Source of the DNA: an uncultured bacterium
Lineage (GTDB): Bacteria; Fidelibacterota; Marinisomatia; Marinisomatales; UBA1611
Direction of reading: 5' to 3'
Length of the DNA: 64,000 nt
Assembly (NCBI GenBank): GCA_965660855.1
Contig: CBFIBM010000003.1
Location: 90,909 to 154,908 of the forward strand
Below, piece by piece: positions 1 through 64,000 of the stretch (positions are counted from its first letter, which is position 1; each line of letters begins with the position of its first letter). A program made the translations under genes and the position numbers. The notes under the pieces are model-generated. The model was not told where the DNA came from. It did no database searches and worked only from the letters and a program-made list of their open reading frames with translations.

Positions 1-18
1 AATAAAAAGAAATAGCCT

Positions 19-624
19 TTATCTATAAATAAATTCTTGGATAGTTCGTCGTTCTGTAAGTGGAATTTTATGGCCGGTTGAAAATAATTTTAGGGATACT
101 AAATAGCCTTGAGATTTCAATATTGTGTAAGATTCCTCACTTTCTAAAGGAAAAACTATTTCATCCTTTTGTCCATGTAATAAAAGAACACGTGTTTTTT
201 TGCTATATATATTAAATTCATCTTTTGATTTATTTTTAAATTTAAAAAAACCTGCAATAGGTATTACACCTCCTAATGAAAAATTTTGACGTATTAAAAA
301 CTCTAAGGAAATGCTTGCCCCTTGAGAAAAACCCAAAATAAAGATATCTTTATTTAAAAAACCTTCTTTATTAGCTAATTTAATAATTTCTGAAATAATT
401 TTGATTGACTTATTACATTTCCATTTCTGTTTATCATCTTGGAAATACCAAGAGTATCCTTTTTTTGGAGATACGTAGGGTGCTTCGGGTATTAGCCATT
501 TAGTTTTTTTTAGATTTAACATTTTAGCTATCGGTTTCATTGAATTTATGTCCCCGGTCCACCCATGAAGAGCAACCACTGCCCTTGTGGGCTTTTCAGA
601 TGTTGAAAAAGATTCTAATTTCAT
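19..624 (-). CDS. Phospholipase/carboxylesterase family alpha/beta hydrolase
   Basis: LHGW motif, GFSQG nucleophile elbow, HGxxD and GH catalytic motifs. Confidence 0.9.
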   Translation of the reverse strand: MKLESFSTSEKPTRAVVALHGWTGDINSMKPIAKMLNLKKTKWLIPEAPYVSPKKGYSWYFQDDKQKWKCNKSIKIISEIIKLANKEGFLNKDIFILGFSQGASISLEFLIRQNFSLGGVIPIAGFFKFKNKSKDEFNIYSKKTRVLLLHGQKDEIVFPLESEESYTILKSQGYLVSLKLFSTGHKIPLTERRTIQEFIYR

Positions 625-669
625 TTAAGATAAATCGATGATTAATATACTTTGTATTTAATTTATCTT

Positions 670-1335
670 TTATAATAAATTAGATTTTCTTGATTCTTCG
701 TAATCAGTCATTCTTTTTGAAAAATCCTTAAAATTTACTGCTTGGAGTAAAGAGCTAATTTTTATATTGTCTTTTAATGTAATACTTTTTTTCTCACTAT
801 AGTGATGTCCTGGATAAACTCGTAAATGATCTGGAAGTTTTAAAATTTTATTATAAATAGATAAATACAAATCTTCTATATCGCTCCCTGAGCTAATTAC
901 GCGCCCAGTTCTTCCGACAAACAACGTGTCGCCAGTAAAAATAACAGGTGATAAAAAGTAGCAAATCGAGTCAAAATAGTGTCCAGGTGTATGGATACTT
1001 TTAATTTTTAAATCTCCAATTTTTATAATTTCATTATCATTAATAATTTTAAAATTTGAATATAAAAATTTATCTGATGATTCAGGATGCCCAAAAATAA
1101 ATATTTCTGGATTATTAATTACATATTCATCAATATATTTGATGTGATCATGATGACTATGGGTAATTAATATTGCAGCAGGGGCTCTTTTTAGAAATGG
1201 CTTAATAGAGGAAAATTCAACTGAGGGGTCAATAATTACTTGTATTCCACTCGCATAGCATGTTAAGACGTAGCAAAAATTATTATCATAACCACCTAAT
1301 ACAGATTGAATAGAATAATTTGAATTGTTTATCAT
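670..1335 (-). CDS. MBL-fold metallo-hydrolase (glyoxalase II-like)
   Basis: THSHHDH, HTPGH, FTGDTLF and YPGH motifs. Confidence 0.9.
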   Translation of the reverse strand: MINNSNYSIQSVLGGYDNNFCYVLTCYASGIQVIIDPSVEFSSIKPFLKRAPAAILITHSHHDHIKYIDEYVINNPEIFIFGHPESSDKFLYSNFKIINDNEIIKIGDLKIKSIHTPGHYFDSICYFLSPVIFTGDTLFVGRTGRVISSGSDIEDLYLSIYNKILKLPDHLRVYPGHHYSEKKSITLKDNIKISSLLQAVNFKDFSKRMTDYEESRKSNLL

Positions 1336-1435
1336 GAATTTTTAGAGAGTTTCTATAATTTTTTGTAGATTTAGGCATATTGAAATTACATTATTAAACA
1401 ATATAATATCTCAATAAATAAATAGAGGTTATTAA

Positions 1436-1603
1436 ATGAAAAATAAACAAATAGCATGGTATCTCATTTTTGCTGGCCTCATAATATTTATGATAGAGTT
1501 TGTAACAACTATTTTAGCTTTTATTGGAAACCATCCATTACTTGGTTTAGCATGTCTAATTATACTAGTGGGTATTTTTCTTCTTGCATATGATGATGAA
1601 TAA
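1436..1603 (+). CDS. Small 55-aa membrane protein with two hydrophobic segments (not in ORF track)
   Basis: Read by hand: MKNKQIAWYLIFAGLIIFMIEFVTTILAFIGNHPLLGLACLIILVGIFLLAYDDE*; AGAGG RBS upstream of ATG 1436; fills the gap before the FKBP gene. Confidence 0.65.
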   Translation: MKNKQIAWYLIFAGLIIFMIEFVTTILAFIGNHPLLGLACLIILVGIFLLAYDDE

Positions 1604-1636
1604 ATGATGACTTTAATAAAAAAAAAGGGAAACTAA

Positions 1637-2323
1637 ATGAAAATCAGTATTATCCTAACGATGTTATTTATGATAGCATGTAGTAATCAAAGTTCTAAAA
1701 AGTCAACTTCAAGCCTTGAAAATTTTGATGATTCTACAAGCTACTCAATTGGTGCAGATTTAGGTGTAAACCTTAAAAGACAAAATGTCGATATTAATTA
1801 TGATGTGTTTTTGGCAGGCTTAGTCGATGGAATGGAGCTAAGTGATAAGGATGTGAAATTAAATCAAAGTGAAAGAAGAAAAGTGATGTCTGTTTTGCAA
1901 AATAGAATAAGAGAAAAAGAAAAAAATCAAGGTGGAGAAAATTTAAAAGCAGCTGAAGCTTTTTTATCTGAAAATAAAAAAAAGATAGATATAAAAGAAA
2001 CCCCAACAGGTCTTCAATATAGAGCTTTAAAAGAAGGAGATGGTGAAAAACCTAATGCAGATGAAAAGGTAAAGGTTCATTATGTTGGTCGGTTAATAGA
2101 TGGGACTAAATTTGATAGTTCCATTGATAGAGGAGAACCTGCTGAATTTGGACTAAATCAAGTTATAAAAGGATGGACAGAAGGTTTACAATTAATGAAA
2201 GTTGGATCAAAATATGAATTTTTCATTCATCCTAAAATTGCATATGGTTCAAGACCCAGACCTCAAATTCCTGCAAATAGCTTGTTAATTTTTGAAGTAG
2301 AGCTACTTGAAATTTTAAAATAG
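1637..2323 (+). CDS. FKBP-type peptidyl-prolyl cis-trans isomerase (FkpA/Mip-like), lipoprotein
   Basis: Lipobox MIAC; SYSIG N-domain; VHYVGRLIDGTKFDSS, VIKGWTEGL and IPANSLLIFEVELL motifs. Confidence 0.95.
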   Translation: MKISIILTMLFMIACSNQSSKKSTSSLENFDDSTSYSIGADLGVNLKRQNVDINYDVFLAGLVDGMELSDKDVKLNQSERRKVMSVLQNRIREKEKNQGGENLKAAEAFLSENKKKIDIKETPTGLQYRALKEGDGEKPNADEKVKVHYVGRLIDGTKFDSSIDRGEPAEFGLNQVIKGWTEGLQLMKVGSKYEFFIHPKIAYGSRPRPQIPANSLLIFEVELLEILK

Positions 2324-2345
2324 ATATTATTCTAATAAATTAATG

Positions 2346-2376
2346 AAAAAAGGGAGTGAAAACTCCCTTTTTTTTT
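2346..2376. terminator. Bidirectional intrinsic terminator between FKBP gene and tRNA-Arg
   Basis: A6-GGGAGT-GAAA-ACTCCC-T9 hairpin between convergent genes. Confidence 0.85.
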
Positions 2377-2379
2377 GTG

Positions 2380-2453
2380 TACGCCCGAGAGGATTCGAAC
2401 CTCTGACCCTCTCCTTAGAAGGGAGATGCTCTATCCAGCTGAGCTACGGGCGC
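2380..2453 (-). tRNA. tRNA-Arg(TCT)
   Basis: Reverse complement GCGCCCGTAGCTCAGCTGGATAGAGCA TCTCC-CT-TCT-AA-GGAGA GGGTCAGAGGTTCGAATCCTCTCGGGCGTA; CCA not encoded. Confidence 0.97.
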
Positions 2454-2631
2454 ATACTAAAGTAAATTTACAAAGATTTTTATTGTAATAACAATAAAGG
2501 GTTCAACATTATTATAATTATATTGTTCTTAAACTATTGATAAAAATTTTAATGGTAATTTGGATTAATTCAAGTTTAATTATTGAAATAATACGCTTTA
2601 GATACAGATAAATCATTATCATAGAAAAAAC

Positions 2632-2661
2632 TTGACAGATTCATATTATATGTCGTACAAT
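2632..2661 (+). promoter_or_regulatory. Near-consensus sigma70 promoter for the 75-aa gene
   Basis: TTGACA (2632-2637), 18-nt spacer, TACAAT (2656-2661); GGAGGT RBS at 2728-2733. Confidence 0.65.
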
Positions 2662-2738
2662 TGCAATTGAGAGAACTGACGTTTTAAGAATCTCTTCACT
2701 ACCAAAAAACCAAATTAACATCAGAATGGAGGTCTTTT

Positions 2739-2966
2739 ATGGCTGAAGTAGTTGCAAATACAGGAGTTTCAAAGGATAAGGGCTATTTATATTATCTTGG
2801 AAAAGATGGTAATGTATGGCGTTCACAGATGGCGCGAGCAGGAAAAGGAGGAGGAAACGCAGAGAAGGTTGCAGATGCAGGTGTAACGCGTGAGTCCGGT
2901 TATCTTTATTTTATAGATAAGAATGGTAACGTTTCAAGGTCTCCTATGGCGAGGGGGCGTAAATAG
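2739..2966 (+). CDS. Small basic protein made of two tandem ~37-aa repeats; function unknown
   Basis: Halves AEVVANTGVSKDKGYLYYLGKDGNVWRSQMARAGK and AEKVADAGVTRESGYLYFIDKNGNVSRSPMARGRK; strong RBS, own promoter and terminator. Confidence 0.85.
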   Translation: MAEVVANTGVSKDKGYLYYLGKDGNVWRSQMARAGKGGGNAEKVADAGVTRESGYLYFIDKNGNVSRSPMARGRK

Positions 2967-2984
2967 TAGTTTGAATTTATCTTG

Positions 2985-3015
2985 AAAGGCTCTCTTTTTG
3001 GGAGCCTTTTTTTTT
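2985..3015 (+). terminator. Intrinsic terminator
   Basis: AAAGGCTCTC-TTTTT-GGGAGCCTTT followed by T-run. Confidence 0.85.
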
Positions 3016-3090
3016 AACGTAAAATACCAAAAAATATAGTAAATTTATATCTGAAGTAATTATTAATTTAACATTAAAATAATTAAAAAT

Positions 3091-3876
3091 ATGCGAAGTA
3101 TAATTTTTTATAGTCTATTAATTTTTTCATTTCTTCCTTTGAACGCTGAAGGAATGCAGTTGTTTAGATCAAAAAAAGCATCGGCAAAGGACTCGAGAAA
3201 TGAAGATCAAAGTAATAAAAGAGAAATTATTACAGAAGATTTTTCCAAACCTGAAGTTACAACAAGAAAAAATATAGAATCAGTTATACCTGTTAAAAGG
3301 ATACCTAACGGTTGGGTTTTTCGAGATGAATTACTCGCTCCATGGGAGTCTAATCTGCCTGCTGTTTTATCAATTATACCCGATACTACTGTAGAGGTAA
3401 TATATCACGACGATAACAGAACAACTAGAGAAGGTTTTGTTTTACCAATTAAGAGAGCTTCTGTCGAATTTCAATATACATCAAGACTAACACATGAGCT
3501 GATAATGTTAGAATTTGTAAATGTAGACTTTATTTATAGTACAACCAATAATAATGACTCTCATTTTATTCTTGAAGGGATTACAAAAAAAGTGAAATTG
3601 AAAGATACTGGATTCCCCCAGCTTGCTGCATCTGATATTATTAAACATAAAGTCCTAATGGAATATGGTAGTCCAAAGGAATTCGATGGAGTATGGCATA
3701 TTTACGAAGATTTAAACTCTTCTTATAAAGTAAGAGAATTAGATGAAAGAAATATTAAAGTTGAAACTAAGAGCCTTCAAGTATCTGATAAACTTGAAAA
3801 AGCTATTGATGATACATATTCAAAACAAGGTATTGAATATAAAAAGAGACTAATGGTTCAAGGGATTGATATTTAA
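3091..3876 (+). CDS. Hypothetical exported protein
   Basis: 261-aa ORF with signal peptide (PLNA-E); no family recognised. Confidence 0.7.
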   Translation: MRSIIFYSLLIFSFLPLNAEGMQLFRSKKASAKDSRNEDQSNKREIITEDFSKPEVTTRKNIESVIPVKRIPNGWVFRDELLAPWESNLPAVLSIIPDTTVEVIYHDDNRTTREGFVLPIKRASVEFQYTSRLTHELIMLEFVNVDFIYSTTNNNDSHFILEGITKKVKLKDTGFPQLAASDIIKHKVLMEYGSPKEFDGVWHIYEDLNSSYKVRELDERNIKVETKSLQVSDKLEKAIDDTYSKQGIEYKKRLMVQGIDI

Positions 3877-3881
3877 TTATC

Positions 3882-5183
3882 GTGCACAAAATAATCTTTT
3901 TAAAAAGGCCTCTGAAAGGCCTTTTTTTGTATCTTGTTTGTCTATCTTTTACTCTGTCTTCACAAAAATATTATCCTGAAATAGTTAAGGTTGAATTTGA
4001 AGGCAATATAAAAACCCTTGATTATATCATAAATAGAGAAATCCAACATCAAATAAATACAAAGTTAGATAGTGTAAAAGCTGAGCAGGACAGAAATAGA
4101 ATTGAAAATTTAGGACTCTTTAGTCAAGTAGAGTGGAAAGTAATTCCGCTTGAAGATGGTACTGCCACCCTTAAATTTATCATCATCGAATCAATACAAA
4201 GAACCCCTCCATTTGCTCTACCAACATATGAAGAAGACACGGGTTGGTCACTTACGGGTTTTTATCTCATTAATAATTTTAAAGGTAAAAATCAATCTTT
4301 AGTATTGGGAGGAAGTATTGGTGGAAAAGATACCTATGGGATACAATTTAGCGATCCTTGGGTTTTTGGTAATCATGTTTCAATGAACTTTCAGTTTGGA
4401 AAAACTCTTTTTCAACATAGGTTTTTAAAAAAAAATCTAGAAGTAAATAGTTTTAATTTAAACTTTGGGAAATGGTTTGGTGAGAAATTAAAAACACAAT
4501 TAGGGATAGAGATTGAGAATAAAATATTTTTAGATAAAAATATAAATGACTCTTTTTTTTATTATTCTCCAATATTTACCGTTAGCTATGATACAAGAGA
4601 TGTGTATTGGAATCCTAGTAGAGGTGTAATTATCTCTCAATATTTAATTAGAAAAAATGGTATAAATCCAAAATCATTTAGTTTAACTCTATGGGATCAA
4701 TCATATTCAATTTTCTATTCAAAAGAATTTTTCGATAAAAAAACTGTTTTTGCTTTTAATATAAGTTCAAAAGTAAAAAGTGGTAAAAAAGAAGAGATAT
4801 GGTTGGATTATTTTGGGGGTCAAGCAACAGTTAGAGGGTGGGAAATTCCAGATTCTTCTTTATATTATTCAGGTTCAGAAGATTTTAGATTTGGCCATGA
4901 GTCTATTTATTCAAGTATTGAAATTAGAAGAGAGATTATACCAAAATATGCAACCTCCCTTAAAATTGAATTTGGGTTAGTGTTAGTATTTTTTACTGAT
5001 ATAGGATTTATAGCAAAAGATTTTAATGCTATAAATTATCAGGAACCTATTTCTGGAACCGGACTAGGTATACGAATACCATTTCCAATTGTTAACGTTA
5101 TAAGACTTGATTATGGTTGGGGTTTTTATAATAATAAATGGAACTTTGGTTCCTTACATTTTGGAATTGGACAAAAATTTTGA
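3882..5183 (+). CDS. Omp85 (BamA/TamA-like) outer membrane protein with one POTRA domain
   Basis: POTRA (FEGNIKT..IINRE, LGLFSQV), YDTRD, VRGW motif, C-terminal LHFGIGQKF. Confidence 0.88.
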   Translation: MHKIIFLKRPLKGLFLYLVCLSFTLSSQKYYPEIVKVEFEGNIKTLDYIINREIQHQINTKLDSVKAEQDRNRIENLGLFSQVEWKVIPLEDGTATLKFIIIESIQRTPPFALPTYEEDTGWSLTGFYLINNFKGKNQSLVLGGSIGGKDTYGIQFSDPWVFGNHVSMNFQFGKTLFQHRFLKKNLEVNSFNLNFGKWFGEKLKTQLGIEIENKIFLDKNINDSFFYYSPIFTVSYDTRDVYWNPSRGVIISQYLIRKNGINPKSFSLTLWDQSYSIFYSKEFFDKKTVFAFNISSKVKSGKKEEIWLDYFGGQATVRGWEIPDSSLYYSGSEDFRFGHESIYSSIEIRREIIPKYATSLKIEFGLVLVFFTDIGFIAKDFNAINYQEPISGTGLGIRIPFPIVNVIRLDYGWGFYNNKWNFGSLHFGIGQKF

Positions 5184-5195
5184 CATATTAAAATT

Positions 5196-5789
5196 TTATG
5201 GCAGAGGGTTTTCTTTTGGTGCTAAAAGACCTCCAGAAATAATAGTCTTTAAACCTTTTTCAACTGACATTCCAGTAGATATCGTATCTTTTTGAGGTAT
5301 CATTAAAAAAAAACCGGATGTTGGATTTGGCGTGGTGGGTACAAATAGATGATAAAAAGCTTCGCCTTGACTTGTTTTTGATTCTCCACTAATGAAAGCC
5401 ATAGTCCATAATCCTTTTCTAGGGTATTGTATGTATACTGCTCCTTCAAATGCTTCAGTAGATCCTTTGGTAAAAGTATCAGTAATCTGCTTAAGTGTTG
5501 TATAAATGATATTCACTATAGGTACTTTTTTTACAATCTTTTCCCCTATCGCAAATATTTTACGTCCTAAAAAATTTGTAACAAGTATCCCAAGGATATA
5601 CACAAGGATAATAGTTAAAATTATTCCTAAGCCAGGAATATCAATATGTAGTTTTTTTAATAATGGTCCTGAAATTTCTTCAAGAGTATTAAATAAAAAT
5701 TTAATAACAAAAAAAGTTAAGTAAAGTGGAAGGAGTGTTGCGATACCAGCAAATAATTTTGATTTAAAGTATTTTGTGATTGAATTCAT
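5196..5789 (-). CDS. DUF502 family membrane protein
   Basis: VPIVNIIY..LKQ, YPRKG and FVPTTPNPTSGF motifs. Confidence 0.9.
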   Translation of the reverse strand: MNSITKYFKSKLFAGIATLLPLYLTFFVIKFLFNTLEEISGPLLKKLHIDIPGLGIILTIILVYILGILVTNFLGRKIFAIGEKIVKKVPIVNIIYTTLKQITDTFTKGSTEAFEGAVYIQYPRKGLWTMAFISGESKTSQGEAFYHLFVPTTPNPTSGFFLMIPQKDTISTGMSVEKGLKTIISGGLLAPKENPLP

Positions 5790-5809
5790 ATATAAAATTA
5801 AAAAATGTT

Positions 5810-6307
5810 TTATCTGAAAAAAAGATTATCGTTAATTAAGTGACCTTCATGTTCTAATAAATTCCTTTTGATCTTTTTTCCATAAGTGTAATTCCCAATT
5901 GACCCGTTCGATGGAACCACTCTATGGCATGGAATTAAAATTGGTATTGGGTTTAGATTATTAGCAGTTCCAACAGCTCTGTATGCTTTTTTATTATTAC
6001 AACTAATCGCAATTTCTTTATAAGAATTAAAAGTTCCATATGAAATTTTTCTAACACACATTAATACTTTTTGATAAAAAAAAGGTAACTGAAGATCAAT
6101 TGGGATGGTGAATTCTTTTCTCTTCCCATGAAAGTATTCATTTATTTGTTTAATGGCTTCATCAATAATCAGATTATTTTTATTTAATTCTAGATCAGAA
6201 GTGTCATTTAATAGCTTTAAATTTCTAATGCCCCTTGAGCTAGAACATATGAAAAACCTCCCAAAGGTGGTTTTAAAAGTAGCTGAGCTTATTTTATCAG
6301 GAATCAA
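5810..6307 (-). CDS. ogt: Methylated-DNA--protein-cysteine methyltransferase
   Basis: RAVGTANNLNPIPILIPCHRVV active-site motif. Confidence 0.93.
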   Translation of the reverse strand: MIPDKISSATFKTTFGRFFICSSSRGIRNLKLLNDTSDLELNKNNLIIDEAIKQINEYFHGKRKEFTIPIDLQLPFFYQKVLMCVRKISYGTFNSYKEIAISCNNKKAYRAVGTANNLNPIPILIPCHRVVPSNGSIGNYTYGKKIKRNLLEHEGHLINDNLFFR

Positions 6308-6345
6308 TGATAATCATAAAAGTTCTAATTAAAAAACAAGTTTTT

Positions 6346-7266
6346 CTACTTTGAATCCATATAAACTACCACAGGACTTGCTACGAAAATACTCGAATAA
6401 GTTCCAATTAAAACACCTATGATCATTGCAAATGAAAAGGTATGTATCACTTCTCCACCAAAAATAAATAAAATTAAAACAACAAAAAAAGTGGTAATTG
6501 ATGTAATAATTGTACGGCTCAAGGACTCATTGATACTCTTATTAATTGTGCTAATTATATTGGCATTTTTTGAAATTTTGACATTCTCGCGCACTCTATC
6601 AAATATTACAATAGTATCATTCAGAGAGTAGCCTACAATAGTTAAGAAGGCAGCTATTACAGCAAGGGATACTTCATATCCTAGTAATGAAAATACACCA
6701 AGTGTAATTAATACATCATGGGTTAAAGCTGCAATCGCTCCTAACGCATATTTAAATTCAAACCTGACAGAAACATATATTAATATAAAAAATAGAGCAC
6801 TTAATATAGCCATAAGAGCATCACTACTTAATTCAGCCCCAACTTTAGGACCTACCTTTTCAATTGAAAGAACAAAGTTTTTCATATCCTGAGGAACTGA
6901 ATTAGGGAAAATATCAGCCATTTTACTTGTAAATTTTTTTGTGAATTGTTCGGGTTCATTTTCCATACTTGCAATCCTGACAGCTATATTTGATTTATCA
7001 CCAAAATATTTAATTTCAGCATTACTAAAATTAAAGTTTTGACCATCTATAGATATTGAGCTTAGTTCTTCCCTGATTTTTTCAATATTTACTGTATCAG
7101 TATAATTTACTGCAATTAATGTTCCACCTTTAAAATCAATACTCAGTTTAGGGCCTCCATTTAAAATGATAGATATGGTTCCTAAAAGTATTAATAAGAC
7201 AGAAAATATTGTTGTAATATTTGTTTTTCCTAAAAAATCAATATTAGTGTTTTTTATAATTCTCAT
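6346..7266 (-). CDS. secF: Protein translocase subunit SecF
   Basis: IDFKGG, VGPKVG and GYSLNDTIVIFDRVRE motifs. Confidence 0.97.
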   Translation of the reverse strand: MRIIKNTNIDFLGKTNITTIFSVLLILLGTISIILNGGPKLSIDFKGGTLIAVNYTDTVNIEKIREELSSISIDGQNFNFSNAEIKYFGDKSNIAVRIASMENEPEQFTKKFTSKMADIFPNSVPQDMKNFVLSIEKVGPKVGAELSSDALMAILSALFFILIYVSVRFEFKYALGAIAALTHDVLITLGVFSLLGYEVSLAVIAAFLTIVGYSLNDTIVIFDRVRENVKISKNANIISTINKSINESLSRTIITSITTFFVVLILFIFGGEVIHTFSFAMIIGVLIGTYSSIFVASPVVVYMDSK

Positions 7267-7267
7267 T

Positions 7268-9169
7268 TTAAATACTCAAGTTTGAAAGTGATTTACGTGA
7301 AACGTATGTATTGAAAATTGTTCTTGTAATAAAAACTGCAGTAAACATGCTAATTAAAATTCCCCAAAATAATACAGTAGCAAATCCTTTTATTGGACCT
7401 GTTCCAAATTGATAGAGTACAAGCGAAGCGATTAATGTTGTGACATTTGCATCAATTATGGTAGTAATTGCTCTATTATAACCAGAGTCTATTGCTGTTT
7501 TTGCAGTTTTACCTTTTCTCAATTCTTCTCTTATTCTTTCAAATATTATAACATTGGCATCAATAGACATTCCTACAGTTAAAATTAATCCGGCAATACC
7601 TGGTAGTGTTAATGTTGCTTGCAATGACGCTAGTACAGCCAGAACTAAAAGTATATTCCAAATTAGTGCAAAATTTGCAATTAGACCTGAAAGCTTATAG
7701 TAAAATAGAATAAATATTAAAACTATAGTTAGACCTAATAAAACAGCTTGCGTACCTTGCTTAATGGAATCTGCACCAAGACTAGGACCTACTATTCTCT
7801 CCTCAATGATATTAACTGGAGCGGGTAATGCACCTGCTCTTAAAATGATAGCTAGATCTTTTGCCTCCGAAATGTTTGCAAATCCTTCTATTTGAGTCCT
7901 ACCGCTTGGTATTTTTTCACGTATTGAAGGCGCCATGTGGACTTTTTTATCAAGAACAATTGCTATTCTCTCTCCAATATTTGCTCCTGTAACTCGAGAC
8001 CATGTTCTGGAACCATCATTATTCATTGATAAGGAGACAACAGCTTGGCCTGCAGATCCAGTTCCAAGGCCTCCTAAATCAGCACGAGCTTCCTCTACAA
8101 TCCCACCAGTCAATTCAGGTTTACTCTCTAGGTAGTAGAGCTTATAAAATTTTTCTGCTGAATTATTAGTAGTTCTCTCACTGTTTTGATTTAAAAGAAA
8201 TTGTCCATTTGAATTTCCTAATCTAGTTTGAATATCTGGTATGGCTAATAGTTTTTTTAATGCGTAAATATTATTCTCGGAAATAGCAATATCTCCAGAT
8301 AGAGAAGTCAGAAGGCTTGAGAATGGAGCATCTATTGATTGTTGTTCTGCATCATCCATTGAATTAGTATCACTAGTGTTTTCTACTTCACCAAATAATT
8401 CTGTAACTGATGTTACCTCTTCTTCGGGTTTTTCATCAATGGATGAAGTAGACAATGACTCATTAGATTTTTCAGTTTCTTTAATTTTAATGATATCATC
8501 TCTTCCTTTGAGAAGGTTATCTATTTGTGAAATCATTTCATTTGTCACAGAAGTGTTTTTAACCAAATAGAATTCTAATAATGCTGTACTTTGCAGGAGT
8601 GCTCTTGCTCTTTCCGAATCTTGAATACCAGCAAGTTCCACAACGATACGATGTTTTCCTTGCTTTTGAATAGTAGGTTCAGAGACACCAAATTGGTCAA
8701 CCCTATTTTGTAATATTTCAAGCACACGATTAATTGCATCATCTGCTTCTTCTTTTAGGGATGATAAAATATCGTCAAGAGAAGATCCATATTCATGGTA
8801 ATACCTGGAAAGCTTAATTCCATCTGATTTCACATTTTTTTCAAAAGCTGTAAAAAAATCAACTTCGGGATCTATTGATTCAACTTTTGCATCATTAATT
8901 ATTTTTTTTAACCTATCATCTTCTAAAGTTGCAATATTTGCTAAAAGAGTTGGAATGTCTGCTTCAAGAACAATGTACATTCCTCCTTTGAGGTCTAAAC
9001 CCTGTTTAATAATTTTAGATTCAATTTTATTTAGTTCACCAGTAGTGCGTAAATCTTCTTTCTCATCTTCTGTTAATTTTTGATATTCCCATGTTGGCAA
9101 AAGAGAATAAATAGCCCATGTTAAAATCAATAAAATGATTAGGTATCTAGGTGTTAAGTTTTTTTGCAT
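7268..9169 (-). CDS. secD: Protein translocase subunit SecD
   Basis: GLDLKGG, RVDQFGVSEP and GMSIDANVIIFERIREE motifs. Confidence 0.97.
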   Translation of the reverse strand: MQKNLTPRYLIILLILTWAIYSLLPTWEYQKLTEDEKEDLRTTGELNKIESKIIKQGLDLKGGMYIVLEADIPTLLANIATLEDDRLKKIINDAKVESIDPEVDFFTAFEKNVKSDGIKLSRYYHEYGSSLDDILSSLKEEADDAINRVLEILQNRVDQFGVSEPTIQKQGKHRIVVELAGIQDSERARALLQSTALLEFYLVKNTSVTNEMISQIDNLLKGRDDIIKIKETEKSNESLSTSSIDEKPEEEVTSVTELFGEVENTSDTNSMDDAEQQSIDAPFSSLLTSLSGDIAISENNIYALKKLLAIPDIQTRLGNSNGQFLLNQNSERTTNNSAEKFYKLYYLESKPELTGGIVEEARADLGGLGTGSAGQAVVSLSMNNDGSRTWSRVTGANIGERIAIVLDKKVHMAPSIREKIPSGRTQIEGFANISEAKDLAIILRAGALPAPVNIIEERIVGPSLGADSIKQGTQAVLLGLTIVLIFILFYYKLSGLIANFALIWNILLVLAVLASLQATLTLPGIAGLILTVGMSIDANVIIFERIREELRKGKTAKTAIDSGYNRAITTIIDANVTTLIASLVLYQFGTGPIKGFATVLFWGILISMFTAVFITRTIFNTYVSRKSLSNLSI

Positions 9170-9257
9170 GTTAATTTTATATTTTATGTCTAAAAAAAGT
9201 TGGTTAATATACTTCCAGCGTATTTAGTCTGGCAAGTGATCAGCTAATCTATTTATT

Positions 9258-10448
9258 CTAAATAATATTTAATTTATTTCCTACGTTTTTAAAAGCAGTT
9301 ATAGCGCTATCAAGGTGCTTTTTTTCCATAGCTGCAGATATTTGAATTCGAATTCTTGCCTGATTTTTCGGAACTACAGGGTAAGTAAAACCAACAACGT
9401 ATATCCCTTCCTTTAACATCTCTTTTGCCATTTTTTTTGCAATTGAAGCATCATAGAGCATAATAGGTACAATAGGGTGTATACCTTCAATAATATCGAA
9501 GCCTATATTTTTCATTTCTTTTCTAAAATAATTAGTGTTTTTTTCTAATTTATTTTTTAAAGAGTTATCAGAGCAAATTAGTTCAAATACCTTATTTCCT
9601 GCACATATAATGCTGGGTGATACAGTGTTTGAGAATAAATAGGGTCTTGACTTTTGCCTTAGAAGATCAATTAAACTTTTTGATCCAGTTGTAAATCCAC
9701 CAGATGCCCCTCCAAGTGCTTTCCCAAGAGTTGATGTCCAGATATCTATTTTATCCATTACATTATGATGCTCTGCAGATCCTTTACCTGTCCTTCCAAT
9801 AAAGCCAGTAGCGTGACTATCATCAACCATCACTAAGGCATTATATTTATCTGCTAGAAATGTAATCTCATCAAGTTTTGCAATTTCTCCATCCATTGAG
9901 AAAACACCATCTGTAGCTATCATTTTAATTCTAGCCTTATTTGCAGCAATTAGTTTTTTTTCTAGGTCATCCATATCATTGTGAACATATCGAAGACGTT
10001 GTGCTTTACAGAGACGAATTCCATCGATAATTGATGCATGGTTTAAACTATCAGAGATAATAGCATCCTCAGAGTCAAGTATGGTTTCAAACAATCCACT
10101 ATTCGCATCAAAACATGAAGAATATAAAATAGTATCATCTGTCTCAAAAAAATTTGAAATTTTAGATTCTAATTTTTTATGTATGTTTTGAGTACCACAA
10201 ATAAATCGGACTGAGGCCATTCCAAAGCCGTAGAAGTCCAAAGCTTCTTTTGCCGCATTAATTAAATCTTGATTATTGGCTAATCCTAAATAATTGTTCG
10301 AGCAGAAATTTAGTACTTTTCTATTTTTATCAATAAGTATCTCAATTCCTTGCGCTGAAAAAATAGGGGTTTCAATTTTTATGAGTCCAGAATCTTCAAT
10401 TTGTTGAATGTATTTTTGAAAGTAACTAGACGAATGTTTTATTCCCAT
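9258..10448 (-). CDS. kbl: Glycine C-acetyltransferase (2-amino-3-ketobutyrate CoA ligase)
   Basis: NFCSNNYLGL, SVRFICGT, TLGKALGG; adjacent to tdh. Start moved to ATG 10448 (track uses GTG 10469). Confidence 0.93.
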   Translation of the reverse strand: MGIKHSSSYFQKYIQQIEDSGLIKIETPIFSAQGIEILIDKNRKVLNFCSNNYLGLANNQDLINAAKEALDFYGFGMASVRFICGTQNIHKKLESKISNFFETDDTILYSSCFDANSGLFETILDSEDAIISDSLNHASIIDGIRLCKAQRLRYVHNDMDDLEKKLIAANKARIKMIATDGVFSMDGEIAKLDEITFLADKYNALVMVDDSHATGFIGRTGKGSAEHHNVMDKIDIWTSTLGKALGGASGGFTTGSKSLIDLLRQKSRPYLFSNTVSPSIICAGNKVFELICSDNSLKNKLEKNTNYFRKEMKNIGFDIIEGIHPIVPIMLYDASIAKKMAKEMLKEGIYVVGFTYPVVPKNQARIRIQISAAMEKKHLDSAITAFKNVGNKLNII

Positions 10449-11464
10449 AATAAAACAACTTTTCCACATTTTCCAGATTGAATCACGTCAAACGCAGACT
10501 TATAGTCATCAATTAAAAATTTGTGTGTTAATACTTTGGAAATATCTAGACCACTTCGAATCATTTGAGTCATTTTGTACCAAGTTTCAAACATTTCTCT
10601 TCCATAAATACCCTTAATATTTAATCCTTTGAAAATAACATCGTCCCAATTAATCTGTGTATTATTTGGAAGAAGTCCCAGGAGAGCGACTCTACCTCCA
10701 TTATACATATTTTTAATTAGATCATTAAATGCATTCGAATTCCCTGACATTTCTAAACCAATATCAAAACCATTGGTGATATTTAATTCCTTGTAACAAT
10801 CTATAATACTATTATTCTTAACATTAATTGCTTTTGTAGCACCCAGATTTTTTGCAAGATTTAATCTAAAGTTATTTGTATCTGTAATTACAATATTTCT
10901 TGCTCCAACAAATTTACATATTGCAACAGACATAATACCAATTGGACCTGCACCAGTAATCAAAACGTCTTCTCCAACCATTTCATATGATAAAGTTGCA
11001 TGTGCAGCATTACCATATGGGTCAAAAAAAGATGCAATTTCTGATGAAATTTCATCATGGACGCGCCATACATTTGATTCTGGAATAACTAGATATTCCG
11101 CAAATGCACCATCCCTGTGTATCCCAATTCCTACAGTCTTTTGACATAGGTGTGTTTTTCCAGCTCTACAATTTCTGCAATTACCGCATGTAATATGGCC
11201 TTCTCCTGAAACCCTATCACCAATTTTATAATGTGTAACACCTCTACCAATCTCAGAAACTATCCCACAGAATTCATGGCCAATTACTAATGGTGTTTTT
11301 ATAGTTCGTTGTGCCCATTCATCCCACTCAAAAATATGAAGATCCGTTCCACAAATCGAGGTATGGGTAATTTTTATTTTTACTTCATTTGTTCCACAAA
11401 CTGGCTCGCGGATATTTTCTAACCAAATTCCCTTTGTAGGATTCTTTTTAACTAGAGCTTTCAT
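10439..11464 (-). CDS. tdh: L-threonine 3-dehydrogenase
   Basis: ICGTDLH, GHEF, Zn cysteines CGNCRNC, GIYGREMFETW. Confidence 0.96.
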   Translation of the reverse strand: MKALVKKNPTKGIWLENIREPVCGTNEVKIKITHTSICGTDLHIFEWDEWAQRTIKTPLVIGHEFCGIVSEIGRGVTHYKIGDRVSGEGHITCGNCRNCRAGKTHLCQKTVGIGIHRDGAFAEYLVIPESNVWRVHDEISSEIASFFDPYGNAAHATLSYEMVGEDVLITGAGPIGIMSVAICKFVGARNIVITDTNNFRLNLAKNLGATKAINVKNNSIIDCYKELNITNGFDIGLEMSGNSNAFNDLIKNMYNGGRVALLGLLPNNTQINWDDVIFKGLNIKGIYGREMFETWYKMTQMIRSGLDISKVLTHKFLIDDYKSAFDVIQSGKCGKVVLLWE

Positions 11465-11582
11465 TTTATATCATGAATTTCATACACCAATATTAATATT
11501 TAAATTTAGAAATAATAATAAATGAATTAGTTTCAAACCTTACATACATTTAAAAAATATTAATTAGGATGGTTTTCTTTTA

Positions 11583-12347
11583 ATGGCAAAAGTTTTAGCA
11601 TTTACAAATCAAAAAGGTGGTGTTGGGAAAACTACATCTGCAGTTAACGTGGCTTTAAGTATGGCTGTAACTGAGGTTCGTACATTGTTGATTGACCTTG
11701 ACCCGCAAGCGAATGCTTCAACTGGACTTTCGACCCTTTTTGATGATGCAAAGGGTTCAGTCTATGACATACTTTTAAAAGGAAATGGAATAAAAAAAGC
11801 GATAACAAAGACATCTTTTAGTTATTTAGATTTAATTTGTTCTACAAATGATCTTGTTGGTGCAGAGATAGAATTGGTAAGCATTATGGCAAGAGAATTT
11901 CAACTTCAGAAGGCTTTAAAAGATGTCAGTGAAGAATATGATATTATTATTATAGACTGTCCCCCATCTCTAGGATTATTAACTTTGAATGCATTTACTG
12001 CGGCAAATTCTTTGGTGATACCAATTCAATGCGAATATTATGCTTTGGAAGGTCTTGGCCAATTATTGAATACCGTTAGATTGGTTCAAAGGCACTTAAA
12101 TAAAAAGTTGGAAATAGTTGGAATAATTATGACAATGTACGATGGAAGATTAAACCTTTCTAAGCAAGTTGTAAAAGAAGTAGATAGCTTTTTTAAGGAT
12201 AAGTTATTCAAAACATTTATCCATAGAAATGTGAGGCTTAGCGAGGCTCCAAGTTTTGGAAAACCTGTACTATTATACGATGCTAACTCTACAGGAGCGC
12301 AAAATTATATGAACCTTACTGAGGAGATTCTACAGCGTGTCAGTTAA
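11583..12347 (+). CDS. parA: Chromosome partitioning ATPase ParA/Soj
   Basis: NQKGGVGKTT, DLDPQAN, DCPPSLG and EAPSFG motifs. Confidence 0.97.
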   Translation: MAKVLAFTNQKGGVGKTTSAVNVALSMAVTEVRTLLIDLDPQANASTGLSTLFDDAKGSVYDILLKGNGIKKAITKTSFSYLDLICSTNDLVGAEIELVSIMAREFQLQKALKDVSEEYDIIIIDCPPSLGLLTLNAFTAANSLVIPIQCEYYALEGLGQLLNTVRLVQRHLNKKLEIVGIIMTMYDGRLNLSKQVVKEVDSFFKDKLFKTFIHRNVRLSEAPSFGKPVLLYDANSTGAQNYMNLTEEILQRVS

Positions 12348-13215
12348 TAGACTTGGTAAAGGGCTTGAAGCATTGATAAGGTCAGACTCGAGCAATGATT
12401 TGGATAATAAGCTTTATAAAGATTCTCCCCGAAGTGGAGTTTCTAAGATTAAAATAAAAGATATAAAAGCTAATCCTAATCAACCTAGGAGGCTTTTTGA
12501 TGATGAGAAACTTAATGAGTTAGTAAGTTCCATAAGAGATAAAGGAATTATAACACCAATAACTGTAAGAAAAATTAAAATAGGCTATGAACTTATTGCC
12601 GGAGAAAGACGATGGCGAGCATCAAAAAAAGCTAATTTGAAATTAATACCTGCATACATAATTGATGTAAAAAACCAGTCTGACATTATGGAATTAGCTC
12701 TAATAGAAAATATTCAACGTGAAAATTTAAATCCCATTGAAGAATCAGAGGCATATGAAGTTTTACATAAGAAGTATAAAATGTCACATGAATCTATAGC
12801 AAATTCAATTGGAAAAGGTAGAGCTTCAATTTCAAACTCCTTGAGATTGTTACAACTTCCTCTTAATATAAGAAATAGTCTGCGTTCTGGGGAAATTTCA
12901 TCTGGGCATGCCAGAGCAATATTGCAAGCAAAAACAATAAAAAAAATGAACAAGATTTGGAATAAAATCAAAATAAATAATTTGAGCGTGAGGCAAGCAG
13001 AACAATTAGTGAAAAATGAGATTTTGCCAAAAAAAAATAAGAAAAAATATAAATATGTAGATGCTGAAATCATAAATTTAGAAAATAAACTTATTGAATC
13101 TCTTGGAACAAAAGTAAAAATAATTCCTGGGAAAAATGGTGGTCGATTTGAAGTTTCTTATTTTTCTAATGATGATTTAATTAGAATCTTTGATTTAATT
13201 AATAAAGAGAACTAA
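12337..13215 (+). CDS. parB: Chromosome partitioning protein ParB/Spo0J
   Basis: LGKGLEAL, NPNQPR, AGERRWRA and ENIQRENL motifs. Confidence 0.97.
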   Translation: MSVNRLGKGLEALIRSDSSNDLDNKLYKDSPRSGVSKIKIKDIKANPNQPRRLFDDEKLNELVSSIRDKGIITPITVRKIKIGYELIAGERRWRASKKANLKLIPAYIIDVKNQSDIMELALIENIQRENLNPIEESEAYEVLHKKYKMSHESIANSIGKGRASISNSLRLLQLPLNIRNSLRSGEISSGHARAILQAKTIKKMNKIWNKIKINNLSVRQAEQLVKNEILPKKNKKKYKYVDAEIINLENKLIESLGTKVKIIPGKNGGRFEVSYFSNDDLIRIFDLINKEN

Positions 13216-13217
13216 AC

Positions 13218-14006
13218 TTGTTCAAGCCAAAGAAATATACAGTCATGATTATTCCTGATGATGATTCTAAGTCAAGGACATTTTATATTTCAAAAAACAA
13301 AGCAAAATTAATATTCTCATTTTTTTGCTTTTCTTTTATAATATGCTTGATCTTGATAACTTTCTCAGTTCAAAATATTTCAGACTACAGAAATATGAAA
13401 TCAAAATTCCTTGATTTTTCAGCTGAAAGATTAAAAGTTTTAGAGTTGACTAGGGATTTAGAAAGAATCCAGCAAATGGATGCTTTAATTAGAAAATCAT
13501 TAAGTGCATCATTGAAAATTGATTCAATAAAACCTAATTTTGATTCTTTACAAAAAAATTTGAATTCTAACTTAGAAATATCTTACTTAGAGAATATTCC
13601 TTCTTTTCCGCCAATAGAGGGGTATGTAAGCCAAAAATCAGGGGGAGATGGATTTTTTGTTATCAAGAGTCATGATGGTATTGATATAGTTTCTAAAGAA
13701 GGGGAGCCGATCTCCGCAGCAGCTTCTGGAGTTGTTGTCTTTTCTGGTTGGACATATGAATTTGGAAATCAAATTATTTTATATCATGGTAATGATTACT
13801 TTACTCATTATGGTCATAATCTTCAAAATTTGAAAAATCAGCGTGAATTTGTTAAAAGAGGTGAAACAATTGCACTCGTTGGAAGTACAGGCATTTCATC
13901 AGGTCCACATTTACACTTTGAGGTTTGGAAAAAATTTGATTCAATGGATCCTCTATTATTTTTCCCAGAATATTCAAATATGGATTTAACTTCAAGCGAT
14001 GAGTAA
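13218..14006 (+). CDS. M23 family metallopeptidase, membrane anchored
   Basis: HDGID and SSGPHLHFE motifs; N-terminal TM segment. Confidence 0.92.
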   Translation: MFKPKKYTVMIIPDDDSKSRTFYISKNKAKLIFSFFCFSFIICLILITFSVQNISDYRNMKSKFLDFSAERLKVLELTRDLERIQQMDALIRKSLSASLKIDSIKPNFDSLQKNLNSNLEISYLENIPSFPPIEGYVSQKSGGDGFFVIKSHDGIDIVSKEGEPISAAASGVVVFSGWTYEFGNQIILYHGNDYFTHYGHNLQNLKNQREFVKRGETIALVGSTGISSGPHLHFEVWKKFDSMDPLLFFPEYSNMDLTSSDE

Positions 14007-14352
14007 TCTAAATTTTAAAAATATTCAAACAATGATCGGGCCAGATGTTGAAATTAATGGACCAATAAAATTGAAACAAGGTATCATTGTTTATGGTAGA
14101 GTAAATGGTGATATTATAACGGAAGGGCCAGTTAGAATTTCGGGTGGTGCATTAGTGGATGGCGATATAATTGGTGAGGATATAAAAATAGGAGGAACCG
14201 TTGTTGGAAACATAAATTCAAATGGTCAAGTTGTTTTGGGTTCTCGATGTATTCTGAAAGGTGATATTGTTTATAGAAAGCTTACAATTGAAGATGGTGC
14301 TCAGTTTGAAGGTAAATGTGATCTTTCATATGAAAAGAATTCTAATATTTAG
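13999..14352 (+). CDS. Bactofilin (polymer-forming cytoskeletal protein)
   Basis: Repeated (V/I)xG beta-helix pattern, LTIEDGAQFEG; usual position after an M23 gene. Confidence 0.92.
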   Translation: MSNLNFKNIQTMIGPDVEINGPIKLKQGIIVYGRVNGDIITEGPVRISGGALVDGDIIGEDIKIGGTVVGNINSNGQVVLGSRCILKGDIVYRKLTIEDGAQFEGKCDLSYEKNSNI

Positions 14353-14386
14353 GTGCTCGACTATTTCTGATAAAAATAAAAATTCA

Positions 14387-14623
14387 ATGTTTACGATGAT
14401 AAAGCTAGCTACATCATTTCAAAAAATCGTACATCAATCAGGCCCTGCTGCCTCTGCATCCTATTCATTAATTGGCTCCATTTTGATATTTACTTTTCTT
14501 GGTAGGTATATTGATACAAAATATGATTCCGAACCAACTTTTACAATATCAGGACTTTCATTTGGACTAATGGTTGGGTTCTATGGATTATTTAAAGTTT
14601 TTTATTTGAAAAAAAAAAGATAA
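14387..14623 (+). CDS. AtpZ/AtpI-family ATP synthase accessory protein
   Basis: LGRYID..Y...P pattern with two TM helices directly upstream of atpB; start moved to ATG 14387 (track 14261 overlaps bactofilin). Confidence 0.8.
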   Translation: MFTMIKLATSFQKIVHQSGPAASASYSLIGSILIFTFLGRYIDTKYDSEPTFTISGLSFGLMVGFYGLFKVFYLKKKR

Positions 14624-14775
14624 TAAAGAAAATTTTTCCAAAAATTAATTTTATTCTTTTAATAGCCTGATATAGTGATGTATTTTTTGCGGCTTTTTAA
14701 AGTTGTTTTTTTTTAAAAATCTAGTAAATCAAATTTCATTATTAATTAAAAAATTAAAGTGTTAAGCAAATTTAA

Positions 14776-15729
14776 ATGAGTGCCCTAGCCGCAGCTGAAC
14801 ATTCAAATTCCAGCGTTATGGATCAAGTCGGTCCTAATATTATTCATCATGTCTCTAACACGTTTAGTGAAACAGATGCTTTCCACCCCATTATTTCATT
14901 GCCTACCGTTTTTGGTGTTAATTTATCTGTTTCAAAGCATGTTTTGATGCTCTGGATAGTTTCTTTTTTACTTGTTCTTACCATAATATTACCCGTTCGT
15001 AAATTTATACGCAGTAAAAAAAGAGTTCCTTCAGGTTGGGTAAATGCAATTGAAGCAATTGCTAAATTTATTCGTGATGCAATAGCTCTACCTAATATAG
15101 GAGAAAAGTGGATTTTGACTTGGGCTCCTCTCTTAATGACTTTTTTCTTCTTTATATTATACTCGAATGGAATAGGCATGGTGCCAATTTTTGATGTTCT
15201 AGGACTAATAAACAGGTTTGTAATAGGCGTTCCTCCAGATGCCCATGGTACTCATTCAGGTAATCTAATAAATGATATGTTGCACGGTGGTGTTACAGCA
15301 ACAGGAAATTTCAATGTAACTGGAGCTCTGGCTACTGTTACATTTTTTGCTATCATTATAGCTGGAACTTTAGCTCATGGATTTCTACAGCACTTGAAAA
15401 ATTTAGTACCACATGGACTACCTATTCCAGTTTATTTTTTACTAATACCCATCGAAATTATGGGTTTATTTGTTAAGCCTTTTGCATTGACAATGAGGTT
15501 AGCTGCTAATATGACAGGTGGTCATGTTGCTCTACTTGCATTGCTATCTCTGATGGCTATTTTTGGAGAATTGTTTGGCACTTCGGTAGGTATTGGTGTT
15601 GCATCTATTGCTATACCCATGGCTGTGGCTGTGGCTGCCTTGGAAATTATTGTTGTGCTTGTTCAGGCATATGTTTTTACTTTATTAACTGCCGTATTTA
15701 TAGGTATGGCAATTCATGTACATCATTAA
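14776..15729 (+). CDS. atpB: ATP synthase F0 subunit a
   Basis: KPFALTMRLAANMTGGH (essential Arg) and VQAYVFTLLT motifs. Confidence 0.97.
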   Translation: MSALAAAEHSNSSVMDQVGPNIIHHVSNTFSETDAFHPIISLPTVFGVNLSVSKHVLMLWIVSFLLVLTIILPVRKFIRSKKRVPSGWVNAIEAIAKFIRDAIALPNIGEKWILTWAPLLMTFFFFILYSNGIGMVPIFDVLGLINRFVIGVPPDAHGTHSGNLINDMLHGGVTATGNFNVTGALATVTFFAIIIAGTLAHGFLQHLKNLVPHGLPIPVYFLLIPIEIMGLFVKPFALTMRLAANMTGGHVALLALLSLMAIFGELFGTSVGIGVASIAIPMAVAVAALEIIVVLVQAYVFTLLTAVFIGMAIHVHH

Positions 15730-15751
15730 ATAAAAAAAAAGGAAAAAAATA

Positions 15752-15967
15752 ATGGACTCAACATTACTAATACCTCTTGGAATGGGATTAATTGTTTTAG
15801 GAGCAGGAATGGGAATTGGAAAATTTACTTCAGCAGCAGCAGAGAGTATTGCTCGCCAACCTGAAGCTGCAGATAAAATTACTGGAGCTATTAATCTACC
15901 TTTATTCTTATTAGAGGGTGTTGCTATTTTAGCTGAGGTATTCACTTTCTTAATGCTTATTCTTTAA
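15752..15967 (+). CDS. atpE: ATP synthase F0 subunit c
   Basis: GxGxGxG helix, ARQPE loop, carboxylate in LLEGV. Confidence 0.95.
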   Translation: MDSTLLIPLGMGLIVLGAGMGIGKFTSAAAESIARQPEAADKITGAINLPLFLLEGVAILAEVFTFLMLIL

Positions 15968-15981
15968 ACAACAGATTAATT

Positions 15982-16557
15982 ATGAGCCAATTAAGAGTAG
16001 TGCCTGGTGGTGAAAACCTCCATGGAACCACCCATGGACATGGGGGGTCTGAGCCACCAAATCCTTTAGTTCAGTTAGATCCAGGTTTATTTTTTTGGAC
16101 CATTCTCACCTTTGTCACTCTTAGTTTTGTACTTGCGAAGTTTGCATGGAAGCCATTACTTACTGCGTTAAAAGAAAGGGAAGATCAGATAAATAAATCA
16201 TTAGGTGATGCAGATAAGGCTAAGTTGGAGCTTGAAAAAATAAATACTCAATCAGAAGAAATTATTTTAAAAGCTAAAGAAAATGCGTCGGAAATTCAAT
16301 CAGAAGCGAAATTAATGGCAGAAAAAGTAAAATCTGATATTCTCGAAAAAGCTAATGAAGAAACGAAAATCTTAAGGGATAAAGCTGAAAAACAAATCAA
16401 TATTGAAAAGGATAAAGCCCTAAACGATATAAGGAAAGAAGTAGTTGGTTTGTCAATGGTGGTTGCTGAAAAATTAATTAAAAAGAACTTGTCAGAAAAT
16501 GATAATGAAAAATTAATTAATGAAACACTAAAAGGCTTGAAAGGATATGAAGCTTAG
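15982..16557 (+). CDS. atpF: ATP synthase F0 subunit b
   Basis: PGLFFWT..F, KFAWKP, ERE..I followed by coiled coil. Confidence 0.95.
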   Translation: MSQLRVVPGGENLHGTTHGHGGSEPPNPLVQLDPGLFFWTILTFVTLSFVLAKFAWKPLLTALKEREDQINKSLGDADKAKLELEKINTQSEEIILKAKENASEIQSEAKLMAEKVKSDILEKANEETKILRDKAEKQINIEKDKALNDIRKEVVGLSMVVAEKLIKKNLSENDNEKLINETLKGLKGYEA

Positions 16558-17086
16558 AAAACCAGAAAAAGTACTCTCTCAAATATTATTTGATATTTCT
16601 TTTAAAGATCAAATGCAGGACAAAATGCTTTCAGATTTATCCTATTTGATTAAGGTAATCCAAAATGAAAATCAAATGAAATCTTTCATTCAATCAAAAA
16701 AGATATCAAATGATCAAAAACTAGATATATTGAAACTAGTTTTTAAAGATAGTATCAATGCAGTACTTATTGAAGTTATATCGTTACTGTCAGGGCCAGA
16801 CTCAATTAAAGTACTTAACAGTATTAACAAATACTACGTGGAGAGATACAAAAAAGAAAATAATATAGCAGATGTAAAAATAGTTGTTGCGAAAAAGCTC
16901 CGCACCCCGCAAATGAAAATTCTTGAATCGTCCATTAGTAAGTCATTAGGTAAAAATATAGCTTTATCAGTCGAGGTCGATGAGAAGATTATAGGAGGTA
17001 TGAAACTTCGAGTTGAAGATACTTTTATAGACGGATCAATTATTAATCAATTACAGAGCCTCAAAACAGAGCTCTTACAAATTTGA
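16547..17086 (+). CDS. atpH: ATP synthase F1 subunit delta
   Basis: VDEKIIGG...IDGS C-terminal motif; position between atpF and atpA. Confidence 0.9.
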   Translation: MKLRKPEKVLSQILFDISFKDQMQDKMLSDLSYLIKVIQNENQMKSFIQSKKISNDQKLDILKLVFKDSINAVLIEVISLLSGPDSIKVLNSINKYYVERYKKENNIADVKIVVAKKLRTPQMKILESSISKSLGKNIALSVEVDEKIIGGMKLRVEDTFIDGSIINQLQSLKTELLQI

Positions 17087-17099
17087 TAAATAGGATATT

Positions 17100-18626
17100 A
17101 TGGAAATTAAAACAGATCAATTAACAAAAATTCTTCGTCAACAGATTGAAAAATTTGATGGTAATACTGACGTAACAGAGGTTGGAGAAGTTATCGAGGT
17201 TGGAGATGGTGTTGCTCGAGTTTCAGGACTCGAAAACGTCATGAGTTCTGAATTAGTCGAGCTACAAAAAGATATTTTTGGAATGGCTCTAAATCTAGAA
17301 GAAGATAATGTAGGTCTCGTTCTCTTTGGAGAAACTAGACATGTAAAAGAAGGTGATATTGCCAAAAGAACTGGTCGTGTGGTGGAAGTACCTGTTGGTG
17401 AAGAAATGCTGGGAAGAGTTGTTAATCCTCTCGGGCAACCAATTGATGGTAAAGGTGCGATAAATGCAAAAGCAACTTTGCCAATTGAGAGAAAGGCATT
17501 AGGTGTTATGGAAAGGCAACCAGTTACAGAGCCTCTCCAGACAGGTATCAAAGCTGTTGATAGCATGATTCCAATTGGAAGAGGACAAAGAGAGCTCATT
17601 ATTGGTGATCGTCAAACTGGTAAAACAGCTGTTGCAATTGATGCAATCATTAATCAAGCTTACACACACAAAACTGACTCTCCAGTTTTTTGTATTTATG
17701 TTGCAATTGGCCAAAAAGCATCCACTGTAGCTGCATTAGTTCAAGAATTAGAAGCTAATGGAGCTATGGAGTACACTACGGTTGTGGCTGCAAATGCATC
17801 TGATCCAGCACCAATGCAATATATTGCACCATACTCAGGTAGTGCAATGGGTGAATATTTTAGAGATAATGGTAAGCATGGTCTCATAGTTTTTGATGAT
17901 TTATCAAAACAAGCAGTAGCTTACAGGCAAATGTCCCTTGTTTTAAGAAGGCCGCCAGGAAGAGAAGCTTTCCCAGGAGATGTTTTTTATCTTCATAGCC
18001 GTTTACTTGAAAGAGCCTCAAAACTATCTGATGATTTAGGAGGCGGATCCTTGACGGCATTGCCAATAATTGAAACGCAAGAAGGCGACGTATCTGCATA
18101 TATCCCTACTAATGTAATTTCTATTACTGATGGGCAAATATATCTTGAAACTAATATTTTTAATTCAGGAATAAGACCTGCCATTGATGTTGGTCTTTCA
18201 GTTTCAAGAGTTGGTGGAAATGCTCAAATTAAAGCAATGAAATCTGTAGCTGGTACATTAAGATTAGACTTAGCTCAATTTAGAGAATTGGAAGCATTTG
18301 CAAAATTTGGTTCAGATTTAGATAAAGCTACACTTGCGCAGTTGACTCGTGGAGAAAGAATGGTGGAAATTTTAAAACAAAATCAATATGTTCCAATGAG
18401 TGTTGAGAAACAAGTTGCGATAATTTTTGCTGCTTCAAAAGGATATTTAGATGATTTAGATATAAGTCAGGTGGCTGATTTTGAGTCTAATCTTTTTGAC
18501 TATCTTGATGCAAATTCTAAAGATATTTTAGATGAGATTGTGAAAGAAGGAAAAATTTCTAATGAATTAGAGAATGAGCTCAATTCTTCAATTGAAAAAT
18601 TTAAGTCTGGATTTCAAACAGCTTAA
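17100..18626 (+). CDS. atpA: ATP synthase F1 subunit alpha
   Basis: GDRQTGKT and [23 protein letters not shown] motifs. Confidence 0.99.
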
Positions 18627-19477
18627 TGGCAAACTTAAAAGACATAAGAGATCGCATAAAATCGGTCAAAAGTATACAAAAAGTTACAAAGGCAATGAAA
18701 ATGGTTGCTGCAGCTAAAATGCGAAAGGCGCAAGATCGAATGGAGTTAGCTAGACCATATAGTAATTCTTTAACGGATGTCATAAAAAATCTCATACCTG
18801 AAGTTGATAGAAGTTTGCTGCCTTTATTGAGTAAGAGAGATATTAAGAGAAAAGCATATATCATTGTTTCTGCTGATAGAGGCCTTGCTGGAGCTTTTAA
18901 TACAAATGTTCTGAAGGTAGCCCAAAAAGAAATAGATGATTTTGGTAAAGATAATGTAGACTTATTTTGTATAGGTAAAAAATCTATTGACCATTTCAAA
19001 AAAAGAAATTATAACATTGTGGAAAGCCATGCTGATTTCTGGTCTGAAATGGAATTTGAATCTGCAGTTTCCATAGGTCGTGATATTGTTGAACATTTTA
19101 CAAATTTAAAGGTTGATGAAGTCCACGTAGTGTACAATTATTTTATAAATGTTGCTCAACAGGAAGTAATATCAGAAACATTACTCCCACTTGATTACGA
19201 TGATAATACAGAAACTCTTAGTGACAAGCTTTACGAGCCATCAAAAGAAGATATAATAAAATCTTTGATTCCAAGACACCTAAATGTTCAAATGTGGAAA
19301 TATTTATTAGAATCATATGCAAGTGAGCAGGCTGCTAGGATGCTTTCTATGGAGAATGCGACTACAAATGCAGAGGATATGATAAAAGAATTAACATTAG
19401 AATTTAACAAAGCTAGACAGGCTGCAATTACTACTGAAATGTTAGAAATCGTTGGTGGTGCTGAAGCTCTAGGATAA
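18626..19477 (+). CDS. atpG: ATP synthase F1 subunit gamma
   Basis: KVTKAMKMVAA, DRGLAGAFN and NKARQAAITTE motifs. Confidence 0.98.
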   Translation: MANLKDIRDRIKSVKSIQKVTKAMKMVAAAKMRKAQDRMELARPYSNSLTDVIKNLIPEVDRSLLPLLSKRDIKRKAYIIVSADRGLAGAFNTNVLKVAQKEIDDFGKDNVDLFCIGKKSIDHFKKRNYNIVESHADFWSEMEFESAVSIGRDIVEHFTNLKVDEVHVVYNYFINVAQQEVISETLLPLDYDDNTETLSDKLYEPSKEDIIKSLIPRHLNVQMWKYLLESYASEQAARMLSMENATTNAEDMIKELTLEFNKARQAAITTEMLEIVGGAEALG

Positions 19478-19482
19478 AATAA

Positions 19483-20894
<1,412 letters not shown>

Positions 20895-20895
<1 letters not shown>

Positions 20896-21293
20896 TGACT
20901 GATTTTTGTGTAGATATTGTTACCCCAACTAAGAATTTAAATTTAAAAAATATTACTTATTTACGTTGTCCTGGTTTGGATGGTGCTTTTGGTGTGTTGC
21001 CAAATCATCAAGAAGGTATATTTGCATTAGGTGTAGGTGAGCTAAAAGTAATAAAAAATGGAGAGAGTAATTATTTTTCAGTAGGAGGAGGTTTTGCAGA
21101 GATTATTTCTAATAAAATAAAGCTCTTAGTTGAATCTGTAGAATCTTCATCTGAAATAGATTCTGAAAGAGCAAACAATGCGTTAAGTAGAGCAACTGAA
21201 AGAAAGTCTAAGTTAAAATCTAATTATGACCAAAGTCGTGTTAATGCCTCTCTAATGAGAGCAATGAACAGATTAAAGGTCTCAAATAGATGA
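20895..21293 (+). CDS. atpC: ATP synthase F1 subunit epsilon
   Basis: IVTP, GAFGVLPNH and GGFAE motifs, C-terminal helices. Confidence 0.95.
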
Positions 21294-21317
21294 AAATATT
21301 TCATATAAAAAAATAAT

Positions 21318-21352
21318 AAAACCGCTTGTAATTTAAATAGCGGTTTTTTTTT
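21318..21352 (+). terminator. Intrinsic terminator of the atp operon
   Basis: AAAACCGCT...AGCGGTTTT stem followed by T-run. Confidence 0.8.
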
Positions 21353-21371
21353 ACTAGTTATTGGATAAATA

Positions 21372-23129
21372 ATGTATAAAAGCACTCATAAATGCGGAAA
21401 TATTGACATAGAAGATTTAGGAAATCAGGTTTTTTTAAATGGGTGGATTCATTCAATTAGATTACATGGTCAAGTAGTTTTTATTGATTTAAGAGATAGA
21501 TATGGATTAATTCAATTAGTTTTTGATTCAACTTTAATTCCCGATAGTTTTGAGTTTGTAAAAAAATTATCGATGGAAGATGTATTATCAATTAAAGGAA
21601 ATGTGAGAAAAAGGGAAGTCCCCGCAACAAACAAGAATCTTAAAACTGGTAAAATCGAAATATTAATTGAAAATTATAAATTACTCAACAAAGCTAAGAC
21701 GCTTCCTTTTGTTCTCTCTGACAGATCTAGTTCCGAAGAGAATCTAAGATTAAAATATAGATACTTAGAATTACGAATGGATGAACTGCAAAAAAACATC
21801 TTATTAAGGCATAAAACTTATCAAGAAACTAGAAATTTTTTGTCACATAATAGCTTTGTTGAGGTAGAAACACCAATTCTAATGAAGTCAACCCCTGAAG
21901 GTGCAAGAGATTATTTAGTTCCAAGTCGAATTCAGAAAGGAAAATTTTATGCTCTACCACAGTCCCCACAACTTTACAAACAAATTTTGATGATTGCGGG
22001 ATATGATCGTTACTTTCAAATTGTAAAATGTTTTAGAGATGAGGATCTAAGAGCAGATAGGCAGCCAGAGTTCACCCAAATTGATATAGAAATGTCTTTT
22101 GTTGATGAGTCTGATATTTTTAAACATATTGAGCAATTGGTAAAACATATATTTAAAAAAGTTAGAAATATTAATTTAAATGATAATTTTCCTAAGTTGA
22201 CCTACCTTGAATCATTAGAAAAATACGGAACAGACAAGCCTGACTTAAGATATGGACTAGAGATTCTTGATTTAAAACCCTTTACTGATCCATCTAATTT
22301 TAATGTTTTTAAAAATTGTGAAGTTGTTAAGGGCTTAATTGTAAAAAATGGAGCAAAATATTCTAGGAAAGATATAGATAAGTATACCGACCATGTGAAA
22401 AAGTATAAAGCAAAAGGTTTAGCTTGGATGAAATCGGAAATGGGTGACCTAACTGGTGGAATTTCGAAATTTTTTTCAAAAGAATTGAAAAAAAATATTG
22501 TTGAAACGTTTGATATAAAAAACAGTGATATTATTTTTTTAATTGGCGATAAAAGGAATATCACTTTAAATGCTCTGGGTCACCTTAGAACATTCATAGC
22601 TAAAATCGAGGGACTTCCTAAAAAAGATGACTTTAAACCAGTTTGGATAACTGAATTCCCTATGTTTGATTATGACTTAAATGAAAATAGATTCATTGCT
22701 ATGCATCACCCATTTACGGCACCAAAAAAAACTGATATTAAATTACTAGATACTGGACCTTCTAAAGTAATGAGCCGTGGCTATGATTTGGTAATGAATG
22801 GCTATGAGATTGCAGGCGGATCGATTCGAATTCATAAACCTGATTTACAAGAAAAGGTTTTTAAATTACTAGGTCTAGGAAATAATGAAATTAATGAAAA
22901 ATTTGGATTTTTAGTTGAAGCTTTAAATTATGGTGCTCCACCACATGGTGGAATAGCTTTTGGGTTTGATCGTTTGGTTATGTTACTAGCAGGAACTGAA
23001 AATATTCGTGATGTAATTGCATTCCCTAAAACTACTTCGGCAACTTCTCTTATGGACCAGAGCCCTAACAGCGTCAGAGAAGCACAATTAAATGATTTAG
23101 GGATTAAAATAAAAGAGAACAATTCTTAA
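21372..23129 (+). CDS. aspS: Aspartate--tRNA ligase
   Basis: FIDLRD, STPEGARDY, FRDEDLRADRQPEFTQ and GAPPHGG motifs. Confidence 0.98.
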   Translation: MYKSTHKCGNIDIEDLGNQVFLNGWIHSIRLHGQVVFIDLRDRYGLIQLVFDSTLIPDSFEFVKKLSMEDVLSIKGNVRKREVPATNKNLKTGKIEILIENYKLLNKAKTLPFVLSDRSSSEENLRLKYRYLELRMDELQKNILLRHKTYQETRNFLSHNSFVEVETPILMKSTPEGARDYLVPSRIQKGKFYALPQSPQLYKQILMIAGYDRYFQIVKCFRDEDLRADRQPEFTQIDIEMSFVDESDIFKHIEQLVKHIFKKVRNINLNDNFPKLTYLESLEKYGTDKPDLRYGLEILDLKPFTDPSNFNVFKNCEVVKGLIVKNGAKYSRKDIDKYTDHVKKYKAKGLAWMKSEMGDLTGGISKFFSKELKKNIVETFDIKNSDIIFLIGDKRNITLNALGHLRTFIAKIEGLPKKDDFKPVWITEFPMFDYDLNENRFIAMHHPFTAPKKTDIKLLDTGPSKVMSRGYDLVMNGYEIAGGSIRIHKPDLQEKVFKLLGLGNNEINEKFGFLVEALNYGAPPHGGIAFGFDRLVMLLAGTENIRDVIAFPKTTSATSLMDQSPNSVREAQLNDLGIKIKENNS

Positions 23130-23158
23130 TTTTTTATTATAAAACTATTTAAAGATTA

Positions 23159-23779
23159 TTAGTATAGAATTTTCTTAATCTCATTAATATTTTGTTTTAA
23201 ACACATATCGATGGTTTTTTGTAATTCTAGACCATTATACCAAGATGAATTTGACCAAACAATTTTCCCTGAATCATTATCTCTTAAATTAAATACTAAG
23301 CTGACTCTACTTTCAGTGTATTCAATTCTACTACTTTCGATAACATTACCAGAATGTGTTTTAGTTGTAGACGAAGATATCATTTCAGATTTTTCATTTT
23401 TACCGTTCTGTTCTGCTGATTGGTTTATAGTTGTTTCAACATATCCTCTGTCTTCATTTCTATATGGTAAGATTATTCTATCTGATTCTTTATATTGAGT
23501 GATTAGGCAAGATAGTAAAAGGATATTCTCTTTCGTATCATTTATTACAACAGATTTATCAATTTTTTGATGTAATTCAAATTCATACCTTAAAAAATTA
23601 TGAATCAAACTAGACTCAACCATTTCTCCAGACCCTGAAATATCCCTAAAGTCTTTTATGGGTAGAATTTTTATTGATTTCACATTTTTAAAATTATATG
23701 AATTACTTATAGCAGGATTATTATAGCAAGATATAGAAAAAATTAGAAGTATAAACTCTACTTTTTTTATCATAATCAA
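23159..23779 (-). CDS. Hypothetical lipoprotein (possible CsgG/LpoB-like fold)
   Basis: Lipobox SISC; ILPIKD and SGKIVWS segments typical of this fold (by eye). Confidence 0.55.
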   Translation of the reverse strand: MIMIKKVEFILLIFSISCYNNPAISNSYNFKNVKSIKILPIKDFRDISGSGEMVESSLIHNFLRYEFELHQKIDKSVVINDTKENILLLSCLITQYKESDRIILPYRNEDRGYVETTINQSAEQNGKNEKSEMISSSTTKTHSGNVIESSRIEYTESRVSLVFNLRDNDSGKIVWSNSSWYNGLELQKTIDMCLKQNINEIKKILY

Positions 23780-24087
23780 TCAATTAAAAGGTTTTTTAAA
23801 TGATTTTTAGATTCTTCTATAAGTTTTTGTTCTCCTTTAGAATATTTTAGACAATTTTTCCATGATTGAATAGCTTTTTTATTATTTCCAAGAGTTTCAT
23901 GTAAGAGACCTTCAATTTTATATATTTGGGGATCAGTTGGATTTTTTATTTTTGATTCAGATAGATGTACTAAAGCCTCTTCGTACATTCCAGATTTCAA
24001 GGCTAATGAGGCATTGACTAGATGATCATTTTGGTATCCATTAAGAAAACTTAAAATAATCATAATTAATAATAATAAATTATTCAT
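23776..24087 (-). CDS. Small exported TPR protein
   Basis: Signal peptide from ATG 24087 (MNNLLLLIM...); TPR-like helices (YEEAL...P, G.LHE.LG...KAIQSW). Confidence 0.7.
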   Translation of the reverse strand: MNNLLLLIMIILSFLNGYQNDHLVNASLALKSGMYEEALVHLSESKIKNPTDPQIYKIEGLLHETLGNNKKAIQSWKNCLKYSKGEQKLIEESKNHLKNLLID

Positions 24088-24091
24088 AGTG

Positions 24092-24958
24092 TCATTCAAA
24101 CAATAAAGATTCTTTTTCAAGTAGTCTTTGAGCATAAATCTTTGAAAAATAATTATCATTCATAATTTCAGGGAATTGATTAATATCTGAATTTAAAACT
24201 TCTTTTAGTATTTTATTATACTGTTCACGGTTGCCTTTTTTTTGATGATAAAATTCTGCATAAGATACCCAATTAAATAAATATTCGGGGTGAGAATCTA
24301 TTGATTGTTTAAAATAGGTATCAGCTTGGCCAAGTTCCACGCCAGGAATTTTGGTGTATAGTGATCCAAAAAATCGATAAGGACCACTGTAATTATAACC
24401 AGGGTCAAGAGCAAGTACACGATTCATGAGAACCTCTAGTAGCTCTCTATGGTTTAGTCTTTTTATTACAGGTTGTTCAATTAAATAGTGGGATAAGTTT
24501 TCAGCCCACCAAAATAACCCAGGTACAACTTCTTTTGGTGCATTTGCTATTGATGCTAAAATTTTAGAAGAACTATCTAAAGTAGATTTATCTAAAAGTA
24601 TTTTAACCTTATTATGGTTGAGGATTGCTTGTCTAGAGATTTTAGCTCCTTCTAAAAACAAAGAATCTTTTAATTTAGGATCCATCTCTATATTTTTTGC
24701 TATGTTGTATTTAATTTTACTTAGCAAAATAGATAATTCAAAATCTATGTGACGTTTATTTTTTGCAAGACTAATAAAATGATCTGCTTTTTTTAAAGCT
24801 TCATCATTGGTTCTTTGTTCCCAAAATAACTTACCTCTTTTAATCAAGAAATTAACATTATCATTATTTGATTTATTTTCAATAGTTGGCTGAAAGCAAC
24901 AGACAAAAAATGAAATGAAGAGTAAAGAAAGAAGTTTTTGTTTTAAATGTAAAATAAT
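24092..24958 (-). CDS. TRAP transporter TatT-component-like TPR lipoprotein
   Basis: LFWWA, LDPGY..SGP.RFFGSLY and SYAEFY motifs. Frame stays open upstream of the track start (TTG 24847) through a signal peptide ending FFVCC; start uncertain. Confidence 0.7.
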   Translation of the reverse strand: MILHLKQKLLSLLFISFFVCCFQPTIENKSNNDNVNFLIKRGKLFWEQRTNDEALKKADHFISLAKNKRHIDFELSILLSKIKYNIAKNIEMDPKLKDSLFLEGAKISRQAILNHNKVKILLDKSTLDSSSKILASIANAPKEVVPGLFWWAENLSHYLIEQPVIKRLNHRELLEVLMNRVLALDPGYNYSGPYRFFGSLYTKIPGVELGQADTYFKQSIDSHPEYLFNWVSYAEFYHQKKGNREQYNKILKEVLNSDINQFPEIMNDNYFSKIYAQRLLEKESLLFE

Positions 24959-25004
24959 ATTTAACCTTATATTAGTGATGACAAATTAAAGGTATTTATT
25001 TATA

Positions 25005-25946
25005 ATGGAAAAGTTGATTACACTAAAATCAGTTAGTTTTTTAGATATATTTGGTTCTGGTGATGAATATTTAAAATTAATTGAGAAATCTTTGAATGTT
25101 ACAATTTTTTCAAGGGGAAATAAGGTTAAGATCAGTGGTGATAAAAAAAATACCCTTGCTGCTTATGATACCATTTTGGAGATGATTGAAATTATTTCTA
25201 AGACTAAATATTTATCAAAAAATGACATTCAAAAAATAATAGCAATAGCACAGAATGAACACTCTGAGGAATCTATTGATTTAAGTAAAGTTATTGTTAA
25301 GGGTAAAAATGGAGACGTAAAGACTAAAACTATTGGTCAACAAAATTACATTGAAAAAGTAAGAAAAAATGATATAGTTTTTAGCATTGGGCCAGCTGGT
25401 ACTGGAAAAACATTTATAGCTGTAGCGTTAGCAGTGAATTATTTGAGACAAAGTAGGATAAATAAAATTATCCTTTGTCGCCCTGCTGTTGAAACGGGAG
25501 AGAGTTTGGGGTTCCTTCCAGGAGATTTGAAAGAAAAAATTGACCCTTATTTAAATCCTCTTTATGATTCATTAAGATATTTATTACCAGAAAAGATTTT
25601 AACTAACTATATTGAGAATAAACTAATTGAAGTTGCTCCGTTAGCCTATATGCGCGGCAGAACACTTGACAATTCATTTATAATATTAGACGAGGCACAG
25701 AATGCAACGGTGGCTCAAATGAAAATGTTTTTAACGAGGCTTGGTATAGGTTCTAAGTCAGTAATCACAGGAGATCTCACTCAAATAGATTTAAAAAGAA
25801 AAGTTGACTCAGGATTACTTCAAGCAATAAAAATATTGAAAAATTTGGACGGTTTGGGTTTTGCTACATTGAATGAAACTGATATTGTTCGACATCAGCT
25901 TGTTACAAAAATTGTTAAGGCATATGAGAAATTTGAAGCAAGATGA
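25005..25946 (+). CDS. phoH: PhoH family ATPase (YbeZ-like)
   Basis: GPAGTGKT, RPAVE, LGFLPGD, YMRGRTL and DEAQN motifs. Confidence 0.95.
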   Translation: MEKLITLKSVSFLDIFGSGDEYLKLIEKSLNVTIFSRGNKVKISGDKKNTLAAYDTILEMIEIISKTKYLSKNDIQKIIAIAQNEHSEESIDLSKVIVKGKNGDVKTKTIGQQNYIEKVRKNDIVFSIGPAGTGKTFIAVALAVNYLRQSRINKIILCRPAVETGESLGFLPGDLKEKIDPYLNPLYDSLRYLLPEKILTNYIENKLIEVAPLAYMRGRTLDNSFIILDEAQNATVAQMKMFLTRLGIGSKSVITGDLTQIDLKRKVDSGLLQAIKILKNLDGLGFATLNETDIVRHQLVTKIVKAYEKFEAR

Positions 25947-26033
25947 GATTTTTATTAAGTTTCTTGCTATGGGCAGTTAATGAAATTATTTATTAAATTC
26001 TTTACTAGTTTTTATACTATAATGAAGGATTAA

Positions 26034-27218
26034 ATGGGTAATAAATCAGTAATTATTAAGGCAAAAAGGACCCCAATTGGATCTTTCCAAGGAAAACTCT
26101 CAAGTTTTTCTTCTCCAGAACTTGCCGCTGAAGTGATAAAAAGTATTCTAAGGACTGTGAACTTGGGAAAATATAAACCTGACGAAATTATCTTGGGTAA
26201 TGTTTTAACTAGCGGACTTGGGCAAGCACCAGCAAGGCAAGCAGCAATATATGGAGGATGTGGTAAATCAATTGAAACATTAACAATAAATAAAATGTGT
26301 GGTTCTGGTTTAAAAGCAGTAATGCTCGCAGATCAAGCAATAAGATCTGGAAATGCTAACATAATTTTAGCAGGTGGAATGGAAAGTATGTCGAACTCTC
26401 CTTATTTATTAAATAAAGCTAGGTCTGGGTTTAAACTAGGACATGGTAGAATAATTGACAGTGTAATTCATGATGGTCTTTGGGACGCTTACAATAATAA
26501 ACATATGGGAAACTTTGCAGAAATGTTAGCTAAAGATCAAGGATATAGTCGAAAAGAGCAAGATGCATATGCAATATTATCTTATGAAAAAGCATTAAAA
26601 TCTCAATTAAATAACTCTTTTGATTCAGAAATAATTCCAATTATATATAACGATAAGAAAAAAAATAAAATTGAAGTATTTCAAGATGAGGAACCTCAAA
26701 AAGTATCTTTTGATAAAATTGAGAAGTTAAAACCTGCTTTTGACCCCGAAGGAACAATCACGGCTGCAAATGCATCATCTCTCAATGATGGTGCTTCAGT
26801 TTTATTAATTATGAATGAAGAAAAGGCTAGAGATTTGGATTTGAATCCAATAGCAAAAATAATTTCTCATTGCTCATACGCTCATGAGCCAGAATGGTTT
26901 ACTACCGCTCCATCCAAAGCAATCGATAAGGTTTTAAAAAAAGCTTCAATGAGCCATAATGATATAGGTTTATGGGAAATAAATGAGGCATTTTCAGTTG
27001 TCGCAATGTCTGCAATAGATAATTATAAACTTGATATAGATTATGTGAATGTTTTTGGTGGTGCTGTTGCCTTGGGTCATCCAATTGGTGCATCAGGAGC
27101 AAGAATTTTAACAACCTTATTAAATGGTATGAATAAAAAAAATATTGACGTTGGTTTAGCTGCAATATGTATTGGTGGTGGTGAAGCGTCAGCAATGATT
27201 GTGGAAAAATTTGATTAA
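26034..27218 (+). CDS. Acetyl-CoA C-acyltransferase (thiolase)
   Basis: NKMCGSG, NEAF, GHPIGASG and CIGGG motifs. Confidence 0.96.
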   Translation: MGNKSVIIKAKRTPIGSFQGKLSSFSSPELAAEVIKSILRTVNLGKYKPDEIILGNVLTSGLGQAPARQAAIYGGCGKSIETLTINKMCGSGLKAVMLADQAIRSGNANIILAGGMESMSNSPYLLNKARSGFKLGHGRIIDSVIHDGLWDAYNNKHMGNFAEMLAKDQGYSRKEQDAYAILSYEKALKSQLNNSFDSEIIPIIYNDKKKNKIEVFQDEEPQKVSFDKIEKLKPAFDPEGTITAANASSLNDGASVLLIMNEEKARDLDLNPIAKIISHCSYAHEPEWFTTAPSKAIDKVLKKASMSHNDIGLWEINEAFSVVAMSAIDNYKLDIDYVNVFGGAVALGHPIGASGARILTTLLNGMNKKNIDVGLAAICIGGGEASAMIVEKFD

Positions 27219-28353
27219 TTTTAACTTGACTGAAGAGCAATTGATGGTGCAAAAAACTGCACAAGAATTTGCTAGGACTCATTTAGAACCTGGTGTTTTA
27301 AAAAGAGACGAATTATCTCATTTCCCAAAAGAGCAAATTAAAATGATGGGAGAGTTGGGCTTTATGGGAATGATGGTTCCTGAAAAATGGGGTGGTTCGG
27401 GGATGGACACTTTAAGTTTTACTTTAGCAATTGAAGAAATTGCATCAGTGGAGTTGGCTTCTTCAACAATAATGTCTGTTAATAATTCTTTAGTGTGTCA
27501 AGTTTTAGAAGATTGGGGTACAGAATATCAGAAAATTAAATATTTGAAAGATTTATCAAGTGGTTTGAAGCTAGGAGCATATTCTTTAAGTGAACCGCAA
27601 TCAGGATCAGATGCTAGTAATATGAAAGCTGTAGCTAAAAAAAGTGGCAACTCGTATATTATAAACGGCGTTAAAAACTGGGTTACAAATGGTGAAAGTT
27701 CTGATTTTATTATTTTATTCTGCGTAACTGGAAATACTGAAAAAGGAAAAGAAATTTCTGCATTCATAGTAGATAAAAAATTTGATGGGATTAAAACTGG
27801 TAAAAAAGAAGATAAATTAGGGCTTAGGGCTTCGGATACATGTGAGATATATTTTGAAAATTGCATTGTTCCTCAGGAAAATCTTTTAGGAAAACTTGGT
27901 GATGGTTACAGAATTGCAATGAAAACTTTAGGCGGAGGTAGAATTGGTATTGCGGCCCAATCAGTTGGTTTAGCAAGGGCAGCATTGGAAAAAGCAATCT
28001 CATATTCAAAGGAAAGAGAACAATTTGGGAAAAAAATTAATCAATTTGGGTCCATAAGAAATAAAATAGCAGATATGGCAACAAATATTGATGCAGCTAG
28101 ATTACTTGTTTGGAAAGCCGCATTTTTAAAAGATCAAGGAGAACCTTACAATAAAGAGAGCTCAATGGCTAAATTATTTTCATCAAATGTTGCTATGCAA
28201 TCTGCAACTGAATGTGTCCAGATTCATGGTGGATATGGTTATATCCAAGAGTATGGAGTAGAGCGTTTAATGCGAGATGCTAAGATAACTCAGATATATG
28301 AAGGAACCTCAGAAATACAAAGAATTGTGATTAGCAGGGAACTAACAAAATAA
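27199..28353 (+). CDS. Acyl-CoA dehydrogenase (short/branched-chain type)
   Basis: LSEPQSGSDA, GGRIGIAAQ, QIHGGYGY and IYEGTSEIQ motifs. Confidence 0.95.
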   Translation: MWKNLINFNLTEEQLMVQKTAQEFARTHLEPGVLKRDELSHFPKEQIKMMGELGFMGMMVPEKWGGSGMDTLSFTLAIEEIASVELASSTIMSVNNSLVCQVLEDWGTEYQKIKYLKDLSSGLKLGAYSLSEPQSGSDASNMKAVAKKSGNSYIINGVKNWVTNGESSDFIILFCVTGNTEKGKEISAFIVDKKFDGIKTGKKEDKLGLRASDTCEIYFENCIVPQENLLGKLGDGYRIAMKTLGGGRIGIAAQSVGLARAALEKAISYSKEREQFGKKINQFGSIRNKIADMATNIDAARLLVWKAAFLKDQGEPYNKESSMAKLFSSNVAMQSATECVQIHGGYGYIQEYGVERLMRDAKITQIYEGTSEIQRIVISRELTK

Positions 28354-28354
28354 A

Positions 28355-29368
28355 ATGATAAGTATAGATTGGGATAAATTAGGTTTTGATGTAATACCAA
28401 CAAAAAGTATGTTTAAGGCGACATGTAACCAAAATGGAAAATGGGAAAATGGATCCATAGTTCCATATGGGAATATAGAATTATCACCAGCTGCAAATGT
28501 ATTAAATTATGGTCAAGGTGCTTTCGAAGGTGTCAAGGCTTTTAGAACATCAAAAAATAATACTGTTTTATTCCGTGTTGATAAAAATGCAGCAAGAATG
28601 GCTCATTCTACTAAAAGATTATGTATTCCTGAAATGGATGTAGATTTTTTCATTGAATCTGTTATAAAAACTGTAAAAGATAATATTGAATACGTACCTC
28701 CTCATGGAAAAGGAAGTCTATATATAAGACCTGTTGTTTGGGGAACCTCAATTGGAATTGGTGTTAAACCAGCTACAGAGTACACTTTCATGATTTTTGT
28801 TACCCCGGTTGGACCATATTTTAAAAAAGGAATTAATCCATTAAACCTTAAAGTTACAGATCATTACCATAGAGCTGCTCCAAAAGGAATTGGAAATATC
28901 AAAGCAATAGGGAATTATTCTGCCTCACTTTTACCTTTAAGCGAAGCAAAAGATGAGGGGTTTGATGAAGTAATCTATTTAGACGCGGCAAATGAAGAAT
29001 ATATTGAAGAGGTTGGTTCAGCTAATATGTTCATTATAAAGAGGGGTATTATTTATACCCCCCCTCTATCAGGGTCTATTCTTGGTGGGGTTACAAGGGA
29101 TTCAGTTTGTTTAGTAGCAGAAAAAATACTAAAGATTCCTGTAAAAGAATTAAATATAAACTTTCAGGATTTAATAAGCGCTGATGAAGTTTTTTGCACA
29201 GGAACTGCTGTTGTTGTTTCGCCTATTGGAAAAATATCTTTTAATGGATTAAACCATAAAATAAATAATAATGAAATGGGTAAGATTACAAAAAAAATTA
29301 GAGAAACAATTTTAGCTATTCAAAATGAGCAATTATCCGATGCTTATGATTGGTTAAAATATATCTAG
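28355..29368 (+). CDS. ilvE: Branched-chain amino acid aminotransferase
   Basis: YGQGAFEG, SLYIRP, KAIGNY, EEVGSAN and GTA motifs. Confidence 0.95.
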   Translation: MISIDWDKLGFDVIPTKSMFKATCNQNGKWENGSIVPYGNIELSPAANVLNYGQGAFEGVKAFRTSKNNTVLFRVDKNAARMAHSTKRLCIPEMDVDFFIESVIKTVKDNIEYVPPHGKGSLYIRPVVWGTSIGIGVKPATEYTFMIFVTPVGPYFKKGINPLNLKVTDHYHRAAPKGIGNIKAIGNYSASLLPLSEAKDEGFDEVIYLDAANEEYIEEVGSANMFIIKRGIIYTPPLSGSILGGVTRDSVCLVAEKILKIPVKELNINFQDLISADEVFCTGTAVVVSPIGKISFNGLNHKINNNEMGKITKKIRETILAIQNEQLSDAYDWLKYI

Positions 29369-29369
29369 G

Positions 29370-29795
29370 ATGAAAATACATTCAAGAAGGAAAGCAAGAG
29401 AAGGCGTACTGGAAGCGCTATTTTCACATCAATTTTCAGATGTTGAAAGGGAAATAACCATTAAACGTGTTTTAGAAAATGCACCTGAGAGAGAAGAAAA
29501 TATTGCTTTTATTAATGCTTTATTTAATAGTGTAATGGATAATTATGAGTGGGCTGACCAAATAATAGAGACTCATCTTCAGAATTGGGAGTTTAATAGA
29601 GTTGCAAAGGTAGATAAAGTATTATTAAGAATGGGTATATGTGAAATTTATTTTCTAGATGATATACCCCCTAAAGTATCAATTAGTGAGATGGTTGAAA
29701 TCTCAAAGGTCTATAGTACTGATGAAAGTCCTGTTTTTATAAATGGTATTTTGGATACAGTTTATAAAGATTTTCAAAAAAAAGGAAAAACATAA
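29370..29795 (+). CDS. nusB: Transcription antitermination factor NusB
   Basis: SRRKARE, VDKVLLR, PPKVSISE and FINGILD motifs. Confidence 0.95.
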   Translation: MKIHSRRKAREGVLEALFSHQFSDVEREITIKRVLENAPEREENIAFINALFNSVMDNYEWADQIIETHLQNWEFNRVAKVDKVLLRMGICEIYFLDDIPPKVSISEMVEISKVYSTDESPVFINGILDTVYKDFQKKGKT

Positions 29796-29797
29796 GA

Positions 29798-32700
29798 ATG
29801 ATTTTTACAAAATTATTTGGTACAAAATCCGATAGGGAGATTAAAAAATTATCTAATATTATCTCTCAAATTAATCAACAATACGAAAATTTAGCGTCAC
29901 AAAGCGATGAAGGTTTAGTTGAAAGAACTAAAGAATTAAAAGAATTTGTAATGAACTCAAGAAAAGAGAAAGAGAATTCTTTACCTTCGAATATGGATCA
30001 AGAGGAAAGGAAAAAAGAAATTCTAAAAGCTGAGCAAGGTGCACTCGGTTTAATCATGGTGGAAGCTTTTGCAATTGTTAAGGATGTCTCTAGGAGAATG
30101 TTTGGATCCTCATGGAGGGTCTCAGAGCATGAGATAACTTGGGAAATGATACCTTATGATGTTCAGTTAATTGGAGCTATCATTTTACATAATGGAAAAG
30201 TAGCAGAAATGAAAACTGGTGAGGGTAAAACACTTGTGGCGACAATGCCAATTTATTTAAATGCTTTAACAGGAAGAGGCGTCCATGTTATCACGGTAAA
30301 TGATTACCTTGCTCAAAGAGATGCAGAATGGATGGGGCAAGTATACAAGCGGTTGGGTTTATCTGTTGGATATATTTTAAATTCAATGGACAATGTAGAA
30401 AGAAGAGAAATGTATAATCGAGATATTACCTATGGAACCAACAATGAGTTTGGTTTTGATTATTTAAGAGATAATATGTCTTTAAGAAAAGAAGACAAGG
30501 TTCAGCGAGGGCATGCTTTTGCAATAGTAGATGAGGTTGATAGTGTCCTTATTGATGAAGCTAGAACGCCTTTAATAATATCAGGTGCTGTTGATGCTCC
30601 AGTAGATGAAACTTTTACAACTCTAAAACCTGGGGTGCAGCGATTAGTTAAAAAACAAACAAATTTAGTTGCAGACTTGGTAAGAGAAGCTCAAAGATTT
30701 CTTGAGGAAGGTGATGAAGAAAAAGCAGGCCTTAAACTTCTACAGGCTCAAAGAGGAATGCCAAAACATAAGCTTGTAATGAAGATTTTCCAAGAAACGG
30801 GTATGTTGAAACTAGCTCAAAATGTAGAGTCTGATCACATTAGAGATAAAAAAATGCATGAAGTTGATGATGATTTATTTTTCTCAATTGAGGAAAAAAG
30901 TCATGTGATGGATATCACTGAAAAAGGACGAAATGTACTTTCACCTGAAAATCCTGATACATTTATTATTCCAGACTTAGGAGAGCTTTTACTAGAAATT
31001 GATGAAAATGAGAACCTTGATAAACTTGAAAAAGATAAGGAACGTGAAAAAGCACATCAATTGCACGCTGAAAGAAGCGGTACCATTCATAATTTTAATC
31101 AACTTTTAAAAGCATATACTTTATACGAGAAAGATGTCGAGTATGTGCTTGAGGGTGGGAAAGTAATGATCGTGGATGAGTTTACAGGCAGAGTCCTGCC
31201 CGGAAGAAGATATTCAGATGGACTCCATCAGGCTCTTGAGGCAAAAGAAAATGTACGAATAGAGCGTGAAACTCAAACTCTAGCAACTATTACAATTCAA
31301 AATTATTTTAGACTCTATGATAAACTAGCAGGTATGACAGGGACTGCTGAAACTGAAGCAGAAGAACTTGGTTCAATATATGGGTTGGATGTAACTGTAA
31401 TACCTACACATAGACCCATATCAAGAGAAGATAGAGAAGATCTGGTTTATAAAACAAAACGTGAAAAATATAATGCAGTTATTGACGAAATTATTGATTG
31501 CCATAAGAGAGGACAACCCGTTCTGGTTGGAACAATTTCTGTTGAAATTTCAGAGTTACTTGCACGGATGTTAAAAAGAAAAAGTATCCCTCATAATGTT
31601 TTGAATGCTAAACAGCATAAAAGCGAAGCAGAAGTTGTGAGTAGAGCAGGTCAAAATGGAGCAGTTACTATTGCTACAAATATGGCTGGAAGAGGAACTG
31701 ATATTAAATTAGTTGATGGTATAAAAGAGCTAGGTGGCTTGCATATAATAGGAACAGAGAGGCATGAATCGAGGAGAATTGATTTACAGTTAAGAGGAAG
31801 AAGTGGAAGGCAAGGCGATCCTGGATCTTCTATATTTTATTTATCACTTGAAGACGATTTAATGAGACTTTTTAGTTCAGATAAAGTTGCTGCAATTATG
31901 GATCGAATGGGTATTGAAGAAGGTGAAGTTATATCGGCAAAAATGGTTACAAGAGCGATATCAAATGCTCAGAAAAAAGTAGAAGTAAGAAATTATGGTA
32001 TTAGAAAACATTTACTAGAATACGATGATGTTATGAATCAGCAAAGGCAAGTTGTTTATGATATTCGTAATCAAGCTTTGGAGGGTGATAACCTAGATCA
32101 ATCAGTCTCCTTACTATTAAATGATTTTATTGAAGAGGAACTTGAATCTCAAAGCCAAAATGGGACACCGGATATGTGGGAATGGGATTATTTAAGACAA
32201 TATTTTTCAAGTCACGTTTTGGTTGATGTCGAGTATGATAAATTAAAAAAAGAATTAAAAAATGAAGATCCTAACTTTGAGGAAATTTCAAATTGGATTA
32301 AAGAAAAAGCGAGTGCTATTTATAAAGCTAGAGAGTCTTTACTTGATGAAGAAGCAATGAAAGGTTTTGAGAGATTTGTGATGCTCCGGACAATTGATGA
32401 TAAATGGAAAGATCATCTCTACGGTATGGATCAATTACGAGAGGGTATTAATCTTAGAGCTTACGGCCAAAAGAACCCACTTTTAGAATATAAATCTGAA
32501 GGTTTTAAAATGTTTCAGGAGATGATGGCGGATATGAATGCTATAATAATCAAAAGATTATTTCGTACTCAGATACAAGGATTAGATCAAGTAAATACAA
32601 ACAATAGACGAGTTGTTAAAAATATGCAAACTTCTCACCAAGATACAACTGGTATGGGCTTTTCAGGGGGGCGAACTCAAGATAAGAACAATCAGCCTCA

Positions 32701-32842
32701 ACAAGTCAGAGTTCCTCTGCAAGCGGAAGTAAAACATGGAAGAAATGAAAAAATTTCTGTAAGGGATCCTAATGGTAACACAGTTGAAATAAAGTTTAAA
32801 AAATTAGAATCTTATCTCAAAAAAGGGTACACACAGGTTTAA
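29798..32842 (+). CDS. secA: Preprotein translocase ATPase SecA
   Basis: EMKTGEGKT, DEVDSVLIDEARTP and QLRGRSGRQGDPG motifs. Confidence 0.99.
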   Translation: MIFTKLFGTKSDREIKKLSNIISQINQQYENLASQSDEGLVERTKELKEFVMNSRKEKENSLPSNMDQEERKKEILKAEQGALGLIMVEAFAIVKDVSRRMFGSSWRVSEHEITWEMIPYDVQLIGAIILHNGKVAEMKTGEGKTLVATMPIYLNALTGRGVHVITVNDYLAQRDAEWMGQVYKRLGLSVGYILNSMDNVERREMYNRDITYGTNNEFGFDYLRDNMSLRKEDKVQRGHAFAIVDEVDSVLIDEARTPLIISGAVDAPVDETFTTLKPGVQRLVKKQTNLVADLVREAQRFLEEGDEEKAGLKLLQAQRGMPKHKLVMKIFQETGMLKLAQNVESDHIRDKKMHEVDDDLFFSIEEKSHVMDITEKGRNVLSPENPDTFIIPDLGELLLEIDENENLDKLEKDKEREKAHQLHAERSGTIHNFNQLLKAYTLYEKDVEYVLEGGKVMIVDEFTGRVLPGRRYSDGLHQALEAKENVRIERETQTLATITIQNYFRLYDKLAGMTGTAETEAEELGSIYGLDVTVIPTHRPISREDREDLVYKTKREKYNAVIDEIIDCHKRGQPVLVGTISVEISELLARMLKRKSIPHNVLNAKQHKSEAEVVSRAGQNGAVTIATNMAGRGTDIKLVDGIKELGGLHIIGTERHESRRIDLQLRGRSGRQGDPGSSIFYLSLEDDLMRLFSSDKVAAIMDRMGIEEGEVISAKMVTRAISNAQKKVEVRNYGIRKHLLEYDDVMNQQRQVVYDIRNQALEGDNLDQSVSLLLNDFIEEELESQSQNGTPDMWEWDYLRQYFSSHVLVDVEYDKLKKELKNEDPNFEEISNWIKEKASAIYKARESLLDEEAMKGFERFVMLRTIDDKWKDHLYGMDQLREGINLRAYGQKNPLLEYKSEGFKMFQEMMADMNAIIIKRLFRTQIQGLDQVNTNNRRVVKNMQTSHQDTTGMGFSGGRTQDKNNQPQQVRVPLQAEVKHGRNEKISVRDPNGNTVEIKFKKLESYLKKGYTQV

Positions 32843-32843
32843 T

Positions 32844-34010
32844 ATGGAAAATAAATTAAAGTTTATTACTAAATCAATTCATGTAGGTAACAAGCCTGAT
32901 TCTTTGACTGGAGCTGTAATACCACCCTTGAATATGACATCTACATTCCAACAAGAGAGTGTTGGTGTTAATAAAGGTTTTGATTATTCTAGGGCTGGGA
33001 ACCCCACCACTAAAAGGTATGAGGAAAACATTGCTTCATTAGAGGCTTGTGATTTTGCAATCTCTTTCTCAAGTGGAATGGCCGCAATAGCTGCATTATT
33101 TCAGTTATTAAAAAAAGGAGACCATGTAGTAATCGGACGAAATACTTATGGTGGTACCTATAGGTTTACAACACAAATATTAAAAAAGCATGGTTTTGAG
33201 TTTGATTTTGTTGATACAAGAAATATCAGTGAGATAAAATCTTCAATTAAGCCAAATACAAAATGGGTATTTGTTGAGACTCCGACAAATCCTTTACTTG
33301 AATTATGCGATATTAAAGAGACATCAGAATTATGTAAAAAGGAAAAAGTTTTTTTAGCAGTTGACAATACATTTATGAGTCCCTACGGACAATCTCCAAT
33401 TGCATTAGGTGCAGATGTAGTTATGCATAGTGCAACCAAGTATATTGGAGGTCACAGTGATTTAATTTCAGGTGTATTGATAACCAATAAAAAGCCTATT
33501 GCTGATAGTTTATATTTTATACAAAAATCTGGAGGGGCAATCCCATCCCCTTTTGATTCTTGGCTTTTACTTAGAAGTACGAAGACTCTTGGACTTCGTG
33601 TGCAAAGACAATCTGATAATGCTTTTAAATTAGCAAAAATTTTGGAGGGGCATAATGCAATTAATTCTATCATTTACCCAGGCTTAGAAAGTCATCCTCA
33701 AAATAAAATAGCTATTAAACAGCAATTAAACCCAGATGGAAAGCCTATTTTTGGGAGTGTTTTTTCAATAATACTAAAATCATTAGAAAAAAGAGATGAT
33801 TTTTTAAGAAAAATTAAGTTATTCACTTTAGCCGAGAGCCTAGGTGGTGTGGAAAGCTTAGTTTCAGTTCCATATGATATGACACATGTATCAGTTCCTG
33901 TTGAAGTGAAAAAGGATATGGGCTTACCAAAAACACTTGTAAGGTTATCGGTTGGCATAGAAGATTTAGAAGATTTACGTTTAGATATTATGCAGGCACT
34001 TAAAGATTAA
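32844..34010 (+). CDS. Cystathionine gamma-lyase/synthase family PLP enzyme
   Basis: YSRAGNPT, ETPTNP, VDNTF, HSATKYIGGHSD and AESLGGVESL motifs. Confidence 0.93.
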   Translation: MENKLKFITKSIHVGNKPDSLTGAVIPPLNMTSTFQQESVGVNKGFDYSRAGNPTTKRYEENIASLEACDFAISFSSGMAAIAALFQLLKKGDHVVIGRNTYGGTYRFTTQILKKHGFEFDFVDTRNISEIKSSIKPNTKWVFVETPTNPLLELCDIKETSELCKKEKVFLAVDNTFMSPYGQSPIALGADVVMHSATKYIGGHSDLISGVLITNKKPIADSLYFIQKSGGAIPSPFDSWLLLRSTKTLGLRVQRQSDNAFKLAKILEGHNAINSIIYPGLESHPQNKIAIKQQLNPDGKPIFGSVFSIILKSLEKRDDFLRKIKLFTLAESLGGVESLVSVPYDMTHVSVPVEVKKDMGLPKTLVRLSVGIEDLEDLRLDIMQALKD

Positions 34011-34128
34011 TTTATGAGTGATATATCGATAGAAAATCGTTATTTTATATAACCTTTATTAATATAAGATTTTAATAGTACTCACATTTTTTAATAATTT
34101 AAAGCTTTTAATATAGTTGGAGGATCTT

Positions 34129-37100
34129 ATGATCTCGATGAGAAAATATTTATTCAAATTTTTAATTGCAATTCTCCCCGCAAGTACGGTTTTATCAAAC
34201 GTGATAATATCATTGGGAGATGTTGATGTCCAAGGTTATACTAATGAAATTATTGTGCCTGTAACTCTTGAAAATCCAAATAGTACAGTTGGTGGATTTC
34301 AATTTGATTTTTCAACAAATGATGAGATCTTAACCATATCAGGAGTTTCTGCTATTGATTCAGAAAACTTTTCATCTGACTATAATATTTTAAATAATGG
34401 AGATACTAGAGTGGTCTTCTTCACGATATCAGGTGATGGTATTGAATCAGGTAACGCTGGTACAGTCGTTAATTTACACTTTGATGGATCAGACATCTTA
34501 TCAGGATTTTTTAGTCTTGATGCATTTAATCTTACTGTTAGCGATGAGGATGGGACTATCGTAAATAGTCAAATAAATGATGGATCCATAACTATCGGGA
34601 CGGTTGTCTCAATGAGTGCAACATCTGATTCCGGAGATATAAATGAGCAAGTTGTAATCGATATTAATCTTAATAATTCTGGTTTAGTTGGTGGTTTGCA
34701 ATTTGATATTATAGATACACCCAATTACTTATCCGTGATTGGGTTATCTACTACTGACCGCTCAGAAGGATTTACAATTGAATATAATGAACTCTCAGAT
34801 GGCTTAACTAGAGTTTTAATGTTTAGTCCTGAAAACCAAAATATCGAGATTGGATCTGGTTCAATAGCTTCGCTACAAATGTTGATAGCTGAAAATGCAT
34901 ACAATTCAAACGTTGGAGTTAACTTTGAGAATGTTACAATTACTGACCCAATTGGAGGAATTTATTTTACAGAAAGTGCAGACTCAGGAACTGTAACGGT
35001 TACCCCTGGTTATATAGAAGAACCTCATAACCTGCAAGCTCAAGATGGTATGGATGCACAAGTTCTACTTAGTTGGGATGCTCCTTATGGGCCAATACCT
35101 CCAAATTTTGAAGAAGATTTCGAAGCAGGTTCAATTCCTGAGAATTGGAATTTAACTACAAATTCATCACAAGGATGGTTTATTACTCAAGATGGCTCAA
35201 GTGACTTTTGGTCAATACCTGCACATTCTTGGTATATGTGCTCAAATGATGATATGGCTGATGATGATGGGTCTGTAGATTATCTTATTATGCCTCCTCT
35301 TAACGTGAGTGGAGCAGAGAATATTGCACTTAATTTTGCATCCTATTATGATGGTGCGTATGGACAGTCTGCTCATATCGCGGTAAGCACAGATGGATCA
35401 AATTTCACGGAAGTAGCTGTACTCGATGCCGCAGCTGAATGGGTCATGGAAACTGTTGATTTATCTGAATTTTCTGGTGTACCAAATTTATATATTGCAT
35501 TTCATTCAAATGATAATGGTGCATGGGCGTCAGGATGGGCTGTTGATGATGTTCTAGTATCCTTCGCTCTAAGAGATTCAGAGCGTTTTTTACACTACAA
35601 CTTAACTGAATTTGGACAATGGGCTATGGATGCTTCAAAAGAAGATGTCCTTTCTCAATATGGGGGAGGTATTCCGTATAGCATGAAGGTTGACTTGAAT
35701 AATCCGAATATTAATACAAGTAGACCTGTTACAATAGATGCATATAAGGTATATAAATCATTGAACAATAATTCAGATTTTGAAGAGGTTGCAGAAGTAG
35801 ATGGATCTTTAACAACATATCTTGACGATGATGTTATTAATAGTACAATCTACTACTACTATGTTACAGCTATTTATCCTGATGGCTCTGAATCAGGTCC
35901 AACAAATACAATCTCCGCAACCCCAGTTGAGTGGGTTGAGCTTTCATTAGATAATGGATATTCCCTGTCAGGGCAGATGGACACACTTGACTTTTACATA
36001 AATAATGAAAGTGATCTAGGTTTATTTTATTTTGAAATAATGGACTATCCCAATGTTTTGAATGGTCTAAACATACTTTCAACTGAGAGAACTGAATCTT
36101 GGGCTTTAGAAATTGCAGACCAAGGAGATGGAACAATTGCAATTACTGGGATTAGTATCGGTGAGCCTCTTTTACCAGGAAATGGACCAGTTTGTAGAGC
36201 TATTTTATACCCTGATGCTGAAGAAGAAATGGTTGTAAACCTTTCTTTTACTAGTGGCACTTCAATTCAAGACGTTAATTACATTGATTTAAATTGGACT
36301 GCCGAAGGAGGCATATATGAAGTTGGTATAGAGACTCAGTATATTAACTTATATGGCGGATATGCTCTCTCAGGAGAAGAAACAGCTGGTTCAGTTTTCA
36401 TGGAGACAACACAACCTGTTTACGCTATCGAATTTGATATCTTAGCAGATCCACCTTTTATTACTGGTACAGATATTAATTTTAGTGAACTTCTAAATTT
36501 AGAAAATTGGACTGTATCAGGGTCGGATTTAGGTATTGGTTATAGAGTTACAGCTTATGATAATACTTTATCTAACCCAATAAGTCCTGGAGTCCGACAC
36601 CTTGCAGATATTAATTATAATGTTTTAGATCAAATTCCTGAAGCTACCATTGTTAATATATCTGTCTCTGATCCAATTTTAGCAGACATGAATAATCTCT
36701 CTATGGTCACAGAAACAACTCCACATGCATTTTATATTGGTACTCCTCCAGCGGGGTGTACAATTGAAAATGCAACAGGACAATTAATACCCGGCGGTAC
36801 AGGAGTATTTGAAATCCATATGGAGAATACAGAAACAATTAATATTTTAGAGTTTGAAATACAAGATATGCCAAACAATATGGCAGTAACAAATATTACT
36901 GGTGTAGGTAGGTTTGAAGATGGAACAATCGATGGTGGATCTGGAGAAACAGATGAAGGAAATATCTACTTCTTAGGATATGATTTTGCTACAGCAATTG
37001 AACCTGGAAGCGGAGCTATTCTCGAGATCGAAGTTGTATTCAATGAAAACATTAATAATTCATCAATTGTTTTTATGATAAATACAATTTCTGCGGGAGA

Positions 37101-37467
37101 TGTGAATGCGGTCCCAGTTACGATTTTAGCTGATAATTTTGGGCAGTTCTCAGGATACTTAAATACAATATCTACAGGACCAGTTCCACAAGATTTCCAA
37201 TTAAATCAGAACTATCCAAACCCATTTAATCCTAGTACAATTATTAGTTATAGCTTACCATACAAGTCAGATGTGAAGCTGAATGTTTATGATATGAATG
37301 GTAAAAGAGTAAATTCATTAGTTAATCAAACTCAAGAAGCTGGCACACATAACATCTCATGGAGAGCGATAGACTTTAGAGGAAACTCAATAAGTGCAGG
37401 CGTCTATTTATATAAATTAGAAGCTGGTGGAAAAGTATTTACAGAAAAAATGGTATATATGAAATAA
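34129..37467 (+). CDS. Large acidic exported protein with cohesin-like repeats, adhesin-like and FN3 domains, and a T9SS-A/FlgD-Ig-type C-terminal domain
   Basis: GGAGG RBS before ATG 34129; repeats VGGFQFD and VGGLQFD; GWAVDDV adhesin motif; YYYYVTA FN3; QNYPNPFNP...KMVYMK. Confidence 0.82.
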   Translation: MISMRKYLFKFLIAILPASTVLSNVIISLGDVDVQGYTNEIIVPVTLENPNSTVGGFQFDFSTNDEILTISGVSAIDSENFSSDYNILNNGDTRVVFFTISGDGIESGNAGTVVNLHFDGSDILSGFFSLDAFNLTVSDEDGTIVNSQINDGSITIGTVVSMSATSDSGDINEQVVIDINLNNSGLVGGLQFDIIDTPNYLSVIGLSTTDRSEGFTIEYNELSDGLTRVLMFSPENQNIEIGSGSIASLQMLIAENAYNSNVGVNFENVTITDPIGGIYFTESADSGTVTVTPGYIEEPHNLQAQDGMDAQVLLSWDAPYGPIPPNFEEDFEAGSIPENWNLTTNSSQGWFITQDGSSDFWSIPAHSWYMCSNDDMADDDGSVDYLIMPPLNVSGAENIALNFASYYDGAYGQSAHIAVSTDGSNFTEVAVLDAAAEWVMETVDLSEFSGVPNLYIAFHSNDNGAWASGWAVDDVLVSFALRDSERFLHYNLTEFGQWAMDASKEDVLSQYGGGIPYSMKVDLNNPNINTSRPVTIDAYKVYKSLNNNSDFEEVAEVDGSLTTYLDDDVINSTIYYYYVTAIYPDGSESGPTNTISATPVEWVELSLDNGYSLSGQMDTLDFYINNESDLGLFYFEIMDYPNVLNGLNILSTERTESWALEIADQGDGTIAITGISIGEPLLPGNGPVCRAILYPDAEEEMVVNLSFTSGTSIQDVNYIDLNWTAEGGIYEVGIETQYINLYGGYALSGEETAGSVFMETTQPVYAIEFDILADPPFITGTDINFSELLNLENWTVSGSDLGIGYRVTAYDNTLSNPISPGVRHLADINYNVLDQIPEATIVNISVSDPILADMNNLSMVTETTPHAFYIGTPPAGCTIENATGQLIPGGTGVFEIHMENTETINILEFEIQDMPNNMAVTNITGVGRFEDGTIDGGSGETDEGNIYFLGYDFATAIEPGSGAILEIEVVFNENINNSSIVFMINTISAGDVNAVPVTILADNFGQFSGYLNTISTGPVPQDFQLNQNYPNPFNPSTIISYSLPYKSDVKLNVYDMNGKRVNSLVNQTQEAGTHNISWRAIDFRGNSISAGVYLYKLEAGGKVFTEKMVYMK

Positions 37468-37491
37468 TTTAGTTTTTGTGATACTAAATAT

Positions 37492-37574
37492 GCCGCGGTG
37501 GTGGAATTGGTAGACACGCCAGATTTAGGATCTGGTGCACTTTGTGCGTGAAGGTTCGAGCCCTTTCCGCGGTA
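37492..37574 (+). tRNA. tRNA-Leu(TAG)
   Basis: GCCGCGGTGGTGGAATTGGTAGACACG CCAGA-TT-TAG-GA-TCTGG, long variable arm, GGTTCGAG T-loop; CCA not encoded. Confidence 0.97.
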
Positions 37575-37575
37575 C

Positions 37576-37622
37576 AAAATTAGAAACCCTATTTATTTGA
37601 ATAAATAGGGTTTCTAATTTTT
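37576..37622. terminator. Long perfect inverted repeat, likely bidirectional terminator
   Basis: AAAATTAGAAACCCTATTTATT-TG-AATAAATAGGGTTTCTAATTTT between tRNA-Leu and a convergent gene. Confidence 0.8.
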
Positions 37623-37648
37623 AAACCTATCGTAAAAATGTCGATTAA

Positions 37649-40600
37649 TTATTTTAAGTGGATCATTTTTCTTGAAGAGCTAAACTCTTTTGAATAAATA
37701 GATAGGAAATACATTCCAGATGGAACTGGTTTTCCATTATCATTTAATCCATTCCATATGATTTTGTGTTGTCCAGCTTGTTTAAATTCCTTTAAAGGTT
37801 TAAAAACCTCATTACCAGTTATATCATGAATTGCTATCTCAATATACGATGCTAATGGAAGGTCGTACTGAATAGTTGTAGTAGGGTTAAATGGATTTGG
37901 GTAATTCTGATATAATTCAAATTTGGTGGGTAGCCCATTATAGTCATTTTGATTGAGTAAATTATAATGAATAATAAGAGAATACCTTGAAGTTCCAATG
38001 ATAGGATATGGCTTTAATATTTCGCTAGTAGTTGGATTAAAGCTTCCTCTTGGTTCGATAAAAAGATTTAATCCACTTGTATTACTAATATCCAATTCAT
38101 TTCCTATTAAATTGTCTAATAAACTTATTGATATATGGTCAGGTAAACTTAGTTCTAGTAATGACATTGTTGCATTTGTTTCATTTGTTACAAAATATCC
38201 AGATGAATCAATATTTAAAAATAGTATATCTAATGGAATTGTAATGGATTCTTCATGGTGTAGGGGTAAGTGATTTATCTTTAAAGGAATATCATTTGAT
38301 AAGGTCATAGCAACCAACCGTGGTGAAATCTCTAAAGGTAATAATTTTTTTCCATCTGAAATGTCAGAGTTTATATTCCCGTTTATCCCAAATGTTAGAT
38401 AGACTTCATCGATATAATTGTTCGATGAAAAACTTAAGGTAAGTTTACCCGAGTCCTCATGGTCATTCCTTTGCCTAATTAATGTACTAGAGCCAGTCGC
38501 AATATCTTCTTCTTCAATTGTAAAACTACCTATCCCACCACTTGCTTGAATCCAAAAACCTTGGAATGGAGCAATCAAACCATTACTTAAGTCACCGGAT
38601 GATCCATTCCACATTTTCCAACTTGCAGTAGAATTATCCCAAATCGAAATAACATTTGAAAGATTATTTTTGGAAATATCATTCCAGCTTATTGTTTTAG
38701 TAAATGGATTACCTGCTAAGTAATAATTATCTTGCGGAATAGAACTTTTTGAAACACTTCCAGTATTCTGAGTGCCAGATAAAAAAAGATCAACAGGAAG
38801 ATCATTGTTTCCATCAAAATCTATATCATTAAAAACATAAATGAGGAAACCTTGTCCTGCATTTAAAGACTGAGTTGATATATTCGTAATAGGTGTCCAG
38901 CTTTGCTGAGCAAGGTTTAATATCCATATATTTGCATTACCATCCGTAGCATCTCCACCAGATATTCCTTGAATCCAAAGCTCATCTAACAAGTCTTCAA
39001 ATATAGTCCCTGAGACTGGACTACTCAACATTCTAAAACCAGAATTACCACTTATAGTTATATTATGGAGAGGAATCCAAGTATTTCCAAAAGTAGAACT
39101 TAAATCCCAATCATGTCCAGCAGTCCAATTAATATTCCCATCCTCATAAGCGCCAATATCTGGTGAACTACCATTATTAGTGTAGGTATCTGTTATTCCA
39201 GGTATAGAAATTCCAGCATCAATAAGTGGAGAGCTGGCTGCTGGAGAGAAATCACTATTTGATGTATCAGTTAAGACACTATTTAATGTTACACTCTCAT
39301 TATATCCATTCCAATTATTGCTGTATGTTCCAAAATCAATAGTTACATTATTGGTTCTGTGATTTGAAATTTTGTCTGCAGCATTATTTTTAATGATAGA
39401 TGTAGAATGATCATCGTTATTAATTTTTAGAACAATAATATCGTTTTTACTTCCGGAGTTTAAAACAGTATTGTTATATATTTTGTGATTATTTCCTTTT
39501 ACCATAATCCCGCCACTTTCACAGTTCCACGCTAAATTATGATGCATTATTCCATTTGTTCCGTCAGCAGATCCGCTATGATCAAATCTCGCACCATACT
39601 TCTCTGTATCATGAAGCCAGTTGAACCTACATATAGCCCCATCTTGCTGGTCTTCCATAAATTGAATCATAGAACCATCACTTTGTAAGTGGCCTGTATC
39701 ATACAGATTGTTATATTCTATCAATCCAGCATTCCCAATCATTACAGTAGCAGAACCACCAGTTTTATGAACCGTATTTTTTCGAAAAACATTGGACGTA
39801 CCATTCATGCGAATAGTCAGCATGATACTGCTATTATCTGCTACGGAATAATCAATTTTATTAAAATAGCAATTATCTAATGTATCTGTTCCACCCCACA
39901 TCTCTACAGCAGTTCCATCTGTATTCCTGAAAGCACAATTTCTAATAGTACTACCAGAACTACCTGAAGCAAATTTTGTCATTTCTGGCTCTGTGTCCAC
40001 AATTCGTAGCATTCGTTTTGAACAACTAGGATACATGAAGTTACACCCATAAACTAAACAATTATCACCGTTGGAGAAGTAGACTGTTGTTGCAAAAAAC
40101 TCTAAATTTTTAATTTGAACATATTTTGACCCTGTAATAGTAAATGCATATGATTGAATTTTTCCTCTAAACTCTAGTTTATTTGGATTAATTCCATTTT
40201 CAGTATAATAATATAGAGAGTCTTGATTGTTGTGGGTATCATACCACCATTCACCACTTTGATCAAGAAATTCACGTCGGCCTTCTAAATAATAGTAGTG
40301 ATGTTTTGTTTTCCAATTTGGAACGGTTGAATAGTTAAAGGTACCCCCTGAGTGATTTGTCACAATCCTAGACCATGTTCTAAAAGATCCTAAATTAAGT
40401 ATAGCAATTGCTTGTTTATTACTCTCATCAAGATCAAAGCCAGTAGAGCTAAGATTAATATTTGTTCCTTGTGAGTTTGTAAAAGGTTTATCTATAATTG
40501 TCCCATTAGAATATGCATTTTCATCATCATCTATTGTTCCTTTTGCCCAAAAATTATCATTGTCCCAAATTGTATCATCATCAAACTTAGCATTTGGCCA

Positions 40601-41029
40601 ACGAGCCATAATTTGTTCTTCCCAATTCACAAATAGTTGCCAAATATCCGATGTTAATTTTGTTCTCCATATATTTGAAGATCCAACTTGAGTCCATGAT
40701 GAGTTTATTGGTATGGTTCCATCCATTATTACTCTTTCATTATTGTAGTTTGTAAATATTATTGCAGACCCTGAAGAACCATTTAAATTATCGATAGTCA
40801 CACTTTCATGATATCGACCTTGGCGTATATAACATATATCACCCGAATTCATTACGCTTGCTGCTTTGGAGACAGTTTTAAAAGGCTTTGCAAGGGTAGT
40901 TCCATTATTCTCATCGTCACCATAAGAGATTGCAACGTAATAGTCAGTAGCTGATAGATGGGTGACGGCTACAGTAATATAAATAAGTTTTTGTATTGCT
41001 GGAGTCAATTTTCTAATCAAAAAAGACAT
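37649..41029 (-). CDS. Exported right-handed parallel beta-helix protein (pectin-lyase-like fold) with T9SS-A/FlgD-Ig-type C-terminal domain
   Basis: Signal peptide; TDYYVA..GDD.N.GT..KPFKT start; Asn-rich PbH1-like repeats; PDIGAYE; QNYPNPFNP...RKMIHLK. Confidence 0.82.
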   Translation of the reverse strand: MSFLIRKLTPAIQKLIYITVAVTHLSATDYYVAISYGDDENNGTTLAKPFKTVSKAASVMNSGDICYIRQGRYHESVTIDNLNGSSGSAIIFTNYNNERVIMDGTIPINSSWTQVGSSNIWRTKLTSDIWQLFVNWEEQIMARWPNAKFDDDTIWDNDNFWAKGTIDDDENAYSNGTIIDKPFTNSQGTNINLSSTGFDLDESNKQAIAILNLGSFRTWSRIVTNHSGGTFNYSTVPNWKTKHHYYYLEGRREFLDQSGEWWYDTHNNQDSLYYYTENGINPNKLEFRGKIQSYAFTITGSKYVQIKNLEFFATTVYFSNGDNCLVYGCNFMYPSCSKRMLRIVDTEPEMTKFASGSSGSTIRNCAFRNTDGTAVEMWGGTDTLDNCYFNKIDYSVADNSSIMLTIRMNGTSNVFRKNTVHKTGGSATVMIGNAGLIEYNNLYDTGHLQSDGSMIQFMEDQQDGAICRFNWLHDTEKYGARFDHSGSADGTNGIMHHNLAWNCESGGIMVKGNNHKIYNNTVLNSGSKNDIIVLKINNDDHSTSIIKNNAADKISNHRTNNVTIDFGTYSNNWNGYNESVTLNSVLTDTSNSDFSPAASSPLIDAGISIPGITDTYTNNGSSPDIGAYEDGNINWTAGHDWDLSSTFGNTWIPLHNITISGNSGFRMLSSPVSGTIFEDLLDELWIQGISGGDATDGNANIWILNLAQQSWTPITNISTQSLNAGQGFLIYVFNDIDFDGNNDLPVDLFLSGTQNTGSVSKSSIPQDNYYLAGNPFTKTISWNDISKNNLSNVISIWDNSTASWKMWNGSSGDLSNGLIAPFQGFWIQASGGIGSFTIEEEDIATGSSTLIRQRNDHEDSGKLTLSFSSNNYIDEVYLTFGINGNINSDISDGKKLLPLEISPRLVAMTLSNDIPLKINHLPLHHEESITIPLDILFLNIDSSGYFVTNETNATMSLLELSLPDHISISLLDNLIGNELDISNTSGLNLFIEPRGSFNPTTSEILKPYPIIGTSRYSLIIHYNLLNQNDYNGLPTKFELYQNYPNPFNPTTTIQYDLPLASYIEIAIHDITGNEVFKPLKEFKQAGQHKIIWNGLNDNGKPVPSGMYFLSIYSKEFSSSRKMIHLK

Positions 41030-41159
41030 TTAGAATTCATTTCTATTTTATTGAAAATATTAAATAGTAGTTTACAATAGAAAGATTAGCCTTATTATAT
41101 TATATAGTATAATAATAATTCCTATTGCAATAGAAATTCTAGCGATAATTCGAATTAAG

Positions 41160-41633
41160 CTACTGTTGAAATTCATTTTTATCTTGATTTAATTGCTCGA
41201 ACAATCTGAGAGAATTCCATTTATCAAAAACTTCATTTAAAAGATCTACATATTCATTGTAAATTCTGTAAATAATATTTTTTTTATCATTAATTCGATT
41301 ATCAGTATCCATTTTTAAATCGCCAATTAACTCTAACATAACTTCTGCAGATTCTTTTTCTTTTATTATCCAACTAATAGGTTCATTGATAGATGCTTGA
41401 ACAATTTTGTTTTTTTCTTCATTTTGAGTTATGAGAATAGGTATACCTGAAAGTTTTATTCGATTAATTAATGTAAGGGTAGTTTTTTCTTTTATTTTTA
41501 ATTCTTTTGAGAGCTCTTTAATAGAAAGCTTTTTTGGGTAGGCTTTGAAGATTAGATGTAGTATTTTTGAAGAAGTCTCATCTATTCCCCTTCTAGCAAT
41601 TCTTTTTTTATTATTTGAAAAAGTCGAAATCAT
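41160..41633 (-). CDS. Winged HTH-domain protein (HTH_11-like)
   Basis: LSIKELSKELKIKEKTTLTLINRIKLSGIPI; likely start ATG 41633 (track GTG 41660). Confidence 0.7.
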   Translation of the reverse strand: MISTFSNNKKRIARRGIDETSSKILHLIFKAYPKKLSIKELSKELKIKEKTTLTLINRIKLSGIPILITQNEEKNKIVQASINEPISWIIKEKESAEVMLELIGDLKMDTDNRINDKKNIIYRIYNEYVDLLNEVFDKWNSLRLFEQLNQDKNEFQQ

Positions 41634-41677
41634 ATGAATCTTTAATAATATATATTGCACAAAATTTAAATATATAT

Positions 41678-41720
41678 AATTACGCCATGGCTACTCATAT
41701 TTATTAAAATACTACTCATT
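41678..41720 (-). promoter_or_regulatory. Phased GAGTAG/GCGTAA motif array, putative regulator binding site
   Basis: Minus strand reads AATGAGTAGTA-TTTTAATAAA-TATGAGTAGCC-ATGGCGTAATT; same motif as at 43582-43625. Confidence 0.6.
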
Positions 41721-41739
41721 TGTTTTTGTAAATTTCAAA

Positions 41740-43569
41740 ATGATAGATAATAAATTTTATACTTTAGTAATAATGTTTTTATTTAGTCAAGTAGTAATAT
41801 GCTCGACTGAAGAATTTGATGAAAAGCCAACCACAAGGAATCCTGATTTTGCATTAATAGATTCTTTAGTCGATTATAAATATGCACAACCTGAAAGAGC
41901 TATTACATTTGCAAGGACGGTCTTGCAAAGAAAGAAATATGCTACTGGAGGTTTTCCAAAGATCGAAAGCGCATTCTATAATCATTTAGGTGAAATTTAT
42001 CTTCGAATGAATCTACCTTCACAAGCTTTATCTTATTTTATTGAAGCAAAAAGGTTGCTCCCTAAGACTAAAACTCCATGGCTAGATGTTCAATTTGGAA
42101 ATGTCTATTACAATCAAGATATGATGATAAAGGCAAAAGAAGCTTATGGGAAAGCTCTTGATATTTTTTCTAAAACTAAAATTTCTGGAGATAGACTCGA
42201 TGGAAAAAAGACGGGTGGAAACTCCATTGCAGGAATTGCAACGTGTTATAGCAATCTTGGTAAGATAGAAATACAATTAAAAAATTATGAATCTGCATTA
42301 TCATATTTTGAATTAGCTTTGGAAATTAGAAAAGATTTTTATGATAATTTGGATAGCAATAGGGACATTCAATTTAACGTTTTAACGGGTGTACTGTACC
42401 AGTATTATTTGCTTGCAGAACTATATCATATTTGGGAAATGGATGATTTAGCTATGGAAAAAATTTCTTTAATTGATAGTATAGCTATTCCCATTTATAA
42501 TAAAAATAATCTGGATCCACTTCCTAGCCAAGATAAAGGGTTAAGGTTGATTTATCGTGTATTAGGTCTATCAAACGATATGAAAATAATTATTAAAACA
42601 AATGAAAAAAAATATAAACAAGCTAAACAAGCATCTATTTTAGCAAATATGTTTTTGAAAGATTGGCCTATTTATCTTTCTAGAAGCTATTCAAATAGTG
42701 CAAGGATGTATTTTGAGCAAGATAGTTTATATAAATCATTGGAACATATCGATGCAGGGATTCGGGTGTGTCAATTAAACGGTTTAGGCTTTGAAGAATT
42801 GGAACTCCTCAAATACAAAATGGAATTATTAGAAAAAAGCAATTTAAACAAAAGTGCAATTGATATTGCATCAAAAATATTAGATAAGAAGATCATTATT
42901 GAAAAGATGCAAATGTCTGATATGGTAGAGAGCGTTGAGATTAAATCTGAATTATACCAAAGTAGAAATGAGCTTTTAAAATCAAAAAGAAGACAAACCC
43001 TACTTCAGATTCTAATAGGTGTTTTAATATTAATTACTGGCTTAATTATAATTTCTTATAGAAATAAAAAAAGATATTCTGAGCAAATTGCAATTATCAA
43101 TGAGCAAGAAAATCAGATTACTCAAGTTGAATTGAAAAATAAAGAAGCTGAACTAGTTAATATCTCTACTTTTGCTCTATCAAAAAATGACCTTTTAATT
43201 AATATTATTAAAGAATTAGAATATCACATAACTCTCATAAATGATAAGGATGATCAAAAATCTTTAAAACCATTAAAAAAGAAAATTCAGAGCTTTATTG
43301 ATGATGGTATAGATTGGGAGGATTATAAACTTCAATTTTCTAATGTTTTTCCTAATTTTGTCGACTCATTGATAGCAAATAATCCAGATATTACAAATAA
43401 TGATATCAAGTTATGTTGTTATCTAAAGATGAATATGAATACAAAAGATATAGCGCAGCTTTTTGGCTTAACTGTCAGAGCCATAGAGAATAAACGATAT
43501 AGACTTAGGAAAAAGCTTTCATTAGAAAAAGATGTTAGTCTTATGTCCTTTATAAATAGCTTAAAATAG
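41740..43569 (+). CDS. Membrane-anchored TPR sensor with C-terminal LuxR-type HTH
   Basis: Signal peptide, TPR repeats (YNHLGEIY, YSNLG), single TM (ILIGVLILITGLIII), C-terminal KDIAQLFGLTVRAIENKRYRLRKKL. Confidence 0.9.
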   Translation: MIDNKFYTLVIMFLFSQVVICSTEEFDEKPTTRNPDFALIDSLVDYKYAQPERAITFARTVLQRKKYATGGFPKIESAFYNHLGEIYLRMNLPSQALSYFIEAKRLLPKTKTPWLDVQFGNVYYNQDMMIKAKEAYGKALDIFSKTKISGDRLDGKKTGGNSIAGIATCYSNLGKIEIQLKNYESALSYFELALEIRKDFYDNLDSNRDIQFNVLTGVLYQYYLLAELYHIWEMDDLAMEKISLIDSIAIPIYNKNNLDPLPSQDKGLRLIYRVLGLSNDMKIIIKTNEKKYKQAKQASILANMFLKDWPIYLSRSYSNSARMYFEQDSLYKSLEHIDAGIRVCQLNGLGFEELELLKYKMELLEKSNLNKSAIDIASKILDKKIIIEKMQMSDMVESVEIKSELYQSRNELLKSKRRQTLLQILIGVLILITGLIIISYRNKKRYSEQIAIINEQENQITQVELKNKEAELVNISTFALSKNDLLINIIKELEYHITLINDKDDQKSLKPLKKKIQSFIDDGIDWEDYKLQFSNVFPNFVDSLIANNPDITNNDIKLCCYLKMNMNTKDIAQLFGLTVRAIENKRYRLRKKLSLEKDVSLMSFINSLK

Positions 43570-43581
43570 CTATGTATTTAA

Positions 43582-43625
43582 TTTGAGTAGTTTTGGCGTA
43601 GTATTTATGTAGTATTGGAGTAAGG
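43582..43625 (+). promoter_or_regulatory. Four tandem 11-bp imperfect direct repeats upstream of the large operon
   Basis: TTTGAGTAGTT / TTGGCGTAGTA / TTTATGTAGTA / TTGGAGTAAGG; GTA core at 43587, 43598, 43609 and 43620. Confidence 0.7.
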
Positions 43626-43682
43626 CTTTTTGTAACTACTTATTCTTAATTTCTTCTAACTAAAAATGAGTTTTAATTTAAA

Positions 43683-45041
43683 ATGAAAGTAAAATATCTA
43701 ATTTTATTCGTCCTTTACTTACTCATCAGTTCCTGTGAGGATGTTGAAGTTGCATACCCTGGAAATAATCAATCTACCAGAGCTGTTGCTCCAAATGGTA
43801 CTGCTGACTGGTTAATTGCGCAAGTGAATGGCGTTGGGCAATTACCCGAAAATTCAGCTGCAGGGATTGATATAGCAACCTTGAATGCTGAAGATGAAAA
43901 TCCAGATGATGAGTTTTCTTATTCGATTGCAAGTCAGACTATTGGCAATACTTCAGGTGATTATTTCAGAATTGAGAAAGAAGAAGATGGAGATTTTAAA
44001 CTTGTTTTAAATAATAGTAGTATTAACTATGAATCTCTAAGCGGTGTAAAGGTAGTTACGATTAATATTTCAGTTGAGGATGATAGTCCTGATAAATTAA
44101 AAAGTGATTTTTCATTGGAAGTGGAAATAATTAATGTGAATGAGTCCCCTTATTTTATTAACCTAAGCTCAATTACCCCTTTCGCTGATGAATATGTTGA
44201 ATTTTCTTCTGGAAATTTAATTTGGGATGATATAGACGAAGGTGATAATCCAATTTTAAATACACAAGGTCCTGGCTGGTTAAATATAAGTAATGAAGGT
44301 TTGTTTAGTGGGTCACCCTCATCTTCAGATGTGGGTGTTAACTCATTTGTTTTGACCATTTCTGATGACGATAATCCACCGATCTCTGTAAGTGAGGAAG
44401 TAAATATTGAAGTAAGAGAGAATGTCGCTCCAATTTTTGAAAACGCGCCCTCATCACTATCAATTAAGGTAGGTTGTTATGATACAAATGAAAGCATTGT
44501 AAATCTAAATTGGCGAGATCCAAATAATGATGCTCCATATTTTTCTGGTAATGATTTGGTTTCATTTAGTTTTAATGAAAATATCTCCTGGTTAAATATT
44601 TCTGATGATGGAAATATATTTTGTGTTGATGCTCCTCAAAATACAGATGCGGCTGTTTCTGAAATTGAAATTACCATTGCTGACAATAGGCCGAGTAATC
44701 CAAAAAGCACAACAAAATCATTTGATGTTACAGTAATAGCAAATGATGCACCAAGTTTCACAAACCTTAATGGCTTTGCAGATGAAATGGATTCAGGTAC
44801 AGAATATATCTTTGAATTGGAATATGATGATCCAAATGACGATCTTCTCGCATTTGAATTGAAGTTTGCTATTGGTAATAATGTATTTGATTCTGATCAA
44901 TTAGGGTGGGTTAGTATTGATAATTCAGGAGAAATCACTCTAAGTCCAACATCGAGTAATGCTGGAGATTATACGATCAGTTTTATTATTTCAGATGAAT
45001 GCTTTGAAGTTTCAGAAGAAAAATCTTTTACAATTAGATAA
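43683..45041 (+). CDS. Lipoprotein with cadherin/putative-Ig repeats
   Basis: Lipobox LISSC; PEN, INYE, NVNESPYF, NDAPSF and WLNIS cadherin/Ig-type motifs. Confidence 0.85.
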   Translation: MKVKYLILFVLYLLISSCEDVEVAYPGNNQSTRAVAPNGTADWLIAQVNGVGQLPENSAAGIDIATLNAEDENPDDEFSYSIASQTIGNTSGDYFRIEKEEDGDFKLVLNNSSINYESLSGVKVVTINISVEDDSPDKLKSDFSLEVEIINVNESPYFINLSSITPFADEYVEFSSGNLIWDDIDEGDNPILNTQGPGWLNISNEGLFSGSPSSSDVGVNSFVLTISDDDNPPISVSEEVNIEVRENVAPIFENAPSSLSIKVGCYDTNESIVNLNWRDPNNDAPYFSGNDLVSFSFNENISWLNISDDGNIFCVDAPQNTDAAVSEIEITIADNRPSNPKSTTKSFDVTVIANDAPSFTNLNGFADEMDSGTEYIFELEYDDPNDDLLAFELKFAIGNNVFDSDQLGWVSIDNSGEITLSPTSSNAGDYTISFIISDECFEVSEEKSFTIR

Positions 45042-45061
45042 ATTAAAAAAAAGGAATTAAC

Positions 45062-45460
45062 ATGAAGTTGAGATCAGATATTAATGCAATGACCGCCCTT
45101 GTTTATGGAGGAGCAGCATTCTTACTTGTTATCGTAGGGTTTAGGTCTATTCTAGCAACATTAGGAGATCATGTTGGTGTGATGACTTACTTATCTATTG
45201 CTGCACTTGGTTTAGAATTTGTACTTTTAATTTTATACGCAAAGGCTATTTATAACTTGGGTCCAGATTCAGGTGAAAGTAAAGTCAGCGCTGGGGCAAG
45301 TGTTGCGAACATGGATAGTAAAGAGATATCAGAGTTAACCAAAGCAGTAATAAAAGTTGCTGAAATGGGCGAGGGTTTAGCAAATCTCTCAAATGGGAAA
45401 GTTCGTGATGAAGTGAAAAAAGAGGTTAATGATATTCTTTCGAAAGCAATTAAGAAATAG
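45062..45460 (+). CDS. Putative GldL/PorL-like motor subunit (2 TM plus short cytoplasmic tail)
   Basis: TM1 VYGGAAFLLVIVGFR; TM2 with intramembrane Glu (ALGLEFVLLILYA); AAGGA RBS; resemblance judged by eye. Confidence 0.62.
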   Translation: MKLRSDINAMTALVYGGAAFLLVIVGFRSILATLGDHVGVMTYLSIAALGLEFVLLILYAKAIYNLGPDSGESKVSAGASVANMDSKEISELTKAVIKVAEMGEGLANLSNGKVRDEVKKEVNDILSKAIKK

Positions 45461-45469
45461 GTCTATAAA

Positions 45470-46909
45470 ATGAAAAAAGTAGAAGTCTATTTTCTAATCA
45501 ATCTTGGTGCTATACTTAGCCTGTTTGCTATTGAAGGTGAGCTGTCTATTTATATGCAAAGACAAGATGATATTTTAAAGAATGTTGCTCAAGATAAGCT
45601 TCAAACGCTTGTTGAAATAAGCAATGTTGAATCAAATTATGATGATTCCGATTATTACAGGTTATTTTTCGATGTTGAAGGACAATATGAACAAGGTTCA
45701 ATCGAGTTTAATCCTAGTTTTACTACTCCAATTGTAGAGGTTGATGGCGACTCGATAAAAGTAGATGATTCATATGTATGGGAATTGGATTCTGTTAATA
45801 TCGAGCCTTATACAGAAGAGGGGGATAAAAATAGATATGTAGCTAAGGTCAAGCTTGCATCCATTGAGGATAACTATCTAAATCAACCCTTTGATATAAA
45901 CCTAGGTGTGAATTTCATTCCCGCTATTGACACTGTTACTTACGCAAAATGGACAAAGGCGTTTGGAGATTACACAGTTACAGACAAATTGTTGAAGATA
46001 ATCGATGATGAAGTTTCCTCAAAAGGAAGCTTTGAAATGGAGAGGGAATTTGACACCCCGGTAACACTGATTTATATGGATGGTCAGCAAGCAGAGTTTT
46101 TTGTTTTGTTTGATAAAGAAAAGTATACTGTGTTAAGAGGTTTGGATTGGGAGATTCCGTTCAGTATTGGTGGGGTGAATTCTGAAGCTGATTTTGATAT
46201 TGAGATATCAAGTGGCAAAGATTTAGTAAAAGAGTCTCAACCAGGGTTGCCAAGATCATTTATCAAAGGTAAAGGTACGAGTGATGGAACTGTTGAAATT
46301 GTTGGGCTGAGGAAAAGAGATAAAAAATCTAGTATTACTAAGGCTAAGATAGTAGTAGTGGATCCACAGTATAGTTCTCCAACTGAAGACAAAGAAATTT
46401 ACATTGGAGAGCAGTATGTTTTTGATAGCAGAGTTAAAGATGTAGACAGAGATAGAATTTCTGTGAAAATTTCTGGATCTGCGGTAAACTCAAAAACTTT
46501 TAACTCTTACGAAGCAAAATTAAAACCTAAAAGTCGAGGAAAAGTTAAATTCCAAACTTTTGTTGATGGGAAAGCTGTAAAAGGATTATTTCGTGAAGTT
46601 TCTGTAAAGAAAATTCCACCGCCTAAGCTTGAGTTTAAGCGTTTAGGAAAAGGATCAAATAATATGATGGTTACAGTTACAACATATGGAAATAATAATG
46701 GTAAAAAAGCTGTAGTCCCTCTCTCTGGTATTTATGGAAAACTAGACGAAGAGCAAGCTGAAAAACGGGTTGGAAATCGAAGAGTTGTTAAATACAGCTT
46801 TGAAATGGACGAGCCACAATTTGGAACAACCACTGAGATAAGAATAAAAGTTGTGGATAAATATAAAGCAGAAACTGTCTCAGACAATGAATTTGAATAT
46901 TATGATTAA
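45470..46909 (+). CDS. Putative GldM/PorM-like single-pass protein with large periplasmic Ig-like region
   Basis: N-terminal TM YFLINLGAILSLFAIEGE; beta-rich periplasmic part; VSVKKIPPP resembles the GldM FRVK.IP.P linker; directly follows the GldL-like gene. Confidence 0.55.
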   Translation: MKKVEVYFLINLGAILSLFAIEGELSIYMQRQDDILKNVAQDKLQTLVEISNVESNYDDSDYYRLFFDVEGQYEQGSIEFNPSFTTPIVEVDGDSIKVDDSYVWELDSVNIEPYTEEGDKNRYVAKVKLASIEDNYLNQPFDINLGVNFIPAIDTVTYAKWTKAFGDYTVTDKLLKIIDDEVSSKGSFEMEREFDTPVTLIYMDGQQAEFFVLFDKEKYTVLRGLDWEIPFSIGGVNSEADFDIEISSGKDLVKESQPGLPRSFIKGKGTSDGTVEIVGLRKRDKKSSITKAKIVVVDPQYSSPTEDKEIYIGEQYVFDSRVKDVDRDRISVKISGSAVNSKTFNSYEAKLKPKSRGKVKFQTFVDGKAVKGLFREVSVKKIPPPKLEFKRLGKGSNNMMVTVTTYGNNNGKKAVVPLSGIYGKLDEEQAEKRVGNRRVVKYSFEMDEPQFGTTTEIRIKVVDKYKAETVSDNEFEYYD

Positions 46910-48647
46910 AAAACACCATATTTCTACTCTCTTATTTTTAAGTAGCACTCTATTATTTGGTCAAAAATCAATCTACTGGGAAGTAGCTGATCCTGTTGTG
47001 AACAGCGAGTTCATCGAATCTTATATTAATAGATTGATTGAGGTTGATAAATTTGAGCAAAATACCATTCAAGCTTCTCATACAATCATTGTCCAAATGG
47101 ATATTGAAAATGATAAAATTAGTTTAGAAAAACTCAAAGCTAAAAATTATCAAATGGGAGAGTACCAATCTTTTGATATGGAAGAAATTGAAAAGATGGA
47201 TCCTGTCCAGATTAATACATTAATGTCGCGAGAGTACAAGTGGAAAGATGTAAGTCGAAGAGATTTGTCTGAGTTAGAAGCTTTTAGTACTGTAGATAAT
47301 GTATTTCAAGAGCGTAGTTTTAAAGATGCTAGAGATGCATTTTGGTGGTCGAATTCTCAAATAAGCGTCAGTACTGCTCAGAAGGTTTTTATTAGACAGA
47401 AAAGTAATAGTCTTGCATTTCGTTTGGAGAAGGGTTTTCTTGACCTTGGACTGTCAAGAGAATTGTCTGAAAATTTGATTTTAGGCATTTCAAATGATGT
47501 TGTGAGCTCATATCTCATTATACCTGGAGCAACTAATTCTACAGCTATGGGTATTGGGCATCCTTTAGAAGGAAATTTAGGCTTTGGCTTTAAGTTTGAC
47601 ACTCATACTCTTGGTGGTCAGGTTAACTATATGGATGTCGATGGTCAGGATTATGACTATTCAAAAGTTTTTAGCAGAAAACATTTGGTGATCCCATCAA
47701 GTAGTGGACTATTATATTGGAGCAATACTTTCCAAATTAATAGAAATGTTGATTCCAAGTATGGTAATAAAGTTAAAGATCAAAAAAAAGAAAAAGCCAA
47801 AGCAGAAAAAGCAATCTCGAAATCTAGAGAATGGAATACTGGATCAGACAAATTTAATGGAGTATTTCAGGTAATGGAAGAAGAGACTGTTACTTTTATT
47901 GTTGATAGAGATAATAAAGCACACAAGTTAGCAGAAAAGGGTAAAGAGTGGACGACAAAATCAGGAAGTGTTGTTAAAGCAGTTTTAACAAATAGAAACC
48001 CCAAAGAGATTACCCTGTTAAGAGCAAAGGATAATTTTAAAATTGTACTAAAATTAAGAGATCTATCCGAAGAGGATCAATCTTTTGTTGAAAGTTTAAA
48101 GTGGGATGGTAAAAAAACAAAAACTCTATCTATTGAGCAACTAAATCCCTCCGATCAACAGCTTATTAGAGCAGCGACAGGGACTGTGAAGGCAAGAAGC
48201 GGTAAAGGTCGTGAGCTAAAAGTCAGTGAACCATTTGCTTCAATGCGGTTGAAAGCAGGTCTTGCATTTACTCAATTTGTTCACGCTAGAGTTTTTGAAG
48301 ATAATTTAGTATCGGTAATTGATCGTACGTCTGGCTCTAATTCATTAGGGTTTTATGCAAAAGTTGAGGGAGTGACAGATAGTAAAAGCTCCAAAGGGTA
48401 TATCCAAGTAAATGTAGCAGGTAATGGATTTAAGGCATACGGGTTGGGTTTAGAGCATAATGTATGGAAAATGGTTAATTTAGGAGTGGATTTGACTCTT
48501 TACCCTGATAACAGTTTTATCGAATTTAAAAATGATCGAAATAATCCAGAAGATAAATGGAGATGGTATCCAGGGAGTCGCCCAGATGAAAATGGAAAGG
48601 GCGGAGGAACTCTTTTCTTTTCTCCTTATATTACTGTGAACTTCTAA
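46902..48647 (+). CDS. Putative outer membrane beta-barrel protein with inserted SHD1-like domains
   Basis: Signal peptide from ATG 46902; amphipathic strands; C-terminal PYITVNF; EWTTKSG...LRDLSEEDQSFV SHD1-like motif. Confidence 0.68.
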   Translation: MIKKHHISTLLFLSSTLLFGQKSIYWEVADPVVNSEFIESYINRLIEVDKFEQNTIQASHTIIVQMDIENDKISLEKLKAKNYQMGEYQSFDMEEIEKMDPVQINTLMSREYKWKDVSRRDLSELEAFSTVDNVFQERSFKDARDAFWWSNSQISVSTAQKVFIRQKSNSLAFRLEKGFLDLGLSRELSENLILGISNDVVSSYLIIPGATNSTAMGIGHPLEGNLGFGFKFDTHTLGGQVNYMDVDGQDYDYSKVFSRKHLVIPSSSGLLYWSNTFQINRNVDSKYGNKVKDQKKEKAKAEKAISKSREWNTGSDKFNGVFQVMEEETVTFIVDRDNKAHKLAEKGKEWTTKSGSVVKAVLTNRNPKEITLLRAKDNFKIVLKLRDLSEEDQSFVESLKWDGKKTKTLSIEQLNPSDQQLIRAATGTVKARSGKGRELKVSEPFASMRLKAGLAFTQFVHARVFEDNLVSVIDRTSGSNSLGFYAKVEGVTDSKSSKGYIQVNVAGNGFKAYGLGLEHNVWKMVNLGVDLTLYPDNSFIEFKNDRNNPEDKWRWYPGSRPDENGKGGGTLFFSPYITVNF

Positions 48648-48660
48648 AAACGGAACTTAT

Positions 48661-50979
48661 ATGACTCTAGTATTTAAATATTTTACAATTTTAGCTTTTT
48701 CATCAACGCTTATTTTTAGTCAAAATGAGTTAAAATTAAAAAAAGACAAAGCGCAGGTTACCGAGGATGAAAGCATTAAAATAGATGTCTTAAAAAATGA
48801 CGGAATTAAAGATAAAAGTAACCTAATAATTAAGATTGAAAAACAAGCTCAAAAAGGAGTTGCCGTACTATCTGGGAAAATGATCGAGTATACCCCCAAT
48901 AGTAATGAAAGTGGATCAGATAGTTTTACATACTCAGTTGATATTGGTACTGGAGCTGGTACAGCTGAAGTCTCTGTCAAAATTAAATCAGTAAATGATG
49001 AACCCACCGGACTTAGTCTTTCTAGTAAGACAATTAAAGAAAATAAACCTGAAGGGACATTAATTGGTAAGCTAATTGTTGATGATCCAGATATGAATGA
49101 TACTTTCAACTTTGGTCTATCTAGAGATAGTAAAGCAGATTTTCGAATTGATGGTGAAAAGTTACTTTCAAAAAGATCATTTGATTATGAGGAGCAAAGT
49201 AAATATAATTTATCAATACAAGTATCAGACGCAGCAGGTGAATCTAATGTTTTTGATATAGCAGTGAATATTGAAAATGAAAATGAAGCTCCAAAACTCA
49301 TTGGGGATAAAGACTTAAACATTAATCACCCGGAAGATGCGGGAAAAATTGTGGCAAGAATTCAAGTAGAAGACCCTGATTCTGACCAATCGGGTCTTAA
49401 ATACAAGCTTACTAAGAGTCTAGATAAGGAACATTTTAAAATCACTCGTAGTGGCGATATCTCATTTTTAAAAGAGCCGGATTTTGAAAACCCAAAAGAT
49501 AAAAATAAAAATAATACTTATAATGTTTCATACAAAGTAACAGATAGTAAAGACCCTTCCCTTTCCATTGAAGGAGAAGTTACTATTAATCTTCTTGATG
49601 CTGAGGAAACAGAAGTTAAGGCTTTGGACAAAAGGAAATTTATTGCTTGGTCTGTAGATCATCAACCATATCACATTTTGATGGAAGAAGCCGTAGAGGA
49701 TTATTTGAAATTAAAATATTCTGATGATTCTATTGATGAGGCAGTTGATGATGGATATGGTGCTAGTATTCAGGAACTAAAGCCAACAGATCAAATTATT
49801 ATTGTTCAGCAAAAAGGTAATAATAGTGAAATTTATGAAATTTGGTATGGTAACGGATTAGACTATACCATAATCGATAGAGAAAAAGTGGATTGGATTT
49901 TTAGTCAGGATATACAATCTGTTCTTGTCACAAAAGATCAATATCTTAATAGTGATTCAGAGACAGTATTTCATAAAAGTGAAAGTGATAGATTGATGGC
50001 TAGCTATGGAAATGAATTTTCTGTCTGGCACTCCAATAATTTCAAAATGTCACTTGCTTCCTTTTCTATGAGATCGAATTTATTGCAATACGCATCTAAT
50101 ATGCGTGTAGGAAATAAATTAATAGGAATTCCAGGTGAGCTTGGTGCAGGGGCAGAATTTGGTATTGCGACACAACGATCAGAATTTGGTTTTCGATTGC
50201 CAATTTCATTTGATTTTGCAACATCTAATTCTGATGGTATTGATTTACCAGAAGCTGATAATTTAGGGTTGTATGCACGTGGAAATATTGAAAATTTATT
50301 TTCAACTAATACTGATTTTCATGGATTGATTGGGTTTTCTTTTTATTCACCAAGTGTTGGTAATGTTTTAAGTTCCCCTAAAGATTTAGAAAGTGACAGT
50401 ACAAAGTGGGGGGCTATAAACGACTCCACTGAAAATATTAATATTTTAGATAGCTATGCTTTATTTGGTGCGACTGTTCAAGTTCCAGTAAATGCACCTT
50501 TTATTGGTCGCTTAACCGCAACACCGGGTATTCATTACATAAAGATAGCCCACCGTTTAAAAGATAAGCGCTATTCAGCAGATGATGACTTGTATGAAAG
50601 GCTTTATTATAATCAAATGTTTGAGCAAAATGATAGTACTTTGACTTTCAATTCAGAAAAATTAAATGATGAAAATGAATCTTTTACATCTCTATCATCT
50701 TTTTACTTACGATTTGATCTACTAGGGAAAATAGGGGAAAAGCCTAACGTAATTGAGAGATTATCATTCTTGGATTTCATTAAAATTTCCAATGTCCCTT
50801 TTTATGAGGTTTCATTACAGTTTATTCCCGGTTTTAATACAATCAGCACACTGAATGTGAATTTCTCAGACCAATTTGGCATGTCTTTGACACGTTTGTC
50901 TTCCGATGATGCATTAAAAGGAAATTGGATGCCAGAATCAAAACTTTGGTTTGGATTTAATTATCGTGCTAATTTTTAA
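48661..50979 (+). CDS. Ig/cadherin-repeat protein with putative C-terminal beta-barrel
   Basis: Signal peptide; IDVLKND/YTP/DSFTY Ig domain; FDYE, PDFENP and NEAP cadherin motifs; C-terminal WFGFNYRANF. Confidence 0.75.
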   Translation: MTLVFKYFTILAFSSTLIFSQNELKLKKDKAQVTEDESIKIDVLKNDGIKDKSNLIIKIEKQAQKGVAVLSGKMIEYTPNSNESGSDSFTYSVDIGTGAGTAEVSVKIKSVNDEPTGLSLSSKTIKENKPEGTLIGKLIVDDPDMNDTFNFGLSRDSKADFRIDGEKLLSKRSFDYEEQSKYNLSIQVSDAAGESNVFDIAVNIENENEAPKLIGDKDLNINHPEDAGKIVARIQVEDPDSDQSGLKYKLTKSLDKEHFKITRSGDISFLKEPDFENPKDKNKNNTYNVSYKVTDSKDPSLSIEGEVTINLLDAEETEVKALDKRKFIAWSVDHQPYHILMEEAVEDYLKLKYSDDSIDEAVDDGYGASIQELKPTDQIIIVQQKGNNSEIYEIWYGNGLDYTIIDREKVDWIFSQDIQSVLVTKDQYLNSDSETVFHKSESDRLMASYGNEFSVWHSNNFKMSLASFSMRSNLLQYASNMRVGNKLIGIPGELGAGAEFGIATQRSEFGFRLPISFDFATSNSDGIDLPEADNLGLYARGNIENLFSTNTDFHGLIGFSFYSPSVGNVLSSPKDLESDSTKWGAINDSTENINILDSYALFGATVQVPVNAPFIGRLTATPGIHYIKIAHRLKDKRYSADDDLYERLYYNQMFEQNDSTLTFNSEKLNDENESFTSLSSFYLRFDLLGKIGEKPNVIERLSFLDFIKISNVPFYEVSLQFIPGFNTISTLNVNFSDQFGMSLTRLSSDDALKGNWMPESKLWFGFNYRANF

Positions 50980-51050
50980 ATCCTAGATTCTTTATTTGAG
51001 GACTAAAGTAAAGAGAATTTTTTTTAATTAAAACCTGGACAAAGAACTAA

Positions 51051-53723
51051 ATGCTTTTTAGAACTTGTTACATAATACTTTTTCTTTTTTCTTTACTTAA
51101 TGCACAAACATCTATTCTTGACTCTAAAGAGCTTGGTATTACAAAACCTAAGAAGCTCATAGAAGCAATTCTTGGTGATAATATTGAGGCTCCAGGTGGA
51201 TCTGCAGTTATCCTAGATGCTTCAAAATCAAGGCCTAACAATGGATCCTTGACCTTCGAGTGGTCTTTTCCTGAGAATCTTATTTTTGAAGATGATTATG
51301 AATATGATAAATCCCAAACAGTAATAACTTATTCATCTGAAGAATTAAAAGAGGTTCCTTTTCAAAATAAAACTAGTATTAAAACACTTGTTACTAGAAA
51401 TCAATATATAGAATTAGACCTTCCAAATTATACAACAGCTAAAACTTTTTCAATTATTCTCAAAGTTCAAAACCATGTAGGTATGAAAGACTTTGATACA
51501 TTATTTGTTAATCTAATACCTCCTATTAAAACTAGCTTACAAGTGGTTGATGTTGGAGATGAATATTTATCCATTCAGGATAGCTCTGAGTCCGTTGGAG
51601 TCGAGTTAACAGAAACTATAATAGATGAATCGTTACTATCTATACAACCAATTAATAAAAATTTATTTAAACCAAGAGAAATTGATTTGATTAACTCTCT
51701 TATTTTTAATGAGATTAAAAACAAAGGATTTGATAATGTTTTAAATCCAAATAGGTACATATCAGAAGAGATAAAATTAAATAGACTTTATGAAAGATTT
51801 AAAATTGTTAAGGATACTGTAATAACTGAAAATAATCCTAGTGCACCAGCTGGACCATCTCTTATCCAAAAAATCCAAAGTTTTTTTATTAAAGATAAAA
51901 ATAATGATTCCCTAAAAACCACAACAACAGAAGATACATTAAATATTGTAATAAAAGGAAAAGATGACTCTAATCTTGAAGTCGTATTAGCTGATGAAGA
52001 GGATCCTGATCTAAAAATAGATTCATTAAGTAATGACTCAACTGTAGTAACAGACTCAATCAATACGGAAAATTTATTTAGCCTAGGGTTTTTTAAGTCC
52101 TTTTTTCAAAAATTTTCTAAAAAACAGGAAAATAATGTTATCTTAAAAGATAGTACCTCTTTAATTGTCGATGATTCTTCCGTTGTTAAAAATATTACAA
52201 ATAATGATATTCCTGTAACGGATATATCAGAAGAACTAAATAAAACCATTGAATATGATTCATCCCTTGTTTCAGCTGTTACCTATGATACCACTATTGT
52301 TGTAGACACACTGAAATATAATGTGGTCGTGGACACAACACTTTTCTATAATTTTTCCTGTGCCTCAGACTCTTGTGCAGGAGAAAATGCAATTTTAGAA
52401 GGAGCTGGTAAAGTTTTAACTTGGGGTCTAAACGATGATTCTGAGTTGGAGTTCCGTTATTTCTCAGTAGCAAATCTTTTTAACGAAGATGTTCATTTTG
52501 ATTGGGTAATCAGCAATGTCCAATTAAACCCTAGCTCAAAAGAAAAAATAATTTATCCAACCACTCTAGCAACAAGTATCACTGGTAGTCTTTTTGTCGG
52601 AGAAGCAAACTCAAATAATATATTAGAAATAACAAAAGACCAGAATGCTCAAATAGTTGTAGAAGGGAATATTTTGAATGAAGAGCTTTCAAAACCATCA
52701 GGAATGGAAATAGGTTCAAACCAGGAAATATATTTTTCTGATAAATATAATAATAGAATTCTAATTAATTCTGGAGAAAGCTTCAGAACTCTTGTCAACA
52801 GTAAGAGTAAGTATAATAATCAAGATAACTCTTCTCCAATGGACCCTTCTTCAGTACGAATAGGACCAAATGGAGCAGTTTATGTATTATTCGATAAAGA
52901 TGGATCGGTTTATAAGATTGCTAAAAGAGAAATTAGCACTATTCTAAATCCTAATTTACTAGATGGGATTGATGATTTTGCGATTAATTCAAAAGGTGAA
53001 ATTTTCATTTTAAGTACTGAAATGAAAAAAATCTATAAAATCATCAATAAAAATGAAATTATAACTATAGCTGGTTTAGACCGTCCTGATAAGAATAGAA
53101 AAATATATATGAAGAGGAAAGGTCCTAATTCTTTGAGCTTTTCAGGAACTGCATTAGAACCTGCTCTTATGAATGATGTTCCTTCAAAAAAAATTCCATT
53201 TGGAAACCCTGTTAGTATTGATATTGATTTAAATGATAATCTTTACATTGCAGATGATGAATATGGAACCATTAGGAGAATTGATAAAGAGGGTACAATA
53301 AGCACATTTTTTGGGCCTAGCGATGAATTAAAAGGTGTTTCTCAAATTAGACTAACAAATGAAGAAAATTTTCAGATATATATTTCAAAACCATTTGCCC
53401 ATGAATTAAAAAAGATTAGTTTGAGTGAAATTTCTCCATGGGTTAAAAAATCAACCATTGATCACCCTAGGTATATAATTCAAGAAAAGGGTGTTTATGG
53501 ACTTGAGGATCAATTAAATGAATCTCTCTCGTTCACATTAGATGAGATCTTACCAAAAGTAAGAAAAACGTTTTTGGAGCGAATTAGTAATCAAAATAAA
53601 AAGGTTACTAAATTTATGGGAAAGAATCCACTTTTCTGTGGTCTTTTATTACTACTTGTGAATCAAGGTGTCGCAGCTAGCCTTGAAGATCCACCTAAAT
53701 TACCTCCAGATTTTCCATTTTAA
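51051..53723 (+). CDS. Exported protein with PKD-like domain, NHL-like beta-propeller and C-terminal hydrophobic/Pro-rich tail
   Basis: VILDASKS...LTFEW (PKD-like); PSGM/PVSIDID..NLYIAD..IRRID (NHL); ends FCGLLLLLV...PPKLPPDFPF. Confidence 0.72.
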   Translation: MLFRTCYIILFLFSLLNAQTSILDSKELGITKPKKLIEAILGDNIEAPGGSAVILDASKSRPNNGSLTFEWSFPENLIFEDDYEYDKSQTVITYSSEELKEVPFQNKTSIKTLVTRNQYIELDLPNYTTAKTFSIILKVQNHVGMKDFDTLFVNLIPPIKTSLQVVDVGDEYLSIQDSSESVGVELTETIIDESLLSIQPINKNLFKPREIDLINSLIFNEIKNKGFDNVLNPNRYISEEIKLNRLYERFKIVKDTVITENNPSAPAGPSLIQKIQSFFIKDKNNDSLKTTTTEDTLNIVIKGKDDSNLEVVLADEEDPDLKIDSLSNDSTVVTDSINTENLFSLGFFKSFFQKFSKKQENNVILKDSTSLIVDDSSVVKNITNNDIPVTDISEELNKTIEYDSSLVSAVTYDTTIVVDTLKYNVVVDTTLFYNFSCASDSCAGENAILEGAGKVLTWGLNDDSELEFRYFSVANLFNEDVHFDWVISNVQLNPSSKEKIIYPTTLATSITGSLFVGEANSNNILEITKDQNAQIVVEGNILNEELSKPSGMEIGSNQEIYFSDKYNNRILINSGESFRTLVNSKSKYNNQDNSSPMDPSSVRIGPNGAVYVLFDKDGSVYKIAKREISTILNPNLLDGIDDFAINSKGEIFILSTEMKKIYKIINKNEIITIAGLDRPDKNRKIYMKRKGPNSLSFSGTALEPALMNDVPSKKIPFGNPVSIDIDLNDNLYIADDEYGTIRRIDKEGTISTFFGPSDELKGVSQIRLTNEENFQIYISKPFAHELKKISLSEISPWVKKSTIDHPRYIIQEKGVYGLEDQLNESLSFTLDEILPKVRKTFLERISNQNKKVTKFMGKNPLFCGLLLLLVNQGVAASLEDPPKLPPDFPF

Positions 53724-53771
53724 TTAAATTTTTAATTCATTTATTATGAAACACTTCTTAAGGAGTTCATT

Positions 53772-56700
53772 ATGAATAAGCTCTTATTAATATTTGTTTT
53801 ATTTACCTATGTCCTTAACGGGCAAAAATATAAAACTAATAATCAAAGTTTATTTAATTCAAAAAATAAAATAAATACAGCCGAAACTTTAAGTTCTACA
53901 GTTCCAAGGTTGCTATCCTATCAAGGCCTCTTAACAAAAACAGATGGCAAAGCAATCAAGGATGGTAGTATAGAGGTAACTTTTAGGTTATATACATCTT
54001 TGGAAGAAGGGGTTCATTTTTGGGAAGAGGTGCAAAATGTTGTTATCGAAGATGGTATCCTCACTGCTGTTTTAGGAAAGATTATACCAATAGATATCGT
54101 TCCTGATGCATCTTTTTTAGAAGTAGAAATAAATGGTACAGTTCTTTCACCTCGCCAAGAAATGACTTCTTCATTTTATTCTATTATCTCAGATACTTCA
54201 AAATACTCCCAAGGTGGAAATTATTTGGATCTTGATGGTTTACCAGATTTAAATATTTTTGCAAGGAAAGATACTCTTAGCAATTACACCCTAATAGATA
54301 GCCTTAATCCAGTTGCTTTGAGTGGGGATTATCTTGATTTAGAAAATGTTCCTGATTTATCAGAAGTTCTTCAAAGTGACACACTTGATTTATACGTGAT
54401 GATAGATAGCCTTAATTCGTATGTTCTTCAATCAAGTTTAAGTATAGTTGCTTTTTCAAATGACTATTCAGATTTAAATAATATTCCTGACCTTAATCAA
54501 TATGCGACAAAGGATACTTTGACTAATTTCATTTCAGAAGACACCTTATCCTTCTATGCTTTGAACACAGAATTAGGTTCTATTGCATTGCAAGATACTA
54601 ATAATGTTAATATTACAGGTGGATCCATTTCTGGTGTTTCTGATATTTCGGTTGCAGATGGAGGTACAGGCGCTTCTGATATAGCTACTGCGAGAGAAAA
54701 TTTAGGTCTTGAAATTGGTACAGATGTTCAAGGATACGATGCAGATCTAGCAGATCTAGCAGACGGTTCCTTATCAGCATCAAAAGTACAATTTTTAGAA
54801 AATATTAGTTCCGATGTTCAAGAGCAAATTAATAATTTAGGTTTAAACAGTTTAATGGACCTTGGTGTGGTCGCTGACTCCTCTGAGTTAAATTTTGTTG
54901 ATGGAGTTACATCAAATATTCAAACTCAATTAGATAATAAACAAGAAATAAACTCGAACCTTACCTCGATAGTCAATCTAGATCAAACAGATGGAAATTT
55001 CATTGTGTCTGATGGAAATAACTGGACGGTTGAAAACGGAGCAGATGCGAGGGCATCCTTGAATTTAGGTTCAATGTCGACTCAACAATCAGATAATGTC
55101 ACAATCTCGGGTGGAAGAGTGACGGGCATATTAGACATTGCGATTGCAGACGGGGGAACTGGCGCATCAGATATCGCTACGGCAAGAGAAAATTTAGGAC
55201 TCCAAATTGGTGCTGATATTCAAGGCTATGATGCTGACCTTGCTGATATATCAAGTTTATCGCAAGCTGAGGGTAACATCATTGTTTCCAATGGGAGTAA
55301 TTGGACCGCCGAATCTGGTTCTGATGCTAGAGAATCTCTTGGATTATCTATAGGGAGTGATATCCAAGGCTATGATGCAGATTTAGAAGATTTAGCAGAT
55401 GGAACCCTATCTTCTAGTAAAATAGAGAATAATGAATACTTTATTACATCCTCAGGAAATGCCAATGAGGTTTGGACTTCTGATGGAAGCGGAGCAGGAA
55501 CATGGGCCACTTCTACCAATACCCTCACAGGAGCAGGGTCTACAATAGATACAGAGGATTTATCAGCATCTCAAGCGGTGGTTACGGATAGTGATGGCAA
55601 AATAGCGGTATCAGATGTAACGGTCACTGAATTAAATTATGTGGATGGAGTAACATCAAGCATCCAGGCTCAATTAGATGCAAAACAATTAGCTGATTCT
55701 GATTTAGATGATTTAGCTGTATTACCTCAAAGTAATGGTAATATTATCGTCTCGGATGGAAGTAATTGGACTGCCGAATCTGGTTCTGATGCTAGGGAAT
55801 CTCTTGGATTATCTATAGGGAGCGATGTTCAGGGTTATGATGCTGATTTAACAGATTTAGCAGATGGAACCCTGTCTGCTAGTAAAGTAGAGAACAATGA
55901 GTATTTTATTACATCTCCTGGTAACGCTGGTGAAGTATGGATTTCAGATGGTTCTGGTGCAGGTGAATGGGGTCTATCAGCAGGCATAACCGGAGCCGCA
56001 TCTACCGTGGATACGGAAGATTTGACAGGGAAGAGAACGCTTATATCAAATATTGATGGTAAAATTGCAATATCTGACATTACATCCCAAGAACTAGGTT
56101 ATTTAGATGATGTATCAAGTAATGTACAAACTCAATTAGATGGTAAACAGCCTTTGAATTCTAACTTAACAGACTTAGTTGGATTAACTCAAAGTGATGG
56201 GAATTTTATTATTTCTGATGGAGTAAATTGGACTGTAGAAAAGGGAGCAGATGCCCGGGCATCTTTGGGGTTAGGCTCTTTATCTACACAAGAATCTAGT
56301 GCCGTAGCTATTACTGGGGGTTCTATAGCCGGTATTGCAGATATTACCATTTCTGATGGTGGAACTGGAGCTTCAGATATAGCAACTGCAAGGGAAAATT
56401 TAGGGCTTGAAATTGGAACAGATATTCAAGGTTACGATGCAGACCTAGCAGACCTAGCAGATGGAACTCTATCCGCAAGTAAAGTTGAAAATAATGAATA
56501 CTTTATTACTTCTTCAGGCTCAGCGAATGAGGTGTGGACATCCGATGGAAGTGGTGCTGGAACATGGGCCACTTCTACAAACGCCCTCACTGGAGCGGGA
56601 TCTACGATAGATACAGAAAATTTATCAGCATCTGTAGTTGTAGTTACAGATAGTAATGGTAAAATAGCAGTATCAGATGTTACAGCAGCAGAACTTAATT

Positions 56701-58916
56701 ATGTAGATGGAGTTACCTCCAACATCCAGACTCAGTTAGATGCAAAGGGAACAGGAATGGTTAGCTCTTTATCAGACTTGAGTGTTACTTCCACAGCAAC
56801 AGAGTTAAATCTTTTAGATGGGGTAACTTCTACAACATCAGAGCTAAATATTTTAGATGGGGTAACCGCCACAGCAGCAGAACTTAATTATGTAGATGGA
56901 GTTACCTCCAACATCCAGACTCAGTTAGATGCAAAGGGAACAGGAACGGTTAGCTCTTTATCAGACTTGAGTGTTACTTCCACAGCAACAGAGTTAAATC
57001 TTTTAGATGGTGTATCTGGATTAGTTCAAGGAGACCTTACAAAGTTAGCAGCGGTTGACGCCACAGCAGCAGAACTGAATTATGTGGATGGAGTTACCTC
57101 CAACATTCAGACTCAACTAGATGCGAAGGGAACAGGAACGGTTAGCTCTTTATCCGACTTGAGTATTACCTCCACAGCGACAGAGTTAAATATATTAGAT
57201 GGTGTTACTTCTACTACTGGAGAGTTAAATATTCTTGATGGGGTAACCGCCACAGCAGCAGAGCTTAATTATGTAGATGGAGTTACCTCCAACATCCAGA
57301 CTCAGTTAGATGCGAAGGGTACAGGAACAGTTAGCTCTTTATCCGACTTGAGTGTTACTTCCACAGCGACAGAGTTAAATATATTAGATGGTGTTACTTC
57401 TACTACTGGAGAGTTAAATATTCTTGATGGGGTAACCGCCACAGCAGCAGAGCTTAATTATGTAGATGGAGTTACCTCCAACATCCAGACTCAGTTAGAT
57501 GCGAAATCTTCTATAACAGGACTTGATGGTCTTACGGATGTTAAATCAGGTGGAAGTAATTTTTCAAATTCGATGATTGTTGGACATCAAACAACAGGTA
57601 CACTTAACAATGCAGATGAAAATATTGGACTAGGTGTTGGATCCCTTGAATCGCTTACCTCTGGTGATAGAAATACTGCTATCGGGAAAGATGCAATGAA
57701 TAGTAACACTGATGGTAATTATAACACTAGTTCTGGATATCAAAGCTTATATGTCAATACTACTGGTAGTTTTAATCTGGCATCAGGAAATTCAGCATTG
57801 GGGCTAAATATTGATGGAGATTCAAACACGGGTTTAGGGCATAGAGCATTAAATAGTAATACAAGTGGAGACTTAAATATTGGAGTTGGTCGAAGATCAT
57901 TATATTCAACAACCACAAGTAATTATAATTCAGCAATTGGCTCTTATGCTTTAGAAGATGCCAACAGGACAGCAGATACGGATGGTTATAATACTGCACT
58001 TGGGTATAAAGCTGGTAACACAGGAACTAACGACGTAACGACAGGGAATAAGAATACTCTATTAGGAGCAAATACTGCCTCTTCAGCCGCAGCAGGAACC
58101 AATCAGACGGTTATTGGTTACGGTGCGTCCGGTACAGCGAATAATAGTGTTACGATTGGTAATAGTGATGTAACAGCATGGTATCCAGGTTCAGATAATA
58201 CTGCAGATTTAGGTAGTAGCTCAGTTGAATTCAAAGATTTGTATATAGATGGTACTGCAAACTTAGATGCAGTTGATATTGATGGAGGTGCGATTGATGG
58301 TGCTGCTATAGGAGCAAATTCAGCATCAACGGGAGTATTCACAACCGTTACAGCAAGTACTTCTTTGGATGTTACAGGTTCAGCAGGTGTGATATTAGAG
58401 AATGATGAAACTATTACAAATTCAAGTGATGGAACGGTTTTGGTTACAGCAACTACCACTTCTTTAAGTGGCGACTTAACTGTCACAGGAAATGACATAA
58501 CTTTTGGTAACGGAGAGACAATTTCTAACTCGACAGATGGAACGGTAGTTGTTACAGCAACTACCATTGAATTGTCCGGGAAAACTGACTTTGGTGATAA
58601 TGCAATTACGGGTTATGGAGCAGATTTACAAACATTATCTGGAACTACAAAAACTCTTGCTGCAACTGACAATGGAACTGTGATTGTATGTTCTAGTGGT
58701 TCCGCGACAACGATTACTGTCGCTTCTGGTGCAAGTTTACCTGCTGGATTTAATTGTATGATTGTTCAAAGTGGCGCAGGCCAGGTGACATTTAGTGGAT
58801 CAGGTACTACCTTAAATGCGAGGAATGGTTTAAAGACTGCAGGACAATATGCAATGATGACATTAGTTCATCTTGGAAGTAATGTTTTTGTTATTTCAGG
58901 GGATACGACTCTTTAG
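53772..58916 (+). CDS. Signal-peptide-bearing fibre adhesin with phage-tail-fibre-like repeats
   Basis: AAGGAG RBS; VPRLLSYQGLL N-domain; GGTGAS..ARENLGL and ELNYVDGVTSNIQTQLD repeats; NTA.G..AL beta-roll repeats; C-terminal GFNCMIVQSGAGQVTF domain. Confidence 0.82.
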   Translation: MNKLLLIFVLFTYVLNGQKYKTNNQSLFNSKNKINTAETLSSTVPRLLSYQGLLTKTDGKAIKDGSIEVTFRLYTSLEEGVHFWEEVQNVVIEDGILTAVLGKIIPIDIVPDASFLEVEINGTVLSPRQEMTSSFYSIISDTSKYSQGGNYLDLDGLPDLNIFARKDTLSNYTLIDSLNPVALSGDYLDLENVPDLSEVLQSDTLDLYVMIDSLNSYVLQSSLSIVAFSNDYSDLNNIPDLNQYATKDTLTNFISEDTLSFYALNTELGSIALQDTNNVNITGGSISGVSDISVADGGTGASDIATARENLGLEIGTDVQGYDADLADLADGSLSASKVQFLENISSDVQEQINNLGLNSLMDLGVVADSSELNFVDGVTSNIQTQLDNKQEINSNLTSIVNLDQTDGNFIVSDGNNWTVENGADARASLNLGSMSTQQSDNVTISGGRVTGILDIAIADGGTGASDIATARENLGLQIGADIQGYDADLADISSLSQAEGNIIVSNGSNWTAESGSDARESLGLSIGSDIQGYDADLEDLADGTLSSSKIENNEYFITSSGNANEVWTSDGSGAGTWATSTNTLTGAGSTIDTEDLSASQAVVTDSDGKIAVSDVTVTELNYVDGVTSSIQAQLDAKQLADSDLDDLAVLPQSNGNIIVSDGSNWTAESGSDARESLGLSIGSDVQGYDADLTDLADGTLSASKVENNEYFITSPGNAGEVWISDGSGAGEWGLSAGITGAASTVDTEDLTGKRTLISNIDGKIAISDITSQELGYLDDVSSNVQTQLDGKQPLNSNLTDLVGLTQSDGNFIISDGVNWTVEKGADARASLGLGSLSTQESSAVAITGGSIAGIADITISDGGTGASDIATARENLGLEIGTDIQGYDADLADLADGTLSASKVENNEYFITSSGSANEVWTSDGSGAGTWATSTNALTGAGSTIDTENLSASVVVVTDSNGKIAVSDVTAAELNYVDGVTSNIQTQLDAKGTGMVSSLSDLSVTSTATELNLLDGVTSTTSELNILDGVTATAAELNYVDGVTSNIQTQLDAKGTGTVSSLSDLSVTSTATELNLLDGVSGLVQGDLTKLAAVDATAAELNYVDGVTSNIQTQLDAKGTGTVSSLSDLSITSTATELNILDGVTSTTGELNILDGVTATAAELNYVDGVTSNIQTQLDAKGTGTVSSLSDLSVTSTATELNILDGVTSTTGELNILDGVTATAAELNYVDGVTSNIQTQLDAKSSITGLDGLTDVKSGGSNFSNSMIVGHQTTGTLNNADENIGLGVGSLESLTSGDRNTAIGKDAMNSNTDGNYNTSSGYQSLYVNTTGSFNLASGNSALGLNIDGDSNTGLGHRALNSNTSGDLNIGVGRRSLYSTTTSNYNSAIGSYALEDANRTADTDGYNTALGYKAGNTGTNDVTTGNKNTLLGANTASSAAAGTNQTVIGYGASGTANNSVTIGNSDVTAWYPGSDNTADLGSSSVEFKDLYIDGTANLDAVDIDGGAIDGAAIGANSASTGVFTTVTASTSLDVTGSAGVILENDETITNSSDGTVLVTATTTSLSGDLTVTGNDITFGNGETISNSTDGTVVVTATTIELSGKTDFGDNAITGYGADLQTLSGTTKTLAATDNGTVIVCSSGSATTITVASGASLPAGFNCMIVQSGAGQVTFSGSGTTLNARNGLKTAGQYAMMTLVHLGSNVFVISGDTTL
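56682..57505 (+). repeat. In-frame tandem repeat, ~189-bp unit, four full copies plus one partial
   Basis: ACAGCAGCAGA(A/G)CT(T/G)AATTATGT unit starts at 56682, 56871, 57063, 57252 and 57441. Confidence 0.92.
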
Positions 58917-58924
58917 GAAGAAAT

Positions 58925-60745
58925 ATGTACTTTTTCTTTAAAAATCATATAATAAAGTTTCTTTTCACCTCTATAATTTTATTTGCTCAAGATTATGATT
59001 TGAAAACATTTCAATTTTCTCTTACCAATGAAATAATGGAGTCACAAGATTTAAAACTAAAAGGTTCGATTAGTTCAAACCTTTTTAGCACTAGTAGCAG
59101 CGATTCTATTTCTCTAAAAGGCGGGGTTATAAGTTCAGCATTAGGCTTATATTCAGAACCACCCAAACTTATTACCTTTTTTCCTGATACAATAACGCAA
59201 TCTGATCCTAATGTTGCACGTGCAATTGCGACTGATTTAAATGGAATACAAAGTACAAATTTGTATATACAAATTGGTGGAAGTAAGAGAACTTTAAAAC
59301 TTCCTATGGCGGTGGTTAATGATTCTATTTTTGAAGTACATATCCCAGAAAGCCTAATGACTGTTCGAAATTTTAGAACATATTTTGAGAGTGTTGATAG
59401 TATGGACTATTCCAGTTCTAGCGATTATAATACCCCATATTTAACCATTCCACAAAATGGTTTAAATATGGAATCCAGATTTAGTTTTTACCCAGATGGA
59501 ATACTATCTGAAAAATGGCGCATGTTTTCTTGGCCAGGCAAACTACTTAATAATCGTATATCAACTTCGAATCTCAAAAATGATGGATATGTGATTTACT
59601 ACTACAATCCTCATACAAAAAAAAGGATTAAACCAGATAGTTTAGAAACAGGCACTGCATATTGGATTCATCACGAATTTAATAAACCTATCATTTTCCA
59701 AAATTCTGATACAACAGCATCCGCGTTACCATTAGATGATTATACTATTTTATTAGAACCTGGTTGGAATATGATTGGTAGTCCATTTTCTTTTAAAACA
59801 TCTTTTAACTATGACAAAAATAAAATTTCAGGTCTCTATCAATTTGGTGATTCCCAATCTGATGGATGGGCTGGTCCTTTAGAAATATTTGAACCATGGG
59901 CTGGATATGCAATCTATAATTATTCAGAAGATATTGACAGTCTTATAATAAAACCATTCCCTGATGATTCCTCTCATCAGGCTGGTAGATCTATGTCTTT
60001 AGAATGGGAAATAGCTTTGCGAGTCGAAAGTGAGCGTTACTTTGATCGAACAGGAAGAATAGGTAGAATAGAGAGCGCTTTAAATGAAAAAGACGGCTTT
60101 GATACACCAAAGTTACCTTCGATGGATAACTTCCTTAGCATATCGATGGATATTGATGGGAATGGAGATTTTAATCATAGTGCAGATATACGATCAATAG
60201 ATAATATGAATGGAATATGGAATATCCGCCTATTAGGGGAAAGTAGTTCAGAACCTATAACGTTATTTGGTGAAAGTATGGTCCCCTTACCACAAGGTTT
60301 AATTGTTTCAGTCCTGGATGTTTCAAAACGTCACATTATTGATAATTTTTTATCGAATGAATACACGATAGAACAAATGACTAATCAAATTTATGATCTT
60401 AAATTTGTTATTGGAGACGAAGTATTTGTTCAATTAACTCTGATGGATTTATTAAGACAAATTCCTGAAAAATTTTCTATAAGTCAAAATTATCCAAATC
60501 CTTTTAATCCACAAACAAAAATGGATTTTTCAGTAGCACGAACAGGAAAGGTCCAAATAGTTATTTATAATCTTTTAGGCCAGAAGGTTAAAACATTAGT
60601 GAACAAATCCTTGAACTATGGTTATCATTCAGTTGTTTGGAACGGGTTAGATGAAATAGGTCAACCCGTATCTTCGGGGGTTTATTTTTCCGAGCTTCGA
60701 GCCAATGGGTTTAGAGAATCAAAGAAAATGTTACTGTTAAAATAA
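58925..60745 (+). CDS. Exported protein with T9SS-A/FlgD-Ig-type C-terminal domain
   Basis: Signal peptide; WRMFSWP and GWNMIGSPF repeats; QNYPNPFNP...KKMLLLK. Confidence 0.82.
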   Translation: MYFFFKNHIIKFLFTSIILFAQDYDLKTFQFSLTNEIMESQDLKLKGSISSNLFSTSSSDSISLKGGVISSALGLYSEPPKLITFFPDTITQSDPNVARAIATDLNGIQSTNLYIQIGGSKRTLKLPMAVVNDSIFEVHIPESLMTVRNFRTYFESVDSMDYSSSSDYNTPYLTIPQNGLNMESRFSFYPDGILSEKWRMFSWPGKLLNNRISTSNLKNDGYVIYYYNPHTKKRIKPDSLETGTAYWIHHEFNKPIIFQNSDTTASALPLDDYTILLEPGWNMIGSPFSFKTSFNYDKNKISGLYQFGDSQSDGWAGPLEIFEPWAGYAIYNYSEDIDSLIIKPFPDDSSHQAGRSMSLEWEIALRVESERYFDRTGRIGRIESALNEKDGFDTPKLPSMDNFLSISMDIDGNGDFNHSADIRSIDNMNGIWNIRLLGESSSEPITLFGESMVPLPQGLIVSVLDVSKRHIIDNFLSNEYTIEQMTNQIYDLKFVIGDEVFVQLTLMDLLRQIPEKFSISQNYPNPFNPQTKMDFSVARTGKVQIVIYNLLGQKVKTLVNKSLNYGYHSVVWNGLDEIGQPVSSGVYFSELRANGFRESKKMLLLK

Positions 60746-60746
60746 A

Positions 60747-63700
60747 ATGAACTTTTTAAAAAAAGTATTAAAGATCACAATGTTTGTAACGTTTTCTTTT
60801 GGACAATTCGCGTTACCTTCTTTTCAGGCAGTTTCTAACGGTGATAATGTGGGCCCTAGAATTACGATTACTGCATCCGACGGTAGTAATACAGTGCTTA
60901 GTGGTTCCACTACAAATGATAATACTCTTACCCTCACATTCACTTGTAATGAGAATACCACAAATTTCGCTATTGGAGATGTTATTTTATCAGGAGGGAG
61001 CCTATCTTCCTTTTCAGGGTCTGGAACAACCTATTCTGCAAGTTTATCTCCCAATAGTGAAAGATCAGTAAGAGTTTCTATTCCTGCAGGGTCGTTTACG
61101 GATGGAAGAAGTAACCTTGCTTTTGGTTCGATTCCCTTTTTATGGACTTATGACAGTTCGGCACCTTTTTTTACTTCTTATCCAGTTCTGGCCTCTGATA
61201 ATACGACTGTTACAATAAAGTTTAACGAACTCACATATAATACAAGTAATGGGAGTGGAGCTCTTGAGGTTGGTGATTTTTCTTTTACCCTTACGGTACC
61301 TTTGGGTGGAACTCCCGCTACGTTAAACAGCCCAACCCCAACTAGCATTTCAAAAGCAGCTCCATCATTTACAACTACTGTACTCCCGTACTCAATGGAT
61401 GGTCCAGTCTCTGTAACAGTTTTTGATCTTGATTTAGATAATGATATTGATATTTTAGTACCATTAAATCCTGGTTCTAAACTTCTTTGGTACACGAATA
61501 ATGGATCACAAAGCTTTTCAGAAAATATAATAGATAATTCTGTAAATAATCCAAGAGAAATATGGCCTGTAGATCTAGATCTTGATGGGGACATTGACTT
61601 AGTAGTTCCAATTGAGGGGGGAGATGAGCTAGCATGGTATGAGAATGATGGATCACAAGGTTTTACAAAAAGATCAATCGATACTGGTAATAATGGTAGA
61701 GCAGTTGCTGTTGCAGATATTGATGGTGACAATGATTTGGATATCACATTTACTACATACTCATCGTATACTTTTTCATGGTATGAAAACGATGGATTAC
61801 AAAATTTTACAAAAAATAGTATTAATAGTTTTAATGTTCGAGATCCAGTTATAATAGATCTTGATGAGGATGGAGATATTGATTTTGTATCAGAAATAGA
61901 TGATGGCAGTGATAAAATAGTATGGTATGAGAATGATGGATCACAAAGTTTTACTCAAAATACTATTGATGAAATTGATGGAGGACATCTAGATGTTGTG
62001 GATCTTGATGAAGATGGAGATTATGATTTAGTATTTGCAGAATATTATAATCATTTATTACTATGGTACGAAAATGATGGTTCAGAAAACTTTACGAAAA
62101 GAACTATCGATGACAGCGGAGTGACAAATGTATGGGATGTTGAAGCAGGAGATATTGATGGTGATGGGGATATTGATATTGTTGCATTAACCTCAACTAA
62201 TAATAGTATTGCGGATGATAAAATCATTTGGTATGCGAATAACGGCTCAGAGTTATTTACAGAGTATACTATAGATACGGATTTAAATCATCCCTATAGA
62301 TTAAAATTAAAAGATATTGATGGCGATGTAGATTTAGATATTGTAGCTGGATCAAGAGAAGGCGATCAGGTAATTTGGTATGAAAATGTAGATGGGGGAT
62401 ATGTTTTAGGTTTATCACTATCAGGTACGGCAGCTGGATCAGAGGCTTTGACTGTAAACCCATTAAGCAGCTCTGTATATGACTTTGGAGGAAATAGTGC
62501 TTCAAATTCACAATCCTATAACACATTAAATCTAAATGATAAGACAGGTCCTACGATGACGATCACCGCTACGAATAGTAGCAGTTCATCTGTAAGCGAT
62601 GGTTCTACAACTAATGATAATCCCCTAACAATAACCTTTACTAGTAGTGAAAGTACAACCAATTTTGCCGTAGCAGATGTAACGGTATCAGGTGGAAGTC
62701 TTACTTCATTTAGTGGCAGCGGTACTATATATACGGCGACATTTACTCCCTCATCCGATGGAGCAACTACTATTGATGTAGCAGGAAGTACTTTTACGGA
62801 TGCTTCTTCGAACAATAATTCTGCCGCATCACAATTTAATTGGACTTATGATGGGACAGTTCCAACTATAACTGGTAATTCTCTTGCTGCTGATAATAGC
62901 ACTATCTCCGTAACGTTTAGCGAAGCTGTTTATAATACATCTTCAGGATCAGGTTCACTTGAAACCACTGATCTTACATTATCAAGTAGTGGTGGTAACG
63001 CATCTTTAAGTAGTTCAACACCTTCAAGCATATCTGCAAGCGGAAATACATATACACTAGGAATATCCCTATCTGGTACTGCAAATGGTAGTGAGACATT
63101 AATAGTAAATCCAATTTCAAATAGTATATATGACGCCGCAGGAAATGCAGCAAGCGGTTCTCAAAGCAATAATTCCGTTTCCTTAAATGCGGTAGTTTCT
63201 AACTATGTTTTAGACTTAAATGGATCAAATGAAGCAGCCTATGTTGGAGATAATTCTGATTTTGAAACTACGGATTGGTCGATTCAAGTATGGGTGGATC
63301 CAAATAGTCTTCCGAGTTCTGGAAATGAAGAATGGTTTGTAAATAAGAACAGAGTCTATAGAATTGGATTAAGTAACTCAAGTGGTACTACGAAGATCAT
63401 TGGTGATCATAGAAGTGGAGGTTCGTATGAAACTATCGAGGGAACAACATTATCTGACGCAAGTGGTGGTTGGTATCATGTCATTTTTACTTTTAATGAT
63501 TCTGCAGATGACCTAAAACTTTATGTGAATGGTAGCTTAGTGGGATATAAGTTAAATTATTCAGGAAGTACAGTAAATCAAAATAGTGAATTCTCCATAG
63601 GTCGAAGACATGATACATCCTCAGGATATTTTGATGGTAAGATTGACGAGGTAGCTTATTGGAACACCGAACTAAGTGCTAATGCAATTTCCGCATTATA

Positions 63701-63872
63701 TAATAGTGGAAATACCTTATCTGCATCCACTAATTCAGGTAATTATACTAGTTCAGGAAACCTTGTCCTTTACTATCAATTTCAAGAAAATTTAAATGAC
63801 TCTGAAGGGAGTTTTAATTTAACTGGGAGGAATATTAGTTCAAGCGATTATACCGCTGAAACAATTGATTAA
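60747..63872 (+). CDS. Adhesin-like protein: Ig-like repeats, FG-GAP/VCBS propeller and C-terminal LamG-like domain
   Basis: TFTxxExTTNF Ig repeats; about seven DxDxDGDxD...WYENDG repeats; WYHV/LYVNG/GKIDEVAYWN LamG motifs. Confidence 0.88.
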   Translation: MNFLKKVLKITMFVTFSFGQFALPSFQAVSNGDNVGPRITITASDGSNTVLSGSTTNDNTLTLTFTCNENTTNFAIGDVILSGGSLSSFSGSGTTYSASLSPNSERSVRVSIPAGSFTDGRSNLAFGSIPFLWTYDSSAPFFTSYPVLASDNTTVTIKFNELTYNTSNGSGALEVGDFSFTLTVPLGGTPATLNSPTPTSISKAAPSFTTTVLPYSMDGPVSVTVFDLDLDNDIDILVPLNPGSKLLWYTNNGSQSFSENIIDNSVNNPREIWPVDLDLDGDIDLVVPIEGGDELAWYENDGSQGFTKRSIDTGNNGRAVAVADIDGDNDLDITFTTYSSYTFSWYENDGLQNFTKNSINSFNVRDPVIIDLDEDGDIDFVSEIDDGSDKIVWYENDGSQSFTQNTIDEIDGGHLDVVDLDEDGDYDLVFAEYYNHLLLWYENDGSENFTKRTIDDSGVTNVWDVEAGDIDGDGDIDIVALTSTNNSIADDKIIWYANNGSELFTEYTIDTDLNHPYRLKLKDIDGDVDLDIVAGSREGDQVIWYENVDGGYVLGLSLSGTAAGSEALTVNPLSSSVYDFGGNSASNSQSYNTLNLNDKTGPTMTITATNSSSSSVSDGSTTNDNPLTITFTSSESTTNFAVADVTVSGGSLTSFSGSGTIYTATFTPSSDGATTIDVAGSTFTDASSNNNSAASQFNWTYDGTVPTITGNSLAADNSTISVTFSEAVYNTSSGSGSLETTDLTLSSSGGNASLSSSTPSSISASGNTYTLGISLSGTANGSETLIVNPISNSIYDAAGNAASGSQSNNSVSLNAVVSNYVLDLNGSNEAAYVGDNSDFETTDWSIQVWVDPNSLPSSGNEEWFVNKNRVYRIGLSNSSGTTKIIGDHRSGGSYETIEGTTLSDASGGWYHVIFTFNDSADDLKLYVNGSLVGYKLNYSGSTVNQNSEFSIGRRHDTSSGYFDGKIDEVAYWNTELSANAISALYNSGNTLSASTNSGNYTSSGNLVLYYQFQENLNDSEGSFNLTGRNISSSDYTAETID

Positions 63873-63875
63873 AAT

Positions 63876-64000
63876 ATGAAAAATATATTTTTTATTTCTT
63901 ATGCATTCATAGTGATACTTATCTTTTTTGGTTGTGAAGATGATGACACTAGCTCAGAGGATTGTGCAGGAATTACAGATGGAAACAGTGTTTGTGGTTG
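63876..64000 (+). CDS. Partial lipoprotein, truncated by window end
   Basis: Read by hand: MKNIFFISYAFIVILIFFGC-EDDDTSSEDCAGITDGNSVCG...; lipobox FFGC; 3 nt after the previous stop. Confidence 0.7.
   Translation, partial: MKNIFFISYAFIVILIFFGCEDDDTSSEDCAGITDGNSVCG

Follow-up and report, generated by a model that had tools for sequence, protein, structure and literature searches.

Our analysis revealed a conserved four-gene cassette, L-M-B1-B2, at positions 45062-50979 of the window, the whole 64,000-nucleotide stretch of DNA that was analysed. We favor the reading, with a probability of roughly 0.45, that this cassette encodes a self-contained motor of the GldL/GldM type, driven by protons, with a periplasmic rod predicted to engage two paralogous outer-membrane barrels directly, most likely holding or moving adhesive surface proteins. 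The original prediction had joined the cassette, an upstream sensor gene, and all downstream adhesin genes into one regulated system exceeding 20 kb. The ten co-directional genes on which it was based are real, yet they are not one machine, and the conserved unit is L-M-B1-B2. The features discussed below are the following.

41160..41660, - strand: divergent small winged-HTH protein (Pfam HTH matches below cut-off), found beside the sensor in relatives
41740..43569, + strand: accessory neighbor, putative sensor/regulator with TPR, membrane helix, and HTH
43683..45041, + strand: accessory cadherin/Ig-repeat lipoprotein (Pfam He_PIG, Big_9, Cadherin)
45062..45460, + strand: core L, GldL-like, 132 aa, with a pair of membrane helices and a short helical tail
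45470..46909, + strand: core M, 479 aa, single-pass, four tandem beta-sandwich domains, GldM-like rod
46887..48647, + strand: core B1, signal peptide, N-domain of ~90 aa, conserved helix, and a predicted outer-membrane barrel of 14 strands with a C-terminal Phe
47736..48230, + strand: lineage-specific B1 insert whose SHD1-fold domain sits where the barrel has its short turns, likely facing the periplasm
48661..50979, + strand: core B2, paralogous to B1; this copy also carries Big_9 and two cadherin domains at its N-terminus (up to about 49611)
51051..53723, + strand: separate module, NHL repeats followed by a C-terminal membrane helix
53772..58916, + strand: separate module, 1714-aa repetitive fiber-like protein without a T9SS CTD
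58925..60745, + strand: separate module, 606-aa T9SS type A cargo (TIGR04183 above cut-off)
60747..63872, + strand: separate module, adhesin-like protein with Big_12, FG-GAP, and LamG domains and no CTD; a mosaic in relatives
63876..64000, + strand: lipoprotein start, read from sequence and cut by the contig end

A conserved cassette and its variable neighbors

Open reading frames of the window showed nine complete co-directional genes on the + strand from 43683 to 63872, followed by a tenth that begins with an ATG at 63876, encodes a lipobox-like FFGC followed by an acidic stretch, and breaks off after 41 codons; contig C3 ends at the window end, and the gene cluster is therefore truncated. 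The gaps between consecutive genes were 20, 9, -23, 13, 71, 48, 8, 1, and 3 nt, in agreement with the ten genes and the maximal spacing of 71 nt originally described. Scanning 40900-54000 for terminators returned 3 matches versus 5.1 in shuffles, none of them between genes of the run, so that the earlier impression of no obvious terminator holds within that interval. Counts of promoters, terminators, and operators stayed at shuffle level, and no convincing repeat was found before 43683. The domain assignments of the cadherin/He_PIG lipoprotein, B2 (Big_9 and cadherin), the NHL protein, the type A CTD protein, and the FG-GAP/Big_12/LamG protein were likewise borne out. RNA-library contigs from two studies bridge 43671-51674 and 43725-49175, joining the cadherin lipoprotein to the core, although such bridging indicates presence in RNA libraries and is not proof of a single transcript. 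The sensor and the downstream adhesin genes gave short contigs only in the RNA runs examined, and these contigs cannot rank genes.

The four core genes co-occur in a fixed order. Among the 62 GTDB loci found with M, which include one KSB1 genome and reach down to 26-28% identity, L precedes M in 61/61 (60 by script and locus L131 by hand), while B1 follows M in 58/58 and B2 in 53/53; most loci consist of the bare four genes. Another 80 loci, from metagenomes, belonged without exception to close relatives (76-100% identity) and were left out of further analysis. Profile searches of 251 Marinisomatota genomes gave 28 positives for M, 28 for L, and 27 for B1, with 26 common to all three; two of the three genomes not positive for every profile had the locus at contig ends. 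The cassette is thus present in ~28 of the 251 genomes, about 11% of the sample. A quick version of the M tree showed long branches, and a search of a plasmid collection did not return M. The literature searched contained no publication on the cassette and no name for an L/M pair of this two-barrel kind, which fits the original remark that the combination is not a named system.

The flanking genes behaved differently, and the synteny comparison originally proposed for separating core from cargo tied the L/M pair genetically to the two barrels while showing the adhesins and the sensor to be lineage-specific. The cadherin lipoprotein immediately precedes L in 25 of 55 loci (absent in 30/55) and is an accessory tied to the core in the window's family. 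In loci with room to see them, the remaining neighbors fell outside the conserved core: the sensor occurs near it in 18/48, the NHL gene downstream of B2 in 13/45, and the fiber in 10/37, leaving them missing from 30, 32, and 27 loci, respectively. These adhesin and sensor genes are local, lineage-specific neighbors of the cassette, the outcome that had been named beforehand as refuting a single machine. The sensor combines TPRs (E 5e-13) and one strong membrane helix (420-438), as predicted, whereas the "LuxR" part of its earlier label is by resemblance only, since its C-terminal HTH match is weak (Sigma70_r4_2, E 0.0018). The NHL protein carries a C-terminal hydrophobic helix (860-878), which makes membrane anchoring more likely than a released adhesin. 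The fiber has a weak match to Bdello_MAT_N (E 3.3e-5, below cut-off), and its N-terminal region was found in 17 of 41 genomes, four of them without an M match, three of these being 94-95% complete. The window genome holds second copies of the fiber and the CTD protein on other contigs: a short NHL paralogue precedes the second fiber gene on contig C65, and the second CTD protein, full-length, lies on contig C52, with full-length homologues also in genome G023, which lacks an M match. The 606-aa CTD protein is possibly an adaptor for the fiber. The original reading, that the sensor controls a single inducible system of over 20 kb whose motor exports or moves the adhesins encoded downstream, would accord with the tight co-directional spacing and with the recurrence of the long arrangement in part of the window's family (the NHL and fiber loci above). 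Its rarity among loci with room, the duplication of the fiber and CTD genes elsewhere and their presence in genomes without M, and the fiber-CTD-LamG genes on the opposite strand in locus L018 make that reading very improbable.

L and M as a probable motor pair

Several properties suggest that L and M are probably a divergent ion motor of the GldLM type, likely a distant cousin of the gliding/type IX motor. As in the GldL/GldM (PorL/PorM) 5:2 proton motor, the L gene precedes the M gene, and L is a two-helix protein (hydrophobic segments 9-27 and 40-58, with orientation inferred; tail of 60-200 aa across homologues). Its Tyr15, Arg/Lys28, and Glu52 were each found in 31/31 rows of the L alignment, down to 27% identity, at a spacing of Y+13/Y+37 versus Y+14/Y+36 in GldL. 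The motor residues described in the accessible portion of a published report are Y13, K27, and E49 of GldL and R9 and Y17 of GldM (10.1101/2020.05.11.089193); ours were paired with them by residue spacing, not by alignment to a real GldL or GldM sequence. No His stands three residues past the basic residue of L as a counterpart of GldL His30, and His37 of L occurs in only 15/31 rows. In an isolated L-like gene that occurs without M, both the Glu and the Arg have been lost. The AlphaFold model of M (pLDDT 85.9) comprises a helix at 2-45 followed by four beta domains, a layout matching that of GldM, which the available text of one study describes as single-pass with four periplasmic domains (PMC9127263). 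Among 43 M rows with an intact start, a Lys or Arg lies eight residues before the Tyr or Asn in 32, and the position of the invariant Tyr17 of GldM is occupied by Tyr in 28 and by Asn in 15; the window M has Lys and Asn. Position 5 carries an extra acidic residue in 43/43. The periplasmic part of M is predicted to begin with a mostly beta domain, whereas GldM D1 is helical.

Sequence searches counted against this assignment. L gave no match to the GldL profiles of Pfam and NCBIfam, lax thresholds included, and M stayed below the curated cut-off of the GldM profiles, with no match even at lax thresholds; no GldL or GldM chain was found when four alignments were searched against PDB sequences. 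A sequence-level link of L/M to GldL/GldM was accordingly set aside, the Pfam and NCBIfam scans and PDB sequence searches all being blank. Filamin-repeat and other long weak matches were excluded from the alignments as chance Ig matches. In fold searches with M, generic Ig domains filled the best 50 rows, and GldM/PorM was not among the matches listed. The Atlas placed L beside GldL_N as its sole named neighbor (0.78) and M beside GldM_3rd/4th (0.80), both below the Atlas bar of 0.9 and hence leads only. Profile scans gave no MotA/ExbB-type match for L, and a search through 7997 candidates of 484-2000 aa found no longer or fused form of L at E 1, a result that carries little weight.

A competing view of this pair is a static tether between the inner and outer membranes, with no motor, its GldLM likeness arising from convergence of generic parts (two membrane helices and an Ig stalk). 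The blank profile and PDB searches, the Atlas scores under the reliability bar, and the Asn in place of GldM Tyr17 in a third of the rows would suit a tether, but an invariant buried Glu, Tyr, and basic residue over 31 L rows would be hard to explain by it. Also against it are two adjacent genes pointing independently, and in the same order, to the two halves of a known motor, and the loss of Glu and Arg in the isolated L-like gene. We consider a tether improbable.

Two paralogous barrels as the proposed output

B1 is, as judged from its signal peptide, even strand number, and C-terminal aromatic residue, a predicted outer-membrane beta-barrel, and B2 is a putative barrel by paralogy with B1 only (hhalign probability 95.7, E 9.5e-9, 220 columns). 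The B1 model (pLDDT 80.6) has 14 strands by hand count from DSSP and resembles Omp33 (Z 12.8, rmsd 3.1, 169 aligned), a FadL homologue (Z 11.9, rmsd 3.9, 210 aligned), and OmpG (Z 11.8). Likeness to 14-strand FadL/OmpG barrels, including FadL-like Bacteroidota BAM subunits (9n2d_B, 9hjm_F, 9hj3_F), spans Z 10-12.8; unlike them, B1 shows identities of only 7-13% and TM-scores of at most 0.19 of the query, and the pair differs further by an additional N-domain, the lineage-specific SHD1 insert, and the fusion to cadherin. Neither barrel matched a family profile. The C-terminal Phe is present in 52/55 B1 and 31/53 B2 proteins. Within the B1 helix at mature residues 114-127, the residues E, R, K, R, D, F, W, and W are invariant. 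The earlier call of a barrel plus SHD1 for this protein drew no Pfam support on the window protein but stands on the fold model, in which the insert resembles Sla1 SHD1 (2hbp; Z 8.2, rmsd 2.0, 57 aligned, 30% identity) and is placed on its side of the membrane by strand parity. The long form of B1 occurs in 24 loci and the short form in 31. For B2, 22 loci have the long form, 30 the short form, and one a truncated form; 30/53 are without cadherin, and cadherin domains appear in 9/20 aligned members.

By analogy with GldLM, several L subunits (five in GldLM) would probably ring two M helices, with protons cycling on Glu52 of L opposite a basic residue close to position 3 of M, so that the M dimer turns or rocks. 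Should L and M be such a motor, it is somewhat probable that the M tip contacts periplasmic parts of B1 and B2, the barrels replacing the GldKN track as output; the gene linkage and the absence of GldK and GldN point this way. Unlike in gldKLMN, there is no gldK upstream and no gldN downstream, and the neighbors are a cadherin lipoprotein and integral barrels; that no track protein is encoded in the cassette also counts against the motor reading, as does the lack of a cysteine in B1 for the disulfide coupling described in PMC12635249. The weakest step is that the barrels may carry surface adhesive domains, here the B2-fused cadherin domains together with the cadherin lipoprotein. Most loci are without the B2 cadherin, and most are without the cadherin lipoprotein; adhesion may therefore not be the ancestral job. 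The downstream fiber, CTD, and FG-GAP genes would be ordinary type IX cargo settled beside the cassette in one sub-lineage.

ExbBD-TonB and TolQRA are ion motors acting across the periplasm on outer-membrane proteins, a reach shared by the motor proposed here, but L has no MotA/ExbB-type match and the core no separate TonB transducer. We regard as improbable a Ton/Tol-like energized channel, in which the motor would shift the conserved pre-barrel helix and gate the uptake or export of small molecules or lipids, with no role in adhesion. The best fold matches of B1 (FadL, OmpG, CymA, and TodX) are channels, the helix at 114-127 has its invariant residues, most loci are bare, and a TonB_C gene directly precedes the core in one clade and follows it in two loci. 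Nevertheless, no permease, SusD-like, or hydrolase gene is conserved beside the core in the loci inspected, where most neighbors are unannotated, and a TonB-C fold for the N-domains of B1 and B2 was rejected, the hhalign probabilities of 0.43 and 0.11 lying inside the range of 30 column shuffles (comparison with 26 TonB rows, one in the wrong reading frame).

Type IX secretion and wider meaning

PorV is FadL-like, as is B1, which lends some appeal to a different role: an accessory energizer for type IX export of special cargo, with B1 and B2 as PorV/SprF-like carriers pulled from the SprA translocon by L/M. The window genome has SprA, 8 PorV-family loci over cut-off, and 78 CTD matches over cut-off, yet no match to the GldL, GldM, or GldN profiles, the GldN search being without a positive-control match; its best GldK match reached 78 bits versus a cut-off of 350, on another contig, in an FGE-sulfatase domain. 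Moreover, CTD genes flank the core in loci L070 and L131, and the energy-requiring step of type IX export is, in the available text of PMC10994853, the release of the carrier-cargo complex. The translocon (SprA, PorV, and type A CTD) is encoded elsewhere in the genome, although one window gene is CTD cargo; the PorV profile NF033709 gave 12 matches in the genome, none of them on contig C3 and none for B1/B2, and the fiber occurs without M. SprF/PorP carriers and type B CTDs had no match in this 84% complete genome, in searches without a positive-control match. Most tellingly, SprA was found in 249 of the 251 genomes against ~28 for the cassette, and 0/5 single-contig SprA genomes matched the wide M profile. 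Since SprA is near-universal and the cassette rare, L/M is not a general energizer of type IX export in the phylum, and the carrier role appears unlikely, if less so than the tether or the channel. The canonical GldM and GldL_N profiles matched 0/251 Marinisomatota genomes, without a positive-control match; the Bacteroidota record NZ_OY725768.1, tried as a GldM control, has sprA but no gldM. The excerpted part of a review states that T9SS may occur in other FCB phyla, and the list there is without this phylum (PMC11285876).

To our knowledge, GldLM has been described as Bacteroidota-specific and as always acting via the GldK/GldN track. In this light, the motor reading that we prefer admits a broader and rather doubtful extension: the cassette as a second, track-less output of the GldLM motor class outside Bacteroidota, its rotor gripping its own barrel pair and moving surface adhesins, while SprA of nearly all Marinisomatota operates without any GldLM-type motor. 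Unlike GldL/GldM, the cassette is not co-distributed with SprA. If this extension were true, motor and translocon would be evolutionarily separable, contrary to a proposed origin of type IX export inside the gliding machinery (PMC12635249). A divergent L/M pair joined to two barrels would show reuse of the motor with another output, in a four-gene system of a size suited to expression and imaging. Of possibly equal importance, this is an abundant marine phylum in which SprA is nearly universal and most genomes yielded neither a canonical GldL/M match nor the cassette, making how the release step is powered a testable question.

Organization of the gene run and conservation of the cassette

Nine complete co-directional ORFs extend from 43683 to 63872 in the window, which covers positions 90909-154908 of contig C3, and a tenth, a lipoprotein gene starting at 63876, is cut by the contig end, which is also the window end; no intergenic gap along the run from 43683 exceeds 71 nt. 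The original prediction's domain labels hold, and "LuxR", for the TPR sensor, and "lipobox" are labels by resemblance. Upstream of the run lie the following features:

2379-2453, - strand: tRNA-Arg, near the window start
34117-37467, + strand: type A CTD cargo, choice-of-anchor J protein, just upstream and syntenic in many family members
37492-37575, + strand: tRNA-Leu, flanked by a CTD gene on each side and about 4 kb upstream of the sensor
37649-41029, - strand: type A CTD cargo, beta-helix protein, just upstream

Thirteen of the 22 runs listed are recorded as RNA. A single 8,024-nt contig from one run spans 43671-51674, and a 5,473-nt contig from another study spans 43725-49175. The cadherin lipoprotein gene and the core cassette (L-M-B1-B2, 45062-50979) are present in RNA libraries, an observation of presence rather than of strand, level, or a single transcript, and one compatible with DNA carry-over.

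Across overlapping genome sets in which kin are not independent, M was present in 16 of 41 close genomes, in 28 of 251 genomes sampled across the phylum, and at 62 loci in a GTDB-wide scan, one titled KSB1; the named relatives were Candidatus Neomarinimicrobiota (Marinisomatota/Fidelibacterota). Within 8-kb flanks, and with the count restricted to loci long enough to show the gene, B1 followed M at 58/58 loci and B2 at 53/53. L lay upstream of M at 60/61 loci by script, and the remaining locus (L131) also has L, which the ORF filter had dropped. Diverse profiles applied to the same 251 genomes returned 28 positives for L and 27 for B1, with 26 in common with M, and B1 was never found without M in this profile search. 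B2 occurs in 22 long and 30 short forms and B1 in 24 long and 31 short forms; the cadherin domains of long B2 and the insert of long B1 are themselves additions.

The single regulated apparatus originally proposed, spanning sensor, motor, and adhesins, was not upheld and is very improbable as an explanation: among loci with room, the cadherin lipoprotein was found at 25/55, the TPR sensor at 18/48, the NHL protein at 13/45, and the fibre at 10/37. The fibre N-terminal region occurred in 17 of the 41 close genomes, including four without an M match (G011, 71% complete; G013, 95%; G023, 95%; G040, 94%), and was not found in three close genomes that have M. The adhesin genes are a module separate from the cassette. 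At one relative's locus (L018), B2 and the genes for the fibre, CTD, and LamG proteins are on different strands. The genome of the window (G000) has 78 type A CTD hits over the cut-off, the window's CTD protein among them, together with a second membrane-anchor-plus-fibre pair (C65:2-2635) and a second CTD protein of 603 aa (C52:1881-3692). These second copies repeat a three-part fibre module. The fibre itself lacks a CTD, and the CTD protein may carry it.

Several relatives showed variant arrangements. A very divergent cassette copy (27% identity) in the window's own family (G259, L075:681-2063) has a different neighbourhood, is followed by a PD40/M23/OmpA protein, and may represent either a transfer or an ancient paralogue; another genome (G114) has two copies. 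In one clade, a conserved run including a ParA/MinD-type ATPase precedes the cassette (L068:4551-8501). A TonB_C protein lies upstream in one clade (L072:5076-5966), and a large TonB_C/Cache/MORN protein lies downstream at two loci (L029:15486-19823, L027:16041-19997).

Resemblance of L and M to GldL and GldM

L has two hydrophobic helices, and across 31 rows reaching down to 27% identity, Y15 and E52 were invariant and position 28 was R or K. Two studies report invariant GldL E49 and GldM Y17, highly conserved GldL Y13 and GldM R9, and importance of GldL K27 and H30 (10.1101/2020.05.11.089193), as well as conservation of GldLM motor residues across species (10.1101/2022.01.28.478170). By spacing, the key residues of L and GldL agree within one or two residues, His30 excepted. 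Among the 43 of 54 M rows with an intact start, position 3 was K/R in 32, position 11 was Y in 28 and N in 15 (N in the window), and in all 43, position 5 was E/D and position 7 was Y. A model of M built from 54 sequences (pLDDT 85.9, pTM 0.50) predicts a helix to residue 45 and then four beta domains, the first bearing a helical hairpin; D1 of GldM is helical. Fold searches with M returned generic Ig domains, and Atlas similarities (M to GldM_3rd/4th, 0.80; L to GldL_N, 0.78) serve as leads only.

Pfam/NCBIfam scans at E 0.1 gave no match for L, M, or B1, and all GldL/GldM profile and PDB sequence tests of L and M were blank. From 1.84 billion representatives searched, 102 hits were obtained, with the GldM Pfam domain in 0 of 30 scanned. 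The L-M pair is therefore GldLM-like in anatomy, yet outside the family by profile. A 72-aa L-like ORF in a relative (G032, 97% complete; L177:1480-1698) has Gln in place of the conserved Glu and Ser in place of Arg; M is absent beside it and elsewhere in that genome, and the ORF would be a decayed or repurposed copy.

The predicted outer-membrane barrels

The B1 model (35 sequences, pLDDT 80.6; residues 93-119 unresolved) shows a barrel preceded by an N-domain and a conserved helix, and B2 is its paralogue over 220 columns. The best fold matches were Omp33 (Z 12.8), followed by FadL-type channels, OmpG, and FadL-like Bacteroidota BAM subunits (Z 10-12), all at 7-13% identity; Foldseek agreed weakly (best E 3e-4). 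PorV has a FadL fold. Hand counting of DSSP strands gave 14, with long and short loops alternating, and by this count the insert of 165 residues falls on the side with the short turns. This insert holds an SHD1 fold (Z 8.2, rmsd 2.0, 30% identity) and is missing from 31 of 55 B1 proteins. In yeast, SHD1 recognises NPFX(1,2)D motifs (PMC2199253). In G000, 69 proteins have [YF]PNPFN within their last 120 residues, and speculatively, a periplasmic SHD1 (47736-48230) might read the CTD.

Type IX secretion and the role of the cassette

SprA was present in 249 of 251 Marinisomatota genomes, ~1 Mb genomes included, and in 166/166 of the good ones. G000 has SprA, split over two contigs, PorV paralogues, and many CTD cargoes; profiles for GldL, GldM, and GldN found no match there, and GldK gave only a sub-threshold FGE-type match. 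The wide M profile had no match in five single-contig SprA genomes, in a search with no positive genome. Canonical GldM and GldL_N matched 0/251 genomes, with no match from any positive control, and with that limit on the searches Marinisomatota has a type IX translocon without a recognised energy chain. In Flavobacterium, release of carrier-cargo from the translocon requires the motor (PMC10994853), which acts via a track that is based on GldK and has disulfide-linked barrels (PMC12635249). The cassette has no track gene and cannot be the general motor of the type IX translocon in the phylum.

A narrower role as a type IX helper for special cargo is unlikely. Somewhat less likely still, and about equally so, are a gated channel and a static tether. 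In the literature searched, which was largely that outside subscription journals and took in no supplementary genome tables, no paper dealt with the cassette or with a type IX system of this phylum; one cultured member is described as non-motile (PMC11652737).

The reading that we prefer, at a probability of roughly 0.45, is that a GldLM-type motor acts on B1/B2 and serves surface adhesins. L-M would quite probably be an ion motor of the GldLM type, for which the Ton/Tol systems offer a comparison, and such a motor, if present, is predicted with somewhat less assurance to couple directly to B1/B2. Its most likely use, and the weakest step of the proposal, would be the holding or movement of adhesins.

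Follow-up and report, generated by a model that had tools for sequence, protein, structure and literature searches.

A very distant GldL/GldM-like gene pair linked to two predicted outer-membrane barrel genes in Fidelibacterota

Does a small gene pair from a marine bacterium outside Bacteroidota encode a relative of the GldL/GldM motor and, if so, what would it drive? Few classes of ion-driven mechanical motor are known; GldLM, one of them, has in print been tied to the T9SS and gliding apparatus of Bacteroidota. An earlier note on the 64,000-nucleotide stretch of DNA analysed here (the window) proposed, from the letters alone, that two adjacent open reading frames (ORFs) specify a divergent motor of this type in a non-Bacteroidota lineage of the FCB group. 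Our best reading, to which we give a probability of about 60%, is that the pair is a GldLM-type motor, driven by protons and coupled to a barrel pair of its own, and not the general T9SS motor of the phylum. On this reading the L-like gene, the M-like gene and the two genes that follow them (genes 3 and 4) would form one self-contained trans-envelope machine, patchily distributed in the phylum and distinct from the near-universal SprA translocon. What is shown is the homology of L and M, the conservation of their charged residues, the linkage of the four genes, the fold of gene 4, the paralogy of gene 3 and the phyletic pattern.

Gene order of the cassette and its flanks

The source organism is a marine member of Fidelibacterota (SAR406), which belongs to the FCB group, as the earlier note had surmised. 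The ORF list contains the two frames that it singled out, the L-like ORF at 45062..45460 (forward strand, 132 aa) and the M-like ORF at 45470..46909 (forward strand, 479 aa), with 9 nt (45461-45469) between the stop of L and the start of M, and every residue that it named in the two proteins lies at the position given. Gene 3 (46851..48647, forward strand) is 598 aa long in the ORF list when read from the first TTG, and its orthologues suggest that its true start is the ATG at 46887; gene 4 (48661..50979, forward strand) encodes 772 aa. The absence of gldK and gldN beside L and M, also noticed earlier, holds for the neighbourhood, which carries two paralogous barrel genes in their place, in contrast to the gldKLMN/porKLMN operon. 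A neighbourhood survey had been proposed as well, and its Fidelibacterota part revealed that the order L-M-gene 3-gene 4 is kept across several families of the phylum, with the two barrel genes following the pair in all cases and gene 3 directly after M in every locus of sufficient length. Metatranscriptome contigs from libraries of two studies, one of 8024 nt spanning 43671-51674 and one of 6756 nt spanning 43845-50600, run across the cassette, a weak hint that it is expressed as a unit. Scans for promoters (75, against 82 +/- 10 in shuffles) and terminators (9, against 7.5 +/- 3.2) did no better than shuffled sequence.

Several further genes surround the cassette. A cadherin/He_PIG-domain gene (43683..45041, forward strand, 452 aa; ORF list and Pfam) ends 20 nt upstream of L, and the N-terminal Cys of its product (...LLISSC) looks like a lipoprotein signal. 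With tblastn it was located immediately upstream of L in 9 loci, all from the bacterial family of the source, and it was not found in the cassettes of other families; on this sequence comparison it is an accessory gene, kept beside L only within that family. An NHL-repeat gene (51051..53723, forward strand, 890 aa; Pfam TEN_NHL/NHL) starts 71 nt downstream of gene 4, and in 3 loci the N-terminal 258 aa of its product are conserved after the cassette, making it a possible family-specific accessory gene. Four kilobases upstream, the protein encoded at 37649-41029 bears, by Pfam, a T9SS C-terminal sorting domain. In one Fidelibacterota family, a gene resembling a TonB C-terminal domain, recognized by eye in the sequence, is situated directly upstream of L.

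Relationship of the pair to GldL and GldM

To place the two proteins, we used comparison sets of 25 Bacteroidota GldL and GldM sequences each, together with 24 GldK and 24 GldN. In hhalign, L-like matched the 25 GldL at 84.5-84.7% (P 7e-6, or more exactly 6.7e-6; 106 columns) and M-like matched the 25 GldM at 85.9-89.1% (P 2-5e-6; 171-173 columns; P 4.5e-6 at 86.6%); probabilities of 85-89% fall short of what usually passes for certainty. The profile similarity that the earlier note had put forward as a check is specific, since the 84.7% and 86.6% of the matching pairs stand against 0.1% and 0.0% for the cross-pairs L-like/GldM and M-like/GldL. The same is seen in a 5x4 matrix, where the two matching pairs (84.5% and 89.1%) are set against 18 other pairs that all remain at or below 2.6%; L-like reached at most 0.9% with GldK, GldM or GldN. 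The observed score for L was 44.4, compared with 16.8 +/- 3.2 (maximum 25.7) for local-block shuffles, none of 60 of which reached it, 17.5 for the reversed sequence and full shuffles that never reached it in 40 attempts. For M, the observed score was 53.8 and the shuffles gave 17.0 +/- 3.0 (maximum 26.1; 0/40 reaching the observed value), with 18.2 for the reversed sequence.

Searches of whole ORF sets agree for M and are mixed for L. Among the 3198 ORFs of the source genome, the GldM HMM ranked M-like first (E 3e-6 to 5e-6; runner-up E 0.06-0.09), whereas the GldL HMM did not single out L-like (ranks 2105, 179 and 178). In the reciprocal search of 157 ORFs from 25 gldKLMN loci with filters off, ranks 1-10 of the M-like HMM all went to GldM, and 13 of the top 14 ranks of the L-like HMM to GldL. 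When 5 whole genomes of Bacteroidota were searched with the M-like profile, nothing matched at E <= 1; the prefilter was on in this search and may have dropped GldM. The gene order, L then M, and the protein sizes also agree with GldL/GldM. Because two adjacent genes each match only their own counterpart, and in the same order, a chance resemblance is disfavoured, and on these alignments L and M are homologous to GldL and GldM, very distantly.

Sequence identity is too low for any curated model to fire. The models concerned are Pfam PF22827 (GldL_N) and NCBIfam TIGR03513 for GldL/PorL, and NCBIfam TIGR03517 with Pfam PF12081, PF21602 and PF12080 for GldM/PorM. Neither a GldL match for L-like nor a GldM family match for M-like was returned by Pfam and NCBIfam at E <= 1, and none of 71 L-like representatives matched Pfam GldL_N at E <= 0.1. 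When PDB sequences were searched with the L-like and M-like profile HMMs at E <= 10, no GldL, GldM, PorL or PorM was found; the matches were limited to Ig domains of the CTLA-4 type and designed coiled coils. With the whole M-like model, Foldseek and VIA-align gave generic Ig-domain chains, and GldM/PorM were not among the top 50. In the ESM Atlas, the first named family was GldL_N for L-like (0.78) and the GldM 3rd/4th domain for M-like (0.80), both weak and below the level at which the tool sees more than a lead. A complex prediction of four L hairpins with two M N-termini, with four L copies and not the five of the GldL ring, scored 0.01 (mark 0.32), which speaks neither for nor against such an assembly.

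In L-like, as read from the family alignments, two hydrophobic stretches (residues ~10-30 and ~42-62) are followed by a short helical cytoplasmic tail, and hhalign places both helices colinear with the TM1 and TM2 regions of GldL. The sequence runs ...ALVY15-G-G-A-A...VGFR28SIL...LGLE52FVLL, so that L-like shares with GldL and PorL a TM2 Glu on a two-TM protein, an aromatic-G-x-GA(A/S)-like motif in TM1, a basic residue where TM1 ends on the periplasmic side and the helical tail. Loss of E52 among homologues had been set beforehand as a result that would count against the proposal; in a set of 52 family representatives drawn from 1.84 billion clusters, and with members reaching down to ~28-30% identity, E52 is kept in 50/52, position 28 is basic in all 52 (45 R, 7 K), and Y15, A18 and G26 are each present in 52/52, a degree of conservation well above what chance would give. 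E52 pairs with E49 of GldL (F. johnsoniae numbering) in every hhalign run, and on the GldL side E49 and K27 are each found in 25/25. In the TM alignment, the Tyr (Y13 in GldL) and GAA are in register with GldL TM1 and R28 falls one column off K27. The aligned L residues are among those reported as functionally important in GldLM in a passage of a preprint on the complex (10.1101/2020.05.11.089193). Restricted to the TM region, hhalign of L-like with GldL gives 5.6% when 12 sequences are used and 26% when 52 are, and much of the full score comes from TM2 and the helical cytoplasmic stretch. The two proteins also differ, in that GldL H30 (23/25) has no counterpart in L-like and in that L-like, at 132 aa, is shorter than each of the 25 sampled GldL (200-406 aa), which bears out the shorter tail described in the earlier note.

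M-like resembles GldM in having an N-terminal TM helix followed by a rod of four domains and in its length (479 versus ~510 aa); GldM's periplasmic part is described as four domains in a passage of 10.1101/2022.01.28.478170. In the AlphaFold2 model (mean pLDDT 81.2), the TM helix runs on as one long helix over residues 2-45, followed by D1 (48-190, mixed beta/alpha), D2 (211-297), D3 (309-380) and D4 (386-476), of which D4 is Ig-like. Homology to GldM is detectable in D2-D3, the ...VK.IP.P linker included: residues 217-392 (46118..46645, forward strand) are colinear with GldM ~237-416, and hmmsearch likewise sets GldM profile positions 236-415 against M-like 217-395, with 'vkkiPdP' opposite 'VKKIPPP'. 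This linker lies in the stretch ...EVSVKKIPPPKLEF, which contains P383-P385.

Other parts of M-like have diverged further. Its D1 is mixed beta/alpha, whereas GldM D1 is all-helical; no similarity to GldM was found for D1 and the TM segment, and D4 lies outside the alignment. The N-terminal 60 aa of M-like and GldM gave 0.4% in hhalign, and their TM segments do not align. Beginning MKKVEVY7F8LINLGAILSLFAIE22GE24..., M-like has features of its own in K/R3, E5, Y7-F8 and the invariant E22-G-E24: all 15 M-like proteins compared keep Y7, F8, I10, E22, G23, E24, P383 and P385, among them the two acidic residues that had been noticed at the end of the TM helix. The INL motif recognized at the same time is present in this protein but is not family-wide, since N11 occurs in 8/15 and L12 in 12/15, with Tyr at position 11 in 7/15. 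GldM R9, at the cytoplasmic end of the TM helix, and Y17, inside that helix, are each kept in 25/25 at a spacing of 8, and M-like has no pair at that spacing; it carries K/R3 (13/15) and Y7 (15/15) at a spacing of 4.

The two barrel genes

The genes that replace gldK and gldN in this neighbourhood encode a pair of related proteins. The gene 3 product starts with a signal peptide and comprises an N-terminal periplasmic domain, a lineage-specific insert and a predicted C-terminal barrel ending in ...ITVNF, and Pfam and NCBIfam returned nothing relevant for it. In gene 4, a signal peptide is followed by an N-terminal cadherin/Big_9 extension (~28-310; Pfam Cadherin 3.5e-20, Big_9 1.1e-17), found only in the source's bacterial family and at one other locus, and by a conserved core from residue 316 onwards (49606..50976, forward strand, 457 aa). 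The AlphaFold2 model of this core (pLDDT 73.7, pTM 0.68) combines an N-terminal alpha/beta domain (core residues ~1-135) with an outer-membrane beta-barrel. By hhalign, gene 3 and the gene 4 core match at 97.7% (P 1.5e-12, 337 columns), and on this profile comparison the two genes are paralogues; no further paralogues of either were found in the genome.

Foldseek returned only outer-membrane barrels for the gene 4 core. VIA-align placed it closest to the FadL homologue 3dwo (Z 14.0, 221 residues), followed by 6h3i_F (Z 13.4, 202 residues, rmsd 4.0), a chain from an entry of the T9SS translocon, then OmpG (Z 12.9) and FadL/TodX (Z 12.0 and 11.7). Because the OmpG score nearly equals those of the FadL class, the modelled gene 4 barrel is assigned to the FadL fold class only. 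That class comprises the 14-stranded FadL-type barrels and chain 6h3i_F, which we take to be PorV, and gene 3 joins it as a paralogue; genes 3 and 4 differ from FadL-class barrels in bearing an extra N-terminal periplasmic domain of ~135 residues. Neither gene is related in sequence to the known T9SS components compared: hhalign probabilities were at most 2.6% against 24 GldK and 24 GldN and at most 1.5% against the PorV-like proteins of the genome, and the PorV model had no match in the cassette region.

Phyletic pattern, competing readings and proposed mechanism

A search of the rest of the genome, which the earlier note had recommended, found SprA and PorV-like genes and neither gldK nor gldN in an assembly that is 84% complete. 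SprA scores above its family cut-off, the PorV-like barrels are several, and neither adjoins the cassette. GldK, an FGE-fold lipoprotein, was absent from the cassette neighbourhood as well; the single GldK-like match in the genome, on contig C5, scores 78 bits where the cut-off is 350 and belongs to a generic FGE-domain protein without L or M neighbours, and a GldN HMM match at C3:8172-9257 is spurious, being a 39-residue local match in a protein that has no signal peptide. TIGR03513, PF22827, TIGR03517 and PF12081 had no match in the genome, for PF22827 and PF12081 even at E <= 10, and the GldM HMM found no GldM relative besides the M-like ORF. In Bacteroidota positive controls, TIGR03513 and PF22827 find GldL in 5/5 and TIGR03517 finds GldM in 5/5. 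Across the phylum, SprA is present in 296/301 genomes (180/180 of high quality), canonical GldL/GldM in 0/301 (positive controls 5/5) and the cassette, by the M profile, in 37/301 (17/180 of high quality). A single-sequence L search matched 41 genomes, of which the four weakest matches (E 2.7e-4 to 4.8e-3, inside frames of 558-1057 aa) are probably chance, and the M-profile figure is the safer count. It is this mismatch between SprA and the cassette that fits a pair powering a different outer-membrane machine.

The most serious competitor is that the pair is the T9SS motor of this lineage, driving SprA, with genes 3 and 4 in place of the GldK/GldN ring. The genome does contain SprA, PorV-like barrels and, 4 kb upstream of the cassette, the protein with a sorting domain; it holds no other GldL or GldM relative, and the gene 4 barrel shares a fold class with 6h3i_F. 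We nonetheless judge this unlikely, as most SprA-bearing relatives do without the cassette, which adjoins neither SprA nor PorV-like genes, and as genes 3 and 4 are unrelated in sequence to GldK, to GldN and to the PorV-like proteins of this genome. Unlike Bacteroidota GldLM, the cassette does not track SprA.

Two further readings would deny the pair a motor function, and both strike us as quite improbable. In one, L and M descend from GldLM and are no longer ion-driven, serving as a static scaffold that places barrels or cadherin-type adhesins; the short cytoplasmic tail of L (~70 aa), an R9/Y17 pair not reproduced at its GldM spacing and a D1 unlike that of GldM would suit such a role, but the survival of the membrane Glu and of the basic residue that closes TM1 despite deep divergence favours a charge-dependent function. 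In the other, the resemblance is convergent or due to chance, and an unrelated small membrane protein happens to sit beside a periplasmic protein with Ig domains. TM hairpins and Ig-like domains are indeed common, the Atlas scores are weak, and GldL/GldM are singled out neither by curated models nor by searches of PDB sequences or of folds; set against this are the matching of each adjacent gene to its own counterpart only, the reciprocal rank enrichment and shuffles that score far lower. Nor are other motor families recognizable, as the Pfam models for MotA/ExbB/TolQ and ExbD/TolR had no match to either protein at E <= 1, and the pair departs from those systems in carrying its membrane carboxylate on the two-TM L and not on the single-pass partner.

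Returning to the proton-driven motor with its own barrels, we infer its ring stoichiometry, proton coupling, contact between M and the barrels, and output. If the solved GldLM complex is taken as a guide, the hairpins of L-like would assemble into an inner-membrane ring enclosing the M-like TM helices, with the near-invariant TM2 E52 as the putative proton-binding site and R28 at the periplasmic interface. Driven by proton flow, the M-like dimer would turn or flex, and its four-domain rod, GldM-homologous in D2-D3, would span the periplasm to the outer membrane and engage the N-terminal periplasmic domains of the gene 3 and gene 4 barrels instead of a GldK/GldN ring. ExbB-ExbD-TonB and TolQ-TolR-TolA are 5:2 proton motors that energise outer-membrane processes, and the proposed machine would resemble them in that an ion-driven inner-membrane complex works on outer-membrane barrels through a partner that crosses the periplasm, although L-like has two TM helices and not the three or four of ExbB/TolQ. 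Cadherin-type domains, present in the gene 4 extension and in the gene upstream of L, hint that the output is the export, display or movement of surface adhesins.

In full-text literature searches, we found no paper describing a GldL-/GldM-like system beyond Bacteroidota T9SS and gliding. Passages of the literature repeatedly describe the T9SS as specific to Bacteroidota or the FCB group, and according to a passage of the 2022 GldLM structure preprint, non-Bacteroidetes sequences were removed from its analysis (10.1101/2022.01.28.478170). A divergent pair with other outer-membrane partners would, if true, mean that the motor module is reusable, and suggests that GldLM-type motors may drive more than one kind of outer-membrane machine. 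L-like would offer structural work a naturally minimal L subunit, and the features that survive extreme divergence are the TM2 Glu, the TM1 basic residue and the D2-D3 rod. More tentatively, and with clearly less than even odds in our view, GldLM-type motors would extend beyond the Bacteroidota T9SS, and the cassette could represent a second class of self-contained trans-envelope rotary machine, built from a minimal L of 130-280 aa, an M whose D1 is new and a heterodimer of FadL-class barrels as its outer-membrane effector, serving a non-SprA process such as the display or movement of cadherin-type adhesins; the near-universal SprA translocon of the phylum would operate beside it without recognisable GldKLMN. 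The counts of SprA, canonical GldL/GldM and cassette across the 301 genomes sharpen the question of how the translocon is energised in this phylum and, if the tentative reading as a second class of machine is true, T9SS energisation in Fidelibacterota would have to depart from the textbook model.

The gene cluster and its possible transcripts

The plus-strand genes around the L-like and M-like pair are tightly packed in the window. In the ORF list, a 452-aa cadherin/He_PIG-domain protein (43683-45041, +) precedes the L-like protein (132 aa, two hydrophobic helices; 45062-45460, +), which is followed after 9 nt by the M-like protein (479 aa, one N-terminal hydrophobic helix; 45470-46909, +), gene 3 (598 aa; 46851-48647, +, with the start probably at the ATG at 46887), gene 4 (772 aa; 48661-50979, +) and an NHL-repeat protein (890 aa; 51051-53723, +). 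Every residue that an earlier note, reading the pair as a GldL/GldM-like motor, had named in the two proteins is present at its position. Names carried by close homologues, together with the taxonomy table, assign the organism to Fidelibacterota (Marinimicrobia/SAR406), in the FCB group. Its assembly, 84% complete, totals 2.09 Mb over 81 contigs.

Metatranscriptomic libraries from two studies each yielded one long contig over the cassette of L, M, gene 3 and gene 4, spanning 43671-51674 in run X1 and 43845-50600 in run X2, with lower depth on the cassette flanks. These contigs hint weakly at expression of the cassette; they cannot prove one transcript, and DNA carry-over is possible. The X1 contig, with Illumina adapter sequence ahead of it, starts at 43671, 12 nt short of the cadherin-domain gene's ATG, a position that may mark the end of a fragment or of a transcript. 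The gene immediately 5' of the cluster (41740-43569, +) encodes a 609-aa protein that combines TPR repeats and a membrane segment with a LuxR/sigma-70 region-4-like HTH at its C-terminus; a small wHTH protein is encoded divergently (41160-41660, -), and each of the two is a possible regulator of the cluster. Downstream of the NHL gene lies that of a fibre-like, repeat-rich protein of 1714 aa (53772-58916, +). At 4 kb upstream of the cassette, a 1126-aa beta-helix protein (37649-41029, -) carries FlgD-Ig and a T9SS C-terminal sorting domain (Por_Secre_tail, scoring 26.7 bits where the cut-off is 27) and is likely T9SS cargo.

A probable distant relationship to GldL and GldM

The L-like protein, the M-like protein and gene 3 had no Pfam or NCBIfam matches. 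The curated GldL and GldM models matched nothing in this genome, the Pfam pair not even at E <= 10, and profile HMMs of the two families retrieved no GldL, GldM, PorL or PorM from PDB sequences at E <= 10. In the ESM Atlas, the first named look-alikes were GldL_N (0.78) and GldM domains (0.80), which are leads only. We compared profiles with a reference set of complete GldK, GldL, GldM and GldN from 25 Bacteroidota loci, the genomes being reached via the CF319a 16S probe (an 18-mer); TIGR03513 detected GldL in 5/5 of the Bacteroidota genomes checked. The similarity that the earlier note anticipated is there at the level of profiles and is specific to the counterpart: L-like against GldL gave 84.7% (P 6.7e-6, 106 columns) and M-like against GldM 86.6% (P 4.5e-6, 173 columns), whereas the cross-pairs L-like/GldM and M-like/GldL gave 0.1% and 0.0%. 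In a 5x4 profile matrix the diagonal scored 84.5% (L) and 89.1% (M), and the other 18 pairs at most 2.6%.

Composition-preserving shuffles gave much lower scores. For L, the observed 44.4 was reached by 0/60 local-block shuffles (16.8 +/- 3.2, maximum 25.7) and 0/40 full shuffles, with the reversed template at 17.5; for M, the observed 53.8 was reached by 0/40 local-block shuffles (17.0 +/- 3.0, maximum 26.1), with the reversed template at 18.2. A GldM HMM run on all 3198 ORFs of the genome placed M-like at rank 1 (E 3e-6 to 5e-6; runner-up 0.06-0.09), and GldM profile positions 236-415 align colinearly with M-like 217-395, including the 'VKKIPPP' linker. Among 157 ORFs from the 25 Bacteroidota loci, searched with filters off, GldM took ranks 1-10 with the M-like HMM and GldL 13 of the top 14 ranks with the L-like HMM. 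On the other side of the balance, the GldL HMM did not pick out L-like among the 3198 ORFs (rank 178 or worse), TM-only comparisons of L-like with GldL gave 5.6-26%, the TM segment and first periplasmic domain of M-like had no match in GldM, a search of five whole Bacteroidota genomes with the M-like profile and filters on gave no match, and among the matches listed by fold searches with the whole M-like model there were only generic Ig-domain chains. Weighing this evidence together, we consider it very likely, from sequence comparison, that the pair is truly, if very distantly, homologous to GldL and GldM, and improbable that the resemblance is due to chance.

In the GldLM structure paper, GldL E49 and GldM Y17 are called invariant, high conservation is reported for GldL Y13 and GldM R9, and the functionally important GldL Y13, K27, H30 and E49 and GldM R9 and Y17 fall in two bands (10.1101/2020.05.11.089193). 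In our 25 Bacteroidota sequences, K27 and E49 of GldL and R9 and Y17 of GldM are present in 25/25, H30 in 23/25 and Y13 in 11/25. Across L-like homologues Y15, A18, G26 and R/K28 are each conserved in 52/52 and E52, whose conservation the earlier note had made a check of its reading, in 50/52. Y15, R/K28 and E52 are the counterparts of Y13, K27 and E49 (E49 and E52 aligned in every run); L-like lacks a His counterpart of H30. The M-like family conserves K/R3 (13/15), E/D5 (15/15) and Y7-F8 (15/15), and where its helix ends on the periplasmic side E22-G-E24 is invariant; unlike GldM, it has no R...Y at the GldM spacing, and the 'INL' remarked on earlier is not a family feature. With both the shared and the missing residues in view, it seems improbable that the pair is a non-motor scaffold.

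A conserved four-gene cassette

A profile of the L-like TM hairpin retrieved only 71 clusters at E <= 0.001 from 1.84 billion representative proteins, and Pfam GldL_N was found in 0/71 at E <= 0.1. The order L, M, gene 3 orthologue, gene 4 orthologue is kept in every related locus of sufficient length, across several families of Fidelibacterota, although the L and M proteins there can be as little as about 25-33% identical to those of the window. L ranges from 130 to 276 aa, varying in its cytoplasmic tail, and one relative (G080) carries two L-M cassette copies on separate contigs (C95 and C64; L of 276 and 178 aa). The upstream cadherin-domain gene (9 loci) and the downstream NHL gene (3 loci) are conserved only in the window's own bacterial family. 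In one other family (loci L048, L049 and L050), a conserved five-gene cluster lies 5' of the cassette and, read by eye, encodes a small zinc-ribbon-like protein, a 242-262 aa membrane protein, a ParA/MinD-like ATPase, a 459-541 aa protein and a 326-332 aa membrane protein. In another (L044, L054 and L023-L029), the C-terminus of a 296-314 aa protein encoded immediately 5' of L resembles, also by eye, a TonB C-terminal domain (...PVGGYE.L...I.YP...R..GIEG.V).

Profile-profile comparison shows gene 3 to be a paralogue of gene 4 (97.7%, P 1.5e-12, 337 columns), and the genome encodes no additional member of this pair. They are unrelated to GldK, GldN and the genome's PorV-like proteins, in keeping with the earlier view that the GldK/GldN ring genes are replaced beside L and M. 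The conserved core of gene 4 is predicted to fold as an N-terminal alpha/beta domain and a barrel (pLDDT 73.7, pTM 0.68). The barrel model matched outer-membrane barrels only. Its top scores fall in the FadL class, with Z 14.0 for a FadL homologue and Z 13.4 for T9SS translocon entry 6H3I, chain F, tied with OmpG (Z 12.9). In the window's bacterial family gene 4 has an N-terminal cadherin/Big_9 extension. Gene 3 carries an insert of ~110-155 residues (window 47826-48098) in that family and locus L050 that is missing from other families' orthologues in an alignment of gene 3 orthologues, and is lineage-specific.

The proposed machine and type IX secretion

SprA was found in 296/301 sampled Fidelibacterota genomes (293 above the family cut-off) and in 180/180 of high quality, canonical GldM and GldL_N in 0/301 each (both models detected 5/5 Bacteroidota controls), and the M-like profile in 37/301 (17/180 of high quality), which excludes the cassette as the general T9SS motor of the phylum. 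This genome, which the earlier note had suggested searching for sprA and porV, has SprA and PorV-like barrels, and also CTD cargo, and the cassette is its only GldLM relative, so there may be a T9SS link here. Given the phylum-wide mismatch between SprA and M-like, we regard a lineage-specific T9SS motor as unlikely. We favour, at a probability of about 60%, a self-contained machine made by the four cassette genes over a T9SS motor, a scaffold or chance. In the full texts searched, GldL/GldM-like systems are undescribed outside T9SS and gliding, with none in Marinimicrobia.
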